Shown: positions 1-64,000, counted from the first letter of the stretch. The stretch is 64,000 nt of DNA from an uncultured Acidobacteriota bacterium (GCA_963724125.1 CAVRTJ010000009.1:19524-83523); one strand, 5' to 3'. Numbers and translations: made by a program. Notes: generated by a model not told the origin, from the sequence alone.

Positions 1-2678
1 AGACCGAAGTCACGGTCACGGCGGCGGCACCCGTGGTCAACCTCAAGACCACGGAATCGGGCGCGACGCTCTCCACCCAGATGATCCAGTCCATCCCCCT
101 CCAGCGGAACTCCAGCGACATCGCCTACCTGGCGCCTACCGCCGTGAGCTCGGGATCTTCAACGCCCGGCAACGCCTCCATCGGCGGGTCAACGGGCGCC
201 GAGAACAACTACATCATCAACGGCGTCGACGTGACCAACTCGGGATTCGGCACCAACGGGTCGGCCCTGAACTTCGACTTCATCCAGGACATGCAGGTCA
301 TGACCGGCGGCCTGCCGCCCGAATACGGCGCCAGCATGGGCGGCGTGATCAACGCCATCACGCGAAGCGGCGGCAACGAGTTCCACGGCTCGCTGTACAC
401 CTACTACTGGTCGGACAGCACCCAGGCCAAGTCCGACACCTACCCCTGGGCCCCGAACATCACGGGCAACGCGGGTTACAAGCAATACGACATCGGCGGC
501 GACCTGGGCGGCTACTTCGTCAAGGACAAGCTGTGGTTCTACGTGGCCTACGACTACAACCGCTTCAAGGAATACACCAATATTCCGGTCGGACAGCAGT
601 ACGGCGACCAGTATCTCTACCTGAACGGCCATCCGGCCCAGTCCGTCTTTGCGGGCCAGAAGATCACCGACAACAATTCGATCAACCCGATGTACGCCTT
701 CAAGCTCACCTGGAACATCAACCCCAACCAGAAGCTGGCCTTCACGGTCTTCGGCAACGACCGGCGTCAATCTTACATCGGCGGCACCAACGGCGCGGGG
801 CTCGGCACCCTGTCCGAGGCGTCACCGGCCTACCAGATCAAGGAAAGCCCCTACAACCTCTCCCTGCAGTGGAACTCGACCTGGACGCCCAAGTTCTTCA
901 CCGAGGCCACGCTGAGCTACCGCCACCGCAAGCAGACGTTCTCCGTGCCCGCGTCGGCGGCCAACAACTGGCAGTATGCCTACTACTTCTCGTCGGGCGT
1001 CTACGGCGGCTTCAATGCGCTTCCAAAGGACAATACGATAGCACCCCAATTCCTTGGCGGAAACTGCCATCAACCTCGGCAGCAACTACCAGACGTCCTA
1101 CGGCGCCGGCGGCCTTGGCGGCGTTCCGAAGGACACCTCCGAGCAGGCCCGCGTCAAGTTCACGAACCTGCTGGGCAACCACGAGCTGTCCTACGGCTTC
1201 CAGTACCAGAAGAACGAGTTCACGCCCAACATCAACCTGCTGAGCGGCCCCAAGAACTTTGTCTCCCCTGCGACGGGCCAGACGGCCGTCGGCGGCCTCT
1301 TCGTGCAGTGGCTGCCCATCGGGCTTCTTGCACTACGAACCCGAATCCCTTCCCTAATCCCAACACGTCTGGCTCGCAGTACGTCTACATCGCCCAGGAC
1401 TACTTCACCCAGGGCCAGCGTCCCAGTTCCGAGCGCTACTTCGCCGGCTGGATCAACGACAACTGGAACATCACCGACTACTTCATGCTCAAGCTCGGCC
1501 TCCGGTACAACGAAGAGAAGCTGACGGGCGACCTCACGGGCCTCTCCATCAAGCTGAACAACGAGTGGGCGCCCCGCCTGGGCTTCACCTGGGACGTCGC
1601 CCACAACGGCAAGAGCAAGCTCTACGGCTTCGCGGGCCGCTACTACGAGCGCGTCCCCACGGACATCGCCATCCGCGGCCTGAACAACGAGGTCTCCGGC
1701 TTCGAGTACTTCTACGACCCACAGCTGACCCAGTGGACGGGAGCGTCATCCATCTATGGATCGAGCGAACTGATCCAGGGCCAGACCGTCCCCGGTCAGA
1801 CCTCTCCCCTGCCGGTTAATTCCAAGTTGAAGGGCCCCTACAGGGACGAGTACATCCTCGGTTACGACTACCAGATCCGTCCCGACTTCAAGGTCGGTGT
1901 CAGCCTCCACTACAGGACCCTGGGCAGGACCATCGAGGACATCTCCTTCGACGGCGCCAACACCTACGTCATCGCCAACCCCGGCAAATGGACGGGCATT
2001 CCGGTTCCGAGCCTGCTCAGCCCCGGCGGCACCGTCTACTTCCCGAAGCCGGTCAGCATCTACAAGGCCCTCCAGTTGACCGCCGAGAAGCGCTTCTCCA
2101 ACAACTGGCAGTTCGGTGGGTCCTACGTCCTTTCGCGCCTCCAGGGCAACTACGAAGGCGTCTCCAGCAACGACACCACGGTGGGCCAGAACGACCCCAA
2201 CCTGAACGCGACCTACGACCTGCCGGACTTCCTGGTGAACGGCTACGGCCTTCTGCCCCTGGACAGGACGCACCAGCTTAAGCTCTACGGCTCCTACGCC
2301 TTCCAGAACATCCCGCTCCAGCTGTCCGCCAACTTCCAGATGGTCAGCGGCACGCCCATCAGCAAGCAGGTTCAGGTCGGCTGGTACGGCGGCGCGGTGG
2401 GCTTCTACGGCCAGCGCGGTTCGGCGGGCCGGACCCCCACCACCTGGGACCTCGACATGGGTGCCCAGTACAACTTCAATCTCTTCAAGAGCAAACTGGG
2501 CCTCCGCCTCGACGTCTTCAACGTCTTCAACGAGCAGAAGCCCACCGCCGTTTATCAAACGTGGGCCCAGAACGTCTCATTCGGCGGCCCGAACACCATC
2601 GACAACGGCCTCTTCAAGAAGCCCTATCTCCACCAGGCTCCGAGGCTGATCAGGCTGGCCCTGCGCTGGACCTTCTAA
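1..2678 (+). CDS. TonB-dependent outer-membrane receptor (Oar-like), 5'-truncated by the window edge; two compensating indels between ~1065 and ~1330
   Basis: Plug-type motifs ENNYIINGVDVT and PEYGASMGGVINAITRSGGNEFHGS; Tyr/Gly/Asn-rich beta-strands; C-terminal ...RLALRWTF ending in Phe. The middle of the protein reads sensibly in the 1054..1524 frame (AINLGSNYQTSYG...). Confidence 0.9.
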   Translation, partial: TEVTVTAAAPVVNLKTTESGATLSTQMIQSIPLQRNSSDIAYLAPTAVSSGSSTPGNASIGGSTGAENNYIINGVDVTNSGFGTNGSALNFDFIQDMQVMTGGLPPEYGASMGGVINAITRSGGNEFHGSLYTYYWSDSTQAKSDTYPWAPNITGNAGYKQYDIGGDLGGYFVKDKLWFYVAYDYNRFKEYTNIPVGQQYGDQYLYLNGHPAQSVFAGQKITDNNSINPMYAFKLTWNINPNQKLAFTVFGNDRRQSYIGGTNGAGLGTLSEASPAYQIKESPYNLSLQWNSTWTPKFFTEATLSYRHRKQTFSVPASAANNWQYAYYFSSGVYGGFNALPKDNTIAPQFLGGNCHQPRQQLPDVLRRRRPWRRSEGHLRAGPRQVHEPAGQPRAVLRLPVPEERVHAQHQPAERPQELCLPCDGPDGRRRPLRAVAAHRASCTTNPNPFPNPNTSGSQYVYIAQDYFTQGQRPSSERYFAGWINDNWNITDYFMLKLGLRYNEEKLTGDLTGLSIKLNNEWAPRLGFTWDVAHNGKSKLYGFAGRYYERVPTDIAIRGLNNEVSGFEYFYDPQLTQWTGASSIYGSSELIQGQTVPGQTSPLPVNSKLKGPYRDEYILGYDYQIRPDFKVGVSLHYRTLGRTIEDISFDGANTYVIANPGKWTGIPVPSLLSPGGTVYFPKPVSIYKALQLTAEKRFSNNWQFGGSYVLSRLQGNYEGVSSNDTTVGQNDPNLNATYDLPDFLVNGYGLLPLDRTHQLKLYGSYAFQNIPLQLSANFQMVSGTPISKQVQVGWYGGAVGFYGQRGSAGRTPTTWDLDMGAQYNFNLFKSKLGLRLDVFNVFNEQKPTAVYQTWAQNVSFGGPNTIDNGLFKKPYLHQAPRLIRLALRWTF

Positions 2679-2702
2679 ACCCGATTCTCTTTCCACTCCA
2701 TC

Positions 2703-2733
2703 GGCCCCGGGCATGCCCGGGGCCTTTTCTTTT
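2703..2733 (+). terminator. Rho-independent terminator of the TonB receptor gene
   Basis: Palindromic GGCCCCGGGCATGCCCGGGGCC followed by TTTTCTTTT. Confidence 0.85.
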
Positions 2734-3025
2734 GTGATTAGTGATCAAGTGATCGAGTGAAAAGGGCGATTTGGGATTTGGGATTTGAAAAACGGCTTAG
2801 GACGAGCCTTCGAAGGACGCCCCGCGACTCGATTGCTCAATACACCAGATCATCCGATCATTCTAATAAACCACAGAGCACACCGAGGTCACAGAGGCCT
2901 GCAGGCGCTGGTAAGTCAGAAATTGAAGGGTAAATGGGAAGAGGCACCACGATCACTGAGGAACCTTCGAAGGCCTCCCGTCTGCCGCAGTCGAATCCAA
3001 AATCCCAATTCCCAAATCCCCAATC
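2734..3025. repeat. Composite intergenic repeat element 1: tandem-repeat arms plus two CCTTCGAAGG cores
   Basis: GTGATCAA-type octamers 2734-2760, GATTTGG heptamers 2768-2787, cores 2807-2816 and 2964-2973, CACAGAG-type nonamers 2869-2897, inverted CCAAATC heptamers 2994-3025. Confidence 0.85.
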
Positions 3026-4063
3026 TTATCTTCAGTCCCCTCACCGTGAGCACGACCTTTCCGACGGTCTGCCGCTCCTGCATGCGGCGGTGGGCCTCGG
3101 CGGCCTTGTCGAGCGGCAGGGACAGCCCGACCCTCGGCTTGATCACGCCGGCCGCGCGCAGTTCCATGAGCACGCCGGCGGCCTCTCTGAGCAGGTCGGG
3201 CTTGTTTGCCACGTAGTAGAGGTTGAAGCCGCTCAGGCTCCGGTTCTTGTCGATCATGCCCAGGGGCGAAATGCCCAGCATGTGCCGCAACCGCCACAGT
3301 GCGCCGAGCCTGGCGATGGCCCCGGGCTTCACGGCGGACGCGGCCCCGAAGAGGACGTGCCGTCCGTAGGGCGCCAGAAGACGCCACGATTTTCTGAATA
3401 CCGGACCGCCCACCGAATCCATCACCACGTCCACGCCGCGGCCGCCGGTTTCTTCCAGGATGAACCTTTGCAAAGTCCTTCTCCCGGTAGAGAATGGGCC
3501 GCGCCGCGGGATACTCCTCCTTCACGACCGCGGCCTTGGAGACGCTGCCCACCGTCGCGTAAACGGCGGCCCCGAGGTTCTTCAGGAGCTGGAGGCAGGC
3601 GATGCCCACGCCGCCAGCCGCCGCGTGGATCAGCACGACGTCGTCCCGTCGGACGTGGGCGAGTTGGAAGAGCCCGTGGTAGGCCGTGAGGTACTGCACC
3701 GGGAAAGGCGGCGGCCTCCGGGAACGTCATGCCATCTGGGACCTTGAAGGCGTAAGCCGTGGGAACCGCGACCTTCTCTGCATAACCGCCGAAGGTGCAG
3801 AAAGCCATGACCCGGTCCCCCGCCGCGAACCCTTCCACGCCGTCCCCCAGGGCTTCGACCGTCCCGGCGACCTCGATGCCCGGCACGAAAGGAGGCTTGG
3901 GGGCAGCCTTGTAAATGCCGAGACGGGCCAGGACGTCCGCGAAGTTGACGCCCGCGGCCTTCACGGAGATGAGAATCTCTCCCTTCCCGGGTGCGGGATC
4001 CGGCCTCTCCGTCATCTCCAGGACGGAGACGTCGCCGTGCTTTTTCACGACCACAGCTTTCAT
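2916..4063 (-). CDS. NADPH:quinone oxidoreductase / VAT-1-like medium-chain dehydrogenase (frameshifts at ~3700 and ~3475)
   Basis: AAGVNFADVLARLG, PFVPGIEVAG, YLTAY, LIHAAAGGVG, GRGVDVVMDSVGG and AHRRMQERQTVGKVVL spread over three frames. The 3' end runs into repeat element 1. Confidence 0.85.
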
Positions 4064-4089
4064 GCCCCTTCCTCCTCAAGCCGAAGGCC

Positions 4090-4395
4090 TCACGGTAGTT
4101 TGATGACGGCTAAGACCGCGGCGGCCACGGCAGCCAGCAGCCCCCTTCTGATCCACTGCAGCCGCCCCGACCAGGCGCCTTCGGTAGGAACGCCCTTGTC
4201 GAGGGCGAAGAGAATGCACAGGGCGAGGAACATCCACTGGAGTATGCCCCCCCAGGGCGAAGGCAGGTGGGGACCCTCCCAGATCTGGTACGCGTACAGG
4301 AGCCTCTCGACCGCAATGTACACGCAGCCGGCGATCATCAGCACCGTCACGTAACAGAGCCTTCTGGCCACGTCCTCGCTCCACTTCCGCGCCAC
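4090..4395 (-). CDS. Small integral membrane protein (about 3 TM helices)
   Basis: 101-aa ORF, GTG start after GAGGGAGG RBS, three hydrophobic stretches, tight spacing with both neighbours. Confidence 0.6.
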   Translation of the reverse strand: MARKWSEDVARRLCYVTVLMIAGCVYIAVERLLYAYQIWEGPHLPSPWGGILQWMFLALCILFALDKGVPTEGAWSGRLQWIRRGLLAAVAAAVLAVIKLP

Positions 4396-4406
4396 GTGTT
4401 CCTCCC

Positions 4407-5621
4407 TCAGACGGCCGCCGGCCGCATTTTTCGCGCGAAAACCGGGCGCGCCAGTGTCTTGAGAAACTTCAGTCGTCCCACGTAAAGGAGCTTTCGCAGG
4501 CTCGCCGGGGCAAGGTACCGAGCGTCGTCCGGGTTCACGATGAGGCTCACTTCAATGTTGGGCGCCATGCCGACGGGAATGCCCTTCTTCATGCACGCCT
4601 CGAAGACACGCCTCATCACCACCACCATGTCTTCGTAGCGGGGTGAAGGGTGGTTCTCCATGGCCGTGCCCTTGATGGGCCTGAAGATGCAGACGGTGGG
4701 GAAGCAGCCGAGGTCCGTGATGAACTCGATGGCTGCGAGCGTATCCTCTATGGGCTCGAGGCCCGCAATGATCTCTCCCGAATTTCGTCCCTTGCCCATT
4801 TTCTTGGCGCAATGGGCCATGGCGTCGAAGAAAACGGACTGTCCGAGCGCCTGAGCCTTGCCGGGACAAACCTCGGCGAAGAACTCGGGATTCTGAAACT
4901 CGTAGCAGAAGGAAAAGTGGTCCACGCCGAGGTCGATCAAACGGTCGTAAAGACCGAGATCCCTGCTCGGCAGTACCTGCACGCCCACCAGGGCGCCCAC
5001 GCGTTCCTTGACGGCCTTAACGTAGGGTGCCACCGTCTCCAGGCCGCCGCCCGCCTGGTCACCCGAGTTGAAGTGGACGAAGGTCACCCCGCTCTCCGCC
5101 TTGGCGGCGAGCGCGGTCTCGACCACGTCCTCCACGGCCTTCTCCGCCTCTTCGGTCACGCCCACGTTCAGGCCCGTCGCACAGAACTTGCAGTTCATCG
5201 GAGGGCTCGCCGACCAGAACTGACAGGTGCGCCCGACGTAGATGCCGAGGTAGGTGCCCTGGAGAACGCCCACCTTGCTCATGAGCGTGCCACGGCTCGT
5301 CGCCCGTCCGTACCAGGCCGGATTCTGCGGGATTCCGACTGCGTAGCGGAGTGACGGCGGGTCGCGCTCGTCATGAACGTAATAGGCACCTCTATCCCGG
5401 ACGAGGCAGTATGGGGAATGCCGTGCGAACGACTCCTCCACGGGAACGTTCAGCCAGATCGTCTTCCCCTTTGCCGGGATGGTCAGTTCCAGTCCCGATC
5501 CGAGGCCCGCACGGACCTTTGCCAACAGTCTGCCGTCTACATCCAGCGAGCAACCGGGGGCTATCCGCAGGCCCTTGCAGAAGAGATCTATCTCCAGCTC
5601 CGCTGGATTCAAGGGTTTCAT
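4407..5621 (-). CDS. Radical SAM protein with non-canonical Cx10Cx2C motif (resembles the MSMEG_0568 / biotin-synthase-like group)
   Basis: RAGLGSG N-terminal motif, CQFWSASPPMNCKFC cluster motif, EVCPGKA, IIAGLEP, FRPIKGT. Confidence 0.8.
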   Translation of the reverse strand: MKPLNPAELEIDLFCKGLRIAPGCSLDVDGRLLAKVRAGLGSGLELTIPAKGKTIWLNVPVEESFARHSPYCLVRDRGAYYVHDERDPPSLRYAVGIPQNPAWYGRATSRGTLMSKVGVLQGTYLGIYVGRTCQFWSASPPMNCKFCATGLNVGVTEEAEKAVEDVVETALAAKAESGVTFVHFNSGDQAGGGLETVAPYVKAVKERVGALVGVQVLPSRDLGLYDRLIDLGVDHFSFCYEFQNPEFFAEVCPGKAQALGQSVFFDAMAHCAKKMGKGRNSGEIIAGLEPIEDTLAAIEFITDLGCFPTVCIFRPIKGTAMENHPSPRYEDMVVVMRRVFEACMKKGIPVGMAPNIEVSLIVNPDDARYLAPASLRKLLYVGRLKFLKTLARPVFARKMRPAAV

Positions 5622-5826
5622 CGGCCCTCCCTGTCCCCAAGCTTATGGGACTTTGCGTGGCGCCGCAAGAGTTCCTGCCCGGCGCCGGCGAAATCGGTTG
5701 ACCATCCCTCCTTCCAGGTGCTAAAGTCAGGACGAATTAGACGCATTTTCCAACGGGGAAAAGGGGACCATCGCGAGAAACGATTAAGCGACGAAAACAG
5801 TACCATCAAGGGAAAGGAGATAGGGT

Positions 5827-7338
5827 ATGACGAGACGTCTGCGTTTTGTCTGCACCCTCGTCGCGGTGTTGACTCTGCTCGTTTCAGGGTCCGCCATGGC
5901 GCAGGGCTTCAAAGACATTCAAAACCTCGTCGTCGAAAAGACGCTCCCGAACGGGCTGAAGGTGATCATTCTGCCGAGGCACAACGCCCCGGTAGTGTCC
6001 TTCGTCACCTATGCCGACGTGGGGGGGGTGAACGAGAACCAGAACGCCACGGGGCTTGCGCACATCTTCGAGCACATGGCCTTCAAGGGGACGACCACCA
6101 TCGGCACGAAAGACTACGCCAAGGAAAAGGCCGCCATGAAGAAGGTCGACGACGCTTTCACTGCTCTAAGGGCGGAACGGCTGCGCAGGCCCAAACCCGA
6201 CGAGGCCAGACTCAAGACCCTCGAGGCCGAGTTCAAGGCCGCCCAGGAGGAGGCCCAGAGGTACTCCAAGACGGGCGAGTTCGACGAGATCCTGGAGAAG
6301 GCGGGCGCGAAGGGCCTCAACGCCTTCACCTCTTTCGACCAAACCGTCTACCTATACTCTCTCCCGTCCAACAAGGTAGAACTCTGGGCCACCCTGGAGG
6401 CGGACCGCTTCACCCATCCCGTTCTGCGGGAGTTCTACAAGGAAAAGAACGTCATCATGGAGGAGAAGCGGATGGGCGAGAGCAGCGCCATCGGACGCCT
6501 GCTCGACGACTTCTTCCCCGTGGCCTTCAAGGCCTCCATGTACCGCTCCTACGTGATCGGACACATGAGCGATCTGCAGAGCATCACGCGACAGCAGGCC
6601 ATGGACTGGTTCAACAAATACTACCGGGCGAAGAACCTGACCATGGTCCTGGTGGGCGACGTAGACCCGAAAACGGTGCTGCCCGTAATCGAGAAGCACC
6701 TTGAAACGATTCCGGCCGGCACCAAGCCCGAAGGTCCCATCACGGTGGAACCGCCGCAGCGCGAGGAGAAGCGCATCATCATGGAAGACCCCTCGCAGCC
6801 CTTCCTGATCATCGCCTACCACAGGCCGGCCATCACCGATCCCGATGACGCGGTCTACACGGTGATTGCGGACGTCCTGGGCGGCGGGCGCTCCTCGCGC
6901 CTGTACACGTCCCTCGTGAAGGAGAAACAGCTGGCTCTGCAGGTCTACGCGGCACCGTCTCTCGAGGGGGAGAAGTTCCCCGGCCTCTGCGGAATCATCG
7001 CCGTGCCCAACAAGGGCAAGTCAAACGAGGCGTGCGAGAAGGCCATCTACGCTGAGATAGACCGCCTCAAAAACGAACCCGTCACCAAAGAGGAACTGGA
7101 AGGCGTGAAGGCCCGCGCCAAAATGCACTTTCTCAACAGCATCGATTCCAACACGGGTCTCGCCATCCAGCTCGCCATGGCCGAAAATCTGCAGGGCGAC
7201 TGGCACGCGGTTTTTACGCAGTTGGACAAGATCGACGCGGTAACGCCGGAGGACATCATGCGGGTCGCCAAGAAGACCTTCGTGCGTTCCAACCGTACCG
7301 TCGGCATGATCGAAACCACCAGCGAGAAAGCGGACTAG
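5827..7338 (+). CDS. M16 family zinc peptidase, catalytic subunit, secreted
   Basis: Signal peptide (SAMA-Q), TLPNGLKV, inverted zinc motif HIFEH, NAFTSFDQTVY, GGRSSRLY. Confidence 0.92.
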   Translation: MTRRLRFVCTLVAVLTLLVSGSAMAQGFKDIQNLVVEKTLPNGLKVIILPRHNAPVVSFVTYADVGGVNENQNATGLAHIFEHMAFKGTTTIGTKDYAKEKAAMKKVDDAFTALRAERLRRPKPDEARLKTLEAEFKAAQEEAQRYSKTGEFDEILEKAGAKGLNAFTSFDQTVYLYSLPSNKVELWATLEADRFTHPVLREFYKEKNVIMEEKRMGESSAIGRLLDDFFPVAFKASMYRSYVIGHMSDLQSITRQQAMDWFNKYYRAKNLTMVLVGDVDPKTVLPVIEKHLETIPAGTKPEGPITVEPPQREEKRIIMEDPSQPFLIIAYHRPAITDPDDAVYTVIADVLGGGRSSRLYTSLVKEKQLALQVYAAPSLEGEKFPGLCGIIAVPNKGKSNEACEKAIYAEIDRLKNEPVTKEELEGVKARAKMHFLNSIDSNTGLAIQLAMAENLQGDWHAVFTQLDKIDAVTPEDIMRVAKKTFVRSNRTVGMIETTSEKAD

Positions 7339-7348
7339 GAGGGGGACC

Positions 7349-9520
7349 ATGCGCAAGACCGTGATTAGAAACCTGATCACCGCCGCGGCCTGCCTGGCCG
7401 TGACGCTATCGATGACGTGGGCCGCCGCACCCTCCAGGGGAAAGAGGCCCTTCGAAGAACTCAAATACCCCAAACTCCACGAAATAACCATGCCGAAGGT
7501 GGACCGCGAGACGCTCCCCAACGGCATGAAGGTGATCTTCGTAGAAGACCACGAACTGCCAGTGGTCAGGATGAGGGCCATGGTGCGCGGCGGCAAGGTC
7601 GCCGAACCGGACGGAAAAACGGCACTGACAGCCCTCTTCGGGGTGGTTCAGCGCACGGGCGGGGTCAAGTCCATGGACGGCGACAAGGTGGACGAGTTCC
7701 TAGAAAGGATCGGGGCCTCCATCGAGACGAACGTGTCCGATGCTTACGGCACGGTTTCCGCCGAAATGCTCAAGGAGAACGTGGACCAGGTGCTCCCGCT
7801 CTACACGGAATTCCTCGAAGCGCCCGCCTTTTCCCAGGACAAGATCGACCTCGCCAAGAAGCACCTCTACAGCGCCATCTCGCGGCGCAACGACCAGCCC
7901 ATGGGCATCGGCCGCCGGGAGATCCTCAAGTTGATCTACGGCGCTTCGTCGCCCTACGCGCGTCAATACGAATATGACGATGTGGACAAGCTGACCCGCG
8001 ACGACCTTGTCGCGTTTCACGACACCTACTACCGGCCAGACGAGACCGTTCTCGCGGTCTGGGGCGACTTCGATACCGCAAGTATGAAGAAGAAGATCGC
8101 CGGCGCCTTCGGGACCTGGAAGGCCGAAGGGCCGAAGCCCGAGATCGCCGAGCCGTTCATCTTCCCGCCGGCGCCCTCCGTCAACTACGTCGAGAAGAAG
8201 GACGTGGCGCAGACCTTCATCTTCATGGGACACCTGGGCCTGCGTCTCGACGATCCCGACTACCCGGCCGTCAACGTGCTGTCCGAGATCCTGGGCGGCA
8301 GCATGTCCTCCAGGCTCTTCGTCCAGGTCAGAACCCTGAAGGGCCTTGCCTACGGAGCGGGCGGCTTCATGGTTCCCGCCTACGACCACCCCGGGGCCTT
8401 TTTCTTCTACACGTCCACCAAGCCTTCGACAACCGTCGAGGCGCTCCAGGCCATGCTTACCGAAATCGAGAAGATCAGGGAGGCGCCGGTTACGGAAGAG
8501 GAACTGGCCAAGGCCAAGGACGGGTACCTCAATACGTATGCCTTCGACTTCGACTCCTCGGACAAGATCGTCAACCGCCTTCTCGTCTACGACTTCTACG
8601 GGTACCCGTCGGATTTCAACACGAAACTGCGGGACGAGGTCGAGAAGGTCACCCGTGAGGACGTGCTCCGTGTCGCGAAGAAGGACCTCCGCCCCGACCG
8701 GCTGAGCATCCTGGCGATCGGCGACGCCGGGAAGTTCGACAAACCCCTTTCGACGGTCGGGAAGGTCAACGACATTGACATCACGATTCCCGAGCCGACC
8801 CCCAAGGTCACCATCCCCGCGGCCACCCCTGAATCGCTCAAGGCCGGCACGGACCTCCTCGTCCAGGCCGCGAAGGCCGCTGGCGAGCAGACCCTGAAGG
8901 GGCTCAAGGACCTGACCGTCAAGTCCACCACTACGCTCAAGACGCCGATGGGCGAGATGAGCCTCACGAGCAGCAGCGTCTTTGTTCTGCCGGACCGCCT
9001 CCACAGCGATGTGCAGACACCCATGGGAAAAATGACGCAGGTGCTGGACGGTGAGAAGGCCTGGATGGCGATGGGCCCGAAGGTCAGGGTGCTCCCGGCG
9101 TCCGCATCGTCCAAGATGCGCCGTCAGTTATACACAGAAGCCGGCTGCGTCCTGCTCCTGCAGAGGGCGTTGGACGGCAAGCTCGAAGGACAGGCCCTCG
9201 GCAAGACGACATTCGAGGGCAAGGACGCGGTTCAGGTGGTCGTGCGGCTCGACGACAAGCCCCTCCGCCTGTTCCTGTCGCCGGACGGCTCGTCCATCCT
9301 GGGCCTCAAGCAGCAGGCGACAACCCAGGAAGGACCGGCCGAAGTGACCACGGTTTACGGCACGTGGAAGGCTACCTCGGGCCTGACGCTGCCCACGGAA
9401 ACCACCGAGAAGGTCAAGGGCGAGGTCAAGGCCGCCTCGACCGTCACGAGCTATCAGATCAACGCCGGCTTCTCCGAGGATCTGTTCAAGCAGCCTTCGG
9501 ACCAGGCCGAGAAAAACTAG
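7349..9520 (+). CDS. M16 family peptidase partner subunit (no HxxEH) with a ~230-aa C-terminal beta-rich LolA-like extension
   Basis: Signal peptide, TLPNGMKV, LGGSMSSRLF, RTLKGLAYG; extension ends ...INAGFSEDLFKQP. Confidence 0.85.
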   Translation: MRKTVIRNLITAAACLAVTLSMTWAAAPSRGKRPFEELKYPKLHEITMPKVDRETLPNGMKVIFVEDHELPVVRMRAMVRGGKVAEPDGKTALTALFGVVQRTGGVKSMDGDKVDEFLERIGASIETNVSDAYGTVSAEMLKENVDQVLPLYTEFLEAPAFSQDKIDLAKKHLYSAISRRNDQPMGIGRREILKLIYGASSPYARQYEYDDVDKLTRDDLVAFHDTYYRPDETVLAVWGDFDTASMKKKIAGAFGTWKAEGPKPEIAEPFIFPPAPSVNYVEKKDVAQTFIFMGHLGLRLDDPDYPAVNVLSEILGGSMSSRLFVQVRTLKGLAYGAGGFMVPAYDHPGAFFFYTSTKPSTTVEALQAMLTEIEKIREAPVTEEELAKAKDGYLNTYAFDFDSSDKIVNRLLVYDFYGYPSDFNTKLRDEVEKVTREDVLRVAKKDLRPDRLSILAIGDAGKFDKPLSTVGKVNDIDITIPEPTPKVTIPAATPESLKAGTDLLVQAAKAAGEQTLKGLKDLTVKSTTTLKTPMGEMSLTSSSVFVLPDRLHSDVQTPMGKMTQVLDGEKAWMAMGPKVRVLPASASSKMRRQLYTEAGCVLLLQRALDGKLEGQALGKTTFEGKDAVQVVVRLDDKPLRLFLSPDGSSILGLKQQATTQEGPAEVTTVYGTWKATSGLTLPTETTEKVKGEVKAASTVTSYQINAGFSEDLFKQPSDQAEKN

Positions 9521-9551
9521 CACCGGAGCCTGCCGGATCCGGCAACCGGCC

Positions 9552-9581
9552 GGGGAGCGGGACGATCGCCCCGCTCCCCTT
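9552..9581 (+). terminator. Hairpin, probable terminator after the M16 operon
   Basis: GGGGAGCGGG / CCCGCTCCCC stem with only a short T tail. Confidence 0.5.
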
Positions 9582-9662
9582 GACCGGGCCGGATCGCACC
9601 TCCGGCTCGCGCCCGGTGAGAATCGTGTTACTCTGTATGCTTGGTTCAGGGACGAAGGCACT

Positions 9663-10329
9663 ATGAGCATTGTGATCCTGTGCAGCGCCCAGGGCGTGGA
9701 TGGCCCACTCGGACATCCGATCCTCAAGAGAGAGGACATCGAGCTTTCAGTCTTCGATGAACTGCCCAGAGCTTTTATCGAACTCAAATCCAAGCGAGTC
9801 GACCTTCTGATCCTCGAGGAGGGGGGAAGCGTCGAGGAAACGCTGGCCCTGGTTCGCCGCGTGGGAGACGTGACCGCCAATGTCGACATTAAAATCATCT
9901 GCCTGTGGAAAACACGCACCCCCTGCCGACCTGCCGGAGTCTCTCGCTCTGTCCCTCCCCTTCCCGCCTCCCGCGGACGAGTTCGAGAAGGCCATAACCG
10001 AGGCCCTCGCCGTAGAGTCCAGGAAGGCCAGGCGCGTCCTGCTGCGGATGGGCCTTTCCATCCGTACGGGCGAGCAGAGTTTTCTGTGTTCCACGGTGGA
10101 TGTAAGCCGGACCGGTTTTCTCGTCGAATGCAATCGCACACTCCAGTTGAACGCCATTTATGACGTCAGGTTCATGGGCCTGCCCGGACGTCCGCTGCCC
10201 CAGTTCCGTGCCCGCGTGGTGAGGGAGAAGCCTCCCAAGGCCAAACTCAGGCTCCGTTATTACGCCTGTGCCTTCGACGGCATGCCGCCGGAGGACGTCG
10301 AGCGGCTCGCCGAGGCCCTGGATCTCTGA
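9663..10329 (+). CDS. Degenerate receiver domain fused to a PilZ domain (frameshift at ~9910)
   Basis: REC-like N-terminus (RVDLLILEE); second frame carries PilZ motifs RKARR and DVSRTG. Confidence 0.7.
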
Positions 10330-10532
10330 GAAGCCCAGGCGGAAGCCGGACCGTCATCAATTCAGCTTTTGAGCAGCAATCAGGATCGTGCCGACGGGCC
10401 CGGTTCGTCTCGCCGTCTGGCGCAATCCCGCCTTCGTTGCTACAATCTTCTTGAATTGGCTTCACATGGCGCGATCCGGTCAACGACCCCGCGGGACCGC
10501 ACCTTGAGGAACAGGGGAAAGGGGGAAAGAAC

Positions 10533-12108
10533 ATGACTGCGAGATTTCGGTGTCTTGCGCTGTTACTGATCATCACTCTGGCATTTGCCGTGACAACGCC
10601 GTGCCAGCAACCTGCGGCTGCGGCGGCTGCCGGACCGAAGGCCCAGCAGGCCAAGGGTCTGATCGATCAAGGCAAGAATGCGGAGGCCCTCACCGTTGCT
10701 GAAGCGGGCCTCAAGGCCGACCCGTGGAATCCCGACCTCGGCTACTTCAAGATCAAGGCTCTCCTCAATCTCGGCCGCTACATGGACGCGGCCCGCACCG
10801 CCCTGCAGATGGCGGCAAAGAATCCCGAGCACCAGGAATTCCGGTACCTTGCCGGCGAGAGCGCCTACCAGATGGGCATGATCCCGCAAGCCGTCAAGAA
10901 CTGGTCCGTCCTTTTCCAGGACAAGGAGTGGAGCGAGCTCGCCTGCCGGCGCGCCGTTCTCGCGCTCTAAGGCGAGCCGGAAAGGAACAGCAGGCGCTGA
11001 AGCTCCTCAGGGAGACGGTGGCCAGAGTGGGACAACCCGCCCGTCGGGCTCTTGAGGCTCGACCTCAACCTGACGACCGACGTGGCCGAGGGCGTCAAGC
11101 TCTCGGACAGGCTCATCAAGGCCGACCCCTCCAACAAGGGCGAATACGACGCCTTGAAGGACATCTTCGAGGCCGCCGGTTCGGGCTCCCTGTTCGAGGA
11201 GGCGCCCATCAAGTCCTTGCCTGTCACCATCCCCATCAAGGAGAAGTCCGAATACAAGGATCTTTCGTCTCTGACGTGGGGCTCAAGGGACATAGGCACC
11301 GACCGCGTGTCCACGACGACACAGGTGGTCGTGCCCTGCTCCATCGACGGCAGCAGCGACATGCCCGTTCTGCTGGACAGCGGCTCGGACACCATGCTGG
11401 TCAGCCCCGAATGGGTCAAGAAGCTCGGCCTGAAGCCCGTGGCAACCGCCGAGTACGTCGGGCTGGGCGTCCGGGGGCCCCAGAAATCCAACTGGGTCCT
11501 TCTTAAGAAGGTCGAGATCGGCCCCGTGACGATCAAGAACGTGCCCGCCATGGTCATCAGCGAGAACGAGGACTTCTTCAAGCGGGTCGGCGGTATCCTG
11601 CCGCTGTCCATCCTGCGGCATCACGCTCTCCTCTACGACCGCCGTCACAGCAAGCTCGTCCTCTATCCCAGCGGCACCTCGCCGGCCTCCGTTCTGGGCA
11701 AAGGCACGTACGTCGTCAAGTCGCTCTGGCCCTACGACAAGCCCTTCGTGCAGGTCTCGATCAACGGTCACCGCGGCCTGTACTGCATGGTGGACACGGG
11801 CGCCTATACCACCCACCTCTCGCTGAACAAGATGGAGGCTCTCGACATCAAGCCGAACTCCGGCCGCTACAGTTCCGCCACGGGCTCCGGCCTTTCCGGG
11901 ATCCTATTCCGCGCCGATCGCCAGCAACGTGGAGATGATCCTGGGCAGGACCCGCTTCAACATGCACACGGTCCTGCTCGCAAACCTGGGCGAGGGGTAC
12001 GGGATCGACTGCTACGGCCTGTTGGGCCGCCGCGACGTCCTGGACATCCTCAACATGTTCTTCGACTACGAAGCCAACGTCATCGCCTTCACGCCGTACG
12101 ACAAGTAA
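10533..12108 (+). CDS. Secreted TPR-containing aspartyl protease with two retropepsin-like domains (frameshifts at ~10970 and ~11910)
   Basis: Signal peptide, TPR-like helices, catalytic motifs LLDSGS and MVDTGA, GGILP/YGLLG motifs, ends FFDYEANVIAFTPYDK. Confidence 0.75.
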
Positions 12109-12135
12109 GGGCCGGCATCCGGGCCGACAAAAGGA

Positions 12136-12161
12136 AAAGGGCGGGCAAAAGCCCGCCCTTT
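12136..12161. terminator. Bidirectional terminator between convergent genes
   Basis: AAAGGGCGGGC-AAAA-GCCCGCCCTTT. Confidence 0.8.
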
Positions 12162-12283
12162 CTGCGCCGCCTTCGGCGGCACGGGTGAAGAAAGGAGTTG
12201 CACGGTTTTCCCCGAATCGGAAAACCATCTGCGGCATGTCCACTCGGACCTGATAAGGCCCTTCTCGCCGAGGCTGAAGTCGA

Positions 12284-14271
12284 TCAACCGCCACCTTTTC
12301 CGGTGACCGGGGTTCCTTTGAGTCTGAGAACGACGGCCGGCGTCTCCTTCGGCCAGTCCACGCGGACGAGGTTGCCGGCGTCGTTCAGGAAGTAGCGCGC
12401 CACCCGGCCCGCCGGCCAGGCCCAGAATGTGCTCAGAACCTGCACGGGATGAAGGCCGGGGAGTGTTCGTACTGTATTCGTTTTCAACGACCACAGGTCG
12501 ACTTTTCCACCATTCAACCGCCCCTTGCTGATGGACCATGCGGAGAGCATCACCGCTCCGGGCGCGGGTGTCCCTTTGTAAGTCATCAGCATTGAGCCAG
12601 GAAGTACAGTACTCTTGATTGTGTCGCCCTGCGCGTCCCATAGAGTGAGGACTGTATTGCCTTCTCTTCTCTCTGTCGTGACGATCCGTCCGTCCATCAG
12701 AAACCAACCTGAAAAGAGGCCGCCTGACGAAACAAGTCTTTTCACTACCTGCCCCGAGAGAGGATCCACCAGCGCAAGTCCCTTATGGAGGCCGACCAGC
12801 AGCGTATCCCCGGATGGGCTGAACCGTACGGCCGTGTAGTTCACGTTTTCGATCCGGCCTGTGATCGATATTTTCCTGGCCGCCACGTCGAAGCGTGCAA
12901 GGGTGTACGCGGCCGGCGCTCTGGTCGGCCCCGTGCCTCCGGTGAGACCGTAGATAACCAACCGGTCGTCGCCTTGGAAATGACCTCGCCAATAGTATTT
13001 TTCGTTAACGGAGGTTATCCTGGGCAGCCGTGCGCTCGCCAGGGCGTGGAGATCCGGCAGGTCGTAGACCGTCACTTGCCCCTTCAGGAAGAGAGCGAAC
13101 CGGGAGGAATCTCCTGAAAACACCATCGATGACGACCAGGCCTCGTCGCGGTTCATGACGATGCCCGTGTCTTCGAAGCTGGGCTTCGGCCCCGAAAGGT
13201 CCGCGATGGACACCTCGAACCTCGGGCGTCTAAGGCTCCCCGTGTTCTTGAGCCAAATGCACCAGCGCCCGTCCGGAGAAAGCAGAGGCCTGTGGTTCCA
13301 GAGGTCCACCGGCAGCCTGTGCCAGGCGCCCGTGGACGCGTTGAGCAGAAAATCGGAGTAGAAGAACGCACCGTGCTGCGGCGTGCTGCCTCCGACGACC
13401 AGCCAGTCGCCGCGGGCCGGCGCCTGGACGCTCGACACGCGGCCCAGGTCCTGCGGTTCCAGGTTCGCGGCTGACCACGAATAGGCGAACAGGGATACGC
13501 CTCCCGCCGCGAGAACGATCCAGAGCACGGCCGAGAGAACCTTGTGCCCCCGTTTCGGATCCGTCCGCCCCAGGGCGACCTGCGACGCGCCGGCCGCAAG
13601 AAACGCGAGGAGGACGAGCACAACGGCGGCGAGGACCACCGTCGGAACGGCGAGCCAGGCCCCCCAGTCCATGAGGTGGTGCAGCATGGCGATGACGCCC
13701 CAGATGAAACCCGCCGCCAAGATCCCGTCGAGAAGAACCAGGGGGGACCTGGAGCGGAACATCACCCCGAGCGCGTGCGAAGCCGCTATGACGATCAGCA
13801 GCGACACGGCCGCCGCGGCGATCAACAAGATGCCAGACAGATTGGGGCCTCCGATATTCATGAGGTACCACGGGTTGGACGGAGCGGTTCAGCGGAGGCG
13901 TCCCGGCGCCCGCCAGAACAGCGGGGAGCAGCACGAGGATCGACGCTGCCCAGAACCAGCGCGTAAGCCGCGCCCATTTTGCCCGCCCAGAGCCCCAAAG
14001 ACGAAACGGGCTTGGACAGAAAGAAGCCCAGCCGGTTCTCGGAGAGGTCCCGTCCCAGGATGGTGGCGCCCAGCCCCGCGGCCAGGCCGAACCCCAGAAA
14101 CGCGGCCAGAGGATAGGCCAGGGCGGACAGACATTCGCGGAAGGCGAACCCGGAGGTCTTCTGAGCCGCCCAGGCCAGGGGGAAGGCGAACAATCCGGCG
14201 GCCAGCGCCGCCAGGAAGGTGAAGCGCCGCTCCCGGATCTCCCTCGCGAACACGGATGCAAGACTACGCAT
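12284..14271 (-). CDS. ABC transporter permease-like membrane protein with a C-terminal beta-propeller (frameshift at ~13940)
   Basis: FAREIRER start, GRDLSENRLGFFLSKPVS..LWAGK ABC-2-type motif, several TM helices, then LSPDGRW, FSGDSSR, FSPSGDT propeller repeats. Confidence 0.75.
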
Positions 14272-15190
14272 GGTGAGCCTCCTCTTCTCCCGAAAGGGCG
14301 ACGAAGACGTCTTCGAGCGTCATGGATGAGGCATCGGGATCGATCACTCCGGGCGCGGCCGCGAAGGCGGCGAAGGACTCCTCGCCGTAAGCCTGCACGA
14401 CGGCCTCCTCACCCCAGGGCCGTTGGGACACGCGGAGCGGCCGCATGGCCTCGAGGGCGCGGTCCGATTCCCCCGACTGCCCGTTCCGCCCGAAGGTCAC
14501 GACCCGGAAGCGGGCCTTGAGCGACTCCATGGGTTCGTCCAGCAGGAGGCGGCCCCCGTTCATGATGCCGGCGTGGTCCGCAATGCCTTCCACGCCCGCA
14601 AGATCGTGGCTCGTCAGGAAGACGGTTGTGCCCCGATCGGCCAGTTCGCTCACGAGTTCCTGGAAAAAGCTCTTGCGCGCCACCGCGTCCAGCCCCAGCG
14701 TCGGATCGTCAAGGACCAGCAGGTCCGGCAAAGGTCCCAACGCCAGCGCCAGCATGAGCTGACCCTTCTGGCCCTTCGACAGACGGCCGAAGGGCAAGTT
14801 CGCCGGTACCTGGAAGCGCTGCAGTCGATCCCGCACCCCGCGCCCGTCCCAGGAGGCGTAGAGCTTCGAGCAGAAAGCTTCGAGCTGATTCGCCGTCATG
14901 CCGGGGGGCGCGTCGGGCTCTTCGGGCACCACGCCGATGCGGGCCATGAGGTGCGCGCGCCGCTTCCACGGATCCTCGCCGAAAAGCGCTATGGTCCCCA
15001 CCTGCGCTTTGCGCTGGCCGAGCAGACACCGGATGAGCGAGGTCTTGCCCGCGCCGTTGCGCCCCAGCAGGGCGTACACGGATCCTTTCTCCACGGCCAG
15101 ACCGACCGAGTCGGCGGCGAGCGTGCTGCCGTAGCGGACGGTGACATCTTCGAATGCGATCACTGTGGCGTTTCCGTTTCGTTCACTCAT
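14264..15190 (-). CDS. ABC transporter ATP-binding protein (YtrB-like)
   Basis: Walker A GRNGAGKT, signature LSKGQ, Walker B LLVLDDP, TSH switch. Confidence 0.92.
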   Translation of the reverse strand: MSERNGNATVIAFEDVTVRYGSTLAADSVGLAVEKGSVYALLGRNGAGKTSLIRCLLGQRKAQVGTIALFGEDPWKRRAHLMARIGVVPEEPDAPPGMTANQLEAFCSKLYASWDGRGVRDRLQRFQVPANLPFGRLSKGQKGQLMLALALGPLPDLLVLDDPTLGLDAVARKSFFQELVSELADRGTTVFLTSHDLAGVEGIADHAGIMNGGRLLLDEPMESLKARFRVVTFGRNGQSGESDRALEAMRPLRVSQRPWGEEAVVQAYGEESFAAFAAAPGVIDPDASSMTLEDVFVALSGEEEAHHA

Positions 15191-15589
15191 GGCCTGCCTC
15201 CGTCGCCGTCCAGGTCGTCCCAGGCGCTTGAAAGTTCGTCCGCGGCTTCTTCGCGAGCGGCGCCCAGGGTGATGGCCAGGCTCGCGTAGCGCCCCGCGCC
15301 TTCGCGCAGGGCCTCCTTCCGCTCGCCTTTCTTGAGCGCGGGCGGGTTCTCTTCAACGAAGGTGCCCTCTCCCCGCTTGACCTTGAGAACCCCCGCCGTC
15401 CGACAACCTCTGATAGGCCTTCGCGACGGTCGCGGGATTCACTCGAAGGTTCTTTGCGAGTTCTCTTACCGAGGGCACCGGCGCACCGCGCGGCATGGCA
15501 CCCGCCGCCACGAGCCTCCTGATCCCCTCCTCGATCTGCTTCCAGACCGGCACGGCGTCCGAGGGATCCACCACCAGCTTTCTCTGCAT
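15187..15589 (-). CDS. GntR family (YtrA subfamily) transcriptional regulator (frameshift at ~15400)
   Basis: PVWKQI...PSVRELAKNLRVNPATVAKAYQRL then VKRGEGTFV; ATGA overlap with the ABC ATPase start. Confidence 0.88.
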
Positions 15590-15622
15590 ACTCATACCTC
15601 CCGAATGCGCCCGAAGCATCCT

Positions 15623-15662
15623 AGTGTATTAGTACTGTAGTACACTTGGCCGGCGTTGTCAA
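15623..15662 (-). promoter_or_regulatory. YtrA-type operator overlapping a sigma70 promoter
   Basis: Palindrome AGTGTA-N12-TACACT at 15623-15646; minus-strand TTGACA (15657-15662), 17 nt, then TACAGT (15634-15639). Confidence 0.8.
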
Positions 15663-15672
15663 GGGGGAGGTT

Positions 15673-16100
15673 GGATTTGGGATTTGGGAATTGGGATTGC
15701 GGATTGAAATGCGGCAACCGGCGCGTCTTCGAAGAAACTGCCCATGACGTGATCACTAGATCACTCGGTCACTTTTTGAAAGGCTGAAAGGCTAGGGCTA
15801 AAGGAAAAGACGGCAGACAGAAGGCCTTCGAAGACCGGGCCCCTGCGGTGTGGTAAATGAGAGCCAATTCTTACCCCTGTCCTCGCTCCCTCCCTGTCCA
15901 GACCAAAACTCCGCGTTGGCTCGCCTTCTGGATGGTGTTCAAGTGGTTTCGTGTATGCCCGGCCCTACGACCCTCGGGGCCACCCTGCGCAGCTTTCACC
16001 TTCTTCATTCGGCCCCTCTCACCGTCTCACCGTCTCACTGTTAATTCCCGAAATTGTCACTGCGCGCTCTGTGGTTTGTCCGCAATTCCAAATCCGACAT
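15673..16100. repeat. Composite intergenic repeat element 2
   Basis: GATTTGG arm 15673-15706, core TCTTCGAAGA 15726-15735, inverted GATCACT arm 15749-15773, AAGGCT arm 15779-15804, core 15825-15834, TCTCACCG x3 16017-16039, GCTCTGTGGTTT 16066-16077. Confidence 0.85.
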
Positions 16101-16155
16101 TCCCTCCACTTGGCAAAAGCGTTTCGGTCGGTTACCATTTTGCGTTGGAGGATGG

Positions 16156-17259
16156 ATGGACAGCAGAATCCTGGAGGGGTCACTCAAGGCCATCAGCGTT
16201 CCCGACCTGCTGACCTTTATCAACATGATCAAGAAGACAGGCGTTCTGTCCTTGCGCCATGACGAGCGCGTGCGCAGGGTCTTCTGGGAGCGCGGCGAGA
16301 TGATCTTCGCCAGTTCCTCGGACCCAGACGAGGCGCTGGGCAACTTCCTCCTCCGTCACGGGAAGATCACCCAGGAACAGAACATGAAGTCAGGCCTCAT
16401 GGTCAGCCCGGGAACGCGCCAGGGCAAGGCCCTCGTGCAGATGGGCGTCCTCACGCCGAAGGAACTCTGGTGGGCCGTCAAGAACCAGGTCCTGGAAATT
16501 ATCTATGCCTGCTTTACGCTGGAGGACGGCGTCTTTTTCTTCGAGGAAGCGGAGGAGGCTCACGAAGAGAAGATCAGGCTCTCCACGTCCACCACCAACA
16601 TCATCATGGAGGGCATCCGGCGGCTGGACGAATGGCCCCGAATCCGCGAACTCATCCCGAACGACCACCTTGTGCCCAGGCTTTCGCCGGCCGAGGCTCG
16701 CGACCCCGACGTCAGGTTCCTGGAGGGGGAACAGGCCATCCTGACGCTCGTCGACGGGAACCGCAGCGTCCGGGAGATCATCCACCTTGCGGAACTGGAC
16801 GAGTTCGAGACGCTCCGGGTCCTGATGTCCCTCATCCTGGCGCGTTACATCGCGATTCCGGAACTCCAGGCCTCAGAACAAAACGACGACCTGGACGACG
16901 CCTCCGCACTCGACGGACTCGTGGTGACCTACAATAGGATCTTCTCGAGGATCATCGGCACACTGGCCGGGCACCTCGGGGACGACGGGCTCGCCCTTTT
17001 TACCGCGACCGCCGTGGAATCCTCGAAGAACGCCGTTTTGGAAGGCGTCAGGTTCGACGAACACGGATGCCTGGACGTCAAAACGCTCATCGCCAACGTC
17101 GCGGACTACCACGTGGAGGAGCGCGTCTCCGTCCTGGACGGAGCGCTGAGCAACCTGCTGTCCTTCTTCCTGTTCGAGGCGAGCAGGCACCTCACTCCGG
17201 AAGAAAAGAACGCCATCTACCGCATGGCGGGCGAAAGGTCTTCGCCGGCGTCGCTGTGA
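16156..17259 (+). CDS. DUF4388 (PATAN-like) domain protein
   Basis: LEGSLKAISVPDLLTFI..KKTGVL, LGNFLLRHGKIT, GKALVQMG, IIMEGIRRLDEW, VDGNRSVREI; GGAGG RBS. Confidence 0.8.
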   Translation: MDSRILEGSLKAISVPDLLTFINMIKKTGVLSLRHDERVRRVFWERGEMIFASSSDPDEALGNFLLRHGKITQEQNMKSGLMVSPGTRQGKALVQMGVLTPKELWWAVKNQVLEIIYACFTLEDGVFFFEEAEEAHEEKIRLSTSTTNIIMEGIRRLDEWPRIRELIPNDHLVPRLSPAEARDPDVRFLEGEQAILTLVDGNRSVREIIHLAELDEFETLRVLMSLILARYIAIPELQASEQNDDLDDASALDGLVVTYNRIFSRIIGTLAGHLGDDGLALFTATAVESSKNAVLEGVRFDEHGCLDVKTLIANVADYHVEERVSVLDGALSNLLSFFLFEASRHLTPEEKNAIYRMAGERSSPASL

Positions 17260-18211
17260 CCCGGGACCTCACCGGGACCGATCTCTTGCAATACGGGTGT
17301 TTCGTCCTTGGGCACAACCGGCACGTCGGTGCGGGCGGTCTCTGCCCGCGGCGCGAGAAAATGTCTGCTGTAGGCCACTTGCGCCCTGGCTTCGCCGACC
17401 CTGAGGTAGGCTACCACAAGGAACCCGGCCTGCAGCAGGACCGCCGTGGCGAACCACCGCCCCGTGCTCTCGTACCCGGGGCTCAGGATGAAGACGGCGA
17501 GCACCATGACGATCGCGCGGGCCGCGTTGAAGAGCCACGTCACGACGTTGACCGGTACGAAGCGCCGGAACGTGAAGACGACGCTCCGCACGAAGCACAG
17601 GCCCATGCCCTCCTCCCGTCCGATAAGGACCCACCGTGCCTGCCCGTAACCGACGCTGTTCCGAAAGAGATTCAGAACAAAGAGGACCGTCCCCAAAGTG
17701 ATATCCAGAAAAGGTGCCAGGGTTTTGCCGGGTCCATGGAGCCGTGGACGCCGTGCCAGGCCGCCACCAGGAAGACGCCGACGCCCACGCCCACGATGAC
17801 CCACAGCACGAGGTTGAAAAGGAAGAGCGCCGAGAAAGGCAGTACGTTGGCCGCCGCCCCCCTCCAGAAAGAACGCCAGCCGCCGGATTTCTCGGAAGCC
17901 TGCGCGTAAACGCCGGCCATTAAAAAGAGCCCCAGTACGACGGAAAAGAGGACGAGGTAAAGCAGCATGGCGTTGGCCGCCGCCCAGAACGCCGGCTGTT
18001 TCATGGCGCTGTTGATAAGCATGTCCAGTCCGCCGCCCCCGAGAAGTGCCTTCGACGCCGGGGCCTTGTCGAAAAGTACGTGGAACCCCCTGCGCATGGG
18101 ATTGATGGCGATTGTTGCCAGGACGAAGCCGGAAAACCACACCAGCAGCGTTCCCAAGGTCTTCCCCCTGCCGCGAAAGAGACCGTTGCCGATGGCCCGT
18201 GCCCATTCCAT
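17217..18211 (-). CDS. Multi-pass membrane protein linked to the M1 peptidase (frameshift at ~17720)
   Basis: Several hydrophobic helices across two frames; GAGGAGG RBS directly after the peptidase stop. Confidence 0.65.
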
Positions 18212-18223
18212 TGGGTGACCTCC

Positions 18224-20281
18224 TCAGAGAACGTTGAACAGTATGGCCGCGATGGTCTGGTAGAGGGTCCGGCCGCGCGTCGTCATGCTCCGCGCGACGG
18301 CTCCGTCACCCTCACTCACCCAGGCGTTGTTCAAGCGGTTCAGGTCCAGCGGGACGCGGTCCCCCGGGTCCGCCACCACGCGTACCACCTTGGGGCCGGT
18401 GAACCGCCAGGTCGTGTACCGTCCTTGCCGTCCCAGTGCGCCACCTTTGAACTGCCGTCGGCGAAGGTGACCTTGACGTCCACGGGGAGGACGAGACTGC
18501 CGCGGCGTTCAACCACGACGGTCGAATGGTAGGTCTCCTTGTCCGCCTTACCGCCTTAGCCCTGGCTTTCCCCTTTTCGGTCCCCTTGCCCCCTTTCACT
18601 CCATCCTTCGCGTAGAGTTTCGGCATACCTCCGCTCAGGTCGTAGCCCGCGGGCTTTTCGTCGGGCACGTTGCGGACCCTTGCCACGCGGAAGTCCACAG
18701 TGCCCGTTCCGTAGAGCATGGGTGTCAAGACGGGCGAAAGGTCCTTGCCCGCCGCCTCGGAAACGATTCGGATAAAATCGCGCGTATCGGGGTGGGTGAA
18801 CTTGACCTGCATGAAAAAAGCGCGCATAACCCTGTCCATCTCCTTTTGGCCCAGCATGTTCTCCAGGGTCTTGAGGACGAGCGCCGTCTTGTAGTAGGTG
18901 ATTGCTCCGTACGAGCCGTTGGAGTAGTACTTCCAGGCGTCTTTCACGATGGGGTCCATGGACGGCATGGAGAGATAGGCGATACGCGCCTGGGCCCGCT
19001 CCCCAAGGGACCAGCCCCACAGGTCGTCCACAAACGATCGCCGGGACCGTACCACTTGTCCATGATCCGGGCTTCGTAGTAGGAGTTGATACCCTCGTCG
19101 AGCCAAGCCCGCTCGAATTCGTTGTTGGCCTCCATGCCGTACCAGTACTGGTGGCCGAACTCGTGAACAACCGTGATCTGCGGGATGAGGATGCTGCGCC
19201 CGAGGAAGGGACTCGCCCCCGCCGTGATAAGCGTCGGGTATTCCATGCCCCCGGCCCCCATTCCGTTGAGCGGAGGGTCTATGATGGTGATCTCCGGATA
19301 GGGGTATTTCCAGATCCACTTCGCAAAGTCTGCCAGTGCCTCCTTTACCGATGCGAAGTAGATCGGAATGCTCCCACGGTTGCCCGGCTGCATGAGTACC
19401 CTTATCTTGACTCCCTCCCACGTCTCGGTCCTGTCCACGAAGTCCGGCTGGGCCGCCCAAGCGAAGTCGTGGACGTCCTCGGCGTGGAATGAAAGGGTCT
19501 TCTCTTTCCCATTCTGCACCTCCCGCCAGAGGATTCCCGTGGCGCCGACGACGTAGTCAGAAGGCACGGTGATGGAGACGTCGTACACGCCGAAGTCCGA
19601 GAAGAACTCGGTGTTGGCGTGGTACTCGTGGCAGTTCCACCCCTTGTCGCCCTGGAAGACGCCTAGTTTAGGAAACCACTGACCGGCCATGTTGAAAGTG
19701 CCGGCGAAACCAGAACGCGCGAAGACGTGCGGGAGCTGGTCCTTGAAACTCACCTCGAAAACGGCCTCTCCGCCTGGAGGAACGGGCGCCGGCAACTCCA
19801 CGCGCATGACCGTGTGATCCTGCTTCGGAAAGACCTGCACCAGCGGGATCTTTTCCGCACCGGTGTCTGCAAGGGAGATACCGGTCACCTCGCAGTAACC
19901 CCAGTGGTTCCTGTCGAAGGAATCGCCTCGCAGCTGCCCCCCTGACTCGGTCATAAAGACCATGTGATCGTTGGCGAACGCGTTCAGGTAAAGGTGAAAC
20001 CACGCGTCCGTCGCCGGCGTGTCCGTAATGTTGCGCCACACGACGCGCTCTTTTCCCGTCAGCGTGTGGGATTTCGCGTCGAGAGCGACGTTTATCGCGT
20101 AGCTGGCGTTGCGCGGCGACATGGGTGTCTGGAAAATCACGGGAGGCTTCAGCGCCGAGTGGGCACCGGGCGGGGAGGCTGGCGCGGCGGCGACCGGCGC
20201 AGCCACGATGGTCAGGAGGGTGAGAAACACCAAAAAGGGGCCGGCTTTCACGTGAGTGCCTCCTCTATCAGGATGTTTCAT
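18224..20281 (-). CDS. Secreted M1 family metallo-aminopeptidase (several frameshifts)
   Basis: Signal peptide, QWFPK, AEDVHDFAW, GGMEYP, HEFGHQYW...E...WLDEG, YYKTA. Confidence 0.9.
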
Positions 20282-20295
20282 TTAATGAGTCTAGT

Positions 20296-21017
20296 CTACG
20301 AGCACTCGTCCTTTTTCAGCTTGACGGGCAGGGCAGGTCCCAGACTAACTTCGGGCGGATCGAAGAGGACCCGGCAGGCCAGTACTTCCACGCCGGCGCG
20401 CACGGAGGCCGCCAGCGCCCTGGCGTAAGCCGGGTCTTTTTCGTAGGCGGGCCTGAAGAAAGAACCGTCTTCGCGATTGACAAGATAGAGCATGACCGCC
20501 CTGACCCCATTCCGGACCATACGGCCCAAGCGCGCCGAGATGTTTCAGCCCTCTCTCGGTGACGGCGTCCGGAAAGCCTATGCCCGCCGTCGGGAGACGG
20601 CCACGTCGTGTTCTTGACTTCCACGTAGCACGGCGGGAGGCCGGACTCCGTAAGGAGAAAGTCCACCCGGCTGTTCCCGTCGTACGGCACTTCCGGTCGC
20701 ACGTTCCCGTATCCCGCGAGTGATGGGACCCTTCCCAGCCTGAGGGCCTCTTCGACGATGCGGTTGGCGCGGTGGGTATTGATGCCGACCCATCCCGACT
20801 TAAGATGGATCCACTCGGCGGTGCAGGACAGTTTTCTTTTGGGATTGTCCGACCTCGAGGCCAAAACCCTCGCGCCCTGTTCAAGACAGCCCTCCATGCT
20901 GCCCGAGTTCGGGCAGTGGACGGTCAGGACCGACCCGTCTTCGAGCTGGAGGTCCATGAGGAACCGCTTATACCTACGGATGAGCCGGCCTTCCACGATT
21001 GGACTCTCAACGATCAT
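20296..21017 (-). CDS. sfsA: Sugar fermentation stimulation protein A, DNA/RNA nuclease (frameshifted)
   Basis: RRYKRFL, HCPNSGSM, SRVDFLL, YVEVKN, FPDAVTERGLKHL, DPAYA. Confidence 0.92.
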
Positions 21018-21048
21018 GCGGCCTCCACGTGACAGGATAACGCAAAGG

Positions 21049-21179
21049 AAGGGCTAAGGGCTAAGGGCCAAGGGCCAAAAGCTAAAGGAAAGAAATAAGG
21101 GCGGCTTGGGACAGGCCTTCGAAGGCCATCCGTTTATCGGCCCTGCTTTAGCCCTTAGCCTTTTGGCCTTAGGCTTTGG
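21049..21179. repeat. Symmetric intergenic repeat element 3
   Basis: AAGGGCT heptamers 21049-21088, perfect 14-bp palindrome GGCCTTCGAAGGCC 21114-21127, inverted AGCCCTT heptamers 21146-21179. Confidence 0.9.
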
Positions 21180-21249
21180 ATGAGGTTTCATCCAGCGTTC
21201 TCCCCCGAAGCCCAACCCTTGAATCTTCTCCTCCTGCTACAATGGCCCC

Positions 21250-22695
21250 ATGCCGAAGGAATGGCGAGGCAAACCCGTTTACCAGGTCAACGAGATCGTC
21301 AGGCTGCTGGCCTCAGAGCTCGAGCAGGCCTTCGGTGACATCTGGGTGGAGGGCGAGGTCTCGGGTTTCAAACGGGCGGCGTCAGGACACTGCTACTTCT
21401 CGCTGAAGGACGACTCTGCGGCGCTGAAGTCGGTCATGTTCCGCACCTACGCCGCACGCCTTCCCTTCGAACCCGAGAACGGCATGACCGTACTGGCCCG
21501 CGGCAAACTTTCGCTTTACGAAGCCTCGGGCGACCTCCAGCTCTACGTCACGATCATGGAACCCTCGGGCGTCGGCGCCATGCAGATGGCTTTCGAACAG
21601 GCCAAGCGGCGCCTCATGGAGGAGGGACTGACGGATCCTGCCCGCAAGCGCCCGATACCGCCTTTTCCGAGGCGCGTGGGCGTCGTCACCTCCGTCACGG
21701 GTGCCGCATTGCGGGACGTGCTCTCCGTCCTGCGCAGAAGGAATGCCGGATTCGATGTGGTCATCTCCCCCGCGCTCGTGCAGGGCGCCTCCGCTCCGGC
21801 GAGTCTCAAGGCGGCGCTGGCGAAACTGGCGAGGGTGTCGGGCATCGAGGTGATCCTCATGACGCGGGGCGGAGGTTCCATGGAAGATCTCTGGGCGTTC
21901 AACGACGAGGGCCTGGCCCGGCTCGTGGCGGCGTCCCCTGTCCCAGTCATATCGGCCGTCGGCCACGAGGTGGACACGGTGCTGACGGACTTCACCTGCG
22001 ACCTGCGAGCACCCACGCCTTCGGTGGCCGCCGAACTCCTGACGGCCAGGGTCGACGCTGCGCTGGAGAGCGGTCAGCGACGCCGGGCGCCGGATCGTGC
22101 GGTTGATGATCGGGCGGCTCGCGCTTCTGGAAGAGAGGCTCGGCGCGTGCCATCCGGAGCGGCTCGGCCTCTTCGTGCTGAAGAGATTCGAGCGCGCACA
22201 GGAAGCCTGCGACCGCTTTTCGGAGACCGCGGGCAGAGTCCTGGCCGCGCGGATTACCGCGGACGTGCACCGGGTAGCCCTCTGCCGGAGGGCGCTCTCG
22301 CCCGAGGGGCTCCAGCGCTGGATGTCGGCGCTGGACAAGCGTCTGGATCCGCGCGCCAAGGTCTCGAGGGTGCCATGAGGTCCGGCCTGGACCGGAGCCG
22401 GTCTTCGTTCGAAGGGCTGGTGCGGCTTCTCCATTCGCTCAGTCCGCTGGCCGTCATCGGAAGGGGCTACGCGGCGGCCTTCGACCAACGGGGACGTCTC
22501 GTTCAGAACGCCCGCGACCTTGGGGTGGGCGACGAATTTTCGCTGGCATTGAAAGAGGGGGGCGTCGAATGCAGCGTGCTTTCCAGAACCCCCAGGCACG
22601 TCCCGGCGGCCCTCGGGGAAGACGCCGGAGACCGCGTTGACGAACGTGGAGAGAAGACCTTAGAATCGGGCTTTGAGGAGGCAGACCGTGGATAA
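21250..22695 (+). CDS. xseA: Exodeoxyribonuclease VII large subunit (compensating frameshifts ~22075 to ~22360)
   Basis: WVEGEVS, SGHCYFSLKD, TGAALRDV, RGGGSMEDLWAFN, SAVGHEVD, APTPS, LSPLAVIGRGYA. Confidence 0.95.
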   Translation: MPKEWRGKPVYQVNEIVRLLASELEQAFGDIWVEGEVSGFKRAASGHCYFSLKDDSAALKSVMFRTYAARLPFEPENGMTVLARGKLSLYEASGDLQLYVTIMEPSGVGAMQMAFEQAKRRLMEEGLTDPARKRPIPPFPRRVGVVTSVTGAALRDVLSVLRRRNAGFDVVISPALVQGASAPASLKAALAKLARVSGIEVILMTRGGGSMEDLWAFNDEGLARLVAASPVPVISAVGHEVDTVLTDFTCDLRAPTPSVAAELLTARVDAALESGQRRRAPDRAVDDRAARASGREARRVPSGAARPLRAEEIRARTGSLRPLFGDRGQSPGRADYRGRAPGSPLPEGALARGAPALDVGAGQASGSARQGLEGAMRSGLDRSRSSFEGLVRLLHSLSPLAVIGRGYAAAFDQRGRLVQNARDLGVGDEFSLALKEGGVECSVLSRTPRHVPAALGEDAGDRVDERGEKTLESGFEEADRG

Positions 22696-22981
22696 GAAAA
22701 AACAGAACTTCGAACTCAAGATACAGGTCGACGACAAGACGGCCGAAGGGATTTACGTGAACTTCCTTTCCGTCTTCCACAACCAGGCTGAATTCGTCAT
22801 GGACTTCGGCAGGATGGTGCCGGGCAAACCCGAGGTCAAGGTCATGGCCCGCCTGCTCACCAACCCCACGGCGTTGAAACAGATCGTCCGAACCCTGTCG
22901 GAGAACCTCGACCGGTACGAGAAGAGCTTCGGCCCCGTGCCCGTGGCCGACATGCCCACGCCGGCGGGACCCCTGCAGTGA
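22688..22981 (+). CDS. DUF3467 family protein
   Basis: AEGIYVN...HNQAEFVMDF...YEKSFG; GTG start after GAGGAGG. Confidence 0.8.
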   Translation: MDKKKQNFELKIQVDDKTAEGIYVNFLSVFHNQAEFVMDFGRMVPGKPEVKVMARLLTNPTALKQIVRTLSENLDRYEKSFGPVPVADMPTPAGPLQ

Positions 22982-23244
22982 AACTGGGATGGTTCGGCGC
23001 CTTTCTGGTTCTCATGCTCGGTGCCGTCATAGGGACCATTCTCGGTCAGGTCGTTGGCCTGTTGCTGCCGTCGGGCGTCTTTCACGACATCTTCTTCAAG
23101 GGCGTTTCCATAGGCTTCAAGCAGCCGGTGCACCTTGACCTGTCCTTTCTTCAGATCGTCTTCGGCCTTACCCTGAGCGTCAATCCGCTCACCCTGGTGG
23201 GACTCTTGCTGGGCATCTTCCTCGTGGTCAGGTTTCTAAAGTGA
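22978..23244 (+). CDS. DUF4321-like small membrane protein
   Basis: GAVIGTILG...LDLSFLQIVFGLTLSVN; 4-nt overlaps with both neighbours. Confidence 0.7.
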   Translation: MKLGWFGAFLVLMLGAVIGTILGQVVGLLLPSGVFHDIFFKGVSIGFKQPVHLDLSFLQIVFGLTLSVNPLTLVGLLLGIFLVVRFLK

Positions 23245-23867
23245 TTCCGGTCATTCTCGCATCGAGGAGCCCGCGACGCAGAAGGTTGCTCAACCTCGTG
23301 AACGTGCCGCACGTGGTGGTGCCTTCCGGCGTGGCGGAGGAAAGGCTTCCGGGCGAAGATCCGGCCAGCCAGGTGGTGAGGCTGGCGACCGCGAAAGCCG
23401 AATTCGTGGCCCGCGAGTACAACCACGATTCCCTGGTCATCGGCGCAGACACCCTAGTGGTTTACGAGGGCGAACCCATCGGCCAGCCCCTCGACGCGAA
23501 GGATGCCGCCGCCATGCTCAGGAAGCTGTCCGGCGCCACTCACACCGTTCTGACCGGCGTGTGCCTTTTGAGGGGCCCATCCATGCGGGCCGTCGGCCTG
23601 AGCGAGAGCCGGGTCACCTTCCACGACCTGAGCGAGGGAGAGATAGACTGGTACCTGACCACGGGCGAACCCATGGACAAGGCAGGGGCCTACGCCGCGC
23701 AGGGACTCGGCGCGATCTTTCTAAAGGCCATCGAGGGATCGTTTCACAACGTGGTGGGCTTTCCCCTGGATCTCTTCTACCGCCTTCTGCCGCAGGTCGG
23801 GTGCTCGCTCGAGGAATTGAGGTCCGGCCGGCGAAAACGCGCCGCTCCCCAGGCAGGCGCCGGCTGA
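23241..23867 (+). CDS. maf: Maf family nucleoside triphosphate pyrophosphatase
   Basis: ILASRSPRR, IGADT, DKAGAY, NVVGFP. Confidence 0.92.
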   Translation: MIPVILASRSPRRRRLLNLVNVPHVVVPSGVAEERLPGEDPASQVVRLATAKAEFVAREYNHDSLVIGADTLVVYEGEPIGQPLDAKDAAAMLRKLSGATHTVLTGVCLLRGPSMRAVGLSESRVTFHDLSEGEIDWYLTTGEPMDKAGAYAAQGLGAIFLKAIEGSFHNVVGFPLDLFYRLLPQVGCSLEELRSGRRKRAAPQAGAG

Positions 23868-23895
23868 TCGTCTCTCCCGGCATGAACCGGATCCA

Positions 23896-24258
23896 TCAGG
23901 CGGCGCCAACGACCTTCCGCACGAGATCGATGAGCTGATCGAAAGAAAACGGCTTGCCGAAAACATGCACTACGCCTATCTTCTGGAGGTCCTGGAGGTC
24001 GGGGAGGCCGATCGCCGCGGACACGACGATGGACGGCACCTTCAGCCCCTTGGCAGCGATGCATTCGAGCATCTTGAGGCCGTCCATCCTAGGCATCATG
24101 GTGTCCGTAACGATGCAGGCGGGCTCCTCCCTGAGAACCGAGTCGAGACCCTCAAGCCCGTCGCAGGCCTCGCGCACCTCGAATCCTTCGTGCTCCAGCA
24201 GAGTCCGGAGGACCCGCCTGATATGTGCGTCGTCTTCGACGATCAGGACGAGGCTCAT
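23896..24258 (-). CDS. Single-domain response regulator
   Basis: MSLVLIVEDD, TDTMMPRMDG, KPF; start overlaps the upstream stop (ATGA). Confidence 0.88.
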   Translation of the reverse strand: MSLVLIVEDDAHIRRVLRTLLEHEGFEVREACDGLEGLDSVLREEPACIVTDTMMPRMDGLKMLECIAAKGLKVPSIVVSAAIGLPDLQDLQKIGVVHVFGKPFSFDQLIDLVRKVVGAA

Positions 24259-24905
24259 CGGACCGTCGGGATGGTGGCTTCCAGGCTCCAGGTGTCGGCT
24301 TTCCAGGTCAGTTCGAGCGTTCCACCGAAGCCTTCGAGCACGCATTGGAGATAGGGCAATCCCGCGTCGACCCAGGCGGCCACGGGCACGCCGGACGGCC
24401 AGAAGACCTTCCTGAACAGCCGCACGGGGTCGAGGAAGTCCTCGTCCCCCTCGAGTTCGTATCGGGCGCAACAGAAGGCGTCCGCCGAATCGAAAGTCCA
24501 ACGGGGCGCGCTTCCGGCGGCGGATCGCAGGGTCAGCGCCGCGCCCAGCAAACCGACATCCAGCACGTCCTTGGGAATCGCGATGCGGCCGTGGAGCGCC
24601 GACTCCTCCGGCGCGCTCACGGGAAGCGCCTCGTCCCCCACGCGTATGGCAAGCCTGTGTATGAGGTCTCCGGCCTCCCACGGCGTCACGGGTTGGAGCG
24701 CACCGTCCAGCTCGCGGGTTCGCCAGTACCATCCCAACATCCTTTCGATGTTTCGTATGTTCGCCTCCAGGATGCGAAGCGATTCCTCCACTTCGGGCTC
24801 CCGCTCTTTGAGGTAGAGCTTGAGCAGATAGTGCGCGCCGTGGAGGTTGGTGAGAGGCGTGGCGATGTCGTGTTCGAAAAAGAGCTTCTCATTGTCCGGG
24901 TTCAT
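24255..24905 (-). CDS. HisKA protein with degenerate ATPase domain (ChpT-like phosphotransferase or pseudokinase)
   Basis: H-box FEHDIATPLTNL; no N, G1 or G2 boxes, only remnants such as DAGLPYL..LEGFGGTL. Confidence 0.6.
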   Translation of the reverse strand: MNPDNEKLFFEHDIATPLTNLHGAHYLLKLYLKEREPEVEESLRILEANIRNIERMLGWYWRTRELDGALQPVTPWEAGDLIHRLAIRVGDEALPVSAPEESALHGRIAIPKDVLDVGLLGAALTLRSAAGSAPRWTFDSADAFCCARYELEGDEDFLDPVRLFRKVFWPSGVPVAAWVDAGLPYLQCVLEGFGGTLELTWKADTWSLEATIPTVR

Positions 24906-26288
24906 GATCGCCCCCTGAATGCGGCCGGCTCGATGTTCAATCGCTTGAGGTGCTCATACACGTTCTTCCTGGATATGCCGGCATCCTCTGCGACCTGCTT
25001 AATGTTGCCGCGGTTGCGCTCGAGGGCATCGATGAAGTAGGCGCGCATAAAGGTCTCGAGCGCCGACTGAAAGCCCGCGGGATTCCGCGCCGGATCCGTC
25101 CGTCCCGAAGATGTCCACCCCCATGTGAACGATATCCTCCGGCTGGATGAGATCGCCTCTGCACAGGACAAGGGCCCGCCGGACGGTGTTCTCGAGTTCG
25201 CGGACGTTGCCCGGCCAGTCGTAGTGGGTGAGCTTTGTCTGCGCTTCGGCGGAAATGCCCTTGACCTTCTCGTTGATGCTCTCCCTGTACGTATGTATGA
25301 AATGGTCCACCAGCAGGGGAATGTCCTCTCGGCGGTCCCTGAGAGGCGGAAGAGGAACCGAGACCACGTTGAGACGATAGTAGAGGTCTTCCCTGAAACG
25401 GCCCGCCGCTATCTCGGCCGAGAGATTCTTGTTAGTCGCCACAAGGACGCGGACGTCCGTGGCGGTGCTCTGGGTACTGCCCAGCCTCCGTATCTCGCCG
25501 TCCTGCAGGGCCCGAAGCAGTTTCATTTGAATGGACTGGGGCGAGTCACCGATCTCATCGAGGAAGAGCGTGCCCCCGTCGGCTTCCTCGAAGAGGCCCT
25601 TCTTGGCTGCCGCGGCCCCGGTGAAAGCACCCTTCATGTAGCCGAACAACTCGCTCTCCAGCAGGGTCTCTGGGACGGCGCCGCAGTTGATCGGGACGAA
25701 GGACTTGGCGGACCGTTTGCTGAGGGCGTGGATGGCCCTGGCCACCAGTTCCTTACCCGTTCCGCTCTCGCCGGTGAGAACGACCGGCACGTCCCGCTCG
25801 GCCACGAGGCTGATCATCTGGAAGACCTGCCGCATCCTGGCGCTCACGCCGATCAGGTTCGGAGGGTGGCGGCTCCGGGACAACTCCAGCTTGAGGTCCC
25901 CGAGCTCCCGCCGCATATTGAACTGTTCGAGGGCCTTGTCCACCTTCAGGAGAAGTTCCTCTGGAATGACCGGCTTCGTGATGTAGTCGAAGGCGCCCGC
26001 GCGCATGGCCTGGACGGCCGTCTCTATGGACGCGTACGCCGTAATGAGGATGACCACCGTGTCGGCGTAGTCGCGCTTGATTTCGCGCGTGAGCTGAACG
26101 CCGTCCATGCCAGGCATGACGAGGTCCGTAAGCACCAGGTGAACGTCGCTTTCATGAATGTGGCGCAAGGCTTCCTTCGCGTTCCGCGCCAGGAGGGTAT
26201 GGTAGCCGGCGGCTTTCAGTGTCTGCCCCAGAATGTGCAGGGTGTCCTGGTCGTCGTCGACGACGACCATGGTCGGCATGTTATCCAT
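24902..26288 (-). CDS. Sigma54-dependent response regulator (REC-AAA+-Fis HTH; indels near the 3' end)
   Basis: VVDDD, TDLVMPGMDG, GESGTGKE, GAFTGA, FREDLYYRL, WPGNVREL, ALERNRGNIKQVAEDAGISRK. Confidence 0.92.
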
Positions 26289-26419
26289 CGACAACCCCTT
26301 CGGCAATCATGCTGTATTGTAACGTCAGTAGCTCGTAAGCCGCAATATGAGATTCCGGGAGTGGGAGCAGGAGCGCCTCTGAGGCCCCCGGGCATCGCTG
26401 CGGCGACCACGCAGAGGAC

Positions 26420-26911
26420 TCAGGAGCGCGATGTTTCAGGCTGCTCCTCCATGAGAACGACGGCGTGGCAGGAGATGGCCTTCCCAGCCCCTATATCTCC
26501 CAGGCCTTCGGCTGTCTTGGCCTTGATGCTCACCCTGTCGGCGGAGAGGCCGACTATCTCGGCCACGCTGCTGCGAAGAGTCTCGCGGTGCGGCCCGAGC
26601 TTCGGCTCTTGCACAACGACGGTCACGTCTATGTTGACCGGAGAATACCCGAGTCCCCTGGCCTCTTCCACCACCGAGCGGCACAGATCCGCGCTGTCGG
26701 CGTCCTTCCACTGCGGGTCCGTATCGGGAAAGTGCTGACCAATGTCTCCCAGGGCGCAGGCACCGAGCATGGCGTCCGCGAGTGCGTGCAGGAGCACGTC
26801 TCCGTCCGAATGACCCGCGGGGCCTTTGCCGTATGGGAGTATCACGCCGCCCAGCTTGAAAGGACGGCCTTCTACCAGGCGGTGCAGGTCCCAGCCGTGG
26901 CCTACGCGCAT
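26420..26911 (-). CDS. ispF: 2-C-methyl-D-erythritol 2,4-cyclodiphosphate synthase
   Basis: MRVGHGWDLH, HSDGDVLLHALADA, DIGQHFP, KAKTAE. Confidence 0.96.
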   Translation of the reverse strand: MRVGHGWDLHRLVEGRPFKLGGVILPYGKGPAGHSDGDVLLHALADAMLGACALGDIGQHFPDTDPQWKDADSADLCRSVVEEARGLGYSPVNIDVTVVVQEPKLGPHRETLRSSVAEIVGLSADRVSIKAKTAEGLGDIGAGKAISCHAVVLMEEQPETSRS

Positions 26912-27609
26912 CCTTCTCCTCCCAGGATCGCCTCGAAGAGGGCGAAATCTTCAGGATAGGTGACCTTCAGGTTCTTCGACGTACCGGACACCCAGGCCAC
27001 GCTTCCCCCGTAGTTGAGCGCGAACGACGCATCGTCCGTCCCCTCAAAACCGTCCGCCACCCCCCGTTCGTAGGCATCGCGGATGGCTTCGTAGTGAAAT
27101 GCCTGTGGCGTGAGAGCCCGGACAAGCGCCTGGCGGTCCACGTTGTCCTGCAGGTACCCGTCGCCGCCGACCCTCCACAGCGTGTCCACGGCCCTGGCGG
27201 CCAGGATCGCGCCCGTACACCCCTCGGTCGCCGCCACTAGGTTTCTCACCTCCGACCTGGAGACGAGGGGCCGCGCGGCGTCGTGTATGAGAACGATGTC
27301 CGGAGAGTCTGTTTCAAGGGCGCGGAGAACGGCGAGCGCCGAGGCCGAACGCGTGATACCCCCGAAGACCCGCCCCCTGTATGCCCTCAGCTCGATCGCA
27401 GACACGATCCTGTCCCAGGTCCCTTCGTAGTCTTCGGGGATGGCGACCCGTATGGAGGATATCTCGGGTATGCTGTCGAATGCTCTCAGGCTGTAGAGGA
27501 TCAGGGGTTTCCCGAGGACGGGACGAAAAGGTTTCGGGAGACCGCCTCCCGTTCGGATGCCCATTCCGCCGGCGAGCAGGGCTACCGCGACGCGCCTTCC
27601 GGAACCCAC
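26902..27609 (-). CDS. ispD: 2-C-methyl-D-erythritol 4-phosphate cytidylyltransferase
   Basis: LAGGMGIR, LIHDAARP, TPQAF, TDDA, NLKVTYPED; adjacent to ispF. Confidence 0.92.
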   Translation of the reverse strand: MGSGRRVAVALLAGGMGIRTGGGLPKPFRPVLGKPLILYSLRAFDSIPEISSIRVAIPEDYEGTWDRIVSAIELRAYRGRVFGGITRSASALAVLRALETDSPDIVLIHDAARPLVSRSEVRNLVAATEGCTGAILAARAVDTLWRVGGDGYLQDNVDRQALVRALTPQAFHYEAIRDAYERGVADGFEGTDDASFALNYGGSVAWVSGTSKNLKVTYPEDFALFEAILGGEGCA

Positions 27610-27610
27610 G

Positions 27611-28168
27611 TCATACCTCCATGATGTCCGCTTCCTTACGGGACACGGACTGGGAAATCTCCTCTATGGCGTTGTCGTGAAGCTGTTGTATCTGGTCGTA
27701 GCCCCGGTCCCTCTCGTCCTCGGAGATTTCTTTGTCCTTCTCCCTCTTCTCGAGCGCGGACCGCCCCTCGTGGCGGTTGTGCCTGACGGCGACCTTGCCC
27801 TTCTCGCCGAGTTCCCGAGCCCTCTTGCACAGGTCCTTGCGCGTTTCCTCCGTCAGCTGGGGGACGGGCAGGCGGATGACCCGGCCGTCGTTGGAGGGCG
27901 TCATGCCGATGTTCGCTTCAAGAATCGCTCGCTCGATCGCCCCTATCTGTTTTGGATCGAAGGGTTGGACGAGAATAAGACGCGGCTCCGGCACGGAAAG
28001 GGTGGCAGCCTGGTTGAGAGGGACCTTGGAACCGTAGTAGTCGACCTTGACGGGCTCCAGAACGGAAAGGTTGGCCTTCCCTGCGCGAAGAGTCGACAGC
28101 TCATGGCGCGTCGCGCTGAGCGTCGCCTTCATCTTCTCTTCCACTTCTTTAATAATGGTCTTTACCAT
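27611..28168 (-). CDS. frr: Ribosome recycling factor
   Basis: LRAGKAN, VDYYG, LTEETRK, KEADIMEV. Confidence 0.96.
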   Translation of the reverse strand: MVKTIIKEVEEKMKATLSATRHELSTLRAGKANLSVLEPVKVDYYGSKVPLNQAATLSVPEPRLILVQPFDPKQIGAIERAILEANIGMTPSNDGRVIRLPVPQLTEETRKDLCKRARELGEKGKVAVRHNRHEGRSALEKREKDKEISEDERDRGYDQIQQLHDNAIEEISQSVSRKEADIMEV

Positions 28169-28322
28169 ACTCGGCCTCCTGAATCTGCAGTACCATTAAG
28201 AGAACATTATGTATGTTTCCGGGAAGCGCATCAATACGCGATGACGCGACAGTCCGGACGGCGGCAGGACAGATTCGAAGCAGCGCTGAATGGTGCGGCG
28301 GATCCGGCAGAGGCGGGTCGCC

Positions 28323-29036
28323 CTACTGAACGACCGTGCCGATGGGCTTTCCCTCGACGATACCCCTGACGTTTCCGGGCGTGAAGAGGTTGAAGACGCG
28401 GATGGGGATACTGTTTTCCATGCACAGACTGATGGCCGTCGCGTCCATCACCTTGAGGCCTTTCTCGAGGGCTTCGAGATAGGAAACCGTCTGGTAGAGA
28501 ACCGCCTTCGGGTCTTTCTTCGGATCGGCGGAATAGATCCCGTCCACCTTGGTGGCCTTGAGCAACAGGTCGGCCTTGATCTCGATGGCACGGAGGGCGG
28601 CCGCCGAGTCGGTGGTGAAGTAGGGATTTCCCGTGCCGGCTGCGAAGATGACGACGCGTCCCTTTTCCAGGTGCCTTATGGCGCGTCGCCGAATGTAGGG
28701 CTCGGCCAGGGCGTGCATGCCGATGGCCGTCATCAGCCGGGTGCTGACGTCCTTCTTCTCGAGAGCGTCCTGAAGCGCCAGGCCGTTGATGACCGTGGCG
28801 AGCATGCCCATGTAATCGGCGGTGACCCGCTCCAGCCCCTGTTCGTCGGCCTGTATTCCGCGAAAGATGTTCCCGCCGCCGACGACGAGCGCCACCGACA
28901 CGCCCATGCCGTGAATTTCCTTGACTTCCTCAGCGACGGTGGATACGGCCCCGCGGTCTATGCCGTATCCCGTTTCACCCATGAGGGCTTCGCCTGACAG
29001 CTTGAGGAGAATTCTCTCGTACACGGGCTGGGGCAT
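28323..29036 (-). CDS. pyrH: Uridylate kinase
   Basis: [34 protein letters not shown]. Confidence 0.98.
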
Positions 29037-29069
29037 GGGGACTCCTTTCAGTCGGTACCGTCACACCTG

Positions 29070-29100
29070 AAAAAGTAAGGGCGGCTCACCGGCCGCCCTT
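29070..29100 (-). terminator. Terminator after tsf
   Basis: AAGGGCGGC / GCCGCCCTT stem; T run on the minus strand. Confidence 0.7.
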
Positions 29101-29117
29101 GCTTGATTCATCTGGCT

Positions 29118-30009
29118 TCACTCCGCCCCGCAGGAGGAGGACGGCAATCCCTCCCCGAGAACGAACCGGGCGAACTTGACGACTTTCAGGCGTTTTCCTG
29201 CTGCCTCGTCGATGTAGGCCTGGACCTTCTTGGAAGGATCCTTGACGAAGGTCTGTTCGAGAAGGCAATTCTCCTCGTAATACTTGTTCATCTTGCCTTC
29301 GACGATCTTGTCAACGATGTTGGCGGGCTTCCCCTGCGCGAGCACCTGGTCCCTGTAGATCTCGCGCTCGCTCTGGAGGATCTCCTGCGTCACATCGTCA
29401 CGGGAGACGAAGCGCGGCGCCGAAGCGGCCACCTGCATGCAGAGATCCTTTACGACCTCCGAGACCTCGGGCGCGGAAGCATCGGCGGGAGACTCGCAGC
29501 CCAGCTGCATGAGAACGCCGATCTTTCCGCCCGCGTGAATGTACGAGGCAACAAGGTCGCCCTCAAAGCGCACGAGGCGCCTGAACTGGATGTTCTCGCC
29601 GAGCTTGGCAACCTTTTCCACGATGGCGTCCTTCACGGACACCGAAGGCCGGCCCGAGAAGGGCTGGGACAGGAAGGCCGCCTCGTCGGCCGGCGCGCTT
29701 TCACAAGCCTGCTTTGCCATGTCGTCGACGAGCTTGATAAAGTCGTCGGTCCGCGCGACAAAGTCCGTCTCGCAGTTGACCTCGACCAGCGCGCCTGCCT
29801 TTCCCTTCGGTGGCTATGCAGGACTGAACCAGGCCTTCGGACGCCGCCCTCACGCTCTTTTTCTGGGCCGTGGCCATCCCCTTCTTGCGGAGGACCTTGA
29901 CGGCCTCGTCCATGTCGCCGTTCGCTTCCTGCAGGGCGCGCTTGCAGTCCATCATGCCCACGCCCGTCTTCTCTCGCAGTTCCTGTATCACTTTTGCGGT
30001 AATTGCCAT
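29118..30009 (-). CDS. tsf: Translation elongation factor Ts (frameshift at ~29800)
   Basis: [43 protein letters not shown]. Confidence 0.96.
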
Positions 30010-30013
30010 CTTC

Positions 30014-30913
30014 CTATTCCTCCGACTTGCTTCCGGTACCCTTGCGGGCGGTCTTGCGGGCGGGAGCACGGCGGGGAGCTTTCTTGGCGCCAGCGTCCTT
30101 CTTCTCCGCGGCCTTGGTCTTCTTGGCCTCGGGAAGCTCTTCCTCATCGACGGCTTCGCCGGTTGTATCCTGCTTTATCTTCTTGGCCATCGCCTCTTCC
30201 TCGGCGCGCTCTTCTTCGTGCGCCTGCTGAAGGTCTCTGCCCTCCTGGACCGCCTCTGCGATCCTGCCGGAGAACAGCTGGATGGCCCTTACGGCATCGT
30301 CGTTGCCGGGGATGGGGAAGTCGGCGTCATCGGGGTCGCAATTCGTGTCCACGACCGCCACGATGGGAATGCCGAGCTTCTTGGCTTCCCGGATGCAGTT
30401 CTTTTCCCGCTTCACATCGATGACAAAGAGGGCCGCAGGCAGGCGTCCCATGTCGAGGATGCCGGACAGCATCTTGTAGAGTTTGTCCTTCTCCTTCATG
30501 AGGAGGAGACGCTCTTTCTTGGTGAGGTTGGTCTCGGCGTTCTCGTCCGCCTCGATGCGCATGAGTTCCTTGAGACGCTGGATGCGGCTCTGAATCGTAC
30601 GGAAATTGGTCAGCGTACCACCCAGCCAGCGCTCCGTAACGAAAGGCATGGCGACCTTTTCCGCGGCCTCGCGGATGCCGTCCTGTGCCTGGCGCTTGGT
30701 GCCGACGAACAGAACCTTGCCGCCCCTGGAGGCCACGTCCGTGATGAAGTCGGACGCTTTTTTGAATTCCCGGAGTGTGTGCTGGAGGTCGACGATGTGA
30801 ATGCCGTTGCGCTGACCGAAGATGTAGCGCTTCATCTTCGGGTTCCACTTGCGGGTGAGGTGGCCGAAATGGACACCCGCCTCCAGCAGTTCTTTCATGG
30901 TAATGGTCGCCAA
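30014..30913 (-). CDS. rpsB: 30S ribosomal protein S2 (TTG start; Lys/Ala-rich tail)
   Basis: [36 protein letters not shown]. Confidence 0.98.
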
Positions 30914-31085
30914 GGTAGCCTCCTTCTGGCGTGCCGCGAACGGGGCGGATAGCCTCAGGGCCAGACCTCCATACTCTGGGGGCCTTGCCCGCCCCTTCCT
31001 GTCCGCGGGAAACAGGGTCTAGGAACGAAAGCGGAGAGGGAGGTCGGAGAGCGCCGGGCCATCCGGCCTCCATCCCGCCGAACGA

Positions 31086-31478
31086 TTAACGCTTGCTGAA
31101 TTGGAACCGTTTGCGTGCCTTGGGGTGGCCGTATTTCTTCCTCTCCACCTCGCGGGCGTCGCGCGTGAGCATCCCCGAACCCTTCAGCTTTCCCCTGAGC
31201 TCCGTATTGTACTGGAGAAGAGCCCTGGAGATGCCGTGACGGATGGCGCCCGCCTGGCCGGATGATCCGCCGCCTCTGACGTTCACGTAGATGTCGAACT
31301 TGTCCACCGTGTTGGTCAGAGCCAGCGGGCTCTGGATGTGCATGCGGTGCATGGGGTTCGGGAAGTAGTTGTCGAACTCCCGCTTGTTAATGGAGATGGA
31401 TCCCTTTCCGGGACGGAGGTAAACCCTAGCCACAGAGGTCTTTCGCCGTCCGGTTCCCTGGTACTGGATAACGCTCAT
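31086..31478 (-). CDS. rpsI: 30S ribosomal protein S9
   Basis: [29 protein letters not shown]. Confidence 0.98.
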
Positions 31479-31500
31479 GTATCAGACTCCTGGATTCTAT

Positions 31501-31938
31501 TTAGCGCAAAGTCACGGGGAACGGCTCGGGTTTCTGGGCCTGGTGAGGATGCTTTTCCCCGGCGTACACCTTCACCTTGCGAATCAGCTTATCTCCGATG
31601 CGGTTCTTCGGCAGCATGCCCCGAACCGCTTTCTCGATCATCCGGGTAGGCTGCTTCGCACGCATCTCGTTCGCCGTGCGCTCCCGCAATCCGCCCGGGT
31701 ACATGCTGTGGTGGTAATAAATCTTATCCGACCACTTCTTGCCCGTCAGATGGACCTTTTCGGCGTTCACAACGACGACGAAATCGCCCGTCTGGACGTG
31801 AGGCGTATAAGTGGGCTTGTGCTTGCCCATGAGGACGCGGGCCACCTCCGTCGCGAGGCGGCCAAGGGTCTTTCCCTCGGCGTCCACCAGATACCAGTTG
31901 CGGGGAATCTCCCCGTTCTTCGGAAAATAAGTACTCAT
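31501..31938 (-). CDS. rplM: 50S ribosomal protein L13
   Basis: [36 protein letters not shown]. Confidence 0.98.
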
Positions 31939-32175
31939 CACACTTCTCCTCGCTTCAGGCCCGCGTACGGCACAGTTCTCCCGCGCGCAAAGGGCCGTCA
32001 GTGTAAGCTACAACTTCTCCAATGTCAAGGCTTTCGAGGACTGCATCGCCCTGCTTTCCGAAGCCCCGGCAGGACCCGCACCCGATAGCCCCGGACCTGT
32101 TACCCGTCGCGCCCGATTTCCCGCCATCCTTTTCACGATGGTATGATAATGCGTCTTCATTACGCGGGAGGTTTC

Positions 32176-33950
32176 ATGCGAAGGTTCACGATCGTCACCC
32201 TGGGTCTCCTCTTCATCCTGTCTGCAGCTGCCGCGCAAGCGCCCCCGCCGAATCCGGTTCCCATTCCGTTTTCGGACGTCCACAAGGGCATGAAGGGCAC
32301 CGGCTACACGGTCATGTCCGGGCATGCCGTCACGACGTTTACCGCCGAAGTCCTCGGAACAGTCGACCAGGGCGCAACACAGCCCAGAATGATCATCTGC
32401 AGGCTGGAGGGCTCGGCGGTTTCTCGGACCGGCGTCCTCGCCGCCATGAGCGGAAGCCCCGTGTACGCCGGCAATCGCTTTCTGGGCGTGGTGGCCTACT
32501 CCTGGGCTTACTCAAAGGAGGCCCTGTGCGGACTCACCCCCGCGGAGGACCTCCTCTCCGTCCGGTCACGCGCCCTCGGGAGCCGCGGCACGGGTCCGGG
32601 CGTCCGGCCCGCCACGCTGTCCGATTTCATCTCGGGCCTCAAAGCCACGCACACCCTGTCATCGCCCCTTTCGGCCTCGGGTTTCCTTCCCCCGGCCCGG
32701 CCCGGCGCCGCAACCGTATCTACCGCGCCTCGCCGACGCGGGCTTTTCCTGGTCTTCAAGGCGGGCGAACCGCGACGATCCTCCGGCCGATCCGACTTTC
32801 GGAAAGCCCCCAGGGCCTGGGGGTATGATAGGCGTACAGCTCGTTTCGGGAGACGTTCAGTTCACGGCCTTCGGGACGGTTTCGTGGGTCAAGGGTAATA
32901 GTTTCCTGGCCTTCGGACACCCCTTCCTCAACCTCGGATCCGTCGAGATGCCGGTGGTGGCCGCGCGGGTTGTCACGCCCGTGGCTAGCTTCCAGCGGGG
33001 CTTTAAGCTGTGCGCGCCGGAAGGCCCTCTCGGCATGGTGATGGAGGACCGGAGCACGGGCGTTTTCGGCCGGTTCGGCCAACGGGCGGCGACAATGGCC
33101 GTTTCACTGACTTTCAAAGGGCCGGGACTGGCCGACCGGACCTACCACTTCAAAATCGTGCGGCAGAGCCAGATAACACCCTTTCTGCTCAACGGCTCGA
33201 TGGCCGCCCTGTGGAGCGCCCTGGAGGATACCGTCGAGGCCAAGAACGTCCGCCTGACGGACATTCGTCTCGTGCCGGAAAGCGGCCGGGAGATCCACAT
33301 GCAGTGACCAGGCCTTCACGGGTCCGCAAGCCCTGGCCTCTGCATCTGATTTTGTCTCCGACGCCGTAAACCTCCTCCTGAACAACCCGGAGCAGGCCGT
33401 GAATCTTAAGCGCCTGAGCCTGACCGTCGACGTTCAACCGGGGCAGAACGCATACAGCGTGGACACCGCATGGCTGGACCGGTCCGCGATCGCTCCGGGC
33501 CAACCGTTATTTCTACACGTCCGGCTCAAGGATTATCAGGGCGAGGCCCGCGACGTCTCTTTCCGTGTACCGACCGCCGGCCTGCAACCGGGGCGCGTCA
33601 GCCTCATGGTCGGAGGGTCATTCCAGTTGCTGAAGACCCTCGCCGCAGCGAATCCGCAACGCCCCCGCACAGGAGCAGATTATCTCGAGTTCCTTGAATC
33701 GATCCCCTCCAACCGATCTCTCGTCGTTGCGGTACTGGACAAGAGCCAGGGCCTCATTCTGAAAGACCGCCGCGTCAGCGGGCTCCCGCCATCCATCGGA
33801 GCCCTGCTGGGAGCACAACCCATGGGCACGGCTACCGACGCCGGCGAATACAGCCTCGTATGGACCAGTGTGGAAGGCCAGAAGCAGATCGTGGAAGGAT
33901 CCATCGAACTCGATTTCGAGGTTAAGGAGACCGGCGATGAAGCCAGGTAG
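32176..33950 (+). CDS. Secreted SpoIVB-type (S55) serine peptidase (several frameshifts)
   Basis: Signal peptide, GMKGTGYTV, GVLAAMSGSPVY, AFGTVS, LAFGHPFLNLG. Confidence 0.8.
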
Positions 33951-35956
33951 GCGATCACGATTTGTTCCACTCTCGCTGGCGGTCCTGTTGGCGGCCGCCG
34001 CCTGCATCACGACTTCGGCCACCCAGATCCAGACTCTCTTGTCTTCATCCCAGAACCTCTGGTCGGGGTATCCCGACGGCGTGCGCGTAAGCCGAGACGG
34101 CGCTTTCCTGCCGTCGGCGGCCTTCGCCAAAGGCGCCGACCTGGGCGCGCTACCCCTCTGCTCCGTTGCGGCCGACGGCGCCGTCTATGCCGGCACGGCG
34201 CCTTCCGGCGATCTCCTCAAGTTCCAGGGACGGGGCGGTCACCGTCGCCCACCATTTCGCGGAGCCTCTGATCACCGCCCTGGCCGTTCTCAAGAACGGC
34301 GACCTACTCGTCGGCACGTCCACACCCGCAAAAGTTTACCGTTACGTGCCTTCTACCGGACACGTGACGGTGATGGCTTCCCTAAAGGCCGACTACGTCT
34401 GGGCTCTGCTTCCCGAAGCCCGGGGCGTTCTGGCGGCTGCCGGCAATCCCGGCGCCGTGTATAGAATCGGCCCGGAGCGGGGAGGTCCACGAGGTCCTGC
34501 ATACGGACGCCCATCATGTTCGGTGTCTCGTGGATTGGCGGGGGCGCGTGTGGGCCGGCACGAGTTCGCCCGCGTCCCTGTATGCGATCGGCGAGAAAGG
34601 GAACGTGTGCGCGGCGACCCTCAGCGGCGAGGAAATCCCGGCCATCGGCAGCGACGGAAAAGATCTCCTGCTGGCGGTAAACGCGAAGGCCTCTGCGGCA
34701 CCCTCGGACAAGAACGGCAAGGGAGCCGGTAACGACGGCGGCTCGACCCTCTACATCATGAAGCCTGGTATGACGCCGGCATATCTCGAGTCGTTCGACG
34801 CCGCCGCATCGAGCATCCTGAGCACTCCCGACGGCTGCTCGGTGGGCCTGGTCGACGGCCGGCTGGTGGAGGTCCGGGGTTCCGGCCTCTTCCTGGCCGC
34901 ACACTGGGATGGGTCCCCGGTCACTACGATGGCTTCGATTTCGGGCGGGCAAGCCGTGCTCACGGGAGCGCCCGCGGCCATCTACCTGAGCGGAAAGGCG
35001 ACCTCCCACGCCTATGTTTCCCCGGTCCTCGATCTGAAAACCCCCTCAACGCTCGGCCGCACGGAGGTGACCGGCGGGGATCACGCCCGGATCTTTCTGA
35101 GAAGCGGCAACACGCCCAAGCCGGGAGAGTTCTGGAGTCCGTGGAAGCCCGCGGAAGAGGCCCATGATCTTCCGCCCGCGCAGTACGCCCAATGGAAACT
35201 GGTAACAGGCGGCGGCGAACCGGCGAGGCTTGTTTCTTTGACCTATCTGCCGGAAAACAGGCCCCCCATTTTCGCGTCCGCAGAGATCGATTCGCCGGGC
35301 AAGATTTACGCCCGCTCCGTGAGCCAGCTCGGCGACCATCTGGTTCGGGAGATTCATCAGAAGGACTCCCCCTTCCCCACGCTGGCTGAATCGCCCTCAC
35401 AGTCCGCACCACCGCAAACTTACTACCTCGCCGGCTACAGGATGGTCACGTGGAAGGTCACAGATCCGGACGGCGACGACGTGCGCGTGACCGTTCAGTT
35501 CAAACCCGAGAAGGGGGGGGCGTGGTACGATCTCGGGAAGAATGTCACCGATCCTTACTTCGTCTTTGACGCGCAGGGCCTTCCCGACGGGACTTACCGT
35601 ATGCGTCTCGTCGCCTCGGACGCGCCCTCCAACCCCGAGGGCCGAGCTGAGACCGCAACGATGGACCTCCCGGCCTTCGTCATCGACAATACCCCTCCGT
35701 CTCTGGATGTGGCTCCCATCGCCCCGGGGAAGCTGAAAGTGGTCGTGGCGGATAACACCGCCGTCCAATCAGCCAGGGCAAGCGTGGACGGAGGACCCTG
35801 GCAGGTCCTGACCGGCTGCGGACGGAACAGAGGGCGCCGCCAGGCGGACGTACCTTTTCGATTACCCGGTCAGGCGCCCACTGGATAGTGTTCCAGGCGG
35901 TGGACCCCTACAGGAACATTGCGACGCGTGGGTGGCTGACGACCGCGGTCCGATAG
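33937..35956 (+). CDS. Secreted beta-propeller plus Ig/Fn3-like protein (several frameshifts)
   Basis: Repeated VYAGT/LLVGT/VWAGT propeller blades, RSGNT..P...WSPW, DPDGDD, LPDGTYR..LVASDAPSNP, IDNTPP; overlaps the S55 gene stop. Confidence 0.75.
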
Positions 35957-35999
35957 CCGGGCGTGCGCTCGCACCAGCGGCCCCGCTCACCTCGCGGCG

Positions 36000-38654
36000 G
36001 TGCGCCCCTATCTCATGGAAGCTGAGGTGTCACTATATCGCAAGGGCCCCCTTTTCGACGAGACCTACACGGGTGACGCGGCGCAGGGCCGCGAACGGAC
36101 CGCGGCCGGGGCCGTTCCTCCACCGCGGGGAAAATCCTACGCCCCGGACAAGCTCGTGGATGTCCTCCACATCAGGCTTGACCTCTCCTTTGACCTGGAC
36201 GCCAGGGCCGTTTCCGGCCAAGCGACGCACACCATGCGTCCCCTCGCCGACGGCCTCGACAAGGTCGTGATGGACTGCGTCGAACTCACCGTCGATGGCG
36301 TGAGGGACGCCAAGGGCCGGGCGCTGTCGTTCGACCACGACGGCGAGAAGCTCACCATTTTTTTTCGGAGAGACCGAAGTCGCGCGGGGATACCCTTCGA
36401 CATCGCCGTTTCCTATCACGGCAAGCCGCGCCTCGGGCTCTATTTCACCGGGCCCCACAAAGGCCTATCCGGATAAGGCGATCCAGGTCTGGAGCCAGGG
36501 CCAGGACGAGGATAGCCGCTACTGGTTTCCCTGCTTCGACTACCCCAACGAGAAAGCGACCTCCGAGACCCTCGTAACGGTCCCCGAGACGTGGACCGTC
36601 GTGGGCAACGGGCGACTTCTCTAAGGTCGCCCACAGCCGGAAGGACCGAACGAAAACCTGGCACCACAAGGAGTCCACGGCACACGTGAGTTACCTGATC
36701 TCCATCGCCTGCGGGGAGTTCGCCGTGGTCGAGGACACGTGGCGGGACATCCCCGTCCAGTACTTCGTGAAGCCGGGCTTCGAGGCCCACGCCAGGCGAG
36801 CCTTCAGCCAGACGCCCGACATGTTGACCTTCTTTTCGGACTACTTCGGGTACGACTATCCCTACGAGAAATACAGCCAGGTCGTGGTCGAGGACTTCAT
36901 CTTCGGAGGCATGGAGAACATCAGCGCCACGACGCTCATCGACCGCTGCCTCCCCGACGAGCGGGCCGCCCGCGATTACGAGCCGCAGGACCTGGTGAGC
37001 CACGAACTCGCGCACCAGTGGTTCGGCGACCTCCTGACGTGCAAGGACTGGTCCCACGCCTGGCTGAACGAGGGATTCGCGAGCTACAGCGAGGTGCTCT
37101 ACCGCGAACACTGGCGGGGTGAGGAGGACGCCGGATACCACAGGCTCCTCCAGGCCAAGGGCTACTTCGCAAGGGACCGCGTCGAGCGTCGTCCCATCGT
37201 GACGAAGGGCTACACCATCCCCATGGAGCTCTTCGACGCCCACATTTACCAGAAGGGCTCCCTCGTGCTGCACATGCTCCGCAAAACCCTCGGCGAGATG
37301 GCCTTCCGGCGTTGCCTGTCCGAATACCTCCGCCGCTTTGCGGGCCGCACCGTCCAGACCGAAAACCTCATCCGTGTCATCGCGGAGATCACGGGGCGAA
37401 ACCTCGAATGGTTTTTCGATCAGTGGATCTTCGGCGCAGGCTATCCCGAATTGGACGTGACTTTTTCCTGGGACGACGACAAGAAGACCGCCGTCCTGAC
37501 GGTGGACCAGAAGCAGAAGATCGAGGGATCAACCGGGCTGTTCCGGATGCCCGTCGCCGTGCGCTTTCACGGCCGGAAGGGCGTACAGGACAAGACGGTG
37601 CAGGTCGCGGCGGCTCACCAGGTTTTCGCCTTCAGGTTCGACGAGAAGCCGCTGTTCGTGAACATAGACCGGGCTCGAACGTGCTGAAGAAGCTCAAGCT
37701 CACCGTGCCGCCCGAGATGCTCAAGGCCCAGATCAAGAAAGATCCGGACTGGTTCGGCCGGGTCGAAGCCGCGCGGACCCTCTGCCGCAACGGTAACCCG
37801 TCGGCGCTCGCGGCCGTGGCCGAGGCCCTTCGCAAGGACCCTTTCTGGGGCGCGAGGGCGGAGATGGCGGAAGCCCTCGGCGCAAACGGCTCGCTCCGGT
37901 CACGCGACATTCTGATCGTTGCCCTCCGCACCAGGGACGACAAGGTGTGGCGTTCCGTCGTCAGGGCGCTGGCCGGTTTCCAGGACGACGAGACGGCGGA
38001 GGCGCTCATCCCGCTGGCAAAGAAGGACCCGTCCTACTTCGTGGAGGGCGAAGCGAACGCCTCGCTCGGCGCGACGCGCACGGCCCCAGGCCTTTGCCGT
38101 CCTGAGGGAGAGCGCCGGCAGAGAAAGCCACCTCGACGTGGTCAGGGTGGGCGCGCTCTCCGGCATGGCCGGATTGAAGGACGAGCGGGCCTGGCCCGCT
38201 CTGAAGACCTGCGCAGGTCCGGGAGGTCCCCCACAGGGACGCATGGCCGCCCTTCGCGCCATGGCCCGGATGGCGAAGGGACGGGAACCTTACCGGTACG
38301 ACATCCGCGAAATCATCGAAGGCTATCTCCACGATTCAGACTTCTTCGTGAAGTTCGGCGCGATTCTTGCGCTGGAAACGTTGCAGGAGCCGGCGGCGGT
38401 TGAGGCGGTCGAGCGAACGAGATTCCGGGAGGCAGACGGCCGCATCCGCATGAACTGCCGGGACATCGCGAAGAAACTCAGGACCGGCGACGCAAGGCGA
38501 AGAGGCGGCCGAAGCCTTAAAGACCGACGTCGAGAAACTCCGCGAGGAGAGCCGCCTGCTGGCTGATCGCGTGACGAAGATGGAAGCCCGGCTCGGGAAA
38601 TCCCGGAAGAAGGTGAAGGCGGGTCATTCCCCCGCGAAGAAGGGCGTCTCGTAA
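36000..38654 (+). CDS. Cytoplasmic M1 aminopeptidase with C-terminal HEAT repeats and coiled coil (many frameshifts)
   Basis: WFPCFDYP, GGMEN, HELAHQWFG, WLNEGFA, YQKG; HEAT-like repeats; final frame ends ...AKKGVS*. Confidence 0.88.
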
Positions 38655-39373
38655 AAGCGCGTCTTGAGCACGTCCCCGAAGCACCCCGCCCTGTCGGTGC
38701 GGCGGCATAGAAAGAAGAGACTCACCGACATGGCAGGCAACAGACGGCTCAGCGGCCTGGCGACTGCGGCGGGAAAGGGATAGAAGTTCGATCCCCGGAC
38801 CTTTAGAAGCTCGAAGTAGCCGTCGGTCGTGATGAAACGTCTGAACCCGCCCTTGGTGATGCCGCGCACGTGCGGTCCGAGCATCTCGATCGAGGAGGGC
38901 TGCATACCCAGGGCGAGCATGATGCGGTTGTGAAGGGACGCCAGGTTCGGGACGCCGATTATCGCCACGCCGCCTGCCTTCAGAATCCTCGATACTTCCG
39001 AGAATATCCAGAAAACCTCCTTGGTGTGCTCAATCACCTGGTTGGCGAGCACCACATCGAAATACTGGTCCTCGAAAGGGAACCTGTCCTTTTCGATATT
39101 CGATGAGACGACGGTGATCTTCTTCTCGCGCGCGGCCTTCACGTAGGGAGCGTAGCTTTCAAGTCCGTACAGCTCCACCTCCCGCGGGGCAAGCGTCTCC
39201 TGCACGTTCAGGATGTCGGCCGCCGTGCCGAGCCCCACGTCCAGCACGCGGAGCTTTCCATCCGGAGACTGCGCGGCGTATTCTGCGGTCATGGCCGTGA
39301 TGACGTCTCTGCCGTAATTCAAATACTCGGTTCCGGACTTCAGTTTTCGCAGGACATCCGTGAGCATGTGCAC
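38624..39373 (-). CDS. Class I SAM-dependent methyltransferase
   Basis: VLDVGLG, FPFEDQYFDVV..NQVIEH, RILKAGG...GVPN. Confidence 0.88.
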   Translation of the reverse strand: MHMLTDVLRKLKSGTEYLNYGRDVITAMTAEYAAQSPDGKLRVLDVGLGTAADILNVQETLAPREVELYGLESYAPYVKAAREKKITVVSSNIEKDRFPFEDQYFDVVLANQVIEHTKEVFWIFSEVSRILKAGGVAIIGVPNLASLHNRIMLALGMQPSSIEMLGPHVRGITKGGFRRFITTDGYFELLKVRGSNFYPFPAAVARPLSRLLPAMSVSLFFLCRRTDRAGCFGDVLKTRFYETPFFAGE

Positions 39374-39406
39374 TATTCTCCGCTGGTCAGGTAACGGGCT
39401 GTCTCA

Positions 39407-39649
39407 TCACGTTCTGAAAGCCTGGATGATAAAGTAAAGGAGGCAAAAAGAGAGCAGAAGAGTTCCCATGGCCACGATGAGTGCAATCCAGAGCCTTCGC
39501 GACGGGTCCCGCAGCGGCCTTCCCGTCCGGCGCACGCGCATCGCTTCCAAGGCGCAGACCGGGCAGACCTCAGCGAGCGCGGGCATCCTTCCCCCGCAGC
39601 GAGGGCACGTTTTCCAGGCGGTTCCAGAATCCCCGCGGTGCTGAGACAT
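39407..39649 (-). CDS. Small zinc-ribbon protein with a C-terminal TM helix
   Basis: CPRCG-x8-CPVC followed by a hydrophobic helix; RBS present. Confidence 0.6.
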   Translation of the reverse strand: MSQHRGDSGTAWKTCPRCGGRMPALAEVCPVCALEAMRVRRTGRPLRDPSRRLWIALIVAMGTLLLSFCLLYFIIQAFRT

Positions 39650-39707
39650 ACGGCTGGATCCTCTCCCTCATCCTAAGGCGGCAGGTCTTTCCGGCCGCCC
39701 CGCCAGT

Positions 39708-41540
39708 CTAAGCGCTCTCCTCCCGGCCACGCAAGGCGCCGGCTGAGTCAATATTCCCCGTCGTCCGGCCTTCCCTTTCCAGGGACCACTTGCGCACCTT
39801 TCCGGCGGCCTGCCTCCCGACGGCCTTCACCAGTTCTTCCTCGGTGGCATGGATCACCGCGTCCGTCGTCATGAACGCCTTGATCAGCTTCCGCGCCGTC
39901 ACCGGGCCTATGCCGGGGACGTCCATGAGCTGGGACTGGACCCTGCTCTTCGAACGCCTTTTGCGGTGATAGGTCACTGCGAACCTGTGGGCCTCGTCCC
40001 TGATCTGCTGAAGGAGTCGAAGCGATGGAGATTCCCTTGACAGAATCACCGGACGCCCGTCGCCGGGCCTGAAGAGCCACTCCTCGCGCTTGGCGATTCC
40101 GGCCATGGGTGGAACTTCTGGGAGGATGGCGGACAGCGATCTGTGCGCCGCGTTGACCTGGCCCTGTCCACCGTCGATGAGAACCAGGTCAGGAAGTTCG
40201 CCCTCCTCCCGGAAGATCCTGCCGTATCGGCGGCCGACCACCTCCGCCATGGAGGCGAAGTCGTCGATGCCTTCGACGGTCTTGACTTTGAAACGCCGAT
40301 AATCGGACTTGAGCATGCGGCCCGCTTCCCACACAACGCACGAGGCCACGGTCTGTTCGCCGGCCGTGTGGCTGATGTCGAAACACTCGATGCGGCGGGG
40401 CGGCTGGGCGAGATCGAGGGCGTCGACCAGCGGCTTGAGAACGGCTACCGGATCCACCTGCGCCTCGTATTCGAGCCGTGCATTTTCCAGAAGCGTGGCG
40501 ACCAGCGAAGCCTTCTCGCCCCGCACCGGCCTGCGAACCTGAACCGCGCGCCCCTTCCGTTCGGACAGGAACCGCTGAAGCAGCAGCCGGTCTTCGAACT
40601 CCAGCGAGACGGCCACGCCGTCGGGAACAACGGGCGTGTTGCCATAAAGGCGCGTCAGGGCCGAACAGAGCAATTCTCCGGGAGGCAGTTCCGCGTCCGC
40701 AAACCGCCATCTCCTTCGGTCGACGACCTTCCCCTCCACAACCACAAAACCGTGAAGGACGAAATCTCCGCCCCCCCCATAGAGGGCGAAAAAATCCCAG
40801 TGCCCCTGGCCGGGCCTCGCCACGGCCTGCCTCGCGCCGAGAGACCTGGTGGCCTTGAGAAGGTCCCTGTAGTGCGCGGCCAGTTCGTAATCCTGGCGGC
40901 CCGCCGCCGTCTTCATTCGGGTCTCTAGCCGGGACCTCAGTTCATCCGTGTGCCCCTCCAGGAAGAGCCGTGCCTCATCGACGGCGCGCCGGTAGTCTTC
41001 CGGCTTCACCTTGTTCTTGATGCACGGCGCGTAGCACTGGCCCATCTCGTAGTAGAGGCACGGACGGGGCCTGCTCCCGTCGAGCGGGTCTTTGCACGTG
41101 ACGACCCGAAAGCTCTCTTGGAGTATCCGGAGGTTCTTCCGGGCCTGCCAGCCCGGCACGAAGGGCCCGAAGTAGAGCGCGCCGTCCTTCTCGGGCCGGC
41201 GGGTGAACACTGCCTTGGGAAACCGGTCCTTCATGGTGAGCTTGATGTAGGGATAGGTCTTGTCGTCCTTCAGGAGGGTGTTGTACCTCGGTTTGAACTG
41301 CTTGATGAGGTTGTTTTCGAGTAGGAAAGCCTCCCACTCGCTCGACGTGACGATGTATTCGAGGTCAACGGCCGACCGCCTGAGCCTCCGGATCTTGAGC
41401 GGCACGTTCTCCTGAAAATAGCTCGAGACACGGGCACGAAGGTTCTTGGCCTTCCCCACGTAGAGGGGCTTCTTTTTGGCGTCTCTGAAGATGTAGCATC
41501 CCGGCCTGGTCGGCGGCGGACCGGGAGGGCGATCCAGCAT
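39708..41540 (-). CDS. uvrC: Excinuclease ABC subunit C
   Basis: GIY-YIG PGCY..LYVGKAKNLR, PRYN, Cys cluster, IECFDISH, IDGGQGQ, IRDEAHRFA, HhH GIGP. Confidence 0.96.
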   Translation of the reverse strand: MLDRPPGPPPTRPGCYIFRDAKKKPLYVGKAKNLRARVSSYFQENVPLKIRRLRRSAVDLEYIVTSSEWEAFLLENNLIKQFKPRYNTLLKDDKTYPYIKLTMKDRFPKAVFTRRPEKDGALYFGPFVPGWQARKNLRILQESFRVVTCKDPLDGSRPRPCLYYEMGQCYAPCIKNKVKPEDYRRAVDEARLFLEGHTDELRSRLETRMKTAAGRQDYELAAHYRDLLKATRSLGARQAVARPGQGHWDFFALYGGGGDFVLHGFVVVEGKVVDRRRWRFADAELPPGELLCSALTRLYGNTPVVPDGVAVSLEFEDRLLLQRFLSERKGRAVQVRRPVRGEKASLVATLLENARLEYEAQVDPVAVLKPLVDALDLAQPPRRIECFDISHTAGEQTVASCVVWEAGRMLKSDYRRFKVKTVEGIDDFASMAEVVGRRYGRIFREEGELPDLVLIDGGQGQVNAAHRSLSAILPEVPPMAGIAKREEWLFRPGDGRPVILSRESPSLRLLQQIRDEAHRFAVTYHRKRRSKSRVQSQLMDVPGIGPVTARKLIKAFMTTDAVIHATEEELVKAVGRQAAGKVRKWSLEREGRTTGNIDSAGALRGREESA

Positions 41541-41626
41541 CGAGGCCTCCTTGCTCGGCGACGCATGCCCGCGGAGCCGATGTCCTGCTATATAAGATAG
41601 GACCTCGAAAAGCAAGGCCCCTCAAT

Positions 41627-41658
41627 AAAAACGACCCGCTGAACAAGCGGGTCATTTT
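41627..41658 (-). terminator. Terminator downstream of the histone-like gene
   Basis: GACCCGCT / AGCGGGTC stem flanked by A and T runs. Confidence 0.75.
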
Positions 41659-41830
41659 AAGCGGTGAACCGATTTGATCGGGTGGAACCATGGCGGCAGA
41701 CCCATTACGACATCCATTTCCGGACGCCTCGATCTTGAATCTGCTCTACGCGCCTGCGTTGCCTGGCTCTCTGCCGGGGGCGCGCGTACCCTTCGGTCCT
41801 GCTGCCCGCCTTCCAAACGGGCAAGACTCG

Positions 41831-42232
41831 TTACTTCGCCTTCTTTGGGGCCTTGGCTTTTTTGGCCGCAGGCTTCTTGGCGGCCGTCTTTTTCGCTGCC
41901 GCTTTCTTGGCGACGGTTTTCTTGGCAGCGGTCTTGACGGTTTTCTTGGCGGCGGGCTTTTTCACCGCAGGCTTCTTGGCGGCGGCCTTCTTCACGGTCT
42001 TCTTGGCCGCCGGTTTCTTGGCGGCGGTTTTCTTGGCCGCAGTTTTCACGGCCGTCTTCTTGGCGACTTTTTTCTTGGCGGCGGGCTTCCTGGCGGCAGT
42101 CTTCTTCGCCGCGGCCTTCACCGCTGGCTTCTTGGCGGTCGTCTTCTTCACGGCTTTTTTTGCCGCGGGTTTCTTGGCCGCCTTCTTCGTGACTTTCTTG
42201 GTAACTTTCTTGGTCGCGCTTTTCACCGGCAT
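41831..42232 (-). CDS. Histone H1-like Lys/Ala-rich DNA-binding protein (Hc2/HctB-like), 133 aa
   Basis: Almost entirely KKPAA/KKTAA/KKTV repeats; AAGGAGG RBS. Confidence 0.85.
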   Translation of the reverse strand: MPVKSATKKVTKKVTKKAAKKPAAKKAVKKTTAKKPAVKAAAKKTAARKPAAKKKVAKKTAVKTAAKKTAAKKPAAKKTVKKAAAKKPAVKKPAAKKTVKTAAKKTVAKKAAAKKTAAKKPAAKKAKAPKKAK

Positions 42233-42281
42233 GCTACCCTCCTTTCGCAAACAGCAACATCTTCGGTCACCGCACTCCAGG

Positions 42282-42373
42282 TGCACAATACTCGGTGTTG
42301 TGCATAATATAAAGATAATGTAATGAATAGTCAAGAGATAGTGCTTAATGGTTCAACACAACAAGAAGTTGTG
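42282..42373 (-). promoter_or_regulatory. sigma70 promoter of the histone-like gene flanked by CACAA/TTGTG palindromes
   Basis: Minus-strand TTGACT (42329-42334), 17 nt, TATATT (42306-42311); palindromes at 42282-42304 and 42357-42373. Confidence 0.6.
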
Positions 42374-42565
42374 CTCCCATCGGGTCGCCCCGCATGTCTG
42401 GGATGCAGCGGCAACGGTGTATCCGGGATGATCGAACCTCTCACCCCCACACAGCGCGTCCGGCGTACCACGACCGGAGGCCGCGATGCAATCGGCCGGT
42501 GAGCATTTTACAACGTCCTGAATGAGTAGGTGTGGGATGCACTACATGTGGTGGCGGCTCGTCTT

Positions 42566-43195
42566 TCAGAACCTGTTCTCCGTGCCTCGCATGAGCCGCG
42601 CGAGATTGGACCTGTGGGTCACTACGATGAAGAGTGAGAGTCCGCATACCACGAAAAAGGTGGAAGGGTTCTTCACGACCCATTGCGACCCGAGAATCCC
42701 CCACAGAACGAAAGGGAAAGTCGCGGCGCTCACCATGGACGCGAGGGACACAACTCTCGTGGCTGTGACCGTCAGGGCGAATACCGGTATGCAGAGCAGG
42801 CAGGCGACGGGGAAGAGCGCCAGCATGACACCCGCAGTGGTGCCCACGCCCTTACCGCCGCGGAACCCGGCCCACAATGGAAAGACGTGCCCGATAACCG
42901 CCCCTGCACCGACCAGCACGGCCGTCAACTGCCTGTCGGGTGGAAGAGCGCCGAGCGCCAGTTTCGAGACGACGAGCGCCGGCAGGAAGCCTTTCAGAAC
43001 ATCGACGCCCGCCACGACAAGGGCGGGTTTCCAGCCCGTCACGCGGAGAACGTTTGTCGCGCCCGCGTTACCGCTGCCATGTCTTCGGATGTCGATCCCA
43101 CGGACCTTGCGCGCGACTATGATGCTTGTCGGAAAAGAACCTAGGAGATAGGCAGACAGGACCAATATCGCGCACCACAGCACGTGGCCGGGCAC
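42566..43195 (-). CDS. plsY: Glycerol-3-phosphate 1-O-acyltransferase
   Basis: YLLGSFP, GSGNAGATN, DVLKG, GHVFP, FRGGKGV, HRSNLARL. Confidence 0.95.
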   Translation of the reverse strand: MPGHVLWCAILVLSAYLLGSFPTSIIVARKVRGIDIRRHGSGNAGATNVLRVTGWKPALVVAGVDVLKGFLPALVVSKLALGALPPDRQLTAVLVGAGAVIGHVFPLWAGFRGGKGVGTTAGVMLALFPVACLLCIPVFALTVTATRVVSLASMVSAATFPFVLWGILGSQWVVKNPSTFFVVCGLSLFIVVTHRSNLARLMRGTENRF

Positions 43196-43196
43196 T

Positions 43197-45035
43197 TCAG
43201 TCCAGTCCCAATACGGCTATGGCGGCGGCACCCGGGCCTGAGTGGGAACCTAGAACGGGCGTGGCCTCGATCACCGGAACGTCTTCCAGGTCGGTCAGTG
43301 TTTTGATGGCCTTAGCGTAGTATTCTGCGACGCCGGGCGCGGCCATATGGGCAACGGCCACGCGGTAATTCTGGTAGCGGTTCCACTCCTCGCTGGCCAG
43401 CCCGATTATCTTGCGGTGCACGCCCCGCGCACCGAATGCCGAACCCGGGCTGTAGGTCTTTCCTTCGTCGTTGAAAGCGATGATAGGCTTGATGTTGAGC
43501 AGGCGCGCCACCAGACTCTTGCCGAATCCCACGCGCCCGCCCCTGTGGATGAAGTCCAGGTTCTTCAACGCGATAAAAAGCCGGGCCCTTTTCCTCAGGT
43601 CTCGCAGGCGGTCCGCTATGGCTTTCGCGGCCATGCCTTCGAGCGCCATCCGCCTCGCCTCCCGCACGAGCAGTCCCTGCGCCACACTGACCGTGGCGCT
43701 GTCGACGACGTGCACCGGTGCGCGATCGAACTGCTTCGCGGCCGTCAACGCGGCCTGGTACGTTCCGCTGACTCCCCCCGACAGGCTCACGACGACTATC
43801 GCCTCCGCCCGCCTGGAAGCTTCCTCGTACGCGCGAAGGTAGTCCTTCGCCGCGGGCTGGCTCGTCTTGGGGTGGTGCGGAGAGACTTGGCACTTCCTCA
43901 TGAATTCCGATGGGGTGATCTCCATCTTGTCCAGAAAGACCTCGTCTCCGAACATGACTTTCAACGGGACGATCGAAATGAAATTCTTCCGCAGGTACTC
44001 CATGGGGAGATCGCAGGCAGAGTCTGCGATGATCGCAACTTTAGCCGTGTCCACCACCGCGCTGTCGTGCTGCGCCTGCATGTCTTCCGTCTTTTTCTTG
44101 AGGATGTCCCCGTAGCGCCCCATCACCTCGAAGAGAGCTGCCGGCTGGTTCGTATGGATATGGACCTTCAGGAGGCCCTCGCCCGAGACCACTACCAGGC
44201 TGTCTCCGAGCGACTCGAGATCGGCCTCCAAAGTCCCATGGGAGACGTCTTTTTCCGTCCGGGCGACGCATTCGGTGCAGAATCGGAAGGTCACGTCCAC
44301 GGGCGCATGGGCGAACACGAAATGGTCGTGGCCGCCGCCCAGGTCTTCCAGGTCTCCGGGCTCGGGGGCGCGCAGGCTCCCCGCCTCCATGTAGTCCGTG
44401 ATGCCTTCAAGCAGGTGAACAAACCCAAGCGCTCCCGCGTCCACGACTCCGTGCTCTTTGAGAACGGCTAGTTTTTCCGGCGTATGTGAAAGGGATTCTT
44501 TGGCCCGTACGAGCGCGCTTCGCAGGAGAACGGCGAAGTCGTCGTACTTCTTCTGCTGGCTTGTTATGTGGTCGGCCCAGTCCTTCATGACCGTCAGGAT
44601 CGTACCCTCGTGGGGTTTCGAAAGCGCGTCGTAAGCCGCTCGCTTGGCCCGGGATACGGCGGCCGCGAAATCCTCCGTCGTAGCCCTCGCCTTTCCGCCG
44701 AGCCCCTCGGCGAGTCCCTTGATGAATTGCGCCAGGATCGCGCCCGAATTCCCCTGCGAACCGAGGATCGCGCTCTCGGCCATGGCGTGGCATACCTTCT
44801 CAATGGATCGATGGAAGTGGTGTCGCAACTCATCCGCCACGGACCGCATTGTCAGGGCCATGTTCGTTCCCGTGTCCGCATCCGGTACGGGGTAGACGTT
44901 GATGTTGTTGAGTTGCTCTCGCCGTTCCTCTAGCCTGTCGATTCCGGCCAGGACGGCTCTCTTCAGGCGCCTGCCATCGAGGTAGCGGATCTTCACCGAG
45001 ACGGGTGCCTGCTGCCGTAACACGCCTTGCTGCAT
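43197..45035 (-). CDS. DAK2 (FakA-like) plus DegV (FakB-like) fusion, fatty acid kinase
   Basis: INVYPVPDADTGTN, GNSGAIL, EGTILTV, VVDAG, KVHIHT; then DSACDLP, KTSQP, SGTY, GGR, SHSGPG. Confidence 0.9.
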   Translation of the reverse strand: MQQGVLRQQAPVSVKIRYLDGRRLKRAVLAGIDRLEERREQLNNINVYPVPDADTGTNMALTMRSVADELRHHFHRSIEKVCHAMAESAILGSQGNSGAILAQFIKGLAEGLGGKARATTEDFAAAVSRAKRAAYDALSKPHEGTILTVMKDWADHITSQQKKYDDFAVLLRSALVRAKESLSHTPEKLAVLKEHGVVDAGALGFVHLLEGITDYMEAGSLRAPEPGDLEDLGGGHDHFVFAHAPVDVTFRFCTECVARTEKDVSHGTLEADLESLGDSLVVVSGEGLLKVHIHTNQPAALFEVMGRYGDILKKKTEDMQAQHDSAVVDTAKVAIIADSACDLPMEYLRKNFISIVPLKVMFGDEVFLDKMEITPSEFMRKCQVSPHHPKTSQPAAKDYLRAYEEASRRAEAIVVVSLSGGVSGTYQAALTAAKQFDRAPVHVVDSATVSVAQGLLVREARRMALEGMAAKAIADRLRDLRKRARLFIALKNLDFIHRGGRVGFGKSLVARLLNIKPIIAFNDEGKTYSPGSAFGARGVHRKIIGLASEEWNRYQNYRVAVAHMAAPGVAEYYAKAIKTLTDLEDVPVIEATPVLGSHSGPGAAAIAVLGLD

Positions 45036-45162
45036 CGGCCCCTCCGCGACAAGCGGGTATTATAAGCTATTTTTCGACATGCTCAAATTTCAGAGGGGCG
45101 GAAGCGGACGATCCCAACCGGACCTCTTCGAGAGCCTCGGCGCCGGAGGGGCGCCTTCCGGT

Positions 45163-46554
45163 TCATTGGAAGTCTTTCGACCAGCACTTTTCATTGCCCG
45201 TGCCATCGAAAGCGCACACGGTCACCGCCTGTTTCTTTCCAGCCGCCCCAGCCAGAGAAAACGTCCGGGAGAACGTGCCGTCTTTGTCCACGTCCACCTG
45301 TACGTCGTTGACCGTCACGTATACTACCGGCGAAACCCTCCCCCTCACGAGAACCACGTCGCCCAGGACGGTCACATCGGCGGACAGGCGCCAATCGGAA
45401 GGACTCTGCGTCTTCAGGGGGACCTCGAGCACACGGAACCACGCCGGCCACGACCAGAAAGTATCGCGGTTCCCCCCGACGGACCGCAGCCGCCAGAAGT
45501 AGAATCCCGCCGCGAGTCCGCCGAACGTCGTACTGCTGCCCGATACCGCCTTGTCCAGAGCGAGCGGTCCGGAGAAAAGAGGAGACTTCGAAACCTGGAC
45601 GCGAACCCTGGAGTGAAGCGCCTGATCCCACTCCAATTGAACGGTTGCCTTCCTGCCGGGGGAGACCCTGAAAACACGACCTCGTACGGGCTGCGCCTCT
45701 ATCGGAGGAATGGCGAGCGTATAGTCTGCTTCGAAGGCCTCGGCCGTGGCGCGGATGCCGACCGCATCTACACCTGCCTTGAGTTCACGCGAACCCGATG
45801 CGTTCTTGACCGTGGCCCCTCCGCTTCGCACCTGGACATCCGTTCGGTCGCCGCCCCGCAGCGCCACCATGCAGACACTGCCGGGGGCGAGGCTGACGTC
45901 CGCACCGCCCGCATGAATGAGCCCCGCCGCGTCCGCTGAGACTATGTCCGGAGACCTGTAGAGGAGTGAGCCGGCGAGAAGCGTCACGTCCACCCCGCTC
46001 CCGGAACTACCTGCCGTTATGGAATTCAGGCGCAGGGATGAATTGGGGCGAAGGTAAGCCTGTTCCTGGTTGGGAAAGTTCAGCAGGGCCATTCCGGTGC
46101 CGCCAGAAGTCAGCCTGTCGCCCGGAGCCACGTTCGCACTCTCTTTCGCAGCCAGGCTTCCGGAAGGGGAGATTATGGACAGGGAACCGGCCGCCGCCTT
46201 GATCGAGGGCATTTCTCTCGGCGTCTCCAGCTCGCCCTCGATGGGGCGAAGCACCGACAGAGCCTTCTCCGCCGAAGCCCTCGCATCTTTATACAGACCT
46301 CCTTTATAGGATGTCCTGGCGTCCTGGACATCCGCCTTTGCCGCGGACAGCTGACCGGCGTAACGTCTCGCCGCGTCTTCTTGCTCTACCCGGCCTGCAA
46401 GAGCCTGGGCCCGGTTGATGGCCCTGCCCGCCTCGGCCTTCTCCTGCCGGTGCCCGGTCACGTAGAGGTAGTAAACGCCGACAACCACGACCCCTGCAAG
46501 AACAACGGCCAACGCACTGAAAAAGATATTCACGTTCCTGGCAACGCGCCCCAT
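45163..46554 (-). CDS. Membrane-anchored FecR-domain protein with C-terminal Ig-like domains
   Basis: N-terminal TM helix, helical stalk, FecR-like PGDRLTSG..ALL.F....LRPNS, then beta-sandwich regions (GFYFWRLRS, VDKDGTFS). Confidence 0.65.
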   Translation of the reverse strand: MGRVARNVNIFFSALAVVLAGVVVVGVYYLYVTGHRQEKAEAGRAINRAQALAGRVEQEDAARRYAGQLSAAKADVQDARTSYKGGLYKDARASAEKALSVLRPIEGELETPREMPSIKAAAGSLSIISPSGSLAAKESANVAPGDRLTSGGTGMALLNFPNQEQAYLRPNSSLRLNSITAGSSGSGVDVTLLAGSLLYRSPDIVSADAAGLIHAGGADVSLAPGSVCMVALRGGDRTDVQVRSGGATVKNASGSRELKAGVDAVGIRATAEAFEADYTLAIPPIEAQPVRGRVFRVSPGRKATVQLEWDQALHSRVRVQVSKSPLFSGPLALDKAVSGSSTTFGGLAAGFYFWRLRSVGGNRDTFWSWPAWFRVLEVPLKTQSPSDWRLSADVTVLGDVVLVRGRVSPVVYVTVNDVQVDVDKDGTFSRTFSLAGAAGKKQAVTVCAFDGTGNEKCWSKDFQ

Positions 46555-46818
46555 ATCTGCCTCCCTGAACGGACTCGCGGGACGAGCCGGCGGCGCCCCG
46601 GAGCAAGCGGCTTTTATAAGAGGATAGCCCACCGTCCGTTACGAAACAACGGCGATCCCGGGGAAGGACGCCTTTGTGAGATTCGTCACTGCCTCCGAAC
46701 CGGACCGTCGATTCAGCCGGCCGGGGAGGCTCGCGGAGAAGATAGGGGCGTCGCTTGCCACGCGTGCTCTTTTTGGGTACTCTTTTCACTTGTTCCGCCA
46801 ACAAAAGAAGGGGGTTTC

Positions 46819-48844
46819 ATGAGCACCGACAATAAAAACAAGCAGCAACCGCTCGAGTTGCCGGAGAACGCCTACACCCAGTTAAAGCCCGGCGAAGAGT
46901 ACGTGCCCGTCATCACACGCGAGAAAGGCGAACCCGAGGTTACCGGACGGTCGATAGTTTTCGGCTTGATCATGACCGTGTTCTTCTCGGCGGCGGCGGC
47001 CTACATCGCGCTCAAGCTCGGGCAGGGCATCGAAACGGCCATTCCGATCAGTATCCTGGCCATCGGTTTCTCGGCCTTCATGGCCAAGATGGCCATGAGA
47101 AAGAGCGGCCTCATCGAAAACGTGAACATCCTGGCCATCGGTGCCACCTCCGGCATCGTCGTGGGCGGATCGGTCTTCACCATGCCGGCCATCTACATGC
47201 TCCATCTCAAGGGGGGATTCTGGCAGATTTTCCTCGTTCCCTTCCTGGGCGCGGTGCTCGGCGTGCTTTTTCTCATCCCCTTCCGACGCTACTTTGTGGC
47301 GGAAATGCACGGGAAACTCCCCTTCCCGGAAGCGACGGCAACCACCGAAATTCTGGTGACGGGCGAAAAAGGCGGCAGCCAGGCCGGGATTCTCCTCTAC
47401 TCCCTCGGCATCGGCGTCCTGCTGGACTACCTCGCGCTTTCCTACCACGCCTGGACCGATACCTTCACCACGGCCGCCGTGAAAGGCATGGCCTTCTTCA
47501 CCGATAAGCTGCGGGGCGTGTTCGCCATGAGCACGTCGGCGGCGGTGCTGGGCCTCGGGTACATCATCGGAATCCGATATGCATCCATCATCATGGCGGG
47601 CTCCATGCTGTCCTACTTCGTGCTCATTCCCCTGCTGGCGCACGTGGGAGGCCCCGTCTACGCACACCTCAATTACGAACAGATCTTCAGCGACAAACTG
47701 CTGGGCGTCAGGAACATCGGCATCGGCGGCATCTTCGCGGCCGGCGTCATCTCCATCATCCAGATGGCACCGGTCATCAAGCAGGCCGTCCAGAAGATGA
47801 TGGCCCAGCTTTTCAAGCGCCGCGAGCACGGCAAAACCGAGGCCGTGTCCCGCCTGGACCGCGACATTCCGATGCCCCTTGTCTTCGGCCTCATCGTTTT
47901 GGTTTCGCTGGGGATCTTCCTCTACTTCAGGTTCTCGGTACTCGCCCAGGACGCGCACCCCACTCTCCTGGCATTCCTCGCGCTGGCACTCACACTCCTC
48001 ATCGTGTTCCTCTTCTCGGCGGTGTCGGCGTGGGCGGTGGCCATGATCTCCGTGACGCCCATCTCCGGCATGACGCTCACGACACTGATCATCGCGGCGG
48101 TCATCATGTCGGCCCTTGGTCTGGCCGGACAATCGGGCATGCTCGCCGTACTTCTCATCGGCGGCGTGGTCTGCACGGCGCTCTCCATGTCCGGTTCCCT
48201 TGTGACGCAGTTCAAGATCGGCTACTGGCTGGGCTCCACGCCCTCGCACGATCGAGTGGAGCAACATAATCGGTTCGGCGTTGGCGTCCGTCACAGTGAC
48301 GGGCGTCATCATCATGTTCGCTACGGTCTACGGATACGGCGTACCGACGGCCCAGCACGCTCACCCTCTTGCGGCGCCCCAGGCGAGCGCCATGGCCGCC
48401 GTCTTGAACGCATTCCTCGGCGGACAGGGCGCTCCATGGATGCTGTACGGCGTAGGCGCGATCATCGCCGTGATCGTGGCGATGCTCGGCGTCTCCTCGC
48501 TGGCCTTCGCCCTCGGCATGTACCTTCCCATTCAGCTCAACAGCCCCATCCTGCTCGGCGCCATCGTGGCCTGGATGGTCCAGAAATCGAGCAAGAACCC
48601 GTCCCTGAGCAAGGCACGCAACGACAAGGGCATTCTCATCGCATCCGGCCTCATCGCGGGCGGTGCGCTGGCGGGCGTCATGGACGGTTTCACCAAGATG
48701 ATCTCCGAACGCATCGGATGGGAACCCCGCGCATTCCACTTCTCAGCTTCGGCGCAGAACTGGGCCGGACTGGTCGTGTTCCTTCTGCTGGCGGCCTTCC
48801 TGTACTGGGACTCGCGCAGGGCAAAGGTGGCCGGGACAGGGTGA
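46819..48844 (+). CDS. OPT family oligopeptide transporter (frameshift at ~48250)
   Basis: LKLGQGIETAIPIS, LPFPEATA, TPISGM, KIGYWLGSTP, APQA, FALGMYLP, ASGLIAG. Confidence 0.92.
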
Positions 48845-48889
48845 AAGCTCGGCGGCTTCAGAGGCCTGAGGCCGTTTGCACGGAAGCTC

Positions 48890-48932
48890 AAAAAAGCCTC
48901 GGACGGCCCGGCCGTCCGAGGCTTTTCCTTTT
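48890..48932. terminator. Bidirectional terminator
   Basis: AAAAGCCTCGGACGGC-CCG-GCCGTCCGAGGCTTTT. Confidence 0.88.
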
Positions 48933-48951
48933 GCCGATCGAGAGAAAACAC

Positions 48952-49894
48952 TCAGGCTGCAAACCACCCGGGAAGGGCGTCCTTGAATATCCTCCCCGTT
49001 TCCTGCAACACGTCCCGTGCTTCCGGCACGGTAAATCCCATTCGCTCGGCGGGAACGTCATCCCGACATCTCAAGACCCTGGAGGCGAGACCGGCGATGT
49101 AGGCCCCGTCCGATACCCACCCCTTCTCCATCGCGTCCAGAGCCTCCATGACGGACTTCCTGTTCTCCATGCCCGAGAAGGCCATCTTCGCCGCCAGGGC
49201 CCTGACGTTTTCGACGCCGTAGTCGTTCGCGAAGGCACCCACGGGAGGCCACAGGCAGCATTCGTAGAAGCTCTCCAGGATGCGCCGGGGCAGGCCATCT
49301 TCCGGGTAGAGGTCCCGCGCGCAGGAGAGGGCCATGATTTCGATCATCCTGCGACAGGTGTCCCTGCAGAAATGCGCCCTCGCCCGGCGGCAGCTTCGGC
49401 CAGTCGCCGTGAGCCAGTGGCTGACTCAGCAGGAGCGCCCCGAGCACGTATCTGGGCAAAAGCGGGTCCCCCTTGCGAAGGGTCATCCAACTGCCTACGA
49501 ACTGCGGGAAGGGATTCGGCGGCTGGGTCACCATGCCGTAAACGTCCGCAGGGCACGTCAGAAAGAATTCGTGCCCCTTCTGATCCTCTCCGGTCAGTTC
49601 CAAACCGATGCCGCAATCCGCGATACCCTGCTCCCGCCAGAAACTCTGAAGGCCCGAGGCTTTCCAGAATCGGGCCAGCAGGACCGCGACATACACTCCG
49701 CTCGCCAGCGCGAAATCCTTCAACTCGTCCGAAGGTGCTTCGGTGCCGTAATGGGAGGACAGCAGGTGGTCCAGGACATACACGTCCGGGAACTCGCCCG
49801 TGAGCAGAACCTGCCCGTCCGTCATAGCCTTGACCCTTCCGGCAAAGTCCATGCCGATCTTGACGGCATTCTCAAACGTCAGCGTCTCGCCCAT
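48952..49894 (-). CDS. Hypothetical protein (frameshift at ~49345)
   Basis: Two adjoining minus-strand ORFs with normal composition; AAGGA RBS; overlaps the PAS gene stop. Confidence 0.6.
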
Positions 49895-52226
49895 ATCGTT
49901 CCTTTCCGTTCTTCTCTGAAGTTTCGCTTCCCTGCTTGCCCGTGACCTCGTGGCACAGCCCCATGACCTCGACCACCACTCCGTCCTTGAAAATGGGCTT
50001 TTCGAAGGCCTCGAGCCGGATGATCCTGCCGCTCTTGTGGCGTATCTCCACGAAATAAGGCGGGGGCTCCAGCCCTTCGTCGAAAATGAGCCCGGATATT
50101 CGCTCGGCCTTTTCGTTGATGGGATTTTCGGTGCCGATGCAGGGATGGGGGGCGAGGAAATACTCGGGAGGATACCCCGTCACAGTCCTCCACGCCGGGA
50201 GAGATGTAAGAGTAGTTGCGGTCCCTGTCGTGCACGTAGAAGTAGAAGTCCGGCACATTCTCCACGATGTGGCGGAAGCGCCTCTCGCTGTCTTCCAGCT
50301 TTCGCCTGGCGATGACGTGATCCGTCACGTCCCTCGAGATGCCGCAGATGCCTACAATGGAATCCTTCGGCCCGCGCAGTGGTACCTTCACCGTATTGAA
50401 CACCCTTCTGCCCGCACCCGTTTGAACGGTCTCCTCCTCGAGCTCGACCATTTCACCGGCCAGGACTCGCTCATCGACACGGCGGATGAGCTGCTCTACC
50501 TCGGCGCCGAATAGGTCCCGGTCGGTCATGCCCGAGATCTCCGACTCGGCGATCCCGAGCAGCGTCCGCCATTGCGGGATTACCCAGCACGTACCTGAAC
50601 TTCCTGTCCTTGATGTAGATGGCGTCGCGGGCGCTATCCAGAATCGCCCTGGAACGGGCTTCGGAGGCCTGAAGCGCCATTTCCGCCTCGACCTTTTCCG
50701 TCACATCCCTCATGGCGATCAGGTCCACCACGCGACCGGCGTAATCGGTCTTTGTTCCCAGGGCTTCCACCCATATGCGGCGGCCGTCCCGCCGGACACA
50801 CTCGTAGCGTACCAGCTTGTGGTAATCCTCCTGAATCACTCGCCGGAGATCCTCCGCGACTCGCGCGCGATCGCTTTCCGCCACGAAGTCGAGTACGTTC
50901 AGGTCCTTGATTTCATCGAAGGACTCGTACCCGAACATGCGGCATATGGCCGCGTTGGCGGCCACGATACACGGGCCGATCGGATCGAGCACCAGGATGC
51001 CTTCGGTGACGTTGTTGTAGATCGTTCTGAACTTGAGCTCGCTCTCCTTGAGGTCATTCTCGATCTTCTTCTGATGAGAGATGTCCCTGATGGAACACAC
51101 GATGACGCGTCCCTGATCGAGTTGGGTCAGAGACACGCTCTGGTAGAAGGCGCCGCCGCCGCCCTTCCCGACCAGTTCCCCCGTCCAGTAACCGAAACGG
51201 TTGACGTGGGGAAGGACCTCTTTCTCGATGAAGCTCCACTGCAATTCGGAGTAGAGGTCGGACCATCGCTTTCCAGCCAGTTCCACGGGAGCGTCGAACG
51301 CGTGGATATGTGCAAAGGCGGGGTTCATATAGAGGAAAGTCCCGTCGGGCTCCAGGAGCGCGAGCCCGTCCACGCTCGAATCCATGGCCTTGTAAAGGGT
51401 GGTCAATTCCTGTTCGGACAGCTTCCGCGTGGTGATGTCCATCCGGCTCAACAGCACGCCGCTGATCCGCGCGTCTTCGTGAAGCGGCGAGACCACCAGC
51501 AGGTACCATCGGACCTGTCCACCTTCTCGAGTGGGCGATTCGAATGTGAACTGCTCCCGCCTGCCCTCGAGGACCGCACGGATCCCCTCCGCCTCGAGAG
51601 CCGAGTAGGAGTCTCCCGAATCGGCCGAGCTGGAGAGCGCGGCCAGATAGTTGCTGCCGGGGGCGCACTCCCATCCGCCCGGTTTGCCGTAGGGACTGTC
51701 TTTCCATGCTTTGTTGACCACGCGTATGGTGCCGTCCGTGTCGAGGAGCGCCATCTGAAAGGGCTGGCAATCCAGGCTGGCTCCCGCCATGGCGCGGTTC
51801 TCTTCGATCTCGGTGACGTCCCTCGCCATGCCGCTCAGCCCCGCCGGTTCACCGGTGGAATCGTGGTTGAGACGGACGGAAATCTGCAGGAAGCGTCTCG
51901 ATGCCGTCGGCTCTCGTCACTTCCAGGGTCGCCAGCTTGAGACTGGCTCCCGTCAGGTAGACCTTTCTGAAAACGGCGTGGAGCGACGCGGCGGATTCGG
52001 GCGCCAGGACGTCTCTATAATCCCGATTCAGCAAGCCGCCTTCGGGTATGCCCAGGAGCCGCTCCATGGCCCTGTTGGAGGCAAGAAAGCGCCCGTCGAG
52101 GTCTACCTCGAAGAATCCTTCGTCCAGCGCATCAAGCGTGGCTTTCAGACGCTCAAAGTCCGAGGAACCCTGCGTGCGATCCCGGCCTTCGTTTGCCACT
52201 TCTGATGGTTCACGAGGCTTTTCCAT
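49872..52226 (-). CDS. Multi-PAS protein (about six PAS/PAC domains, no recognisable output domain; frameshifted)
   Basis: Repeated PAS starts and PAC ends: ARDVTE, RMDITTRK, IRDISHQK, MRDVTEK, SRDVTD, CHEVT. Confidence 0.8.
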
Positions 52227-52406
52227 GGCGAAGTTCCCCTTTTGACCGCCTCGGCTCACCTCGGGCGACGCATGCCCCCCGGACATCACCTCTCGTTCCT
52301 CCGGGAATGGAGGTATTCAAGATCTATATATTATATATTACCACTCTGCATTCCAGGAGTTAAGGCACCAAACTGTCTGGGGAATGCGCGGTCTGCCCCC
52401 TTTCGT

Positions 52407-52557
52407 CGTCGCGATTCTGCGCCGCGAATCGGACCGCGTCTTACCGGTGAGACGGAACCCGCCGGCGGAGTTGCGGCCTTACGTGTTGGGAAGCTTTGCC
52501 TGCACAGCGATCCGGCCGATCACCCCTTCAGGCTCAATATCTGGCACGGCGATTGCA
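52407..52557 (+). promoter_or_regulatory. sigma54 promoter with candidate upstream activator sites
   Basis: TGGCACGGCGATTGCA at 52542-52557 (GG-N10-GC); CGTCTTACCGGTGAGACG at 52437-52454 and a weaker copy at 52407-52424. Confidence 0.8.
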
Positions 52558-52583
52558 TGGTGACAGGCCGGGAGGATACCACG

Positions 52584-53264
52584 ATGAGAACGAGAACAGA
52601 CGTTGACGAACACGTCCCGGCACAGGATCAGGAGAGCTACGAGTTCTCCTGCCCGACATGCGGCCGGATCTACAACACCTGCCAGGCGGAATGGTGCGAC
52701 TGCATCACCGACAACCCGACCTTCGTGTGTCCGCACTGCAAAAGCTGCTTCTGCGGCAGCAGCGTCCAGGAACGCAAAGATTTCTGGGAAGGCGCACCTC
52801 CGACCATGTGGCGGCGGCGACTGAAGAAGGGATTCAGAACGTCGCAGTGCCCGCCCTCGGAATTGGGCAATCCCATCCGGCGCCCCCTCGTATTGGTGGT
52901 CGACGACGAGTACGACACCCGGATCGTCGCTTTTCGTGTGCTGGAAGCGCTGGGATACGGCGTTCTCCTGGCGCAGGACGGAGCCGAGGCCTTCGAGCTG
53001 GCAAAGCACTACCAGCCCGATCTCATTCTGACGGACCAGATGATGCCCAAGCTCGACGGCAAGCACCTCTGCCGGCTCATCAAAGAGACGCCGGAGACCA
53101 GCCACATCCGCGTGATTCTGATGACCGGTCTCTACAAGAAAGAATCGCAGAGAATCGAGATCCTCAAGGACTTCAGAGCCGACGACTTTCTCACCAAACC
53201 CATCGCCTTTCACAGGCTGGGAGAGGTCCTCGAAGGCTGGCTGGCTTCAGCCCTTGTGGTCTGA
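52584..53264 (+). CDS. Response regulator with an N-terminal Cys-rich (probable metal-binding) domain
   Basis: CPTC..C..WCDC..CPHCKSCFC, then VVDDE, TDQMMPKLDG, KP; GGAGG RBS. Confidence 0.85.
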   Translation: MRTRTDVDEHVPAQDQESYEFSCPTCGRIYNTCQAEWCDCITDNPTFVCPHCKSCFCGSSVQERKDFWEGAPPTMWRRRLKKGFRTSQCPPSELGNPIRRPLVLVVDDEYDTRIVAFRVLEALGYGVLLAQDGAEAFELAKHYQPDLILTDQMMPKLDGKHLCRLIKETPETSHIRVILMTGLYKKESQRIEILKDFRADDFLTKPIAFHRLGEVLEGWLASALVV

Positions 53265-53397
53265 CGGCGATTCTTCCGCAAACCGTAGATCCTCCCTCCC
53301 GCCCCCCATGCTCCTTGCGGCGCCCGGCTTCGGACTTATATGCTGTAAAGGAGCACGGAGGGCGCTTCGCCTTCCAGCTCGCCCATACGGACGTCCC

Positions 53398-54893
53398 ATG
53401 AATACCTCGAACGGAACCGACTCAAAGTTCGGCGGCATCGCAGACGCCATGCTGGCGCTCGGAGAATTAGGCGAGGCCTTCGCCCTTGCCCGTTCGCCGA
53501 GCGACCTGGTCGCCCCGCTCGGCGATCGCTTTCGGCGTCTTGTCGACTCAGAAGAGGCATGGCTTCTCTGGCCGGGGTCCGAGGTAGAGGAAATGATCGC
53601 TTTGCGGTTGGTCGGAGGCGAGGGTCCTCCGGAGTGGAAAGGCTCGCGCGGCGAAAACCCGGACTCCGCGAACGGATGCCCCGATAACCTCGTGCGCCTC
53701 TACGGGGTCTTCGGGTGGGCGAGACGATCAGGCTCCCATTCGGAGCCCCCGAAAACGGAGAGGCCGCGCTCCTGCTGAAGATTCCGGCTTCCGGGGCCGA
53801 CGCGGTCAGCTCGATGCCTGTCCTCAAGTGCCTGCAGGGCCTTCTCGGCATGGCTTTCGAAGCCATCCACAAAGGGGCCTTGCTGTCTCGCGGAAAGGCG
53901 GAATGGGAGAAGGCGTTCGACGCGGCGAGCGACCTTTTCATCATCCATGACCCGCATGGCGGTATCTTCAGGGCGAACATGGCCGTCTCAAGTTTTGCGG
54001 GACTTCCGATCAGGCAATGCGTCGGCAGCACGTGCGGCCATCTCTTTCCCGGCATGTGCACAGACAGCGACATCGTGGGCATGGAGTGGACGCATCCGGA
54101 GAGCGGCAGGATGTTCCGGGTGTCGACACAGATCGTCAGCCTGTCGGGCAGGGCAGCAACCCTCCACGTCCTTCACGAGGTCACCGAGGAACGTAACCTC
54201 GCCTCCCTTGCCAGCGAGAGACAGAAGGTGGATCTGACAAAGAACATGCTTCAGGGGATAGCGCACGAGATCCGCAATCCCCTGTTCGGCATCAGCACGG
54301 TCATGCAGGCCCTGCAGGCGCGGTATGCGCCCGATAGCGAAGTCACGGTGTACATCAACACCGTTCTCACCGAAGTCAACCGCCTGGACGGCGTGGTCAG
54401 ACGGTTTCTGCAGATGGCATCTATGGATGACCACACCCCGTCCTGTTTTGCTGGTGTTGCGGATCTGCTCCAGGCGGCCGTAGGTCTTGTTCGAAAAAAG
54501 AACCGGGGGCTCTCCGGCGATCGAATCCAGGTAAAACCCCCGTCTCCGGACGCGCTGACGAAGATCCACAAGGAAACACTCTCCGAGGCCCTTGCAGAGA
54601 TCGTGGAAAACGCCCTCGCCACAGGAGGCGGAAGCACGCAGTCGACCGTCGAAGTAACGCAGACCGATCGCGAGGTCACGCTCTCGTTCTCGGACAACGG
54701 CCCGGGCATAGCACCCGAGCACCTGGCCAAGGTCTTTGAGCCGTTCTTCACGACGCATCCCCATAGAACCGGCCTGGGGCTGTCGCTGGCAAAGGCTGCC
54801 ATCATGCGAGACGGGGGCTCCATCAAAGTCCGCAACAACATCCCTTTTCCCGGAGCCTCTTTTCTGGTAACTTTGCCTATAGCTCCTTTATAA
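53398..54893 (+). CDS. Cytoplasmic sensor histidine kinase (GAF-like, PAS, HisKA, HATPase; frameshift at ~53690)
   Basis: AHEIRNPL, ENA, DNGPGI, FEPFFTT, TGLGL. Confidence 0.88.
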
Positions 54894-54903
54894 AGGCAGG
54901 TGC

Positions 54904-56251
54904 ATGAAGCACATTCTACTGATCGACGATGAACCGGCCGTTCGATTCGGAATAGGCAAATATTTGGAGAGTGAAGGCTTTCTGGTTTCGGAGGCTGCCT
55001 GCCTGCGTGAAGCGCGGGAGATTCTGAACCGTCATGATTTCGGTGCTATTCTCTTGGACGTGCGGCTCCCGGACGGCGATGGGCTTGAATTCCTGAAGGA
55101 AATCAGAGCCGTTGACACAACCGTCCCCGTGATTCTGATCACGGGCCACGGCACGATAGCTATGGCCGTCGACGCCATGCGCCACGGCGCAGACCAGTTC
55201 CTTACAAAACCGATCGACCTGCGGGAATTGGAAATCTTCCTCACAAAGTCCATGCAGATCGGGTCTCTCCGGAAGGAGAACCGCGCGCTCAAGGAGAGGC
55301 CGTCCGTCATCCAGCCGTACCTAGGAGAGAGCGCCGCCATGAGGCGGATTTTTCCACTTCTTGAAGCTGCGTACCGGCACAAGACGCCCGTGCTGTTACA
55401 GGGTGAAACGGGGACCGGAAAGGGCCTGATCGCCCGCCTCATCCACGAACGGGGCACGGAGCAGACCGGTCCTTTCGTCGAACTGAACTGCGCGGGTCTC
55501 AAAGGTGAATTCCTTGAAAGCGAGCTGTTCGGACACGCCAAGGGCGCTTTCACCGGGGCCGTCCAGGCGAAGGAAGGCCTGCTGGAACGGGCGCACAAGG
55601 GGACGCTGTTTCTCGACGAGATAGGCGACATGGACGTCACCGTTCAGAGCAAGTTCCTCAAGGTCCTCGAGGAAAAACGATTTCGGCCCCTGGGCCGGGT
55701 GGACGAGAGAGTTTCGGACTTCCGTCTCATCAGCGCGACACACCAGGATCTCCAGAAATTCATCGAGGACAAGCAGTTCAGGCAGGATCTCTATTTCCGC
55801 ATCAACACCCTGATCATCGTGCTTCCGCCGCTCCGGGATCGACTGGAGGACCTGGAGAACGTACTTGTCCACATGTTCCAGTTCATCACCAGCGGGCGTG
55901 AAGCACCCGAGCTGAGTCCCGAGATCCTGGATCTGTTGCGCGCCTATCATTGGCCGGGCAATCTTCGGGAATTGCAGAACGTGCTGGAGCGGGCCTGGAT
56001 TCTCTCGGACGGCAAAGAACTGAAGCGGGAGCATTTCGCAGCGCTTCTGCCCGATGCGGTCCGAGAGGACATCGGATTCTTCCGCGGCCCCCATGATGGA
56101 CCTCACGACGGCGGAGCGGCAGCACATAATCCAGATCCTCCGCAGGACGAGCGGCAACGTGCCCGAAGCTGCCAAGATACTGGGCGTGTCGCGGGCCACC
56201 CTGTACCGAAAGATCTCTCAGCACGATATTGAGCTCGACAAGACCCGGTAG
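54904..56251 (+). CDS. Sigma54-dependent response regulator (frameshift at ~56070 before the Fis HTH)
   Basis: LIDDE, LDVRLPDGDG, GETGTGKG, GAFTGA, FRQDLYFRI, WPGNLREL, AAKILGVSRATLYRK. Confidence 0.92.
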
Positions 56252-56391
56252 AGTCTCATCACCCGGATGCAGGCGCTCGTTCCGTCCTGAATGTGAGACG
56301 ACTTGCACGTCGTGGTAAATGCTATAATCTCTAGAGTGTCTTATCTGGGTGAGGTTGATCCATGGCAGGCCGTTCGGGCATGGGACTTGCA
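56252..56391 (+). promoter_or_regulatory. sigma54 promoter with tandem candidate upstream activator sites
   Basis: GGGCATGGGACTTGCA at 56376-56391 (GG-N10-GC); CGTCCTGAATGTGAGACG at 56283-56300; AGTCTCA half-site at 56252. Confidence 0.7.
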
Positions 56392-56421
56392 TTTAGCTGA
56401 TCGGACTGTTAAGGAGGCACC

Positions 56422-56817
56422 ATGAGTTACAAGGTCTTGATAGTAGACGATGAAATGGCAACCGCCTTCGGCCTCAAGGCCCTGCTCGAGGGTCCGGACG
56501 TCGAAGTCCTCACCGCGGTCAACCCCGTCGCAGCCAAAAGAATTCTGCGTTCGGAGCAAATAAGCGTCATGCTGTCCGACATCAGGCTCTCCGGAACCCT
56601 GGACGCGGAAGGCCTGGATTTGCTCCAGTTCGCGAAGGAGAAGTGCCCGGACACGAAGGTCATCCTGATGACGGGATACGGCGATCCCGCGATCATGCAG
56701 AAGGCCTTCAACATGGGGGCTTCCTATTACTTCGAGAAGCCGGTCGAACTAAACGTCTTAAGTGCCGCCATTCACAACCTTGGCGTGCCCAATCAACTTT
56801 CGTCAGAAGAATCATGA
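56422..56817 (+). CDS. Single-domain response regulator
   Basis: LIVDDE, SDIRL, MTGY, EKP; AAGGAGG RBS. Confidence 0.9.
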   Translation: MSYKVLIVDDEMATAFGLKALLEGPDVEVLTAVNPVAAKRILRSEQISVMLSDIRLSGTLDAEGLDLLQFAKEKCPDTKVILMTGYGDPAIMQKAFNMGASYYFEKPVELNVLSAAIHNLGVPNQLSSEES

Positions 56818-57662
56818 CTCCAGATTCAGAGGTGCGGGACCTCCTGCTTCGGGGATTCGTCTCGACGGCCTTTCAGCCTATCATCCACCTGAATTCGGGT
56901 AAGGTAATGGGTTACGAATCCCTCATGAGGGGACCTGCCGACACGATCCTCTCGAATCCGGGATACGTCTTCGGCCCCACGAGCCAGGTGTCCACGAATC
57001 TCATCCGCGAACTCGACGTAGCCTGCGTCGCGGCGTCGTTCCGCTCCGGGCGTCTCCTCGTTCCTTTCGGACAGCTCTTCGTCAATATCCACATATCGAC
57101 GCTCATGCACATCAGGCAGTGGCAGGACCACTTCCGGAAGCTCCTCGACACCAGCGGCATCCCCCCGCAGGCCGTGGTGATCGAGATATCCGAACGATCC
57201 ACGACGCATCGGCCGAGGGTCCTGTCCCGCATACTCCGGCTCCTTAGGCGAGAGGGCTTTCGCTTCGCTCTCGACGACTTCGGACTGGCTTACTCGGGAC
57301 TGCAGCACCTCTACTGGTTGGAACCCGAATACGTCAAGCTGGACAGGGCGTTCATTCTCGGGATACAGCGGTCGGCCCGCAAACAGGCGCTCGTCGCCGG
57401 CGTGACGGCCATGTGCCAGAAGCTCGGCAGCCAGGTTATTGCGGAAGGCGTGGAGAATACGGAAGAACTGCTGACGCTAATGGCCCTGGACATCCCCATG
57501 GCCCAGGGATACCACTTCGGTAGGCCCCAGGCCGCCCTTTTCTGGACGTCGGAGCGCGCTACTGAACACGGTTCTCAAGCCGTGGTACAAGGCGAGCAGG
57601 TTGCTGAATCTCGAGGACACGCCACGGGACGAAGAGACACGCCCCGATCTATCGGCGGTTGA
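56814..57662 (+). CDS. Stand-alone EAL-domain c-di-GMP phosphodiesterase
   Basis: FQPI, YESLMR, FVN, EISE, DDFGLAYS, VKLD, AEGVE, QGY; ATGA overlap with the REC gene. Confidence 0.9.
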   Translation: MTPDSEVRDLLLRGFVSTAFQPIIHLNSGKVMGYESLMRGPADTILSNPGYVFGPTSQVSTNLIRELDVACVAASFRSGRLLVPFGQLFVNIHISTLMHIRQWQDHFRKLLDTSGIPPQAVVIEISERSTTHRPRVLSRILRLLRREGFRFALDDFGLAYSGLQHLYWLEPEYVKLDRAFILGIQRSARKQALVAGVTAMCQKLGSQVIAEGVENTEELLTLMALDIPMAQGYHFGRPQAALFWTSERATEHGSQAVVQGEQVAESRGHATGRRDTPRSIGG

Positions 57663-57786
57663 CACCAGCTCCGACCCCTCCTGAAGAACGCGGTCCAAGC
57701 GGAGGCTTCCTCGGTCCGGTCAACCCTCTCACCTCCACCCCGTTCGATCACGCATTGCAATCCGGCCGCAGGGAGTAGCTCGGACC

Positions 57787-59128
57787 TCATGCATTCAGCA
57801 GGTTCTTGGCCATCTCGACGACGCCCGCCTCCATGTCAGGTCCCAGGGAATTCTTCACGGCGAAGAGCTGGAAATACAGCAGTTCGTTGAGGTCCTTGAC
57901 GAGGACGGCTTCGCGGTCGCCGGGTAGCCGAGCGAGTCTTTCCAGCACGGCATCCTCGGCCAGGACGCCCTCGGACGTGAAGTCCAGGCCGGCCAGCACG
58001 GACCCCCCGGGTTCGAGTCCCTTGAAGAAGGCGCCGAGGATCACGTCGACCTTGCCGCCGACCTCTACGGAAAGGGCCTGGTAGATTGTGGAGAACACGC
58101 TGTTGTACCGTTCGAGCCTAGCCATCAAGGATCGGTGTTCGGCCTCGTCGAGAGTCGGCGCCGGAGAGGGCCCGGCTGCCCCACGGACTTCACTTCTGAC
58201 TGGTTTGAGGAGCCCCGCCGCGATCAGCGAGACGATGGCCTTCTTCCCCTCCATATCCCCGACCTTGGCCTTGGCGATGACCTCTTCCATCGCCCGGCCG
58301 TCCGCCACCTGGGCGAGGACCTGCTCTTCTTCGAAGGAGAGCCTCGTGGATGCCGTCACGTCTTCCGCAATTTCGAGAACCGTGCCGGAATCCGGAACGC
58401 GGTCCTTGAGCCTCGCCCACTCGTCGACCCTCCGGGTGGCCTCCATAACGTAATTTGTGGTCGTCATGGGCAAAGCCAGCCTGAACGGGGCCGCGACCGT
58501 ACCGTTCCTGAAGCTGAATCGCCCCGAATCGAAGGTGAACACGTGGAAGACAGCGCTTTCCACCAAGCGTATGCGCTGGTCGAGGAGTTCCTTGCCGGCT
58601 AATCCCGTTGCCTCGCTGAGAACGGTGAGCGCATCCGCGCCATCACTCAGCCTTCCGAGGTTCTGTACCAGATCCTGCTGAGTGATGAACTGCTTGGCGA
58701 GCAGATGCGCGGCCAGCCCTGAACGCGGATCGTCGGATGCGGCGTAGACCAGGTTACCGTTGTCGAAGAAAAATCCCCACCGCGTCTCTCCCTCCAGGAA
58801 CAGGACGCCCGTCTTTTTGCTGGCCGACAAGAAGAGGAACACGTCGCTGAGCGAAAGGACGGAAAGATCGCCTTCGAACTGGACCGAATCGGACTCGCTT
58901 CGGTCGAAATGGGCGTTTCAGGACGGTTCGCATAGATTCGCTCTCATGGAAGCTCTTGAGCAAGTCCGGTATGGAGCCGGATTCCATGTCGACGTACACG
59001 GGAGACAGGACTACGCACCCCGAGCGCACGTGGACCACCACCTCCCTGGCCTTGCCGAAGACCTCTTCCGCAAGGTCCTTGTGTAAGACGATGGAACCAT
59101 CCGGCTGGACGGGAATCGCTTTTCGCAC
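57787..59128 (-). CDS. DUF4388 domain protein with an AbrB-like N-terminal extension (frameshift at ~58910)
   Basis: FEGDLSVLSLSDVFLFL..KKTGVL, YVMEATRRVDEW, ADGRAMEEV; C-terminus similar to the 16156-17259 protein. Confidence 0.75.
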
Positions 59129-59257
59129 CGTGGCCTCCTTGGGTATGCTAAACGGCTGGAGGAACGGCTGTCAATTCGCCACACCGGCTGGAGACTCCGT
59201 CCAAGCTTGCCTGTGCACGCGACATCGTTTACGATGGCCCCATCAGACGAGGTGACC

Positions 59258-60470
59258 ATGCTGACCGATATACGCCTCAAGGACGAGAAGACCATCGTAG
59301 GCCTCATGTCGGGAACGTCGGCGGACGGCATCGACGCGGTGCTCGTGAGAATGCAGGGCACCGGCGTTGGCGCGACAATTACCGTAAGGGCGCAGGAAAC
59401 CCTCAAATATACGCGCTGCCGTACGAGCGAAAATTCTGCGGTGCCAGGGACCGTCCACGACGGCGCGGGACATCACCCTGCTCGATACTTACCTCGGCGA
59501 GCTGTTCGCCCACGCGGTGGTCCATGTTTGCCGGTCGGCAGGCGTCTCGACGGCAGAAGTCGATCTTGTCGGCTCCCATGGCCAGACCGTCTACCACCAT
59601 CCCCATCCGGAGAACATGCCCGGCTACGCTGTGACCGGAAGTCTCCAGGTCGGCAACGCCGCCGTTATCGCCGAAAGGACCGGCATAACCGTCATCTCCG
59701 ACTTTCGATCGAGAGACATGGCGGCGGGCGGGCAAGGCGCTCCGCTCGCGCCGATCCTCGACTACACCCTGTATCACCACGCGTCGAGGGGACGCATCAT
59801 CATCAACCTCGGCGGGATCGCCAACATGACGACTCTGCCCGCCGGTGCGGAACAGGATGGCGTCCACGCCCTCGATACGGGCCCCGGGAACTGCCTCATC
59901 GACATGGCCATGGAGAAGTTCACGGACGGCCGAATGCAGTATGACAAAGACGGCCTTTGGGCTTCCGCAGGGACAGTGGATGACGCCTTGCTCAAACGGC
60001 TTCTCGACCATCCATTCCTGACCGAGAAACCTCCTAAATCCTTGGACAAGGACACATTCGGTCCCGCTTTCCTGGGCGGCCTCCTGACTGAATTCTCCGA
60101 TAGACAGCCCAAGGACATAGTGGCGACGTTAACGGCCTTTACGGCCAAGAGCCTCACGGCGGCGATCATGGAGTTCGGCCTCCAGACGGCCCGGTATGAA
60201 GAGATCATTGTCTCCGGAGGCGGGATTCATAATCCCGCCATCATGGAAGGCCTCCGCGCCGGCTTCCCCAAGCTGATCCTGTCCACCACGGACGATTACG
60301 GACTGCCGGGCAAGGCCAAGGAAGCCGTGCTCATGGCCTTTCTGGCCAACGAGGCCGTCATGGGATCCCCGGGCAACATCCCCTCCGCGACCGGAGCGGG
60401 CCGCCCGGTCGTGCTCGGTTCCATTACGCCGGGGCAACGCGTTCTAGAGCTTCTTCGCAAGAAGAAATGA
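59258..60470 (+). CDS. anmK: Anhydro-N-acetylmuramic acid kinase (frameshift at ~59420)
   Basis: GLMSGTSADGID, GSHGQT, DFRSRDMAAGGQGAPL, NLGGIAN, DTGPGN, ATGA. Confidence 0.95.
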
Positions 60471-60580
60471 GTGTTGCACTGGAATTCGTCGGTCGTTCAC
60501 GGGGCGCCCGATCGTCAGCGCAAGGCATGGCGACATGGACGGGCCGTCGGCTCCAGGCAGTTCAAGCGACTCCGTCATGA

Positions 60581-62126
60581 TTGCCCACTTTGACGCGGAA
60601 TCCGCTACTTCTCCGGGACACATTCGTTACGCACTTGTGCCGTGCGGCCTGTATTGTCATTCTGGTCGTTCTGGTCTCCTGCGGACGCGCTCCGCGCAAG
60701 GCGGACCTCGTCGTCGGAGTGGAGCAGGAGCCGGCCAGCCTCGATCCGCGGCTCGGCTCCGACGTCGCCGCAGACCGCGTCTTCCGACTTCTTTACAGGG
60801 GACTGTTCAGGATAGGCCCAGACTTTGAACCCGTTCCCGATCTCGTACAGCACTGGAGGCGGTTGGACCCCGTCACGTACCGCTTCACGCTCAAGGCCGG
60901 CATTCGCTTCTGCGACGGCAGAAAGCTCACGGCGAGCGACGTCGCCTTCACTCTTGAGTCCATCCTCTCCGGTGATGTCCCATCCTACAGAAAGGGCGAC
61001 CTCGACCGGATCAAACGTATCCGGGTGGTCGACCCAACCACCCTGGAGATAACCCTCAGGGAACCTTATGCGGCTTTTCTGTCCAACTTCAACGTGGGCA
61101 TCGTTCCGGCGGGAACGAGGTGCGGCGCGTTTCCACCGGTCGGGTGCGGACCTTACGCATTGAGAAAGTGGATCCACGGCCAGTGGCTCGTCTTCGCCCG
61201 CAATGCTTACTACCGTCCCGGGCCGCGTTCGCCGGTCGATAGCCTTCAAAATCATCCCCGACCCCGTCGTCCGCGCCCTGGAGATGCGGCGCGGCAGCGT
61301 GGATCTCGTCGTCAACGACCTTCCCCCGGACAGCCTGAACTACTTCCGGGAAAAGGGATACCTGCTGATCAGAAGGCCTGGGGCCAACTACGCGTATGTC
61401 GGCCTCAACTGCGCGCGGCCGCCTCTCGACCGGAAGATCGTGCGGCAGGCCCTCGCCTGCGCCATCGACAGGCGGGCCATCCTTAAGAACGTCTTCAGGG
61501 GATTCGGCCGTCCGGCTACCGGCCTCCTGCCGCCTGGCCACTGGGCCTACAACGGAGACGTTCGAAACTTTACCTACGACCCCGACAAGGCACGGGCTCT
61601 CCTCGATTCCGCGGGCCTCGAGCCGGACACTCGGGGCGTGCGATTCCGCCTGACCTACAAGACCTCCAACAACAAGGTCTCGCGCCAGATTGCAACAGCC
61701 GTCGCCGAGTACCTGGACCAGGTAGGTGTTCGGACGACCATAAGCTGGCTCGAGTGGGGCACGTTCTACACCGACGTGAAGAGCGGCAACTTCGACGCCT
61801 ACGCTCTAAACTGGGTGGGCATAACGGATCCAGACGGGTTCAGGTTGCGGTTTGCGAGTTCCTGTTTTCCGCCCGAGGGATTCAATCGGGGGCATTACTC
61901 CAATCCGGAGGTGGACGCGCTCGTGGAGGAAGGCGCACGGGAGCAGGACATGGCGCGCAGACGTGCCATTTACGGCAAGGTGCAGGCCCTGCTGGCCGAT
62001 AACGTCCCCTACATCAGCCTCTGGTACCCGGACAACGTGTGCGTCGCCCAACGCGACGTGCACGGCATCGTCCTTCCTCCCGACGGCGACTTCTCTTTCC
62101 TCGTCGACGTGTATCGGGGGAAGTGA
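60581..62126 (+). CDS. ABC peptide/nickel transporter substrate-binding lipoprotein, family 5 (start uncertain; frameshift at ~61230)
   Basis: Lipobox VLVSC, ASLDPR, RFCDGRKLTASDVAFT, VRQALACAIDR, YSNPEVD. Confidence 0.9.
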
Positions 62127-62240
62127 TCCAGTGATCAAGTGACCGAGATGTGGGCGGGCCTTCGAAGGGACCGGGAGTAGGTGAGTTTGGGAGTAGGTGA
62201 GTCCGGCGCAGGCTTGCCTTCGAAGATTCGACCGCCGACG
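62121..62240. repeat. Composite intergenic repeat element 4, left part
   Basis: AGTGATC octamers 62121-62147, core 62159-62168, GGGAGTAGGTGAGT x2 at 62173-62202, core 62217-62226. Confidence 0.85.
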
Positions 62241-62275
62241 GCCGACCACCCCGCACGCTTTAACGCGGTCATTGC

Positions 62276-62520
62276 TTAGGAAGTTCACCGCCGAGAAAGA
62301 ATGTTGCGTTTAGATGGCACAAGGGGTCATCAGCGGTGGCTTTCGATGCGAAGCATCGGAAGCTGCGTTCCGGCGCGAGGGGGCCAGCCCGCGCGAAGGA
62401 CAAGGCGGTCGCACCGCAGTCGTGCTTGTGTACGTCGAGGATGCGGCCGCCGCAGGCCGACAAAGCGGATGGTCCGCTCCCCTCGGCGCTTCCCCGGAAG
62501 GTGGGGGGAGTGCTTCCTAA
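62276..62520. mobile_element. Putative MITE/REP-like non-autonomous element (245 bp)
   Basis: Terminal inverted repeats TTAGGAAG / CTTCCTAA; internal imperfect palindrome; no credible ORF. Confidence 0.45.
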
Positions 62521-62541
62521 CCCGCAGACACATTGGCTCAA

Positions 62542-62673
62542 GGCCGAGGTGCGCCCAGCGCCGATCGGCCATGACCGGGGCAGGCGGGAAGCATCTCAGC
62601 GGCCTGCCCCCAGCGTGCTTCACGACCTGCCACGCCGTGGCCGATCGCAGGGTGCCGCAGGCACCCCTCGGCC
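62542..62673. ncRNA. Candidate structured RNA or palindromic element
   Basis: Four perfect 7-10 bp stems plus a possible pseudoknot; no known family recognised. Confidence 0.35.
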
Positions 62674-62802
62674 GTGCGCGGACATCTCCCACTTGTTTGT
62701 GCGACTTTAATCCCAACTGAAGAGAGGGGATCTCATGGGTATGGCGAGAACTGCATCAAAGGGCATCGGCGAAGCAATCGACAGATTTTCGGCACCCTCG
62801 GG

Positions 62803-62882
62803 CTTTTCCTATAGCCCTTCGGCCTTAGCCCTTGGAAAAAGTCACTACCTCACTTCTTCCCCTTCTTTCAAATCCCAAATCG
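62803..62882. repeat. Composite intergenic repeat element 4, right arms
   Basis: Inverted AGCCCTT heptamers, TCACTAC/TCACTTC units and CAAATCCCAAATC. Confidence 0.7.
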
Positions 62883-62892
62883 TGAAAAGGCC

Positions 62893-64000
62893 TCAGCCCT
62901 TCCGGCCGGGCTTTCTGCGCGCGGACCGGCCGTCCTGGTCGGGCAATTCGATGCCCAGGCGCCGGATCTTCCGGTGGAGCGTTGTGACGTGGATCCCGAG
63001 CTGGCGGGCCGCCGCGGAGCGGTTCCACTTGTTCGCCGCCAGAACCTCCAGCAGGTACTCCGCCTCCACTCCCTTAAGCCCCTCGGACGGAGGCGCCGCG
63101 CCCTCGCGGTGCTTCGACGCGAACCACTGGGGCAGGTCCCCTTTTTCGATGGCCGGGCCGGCGGCCATGACGTAGGCGTGTTCGAGGATGTTCTCCAGCT
63201 CCCGCACGTTGCCGGGATAGTCGTAGGCCATCAGCTCCGCCAGCACGTCCTGGGAGATGGAGTCCACGAGCTTTCCGCGCGCCATGGACAGGTTTCTAAG
63301 GAACGAGTCGGCCAGAAGCGGGATGTCCGACTTGCGCTCGCGGAGGGGCGGCATGACGAGGGGTATGACGTTGATCCGGTAGTACAGGTCCTCTCGGAAC
63401 AGCCCCCTGCTCATCATATCCTTGAGGTCGCGGTTCGTGGCCGTGATGATGCGCACGTCGGCCTCGATGCTCTCGGTCGCCCCCAAAGGTTCGTACCGCT
63501 TCTGCTGGAGAAGGCGGAGGATCTTGACCTGGACGGGCAGGGGGAGGTCACCGATCTCGTCGAAGAAGAGCGTTCCCCCCTCCGCGGCCTTCACCCACCC
63601 GGGCTTGTCGCGCTTCGCGTCGGTGAAGGCGCCCGCCTTGTAGCCGAAGAGTTCGGATTCCAGCAACGGCTCCGGAAGGGCCCCGCAGTTCACGGTGATC
63701 ATGGGGCGGTCGCGGCGGTCGCTGGCGGCATAGATCGTGTGGGCGAGCAATCCCTTGCCCGTGCCGCTCTCTCCCGAGATGAGGACCGTGCTCTCGCTCT
63801 TGGCGATCATGGGTACCATGTCGAGCAGCCGCTTGACCCGGTTTTCCACGGTGACGATCTTCGCCCCGCCCATGTCGTACCCCACGTCGTCCAGGAGCCG
63901 CTTGACCAGTTGCAGGTCCCTGAGCGTCACAACGGCGCCGAGGACCTTGCCGCCGCGGTCGCGTATGAGCGAAGTGGAGACGGTCACGTGGAGCTTGCGG
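62893..64000 (-). CDS. PAS-containing sigma54-dependent transcriptional activator, 5'-truncated
   Basis: PAC end GAVVTLRD, GESGTGKG, GAFTDA, FREDLYYRI, YPGNVREL, AARQLGIHVTTLHRK. Confidence 0.92.
   Translation of the reverse strand, partial: RKLHVTVSTSLIRDRGGKVLGAVVTLRDLQLVKRLLDDVGYDMGGAKIVTVENRVKRLLDMVPMIAKSESTVLISGESGTGKGLLAHTIYAASDRRDRPMITVNCGALPEPLLESELFGYKAGAFTDAKRDKPGWVKAAEGGTLFFDEIGDLPLPVQVKILRLLQQKRYEPLGATESIEADVRIITATNRDLKDMMSRGLFREDLYYRINVIPLVMPPLRERKSDIPLLADSFLRNLSMARGKLVDSISQDVLAELMAYDYPGNVRELENILEHAYVMAAGPAIEKGDLPQWFASKHREGAAPPSEGLKGVEAEYLLEVLAANKWNRSAAARQLGIHVTTLHRKIRRLGIELPDQDGRSARRKPGRKG

Follow-up and report, generated by a model that had tools for sequence, protein, structure and literature searches.

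The palindromic octamer CTTCGAAG, hereafter called the core, ends short non-coding repeat units of an uncultured Acidobacteriota bacterium that follow one grammar; its two sides are independent of each other, it is restricted to one clade, and evolutionary breakpoints coincide with it. The explanation proposed here, for and against which the chances are judged to be even, is a clade-specific family of non-coding modular repeats in which modules come in, drop out and are swapped at the palindrome, which serves as their joint. A segment bounded by cores would be added at an existing core and leave a core on either side, and the older arms would be pushed outward, later to decay or be deleted. 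A candidate trans-acting cut-and-join activity on the symmetric core, either a site-specific recombinase or a nuclease together with a ligase, would be responsible, rather than general recombination.

The window, i.e. the whole 64-kb stretch that was analysed, contained 11 matches to the core, compared with 1.75 ± 1.27 expected from 100 dinucleotide shuffles, none of which reached 11. A sequence-only reading had placed seven cores in four intergenic regions; the sites are real, but each starts one base further right than had been given (2808, 2965, 15727, 15826, 21117, 62160 and 62218), and four more copies (7450, 13171, 45729 and 58329) all lie within ORFs according to a crude gene caller. 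The longer pattern CGGC-N11-CTTCGAAG had five matches in the window, with 0.05 expected, and its CGGC was found exactly where it had been reported (2793, 15712, 15811 and 21102 on the plus strand, 2987 on the minus strand), as was the copy at 62204, shifted by one base. The short tandem repeats described beside the cores were confirmed with TRF as 11 arrays; arrays with periods of 7-8 and 2.1-4.6 copies adjoin all seven listed cores. Copies of the four loci with more than about 90 % identity were not found elsewhere, and locus 3 was bridged by independent contigs from four sequencing runs. The loci consist of the following features.

2703-2724: terminator hairpin of the gene upstream of locus 1, separate from the cores (terminator scan).
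2740-2760, plus strand: GTGATCA-type tandem arm of period 8, beyond the terminator of the upstream gene (TRF, terminator scan).
2768-2787, plus strand: GATTTGG tandem arm of the left unit of locus 1, 2.9 copies (TRF, sequence).
2793-2815, plus strand: linker and core of the left unit of locus 1, CGGC-N11-CTTCGAAG (pattern match).
2816-2964, no strand assigned: core-to-core segment of locus 1, 149 nt, with degenerate arms of other families; a homologous segment is present in the sister species G003.
2965-2987, minus strand: linker and core of the right unit of locus 1, CGGC-N11-CTTCGAAG (pattern match).
2994-3025, minus strand: GATTTGG arm of the right unit of locus 1, 4.6 copies, AATCCCA on the plus strand (TRF).
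15673-15706, plus strand: GATTTGG arm of locus 2, kept in G003 (TRF, ortholog comparison).
15712-15734, plus strand: core 1 of locus 2 with its linker (pattern match).
15751-15773, minus strand: GTGATCA-type arm of locus 2, GATCACTA on the plus strand, at which the approximately 330 nt missing from the G003 ortholog begin (TRF, ortholog comparison).
15777-15806, plus strand: AAGGCT-type arm of the second unit of locus 2, TRF array at 15777-15793 (sequence, TRF).
15811-15833, plus strand: core 2 of locus 2 with its linker (pattern match).
21049-21075, plus strand: AAGGGCT arm of locus 3, 3.9 copies; a metagenome strain of 97 % identity lacks one of the 7-nt copies (TRF, strain comparison).
21102-21124, plus strand: linker and core of locus 3, the core retained in G001, G003 and metagenome contig L118 (pattern match, comparisons).
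21146-21177, minus strand: mirror AAGGGCT arm of locus 3; G003 has GATTTGG-family arms on both sides instead (TRF, ortholog comparison).
62121-62142, plus strand: GTGATC arm of locus 4, immediately past the stop of the gene that ends at 62126 (sequence, TRF).
62160-62167, no strand assigned: core 1 of locus 4, with a short G-rich linker and CGGC absent at -15.
62175-62202, plus strand: GTGAGTAGG-type arm of locus 4, a second unit joined head-to-tail (sequence, TRF).
62218-62225, no strand assigned: core 2 of locus 4, with CGGC one base nearer than usual.
62229-62247, no strand assigned: short CGACCGC tandem array of locus 4, past core 2 (TRF).

Genome-wide, the core was found 345 times in 3.43 Mb, scattered across most contigs and not in one array, and ranked 8th by abundance among the 256 palindromic octamers in a genome of 63 % G+C. 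The genome-wide scan bore out intergenic enrichment, with 236 of 344 scorable sites in the approximately 22 % of the genome that is non-coding according to our own crude gene caller. CGGC stood exactly 15 nt upstream of the core in 115 strand-readings, and 101 of the 109 CGGC-bearing core sites were intergenic. A period-7/8 array was present within 75 nt of 115 of 236 intergenic cores and 3 of 108 genic cores, compared with 34 of 619 intergenic and 9 of 2381 genic random control positions. The purine-rich left and pyrimidine-rich right sides seen in the window were likewise recovered: a purine fraction above 0.5 in the left 60 nt and below 0.5 in the right 60 nt was found at 131 of 236 intergenic cores vs 18 of 108 genic ones.

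The conserved entity is the half-site, not the dyad, and descent is by half-elements, each about 55-90 nt long and consisting of a tandem 7-8-mer arm, a linker and a palindromic end. The arm is a degenerate tandem array of a 7-8-nt word, of which there are at least ten families; in some units a REP-like palindrome, GTAG...CTAC, stands in its place. The linker is specific to the family, being either A-rich sequence with CGGC and 11 G-rich nt or a short G-rich stretch, and (C)CTTCGAAG(G) forms the end of the unit. Neighbouring units meet head-to-head, with the palindrome common to both, or head-to-tail, with a copy each. Clustered without supervision, 472 halves fell into families with 41, 14, 10, 9, 7, 7 and so on members, and all clustered families terminate in G-rich sequence and a C ahead of the core. 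A core-to-core unit type of 80-90 nt recurs at at least five loci, and a structured repeat of approximately 350 nt also ends in or abuts the same octamer.

An imperfect 38-bp dyad with a mirror CG on the far side of the core had been proposed from the window. The four places named do have the mirror CG, but genome-wide it accompanies 29 of 115 oriented units (25 %; most other offsets gave roughly 3-17 %), a second 25 % peak lies four bases closer to the core, and the complete CGGC...GCCG dyad occurs at only six sites. Symmetric copies, CGGC-N11-CTTCGAAG-N11-GCCG, are found for example at C4:19560 and C31:17050, and at most cores the symmetry of the flanks is limited to G/C composition. A fixed dyad or hairpin was not upheld, nor was identity with a REP stem-loop, complementarity across the core (5.75 of 18 vs 5.98 ± 0.15) and minimum free energy (-12.45 vs -12.82 kcal/mol) being no better than in re-paired halves. 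Mirror arms belonged to one family at 10 of 236 sites (14.0 ± 3.7 expected), and the outer arms of multi-core runs did so in 2 of 30 (3.8 expected). Partners across the core are essentially random, and intergenic regions become mosaics.

Breakpoints at the core were seen within the genome and between genomes, all of them assembled from short metagenome reads, a kind of assembly prone to errors in repeats. Among 41 half pairs of high identity (at least 93 % over at least 45 nt, reaching the core), 13 had partner halves without detectable similarity, and the copies at C32:1587 and C32:5207 were 100 % identical over 70 nt, between the core and a second junction hairpin, but divergent past both ends. 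For the genome containing the window (G000) and G003, which are approximately 81 % identical, 11 anchored loci, partly picked for an intact core in G003, were classified by eye from alignments. Two were the same on both sides, seven kept one side and differed on the other starting within about 12 nt of the core, one (locus 3 of the window) had both arms replaced and the core kept, and one was a clean indel, in which the core, 88-nt unit and core at C17:38880-38968 of G000 correspond to a single core in G003. Local-alignment scores, a noisy numeric check, gave clear one-sided asymmetry at four loci and weak asymmetry at others. A deletion between direct repeats of 8 bp would account for the C17 indel equally well; G001 reads N there and gives no polarity.

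Turnover is slow, since seven of nine readable loci were unaltered between G000 and G001 (approximately 95 % identity). Locus 2 of the window has a wholly different filling in the 97 % identical strain (contig L118), where the left flank is only 87 % identical and the right flank 97 %, suggesting that the filling may have been imported by homologous recombination and not made in place. Orthologous cores decay one by one (TTTGAA, CTCCGAAG, CTTCGAGG) and the family consensus persists, the pattern of a propagating family and not of sites each kept by selection. There was no sign of a recent burst, the nearest-neighbour identity being 80-90 % for 151 of 250 halves with a match of at least 50 nt, duplicated contigs and a tandem tRNA array left out.

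In sister genomes and paralogs the core thus bounds the gain, loss and exchange of modules, as would be expected if recombination or insertion at this site were driven in trans, the possibility raised by the sequence-only reading; a recombinase that tracks the core did not emerge. A passive origin is conceivable, if somewhat improbable: all unit families would descend from one palindrome-ended ancestor, mosaics would arise by duplication, slippage, illegitimate recombination and ectopic gene conversion, and breakpoints would pile up at the core and linker without a dedicated enzyme because these, with at most about 26 nt shared, are the longest shared homology. Consistent with this, the copies have diverged and are old, the families checked yielded no enzyme candidate, strains differ in arm copy number by slippage of one 7-nt unit, the identical 70-nt tract between two shared junction motifs resembles a gene-conversion tract, and slippage suffices for precise loss between two direct cores. 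However, one-sided arm replacement with both flanking genes conserved requires a second crossover in non-homologous DNA, and RecA-type recombination needs roughly 20-25 nt of identity, more than the 8-10 nt of the palindrome alone. Common descent also explains poorly why very different unit families and the 350-nt structured repeat share the same 8-mer end or junction.

A more specific form of module exchange is put forward tentatively, namely a gene-less cassette system that has the palindrome as its crossover or cut site and in which non-coding modules of 50-350 nt move in and out, in either orientation and at any CTTCGAAG, via a putative trans-acting enzyme. The modules would be the heptamer-arm units, the REP-like palindrome and the approximately 350-nt structured RNA-like repeat, and the intergenic DNA of the clade would be continually re-tiled.

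Relative to genes, oriented units followed a stop codon in sense 64 times and preceded a start in antisense 41 times (crude gene calls), when 47 % of the sides of intergenic regions of at least 100 bp are gene 3' ends. Units were enriched in convergent regions (27 of 87 vs 254 of 1491 in the background) and depleted, again with crude gene calls, in divergent ones (13 of 87 vs 339 of 1491). The appearance of the elements is that of tolerated DNA, selfish or neutral, with a preference for gene 3' sides. It is unlikely that they are RNA-level 3' UTR elements, transcribed behind genes as processing, stability or G-quadruplex modules, with the palindrome as the overlap of convergent transcripts. 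Such a role would accord with the bias behind stops and in convergent regions, with the four G3 tracts of several arm families and with the strand rule given for G-rich heptamer repeats in the available part of PMC4692102, but the bias is equally expected of tolerated insertions, two of the four window loci are located between divergent genes, cores decay at orthologous sites, and neither selection for a hairpin across the core, a U-tract nor an Rfam match was found. An intrinsic terminator was rejected, the sole terminator-like site in 2600-3100 being that at 2703-2724 and not the cores.

The hundreds of strongly intergenic copies of a palindromic 8-10-mer with G-rich/C-rich flanks could also suggest an array of binding sites, in which a dimeric nucleoid-associated or regulatory protein recognises CCTTCGAAGG and the arms shape local DNA structure; this is considered very unlikely. 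TTCGAA is a common type II recognition site and a link to methylation or restriction is conceivable, but it is not avoided in the genome, and decayed cores show no excess of CpG transitions. Orthologous cores are often mutated in one species, the L-type context has 69 intact cores vs about 40 one-off variants, the sites are depleted in the divergent regions that hold promoters, and the breakpoints at the core would be left unexplained.

No recombinase or transposase tracking the core distribution was found from counts of PF01797, PF00589 and PF05635 in 25-41 relatives. The suggested co-occurrence with tyrosine recombinases or Y1 transposases was not borne out: PF00589 counts in the four species of the genus were 5, 4, 4 and 6, with no excess where the core is present, and PF01797 (Y1 transposase) was found in 34 of 41 genomes, including G002 and most core-less relatives. 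That the units are an ordinary REP/REPIN family, moved by a RAYT transposase, is extremely unlikely and already largely refuted, although the repeats are short, many and intergenic, favour convergent regions, and share the genome with Y1 transposase genes and a distinct palindromic repeat, GTAG...CTAC, often found next to units. No cores flank the Y1 genes at C35, which have inverted repeats of their own; most copies of the units are not stem-loops and show no clear GTAG tag, and there is neither an orientation bias with GC skew (63:52) nor a cluster of identical master copies.

The heptamer tracts that the sequence-only reading linked with four-helix-bundle and GxxExxY genes do occur here, arms of the same families as those of the units bracketing all four PF05635 genes and the GxxExxY gene of the genome, but the nearest core is 1164-6939 nt from these genes, and most genera of the family have PF05635 genes, while the core is confined to one clade. 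Among 19 genes bracketed by cores there was no four-helix-bundle gene, and the 15 with a Pfam match all belonged to common enzyme, transport or signalling families (UvrB, Dxs, amidotransferase, kinase and others). The idea that the cores are empty cassette sites was thus abandoned.

The core is restricted to three of the four species of one Thermoanaerobaculia genus, CGGC-N11-CTTCGAAG occurring 115, 79 and 97 times in these, 5 times in the fourth and 0-18 times in 37 other genomes. Genera g3, g4 and g5, from the same family, have GATTTGG arrays without the core, and by this distribution the arms are older and more widespread than the core. Cyanobacterial STRR heptamers are a comparable class of tandem heptamers.

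The BIMEs of enterobacteria are mosaics built around true REP stem-loops. Like the acidobacterial units they are intergenic, lie behind genes and combine a small motif vocabulary in alternating orientation, but the motif shared here is a stemless junction palindrome and the variable parts are tandem arrays. In integrons, attC is an imperfect site of 60-140 bp, and cassettes, each an ORF with its attC, are arrayed and acted on by an integrase in trans. The exchange between one site and site-insert-site (C17) and inserts of unrelated content with only the site in common are integron-like, whereas the gene-less inserts, chromosome-wide dispersal and perfect 8-bp palindromic core are not, and no integrase tracks the core. 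An integron cassette array was rejected on the absence of a PF00589 excess, the common families of core-flanked genes and the dispersal of the cores. The geometry of a tyrosine-recombinase core site, two inverted arms of 11-13 bp around a 6-8-bp crossover, fits the few symmetric copies.

REPs are defined, in the text available from PMC3733652, as imperfect palindromes of 20-40 nt that form a stem-loop, with an unpaired GTAG or CGTC tag at one end. The conserved tetranucleotide of the units is CGGC, and in some copies (uncounted) it is part of GACGGC, the complement of which contains CGTC. As far as REP/REPIN-RAYT systems are described in the parts consulted of PMC3116915 and PMC3337134, they resemble the units in being non-autonomous, vertically persistent intergenic repeats with common head-to-head dimers; unlike them, the units have neither the defining stem-loop nor a repeat-flanked, co-distributed Y1 gene, both of which were tested.

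The arms belong to a known class of intergenic heptamer repeats, so that the claim of an undescribed system holds for the core and its grammar, to which the newness is limited. The available portion of Rehm et al. 2015 (PMC4692102) describes intergenic G-rich heptameric repeats, GGGAATC of Xanthomonas and GGGGAYT of Nostoc, with the G-rich strand after stops, the C-rich strand before starts and few copies between divergent genes. Both marks of the class given there, tandem 7-nt units over-represented in non-coding DNA and the strand rule, were found in the acidobacterial units. The likeness extends to approximately four tandem 7-nt words with many G3 tracts, intergenic excess, frequent convergent inverted pairs, a G-rich strand that follows stops and strain-variable copy number. 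In that portion of the paper there are one or a few words per genome and a conserved junction motif is not described, whereas here at least ten word families are tied by their linkers to one 8-mer palindrome, and, unlike the repeats described there, the acidobacterial units have randomly assorting partners on either side of it.

The palindromic octamer CTTCGAAG, hereafter called the core, occurs 11 times in the window, where 1.75 occurrences would be expected. Seven of the 11 are intergenic, in four regions where they adjoin tandem arrays with a period of 7 or 8, and the remaining four are within called ORFs. At five of the seven intergenic cores, CGGC precedes the C of the core by exactly 15 nt (0.05 expected), and the coordinates which the sequence-only reading gave for cores and CGGC were correct within one base. 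The intergenic cores are:

Locus 1: window 2808 and 2965
Locus 2: window 15727 and 15826
Locus 3: window 21117
Locus 4: window 62160 and 62218

The source assembly (G000; 3.43 Mb, 39 contigs, 62.8 % G+C; window at C9:19524-83523), whose close relatives aligning at 80-97 % identity are uncultured Thermoanaerobaculia or Acidobacteriota, contains 345 cores, ranking the palindrome eighth by abundance among the 256 palindromic octamers. Genes were called with our own crude codon-usage caller (78 % coding), by which 236 of the 344 scorable cores are intergenic, as are 101 of 109 CGGC-bearing sites; the supposed intergenic preference was thus borne out. So was the purine-rich left and pyrimidine-rich right flank, present at 131 of 236 intergenic cores compared with 18 of 108 genic ones. 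The proposed 38-bp dyad did not hold, the mirror CG being opposite only 29 of 115 units and the full CGGC...GCCG arrangement occurring at 6 sites in G000.

A single grammar describes all copies in G000: a tandem arm, a linker and (C)CTTCGAAG(G). The arm words are GATTTGG, AAGGGCT/AAGGCCG, GGCGGAA, GGGTAAA, GTGATCA, GTGAGTAGG, GTGAAGG-TTAAGAG, CACAGAG-like words, GGGAGGA and GTGTTTA, and the linker is either an A-rich stretch followed by CGGC and 11 G-rich nt or a short G-rich stretch. The same families emerged when 472 halves were clustered without supervision by shared k-mers (sizes 41, 14, 10, 9, 7, 7 and so on). The arm slot is alternatively filled by a REP-like palindrome bracketed by GTAG...CTAC, which has two internal hairpins and often replaces the arm beside CGGC-N11-core. 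Examples in G000 are:

C7:3903-3950, GTAG...CTAC REP-like element
C18:2845-2895, GTAG...CTAC REP-like element
C24:28660-28710, GTAG...CTAC REP-like element

A variant of this context (19 copies) has CGTTGTAG at the core position, running directly into the element. Four further cores, outside the repeat family, are found at C35:109006-109681, where each of four tandem 225-nt repeats closes with the 3' part of a tRNA-like sequence (T-arm plus CCA, minus strand), adjoining a small hairpin and CTTCGAAG.

Several known kinds of element were considered for the core and rejected. The 18-nt sides of the core do not form a hairpin or cruciform, pairing at 5.75 of 18 positions compared with 5.98 for randomly re-paired sides, with minimum free energies of -12.45 and -12.82, respectively. 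A palindromic origin of the arm pairs was likewise dismissed: mirror arms of the same family are present at 10 of 236 sites (14.0 ± 3.7 expected), which is no enrichment and if anything a depletion, and the outer arms of multi-core runs are of the same family in 2 of 30 (3.8 expected). The cores were not called as terminators, and locus 1 has a separate terminator directly behind the gene ending at 2678:

Window 2703-2724, canonical intrinsic terminator, 9-bp G+C stem then TTTTCTTTT, upstream of the repeat units

The window has no Rfam match at the gathering threshold or at E ≤ 5. Measured against the REP definition in PMC3733652, the units lack a stem and do not flank a Y1 gene, and their conserved tetranucleotide is CGGC in place of a GTAG tag. 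Decay of a methylated CpG was rejected, one-off core variants being distributed over positions (CTCCGAAG 5, CTTCGGAG 5, CTTCGTAG 5, CTTCGCAG 4, CCTCGAAG 4, CTTTGAAG 3); CTTCAAAG is absent from these counts, with one example copy seen. Single-strand transposition of the IS200/IS605 type would be expected to leave a replication-strand bias, and none was seen, 63 units being concordant and 52 discordant with the local GC-skew sign, which on contigs is a rough proxy for the replication strand.

The motif CGGC-N11-CTTCGAAG is abundant in G000 (115) and in two other species of the genus, G001 (79) and G003 (97). In the fourth species, G002 (2.3 Mb), the count is 5, and it ranges over 0-18 in 37 further genomes from the family, order, class and phylum. 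GATTTGG arrays are present in three other genera of the family (g3, g4 and g5), where the arms meet without a CTTCGAAG core; the arms are thus the older and more widespread feature, to which the core was added in one clade. Unexpectedly for a match across phyla, a Rhodobacteraceae MAG has an exact 18-mer of the commonest core-plus-linker, inside a perfect palindrome that follows stop codons on 10 or more contigs and is itself followed by other small hairpins, with no heptamer arms. We take this to be convergence or an unrelated REP. Contigs with the palindrome are:

L014, L018, L024, L030, L034, L035, L037, L042, L049 and L055, Rhodobacteraceae MAG
L023 and L051, Roseicyclus and Paracoccaceae MAGs, same 18-mer

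None of the four window loci has a copy of more than about 90 % identity elsewhere, and nearest-neighbour identities of halves are mostly 80-90 % outside duplicated contigs and a tandem tRNA array. The copies are old, and the identities of the G000 halves give no sign of a recent burst. Locus 1 was found in G003 with both cores mutated, and locus 3 is shared with G001, with G003 and with a metagenome contig of 97 % identity, the single contig retrieved with the locus 3 flank from the metagenome collection. Contigs of four DNA runs bridge locus 3. These comparisons, all between short-read MAGs, indicate that core-bearing loci are inherited, yet that their content changes, and does so at the core.

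Eleven anchored loci, chosen in part because their core is intact in G003, were classified by eye between G000 and G003. The breakpoints which the sequence-only reading had anticipated at the core were found: at seven of the 11, one side retains its arm, linker and core, and the other, starting no more than about 12 nt from the core, belongs to a different family. Both sides are alike at two loci. Locus 3 has an AAGGGCT-type pair in G000 and G001 and a GATTTGG-type pair around the same core in G003, and at C17:38880-38968 G000 has a core, an 88-nt unit and a second core where G003 has one core. G001 reads N across the C17 indel and across locus 1 and therefore could not polarise either. By local alignment scores the asymmetry is clear at four loci and noisy at the others, because the families themselves give background similarity. 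Within G000, 41 half pairs are of high identity, and in 13 of them no similarity remains past the core. Two loci on one contig, 3.6 kb from each other, share 70 nt at 100 % identity in inverted orientation and differ beyond both ends:

C32:1517-1594 and C32:5207-5284, identical tract with the core at one end and the first half of a GCGCC-N4-GGCGC hairpin at the other

Its appearance is that of a recent copy or a conversion tract, with a junction motif at each boundary; the second, GCGCC-N4-GGCGC, occurs 90 times, compared with 42 for the reversed control. Elsewhere on the contig, C32:9560-10290 has about 750 nt more than L040:3036-3239 of G003, between a GTGATC arm and a junction hairpin; at the start of the extra stretch is a GATTTGG unit with its core decayed to CGTCGAAG, and the stretch contains an ORF of up to 184 amino acids.

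Between G000 and G001 (about 95 % identity), nine loci could be read: seven show no change, one is altered on a single side, and in one a 15-nt stretch that includes the core is duplicated. Arm copy number shifts by one 7-nt unit between strains, and no ortholog of C37:130900-133300 exists in G001 or G003. The filling of locus 2 differs between all three of G000, G003 and the metagenome contig L118 of a 97 %-identical strain; the left flank of L118 is only 87 % identical, so its filling may have been imported by recombination. Contig joints at 15693-15809 in four DNA runs have a short side of 21-34 letters and are uninformative either way, since they most likely stem from other repeat copies.

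A multi-copy repeat of about 330-360 nt is found beside locus 4, and in the 97 %-identical strain also at locus 2, where G000 lacks it. Copies in G000 include:

Window 62345-62705, plus strand
C37:123494-123854
C11:2457-2819
C5:184316-184631
C31:161629-161951
C17:74827-75151
and others

There are at least 17 matches in G000, at least 17 in G001, 8 in G003 and none in G002; genus g3 and G014 (genus g4) contain diverged first halves. High conservation extends over about 370 columns of the alignment, and RNAalifold predicted 99 pairs, 25 with compensatory changes. The repeat has no Rfam match and its overlying ORFs no Pfam hit; possible identities are a structured RNA not yet described or a mobile element. 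One subtype, with at least four copies, starts 15-17 nt after a core.

The simplest account is that the half-element is the inherited unit and that segments bounded by cores enter, leave or are swapped at the palindrome, which serves as their joint. A symmetric site of crossover or cutting would give units in either orientation, inserts flanked by the core on both sides, random partners, and unrelated modules, including the structured repeat, with only this end in common. The pattern itself is what the data show; a dedicated enzyme may produce it. The chief competing account is passive recombination, acting where the shared homology is longest. The suggested association with recombinases or transposases failed: Y1 transposases (PF01797) and tyrosine recombinases (PF00589) show no co-distribution with the core, and none of those compared has a distribution fitting it. 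Three tandem ORFs of about 307-325 amino acids with a Y1 domain, each with its own inverted repeats, lie at C35:47292-52543 and resemble the TIR-flanked acidobacterial Y1 transposases of PMC3733652. The distribution of four-helix-bundle genes (PF05635) does not follow the core either, and the idea of empty cassette sites fell away, as four-helix-bundle and GxxExxY genes have the same kinds of arm with the nearest core 1.1-6.9 kb off. Genes bracketed by paired cores match common enzyme, transport and signalling families (15 of 19 with Pfam hits), with no PF05635 among the 19. A role at the RNA level in 3' regions has some support in the crude gene calls, by which 64 units are sense behind stops compared with 41 antisense before starts (47 % background) and convergent regions are enriched in units, but it leaves the breakpoints at the core unexplained.

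The arms belong to the published class of intergenic G-rich heptamer repeats, as characterized in PMC4692102. No description of the core turned up among the papers listed on heptanucleotide and intergenic tandem repeats, GxxExxY, 23S intervening sequences and REP/REPIN/RAYT/BIME, and those listed for the motif itself appeared unrelated by title and abstract; the supplementary alignments of Geobacter heptanucleotide elements belonging to PMC2700814 could hold a comparable junction motif. New here are the palindromic joint common to the units, the half-element as the unit, the restriction of the core to a clade relative to the arms, and the coincidence of evolutionary breakpoints with the core. 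Many array types have the same short palindromic end, and differences between sister genomes begin there, so that what was a vague repeat class now yields a concrete hypothesis, open to testing, of modules joined at a defined site. Should an enzyme drive it, the system would be site-specific, of a new kind, and directed at non-coding DNA; otherwise the locus illustrates cleanly, in nature, how short shared homology structures repeat turnover. Heptamer repeats between genes are also on record from cyanobacteria, Xanthomonas, Geobacter and Beggiatoaceae. The polymorphism between one site and two sites is like that of integron cassettes, although here there are no genes, array or integrase, and the mosaic build of the units recalls BIMEs.
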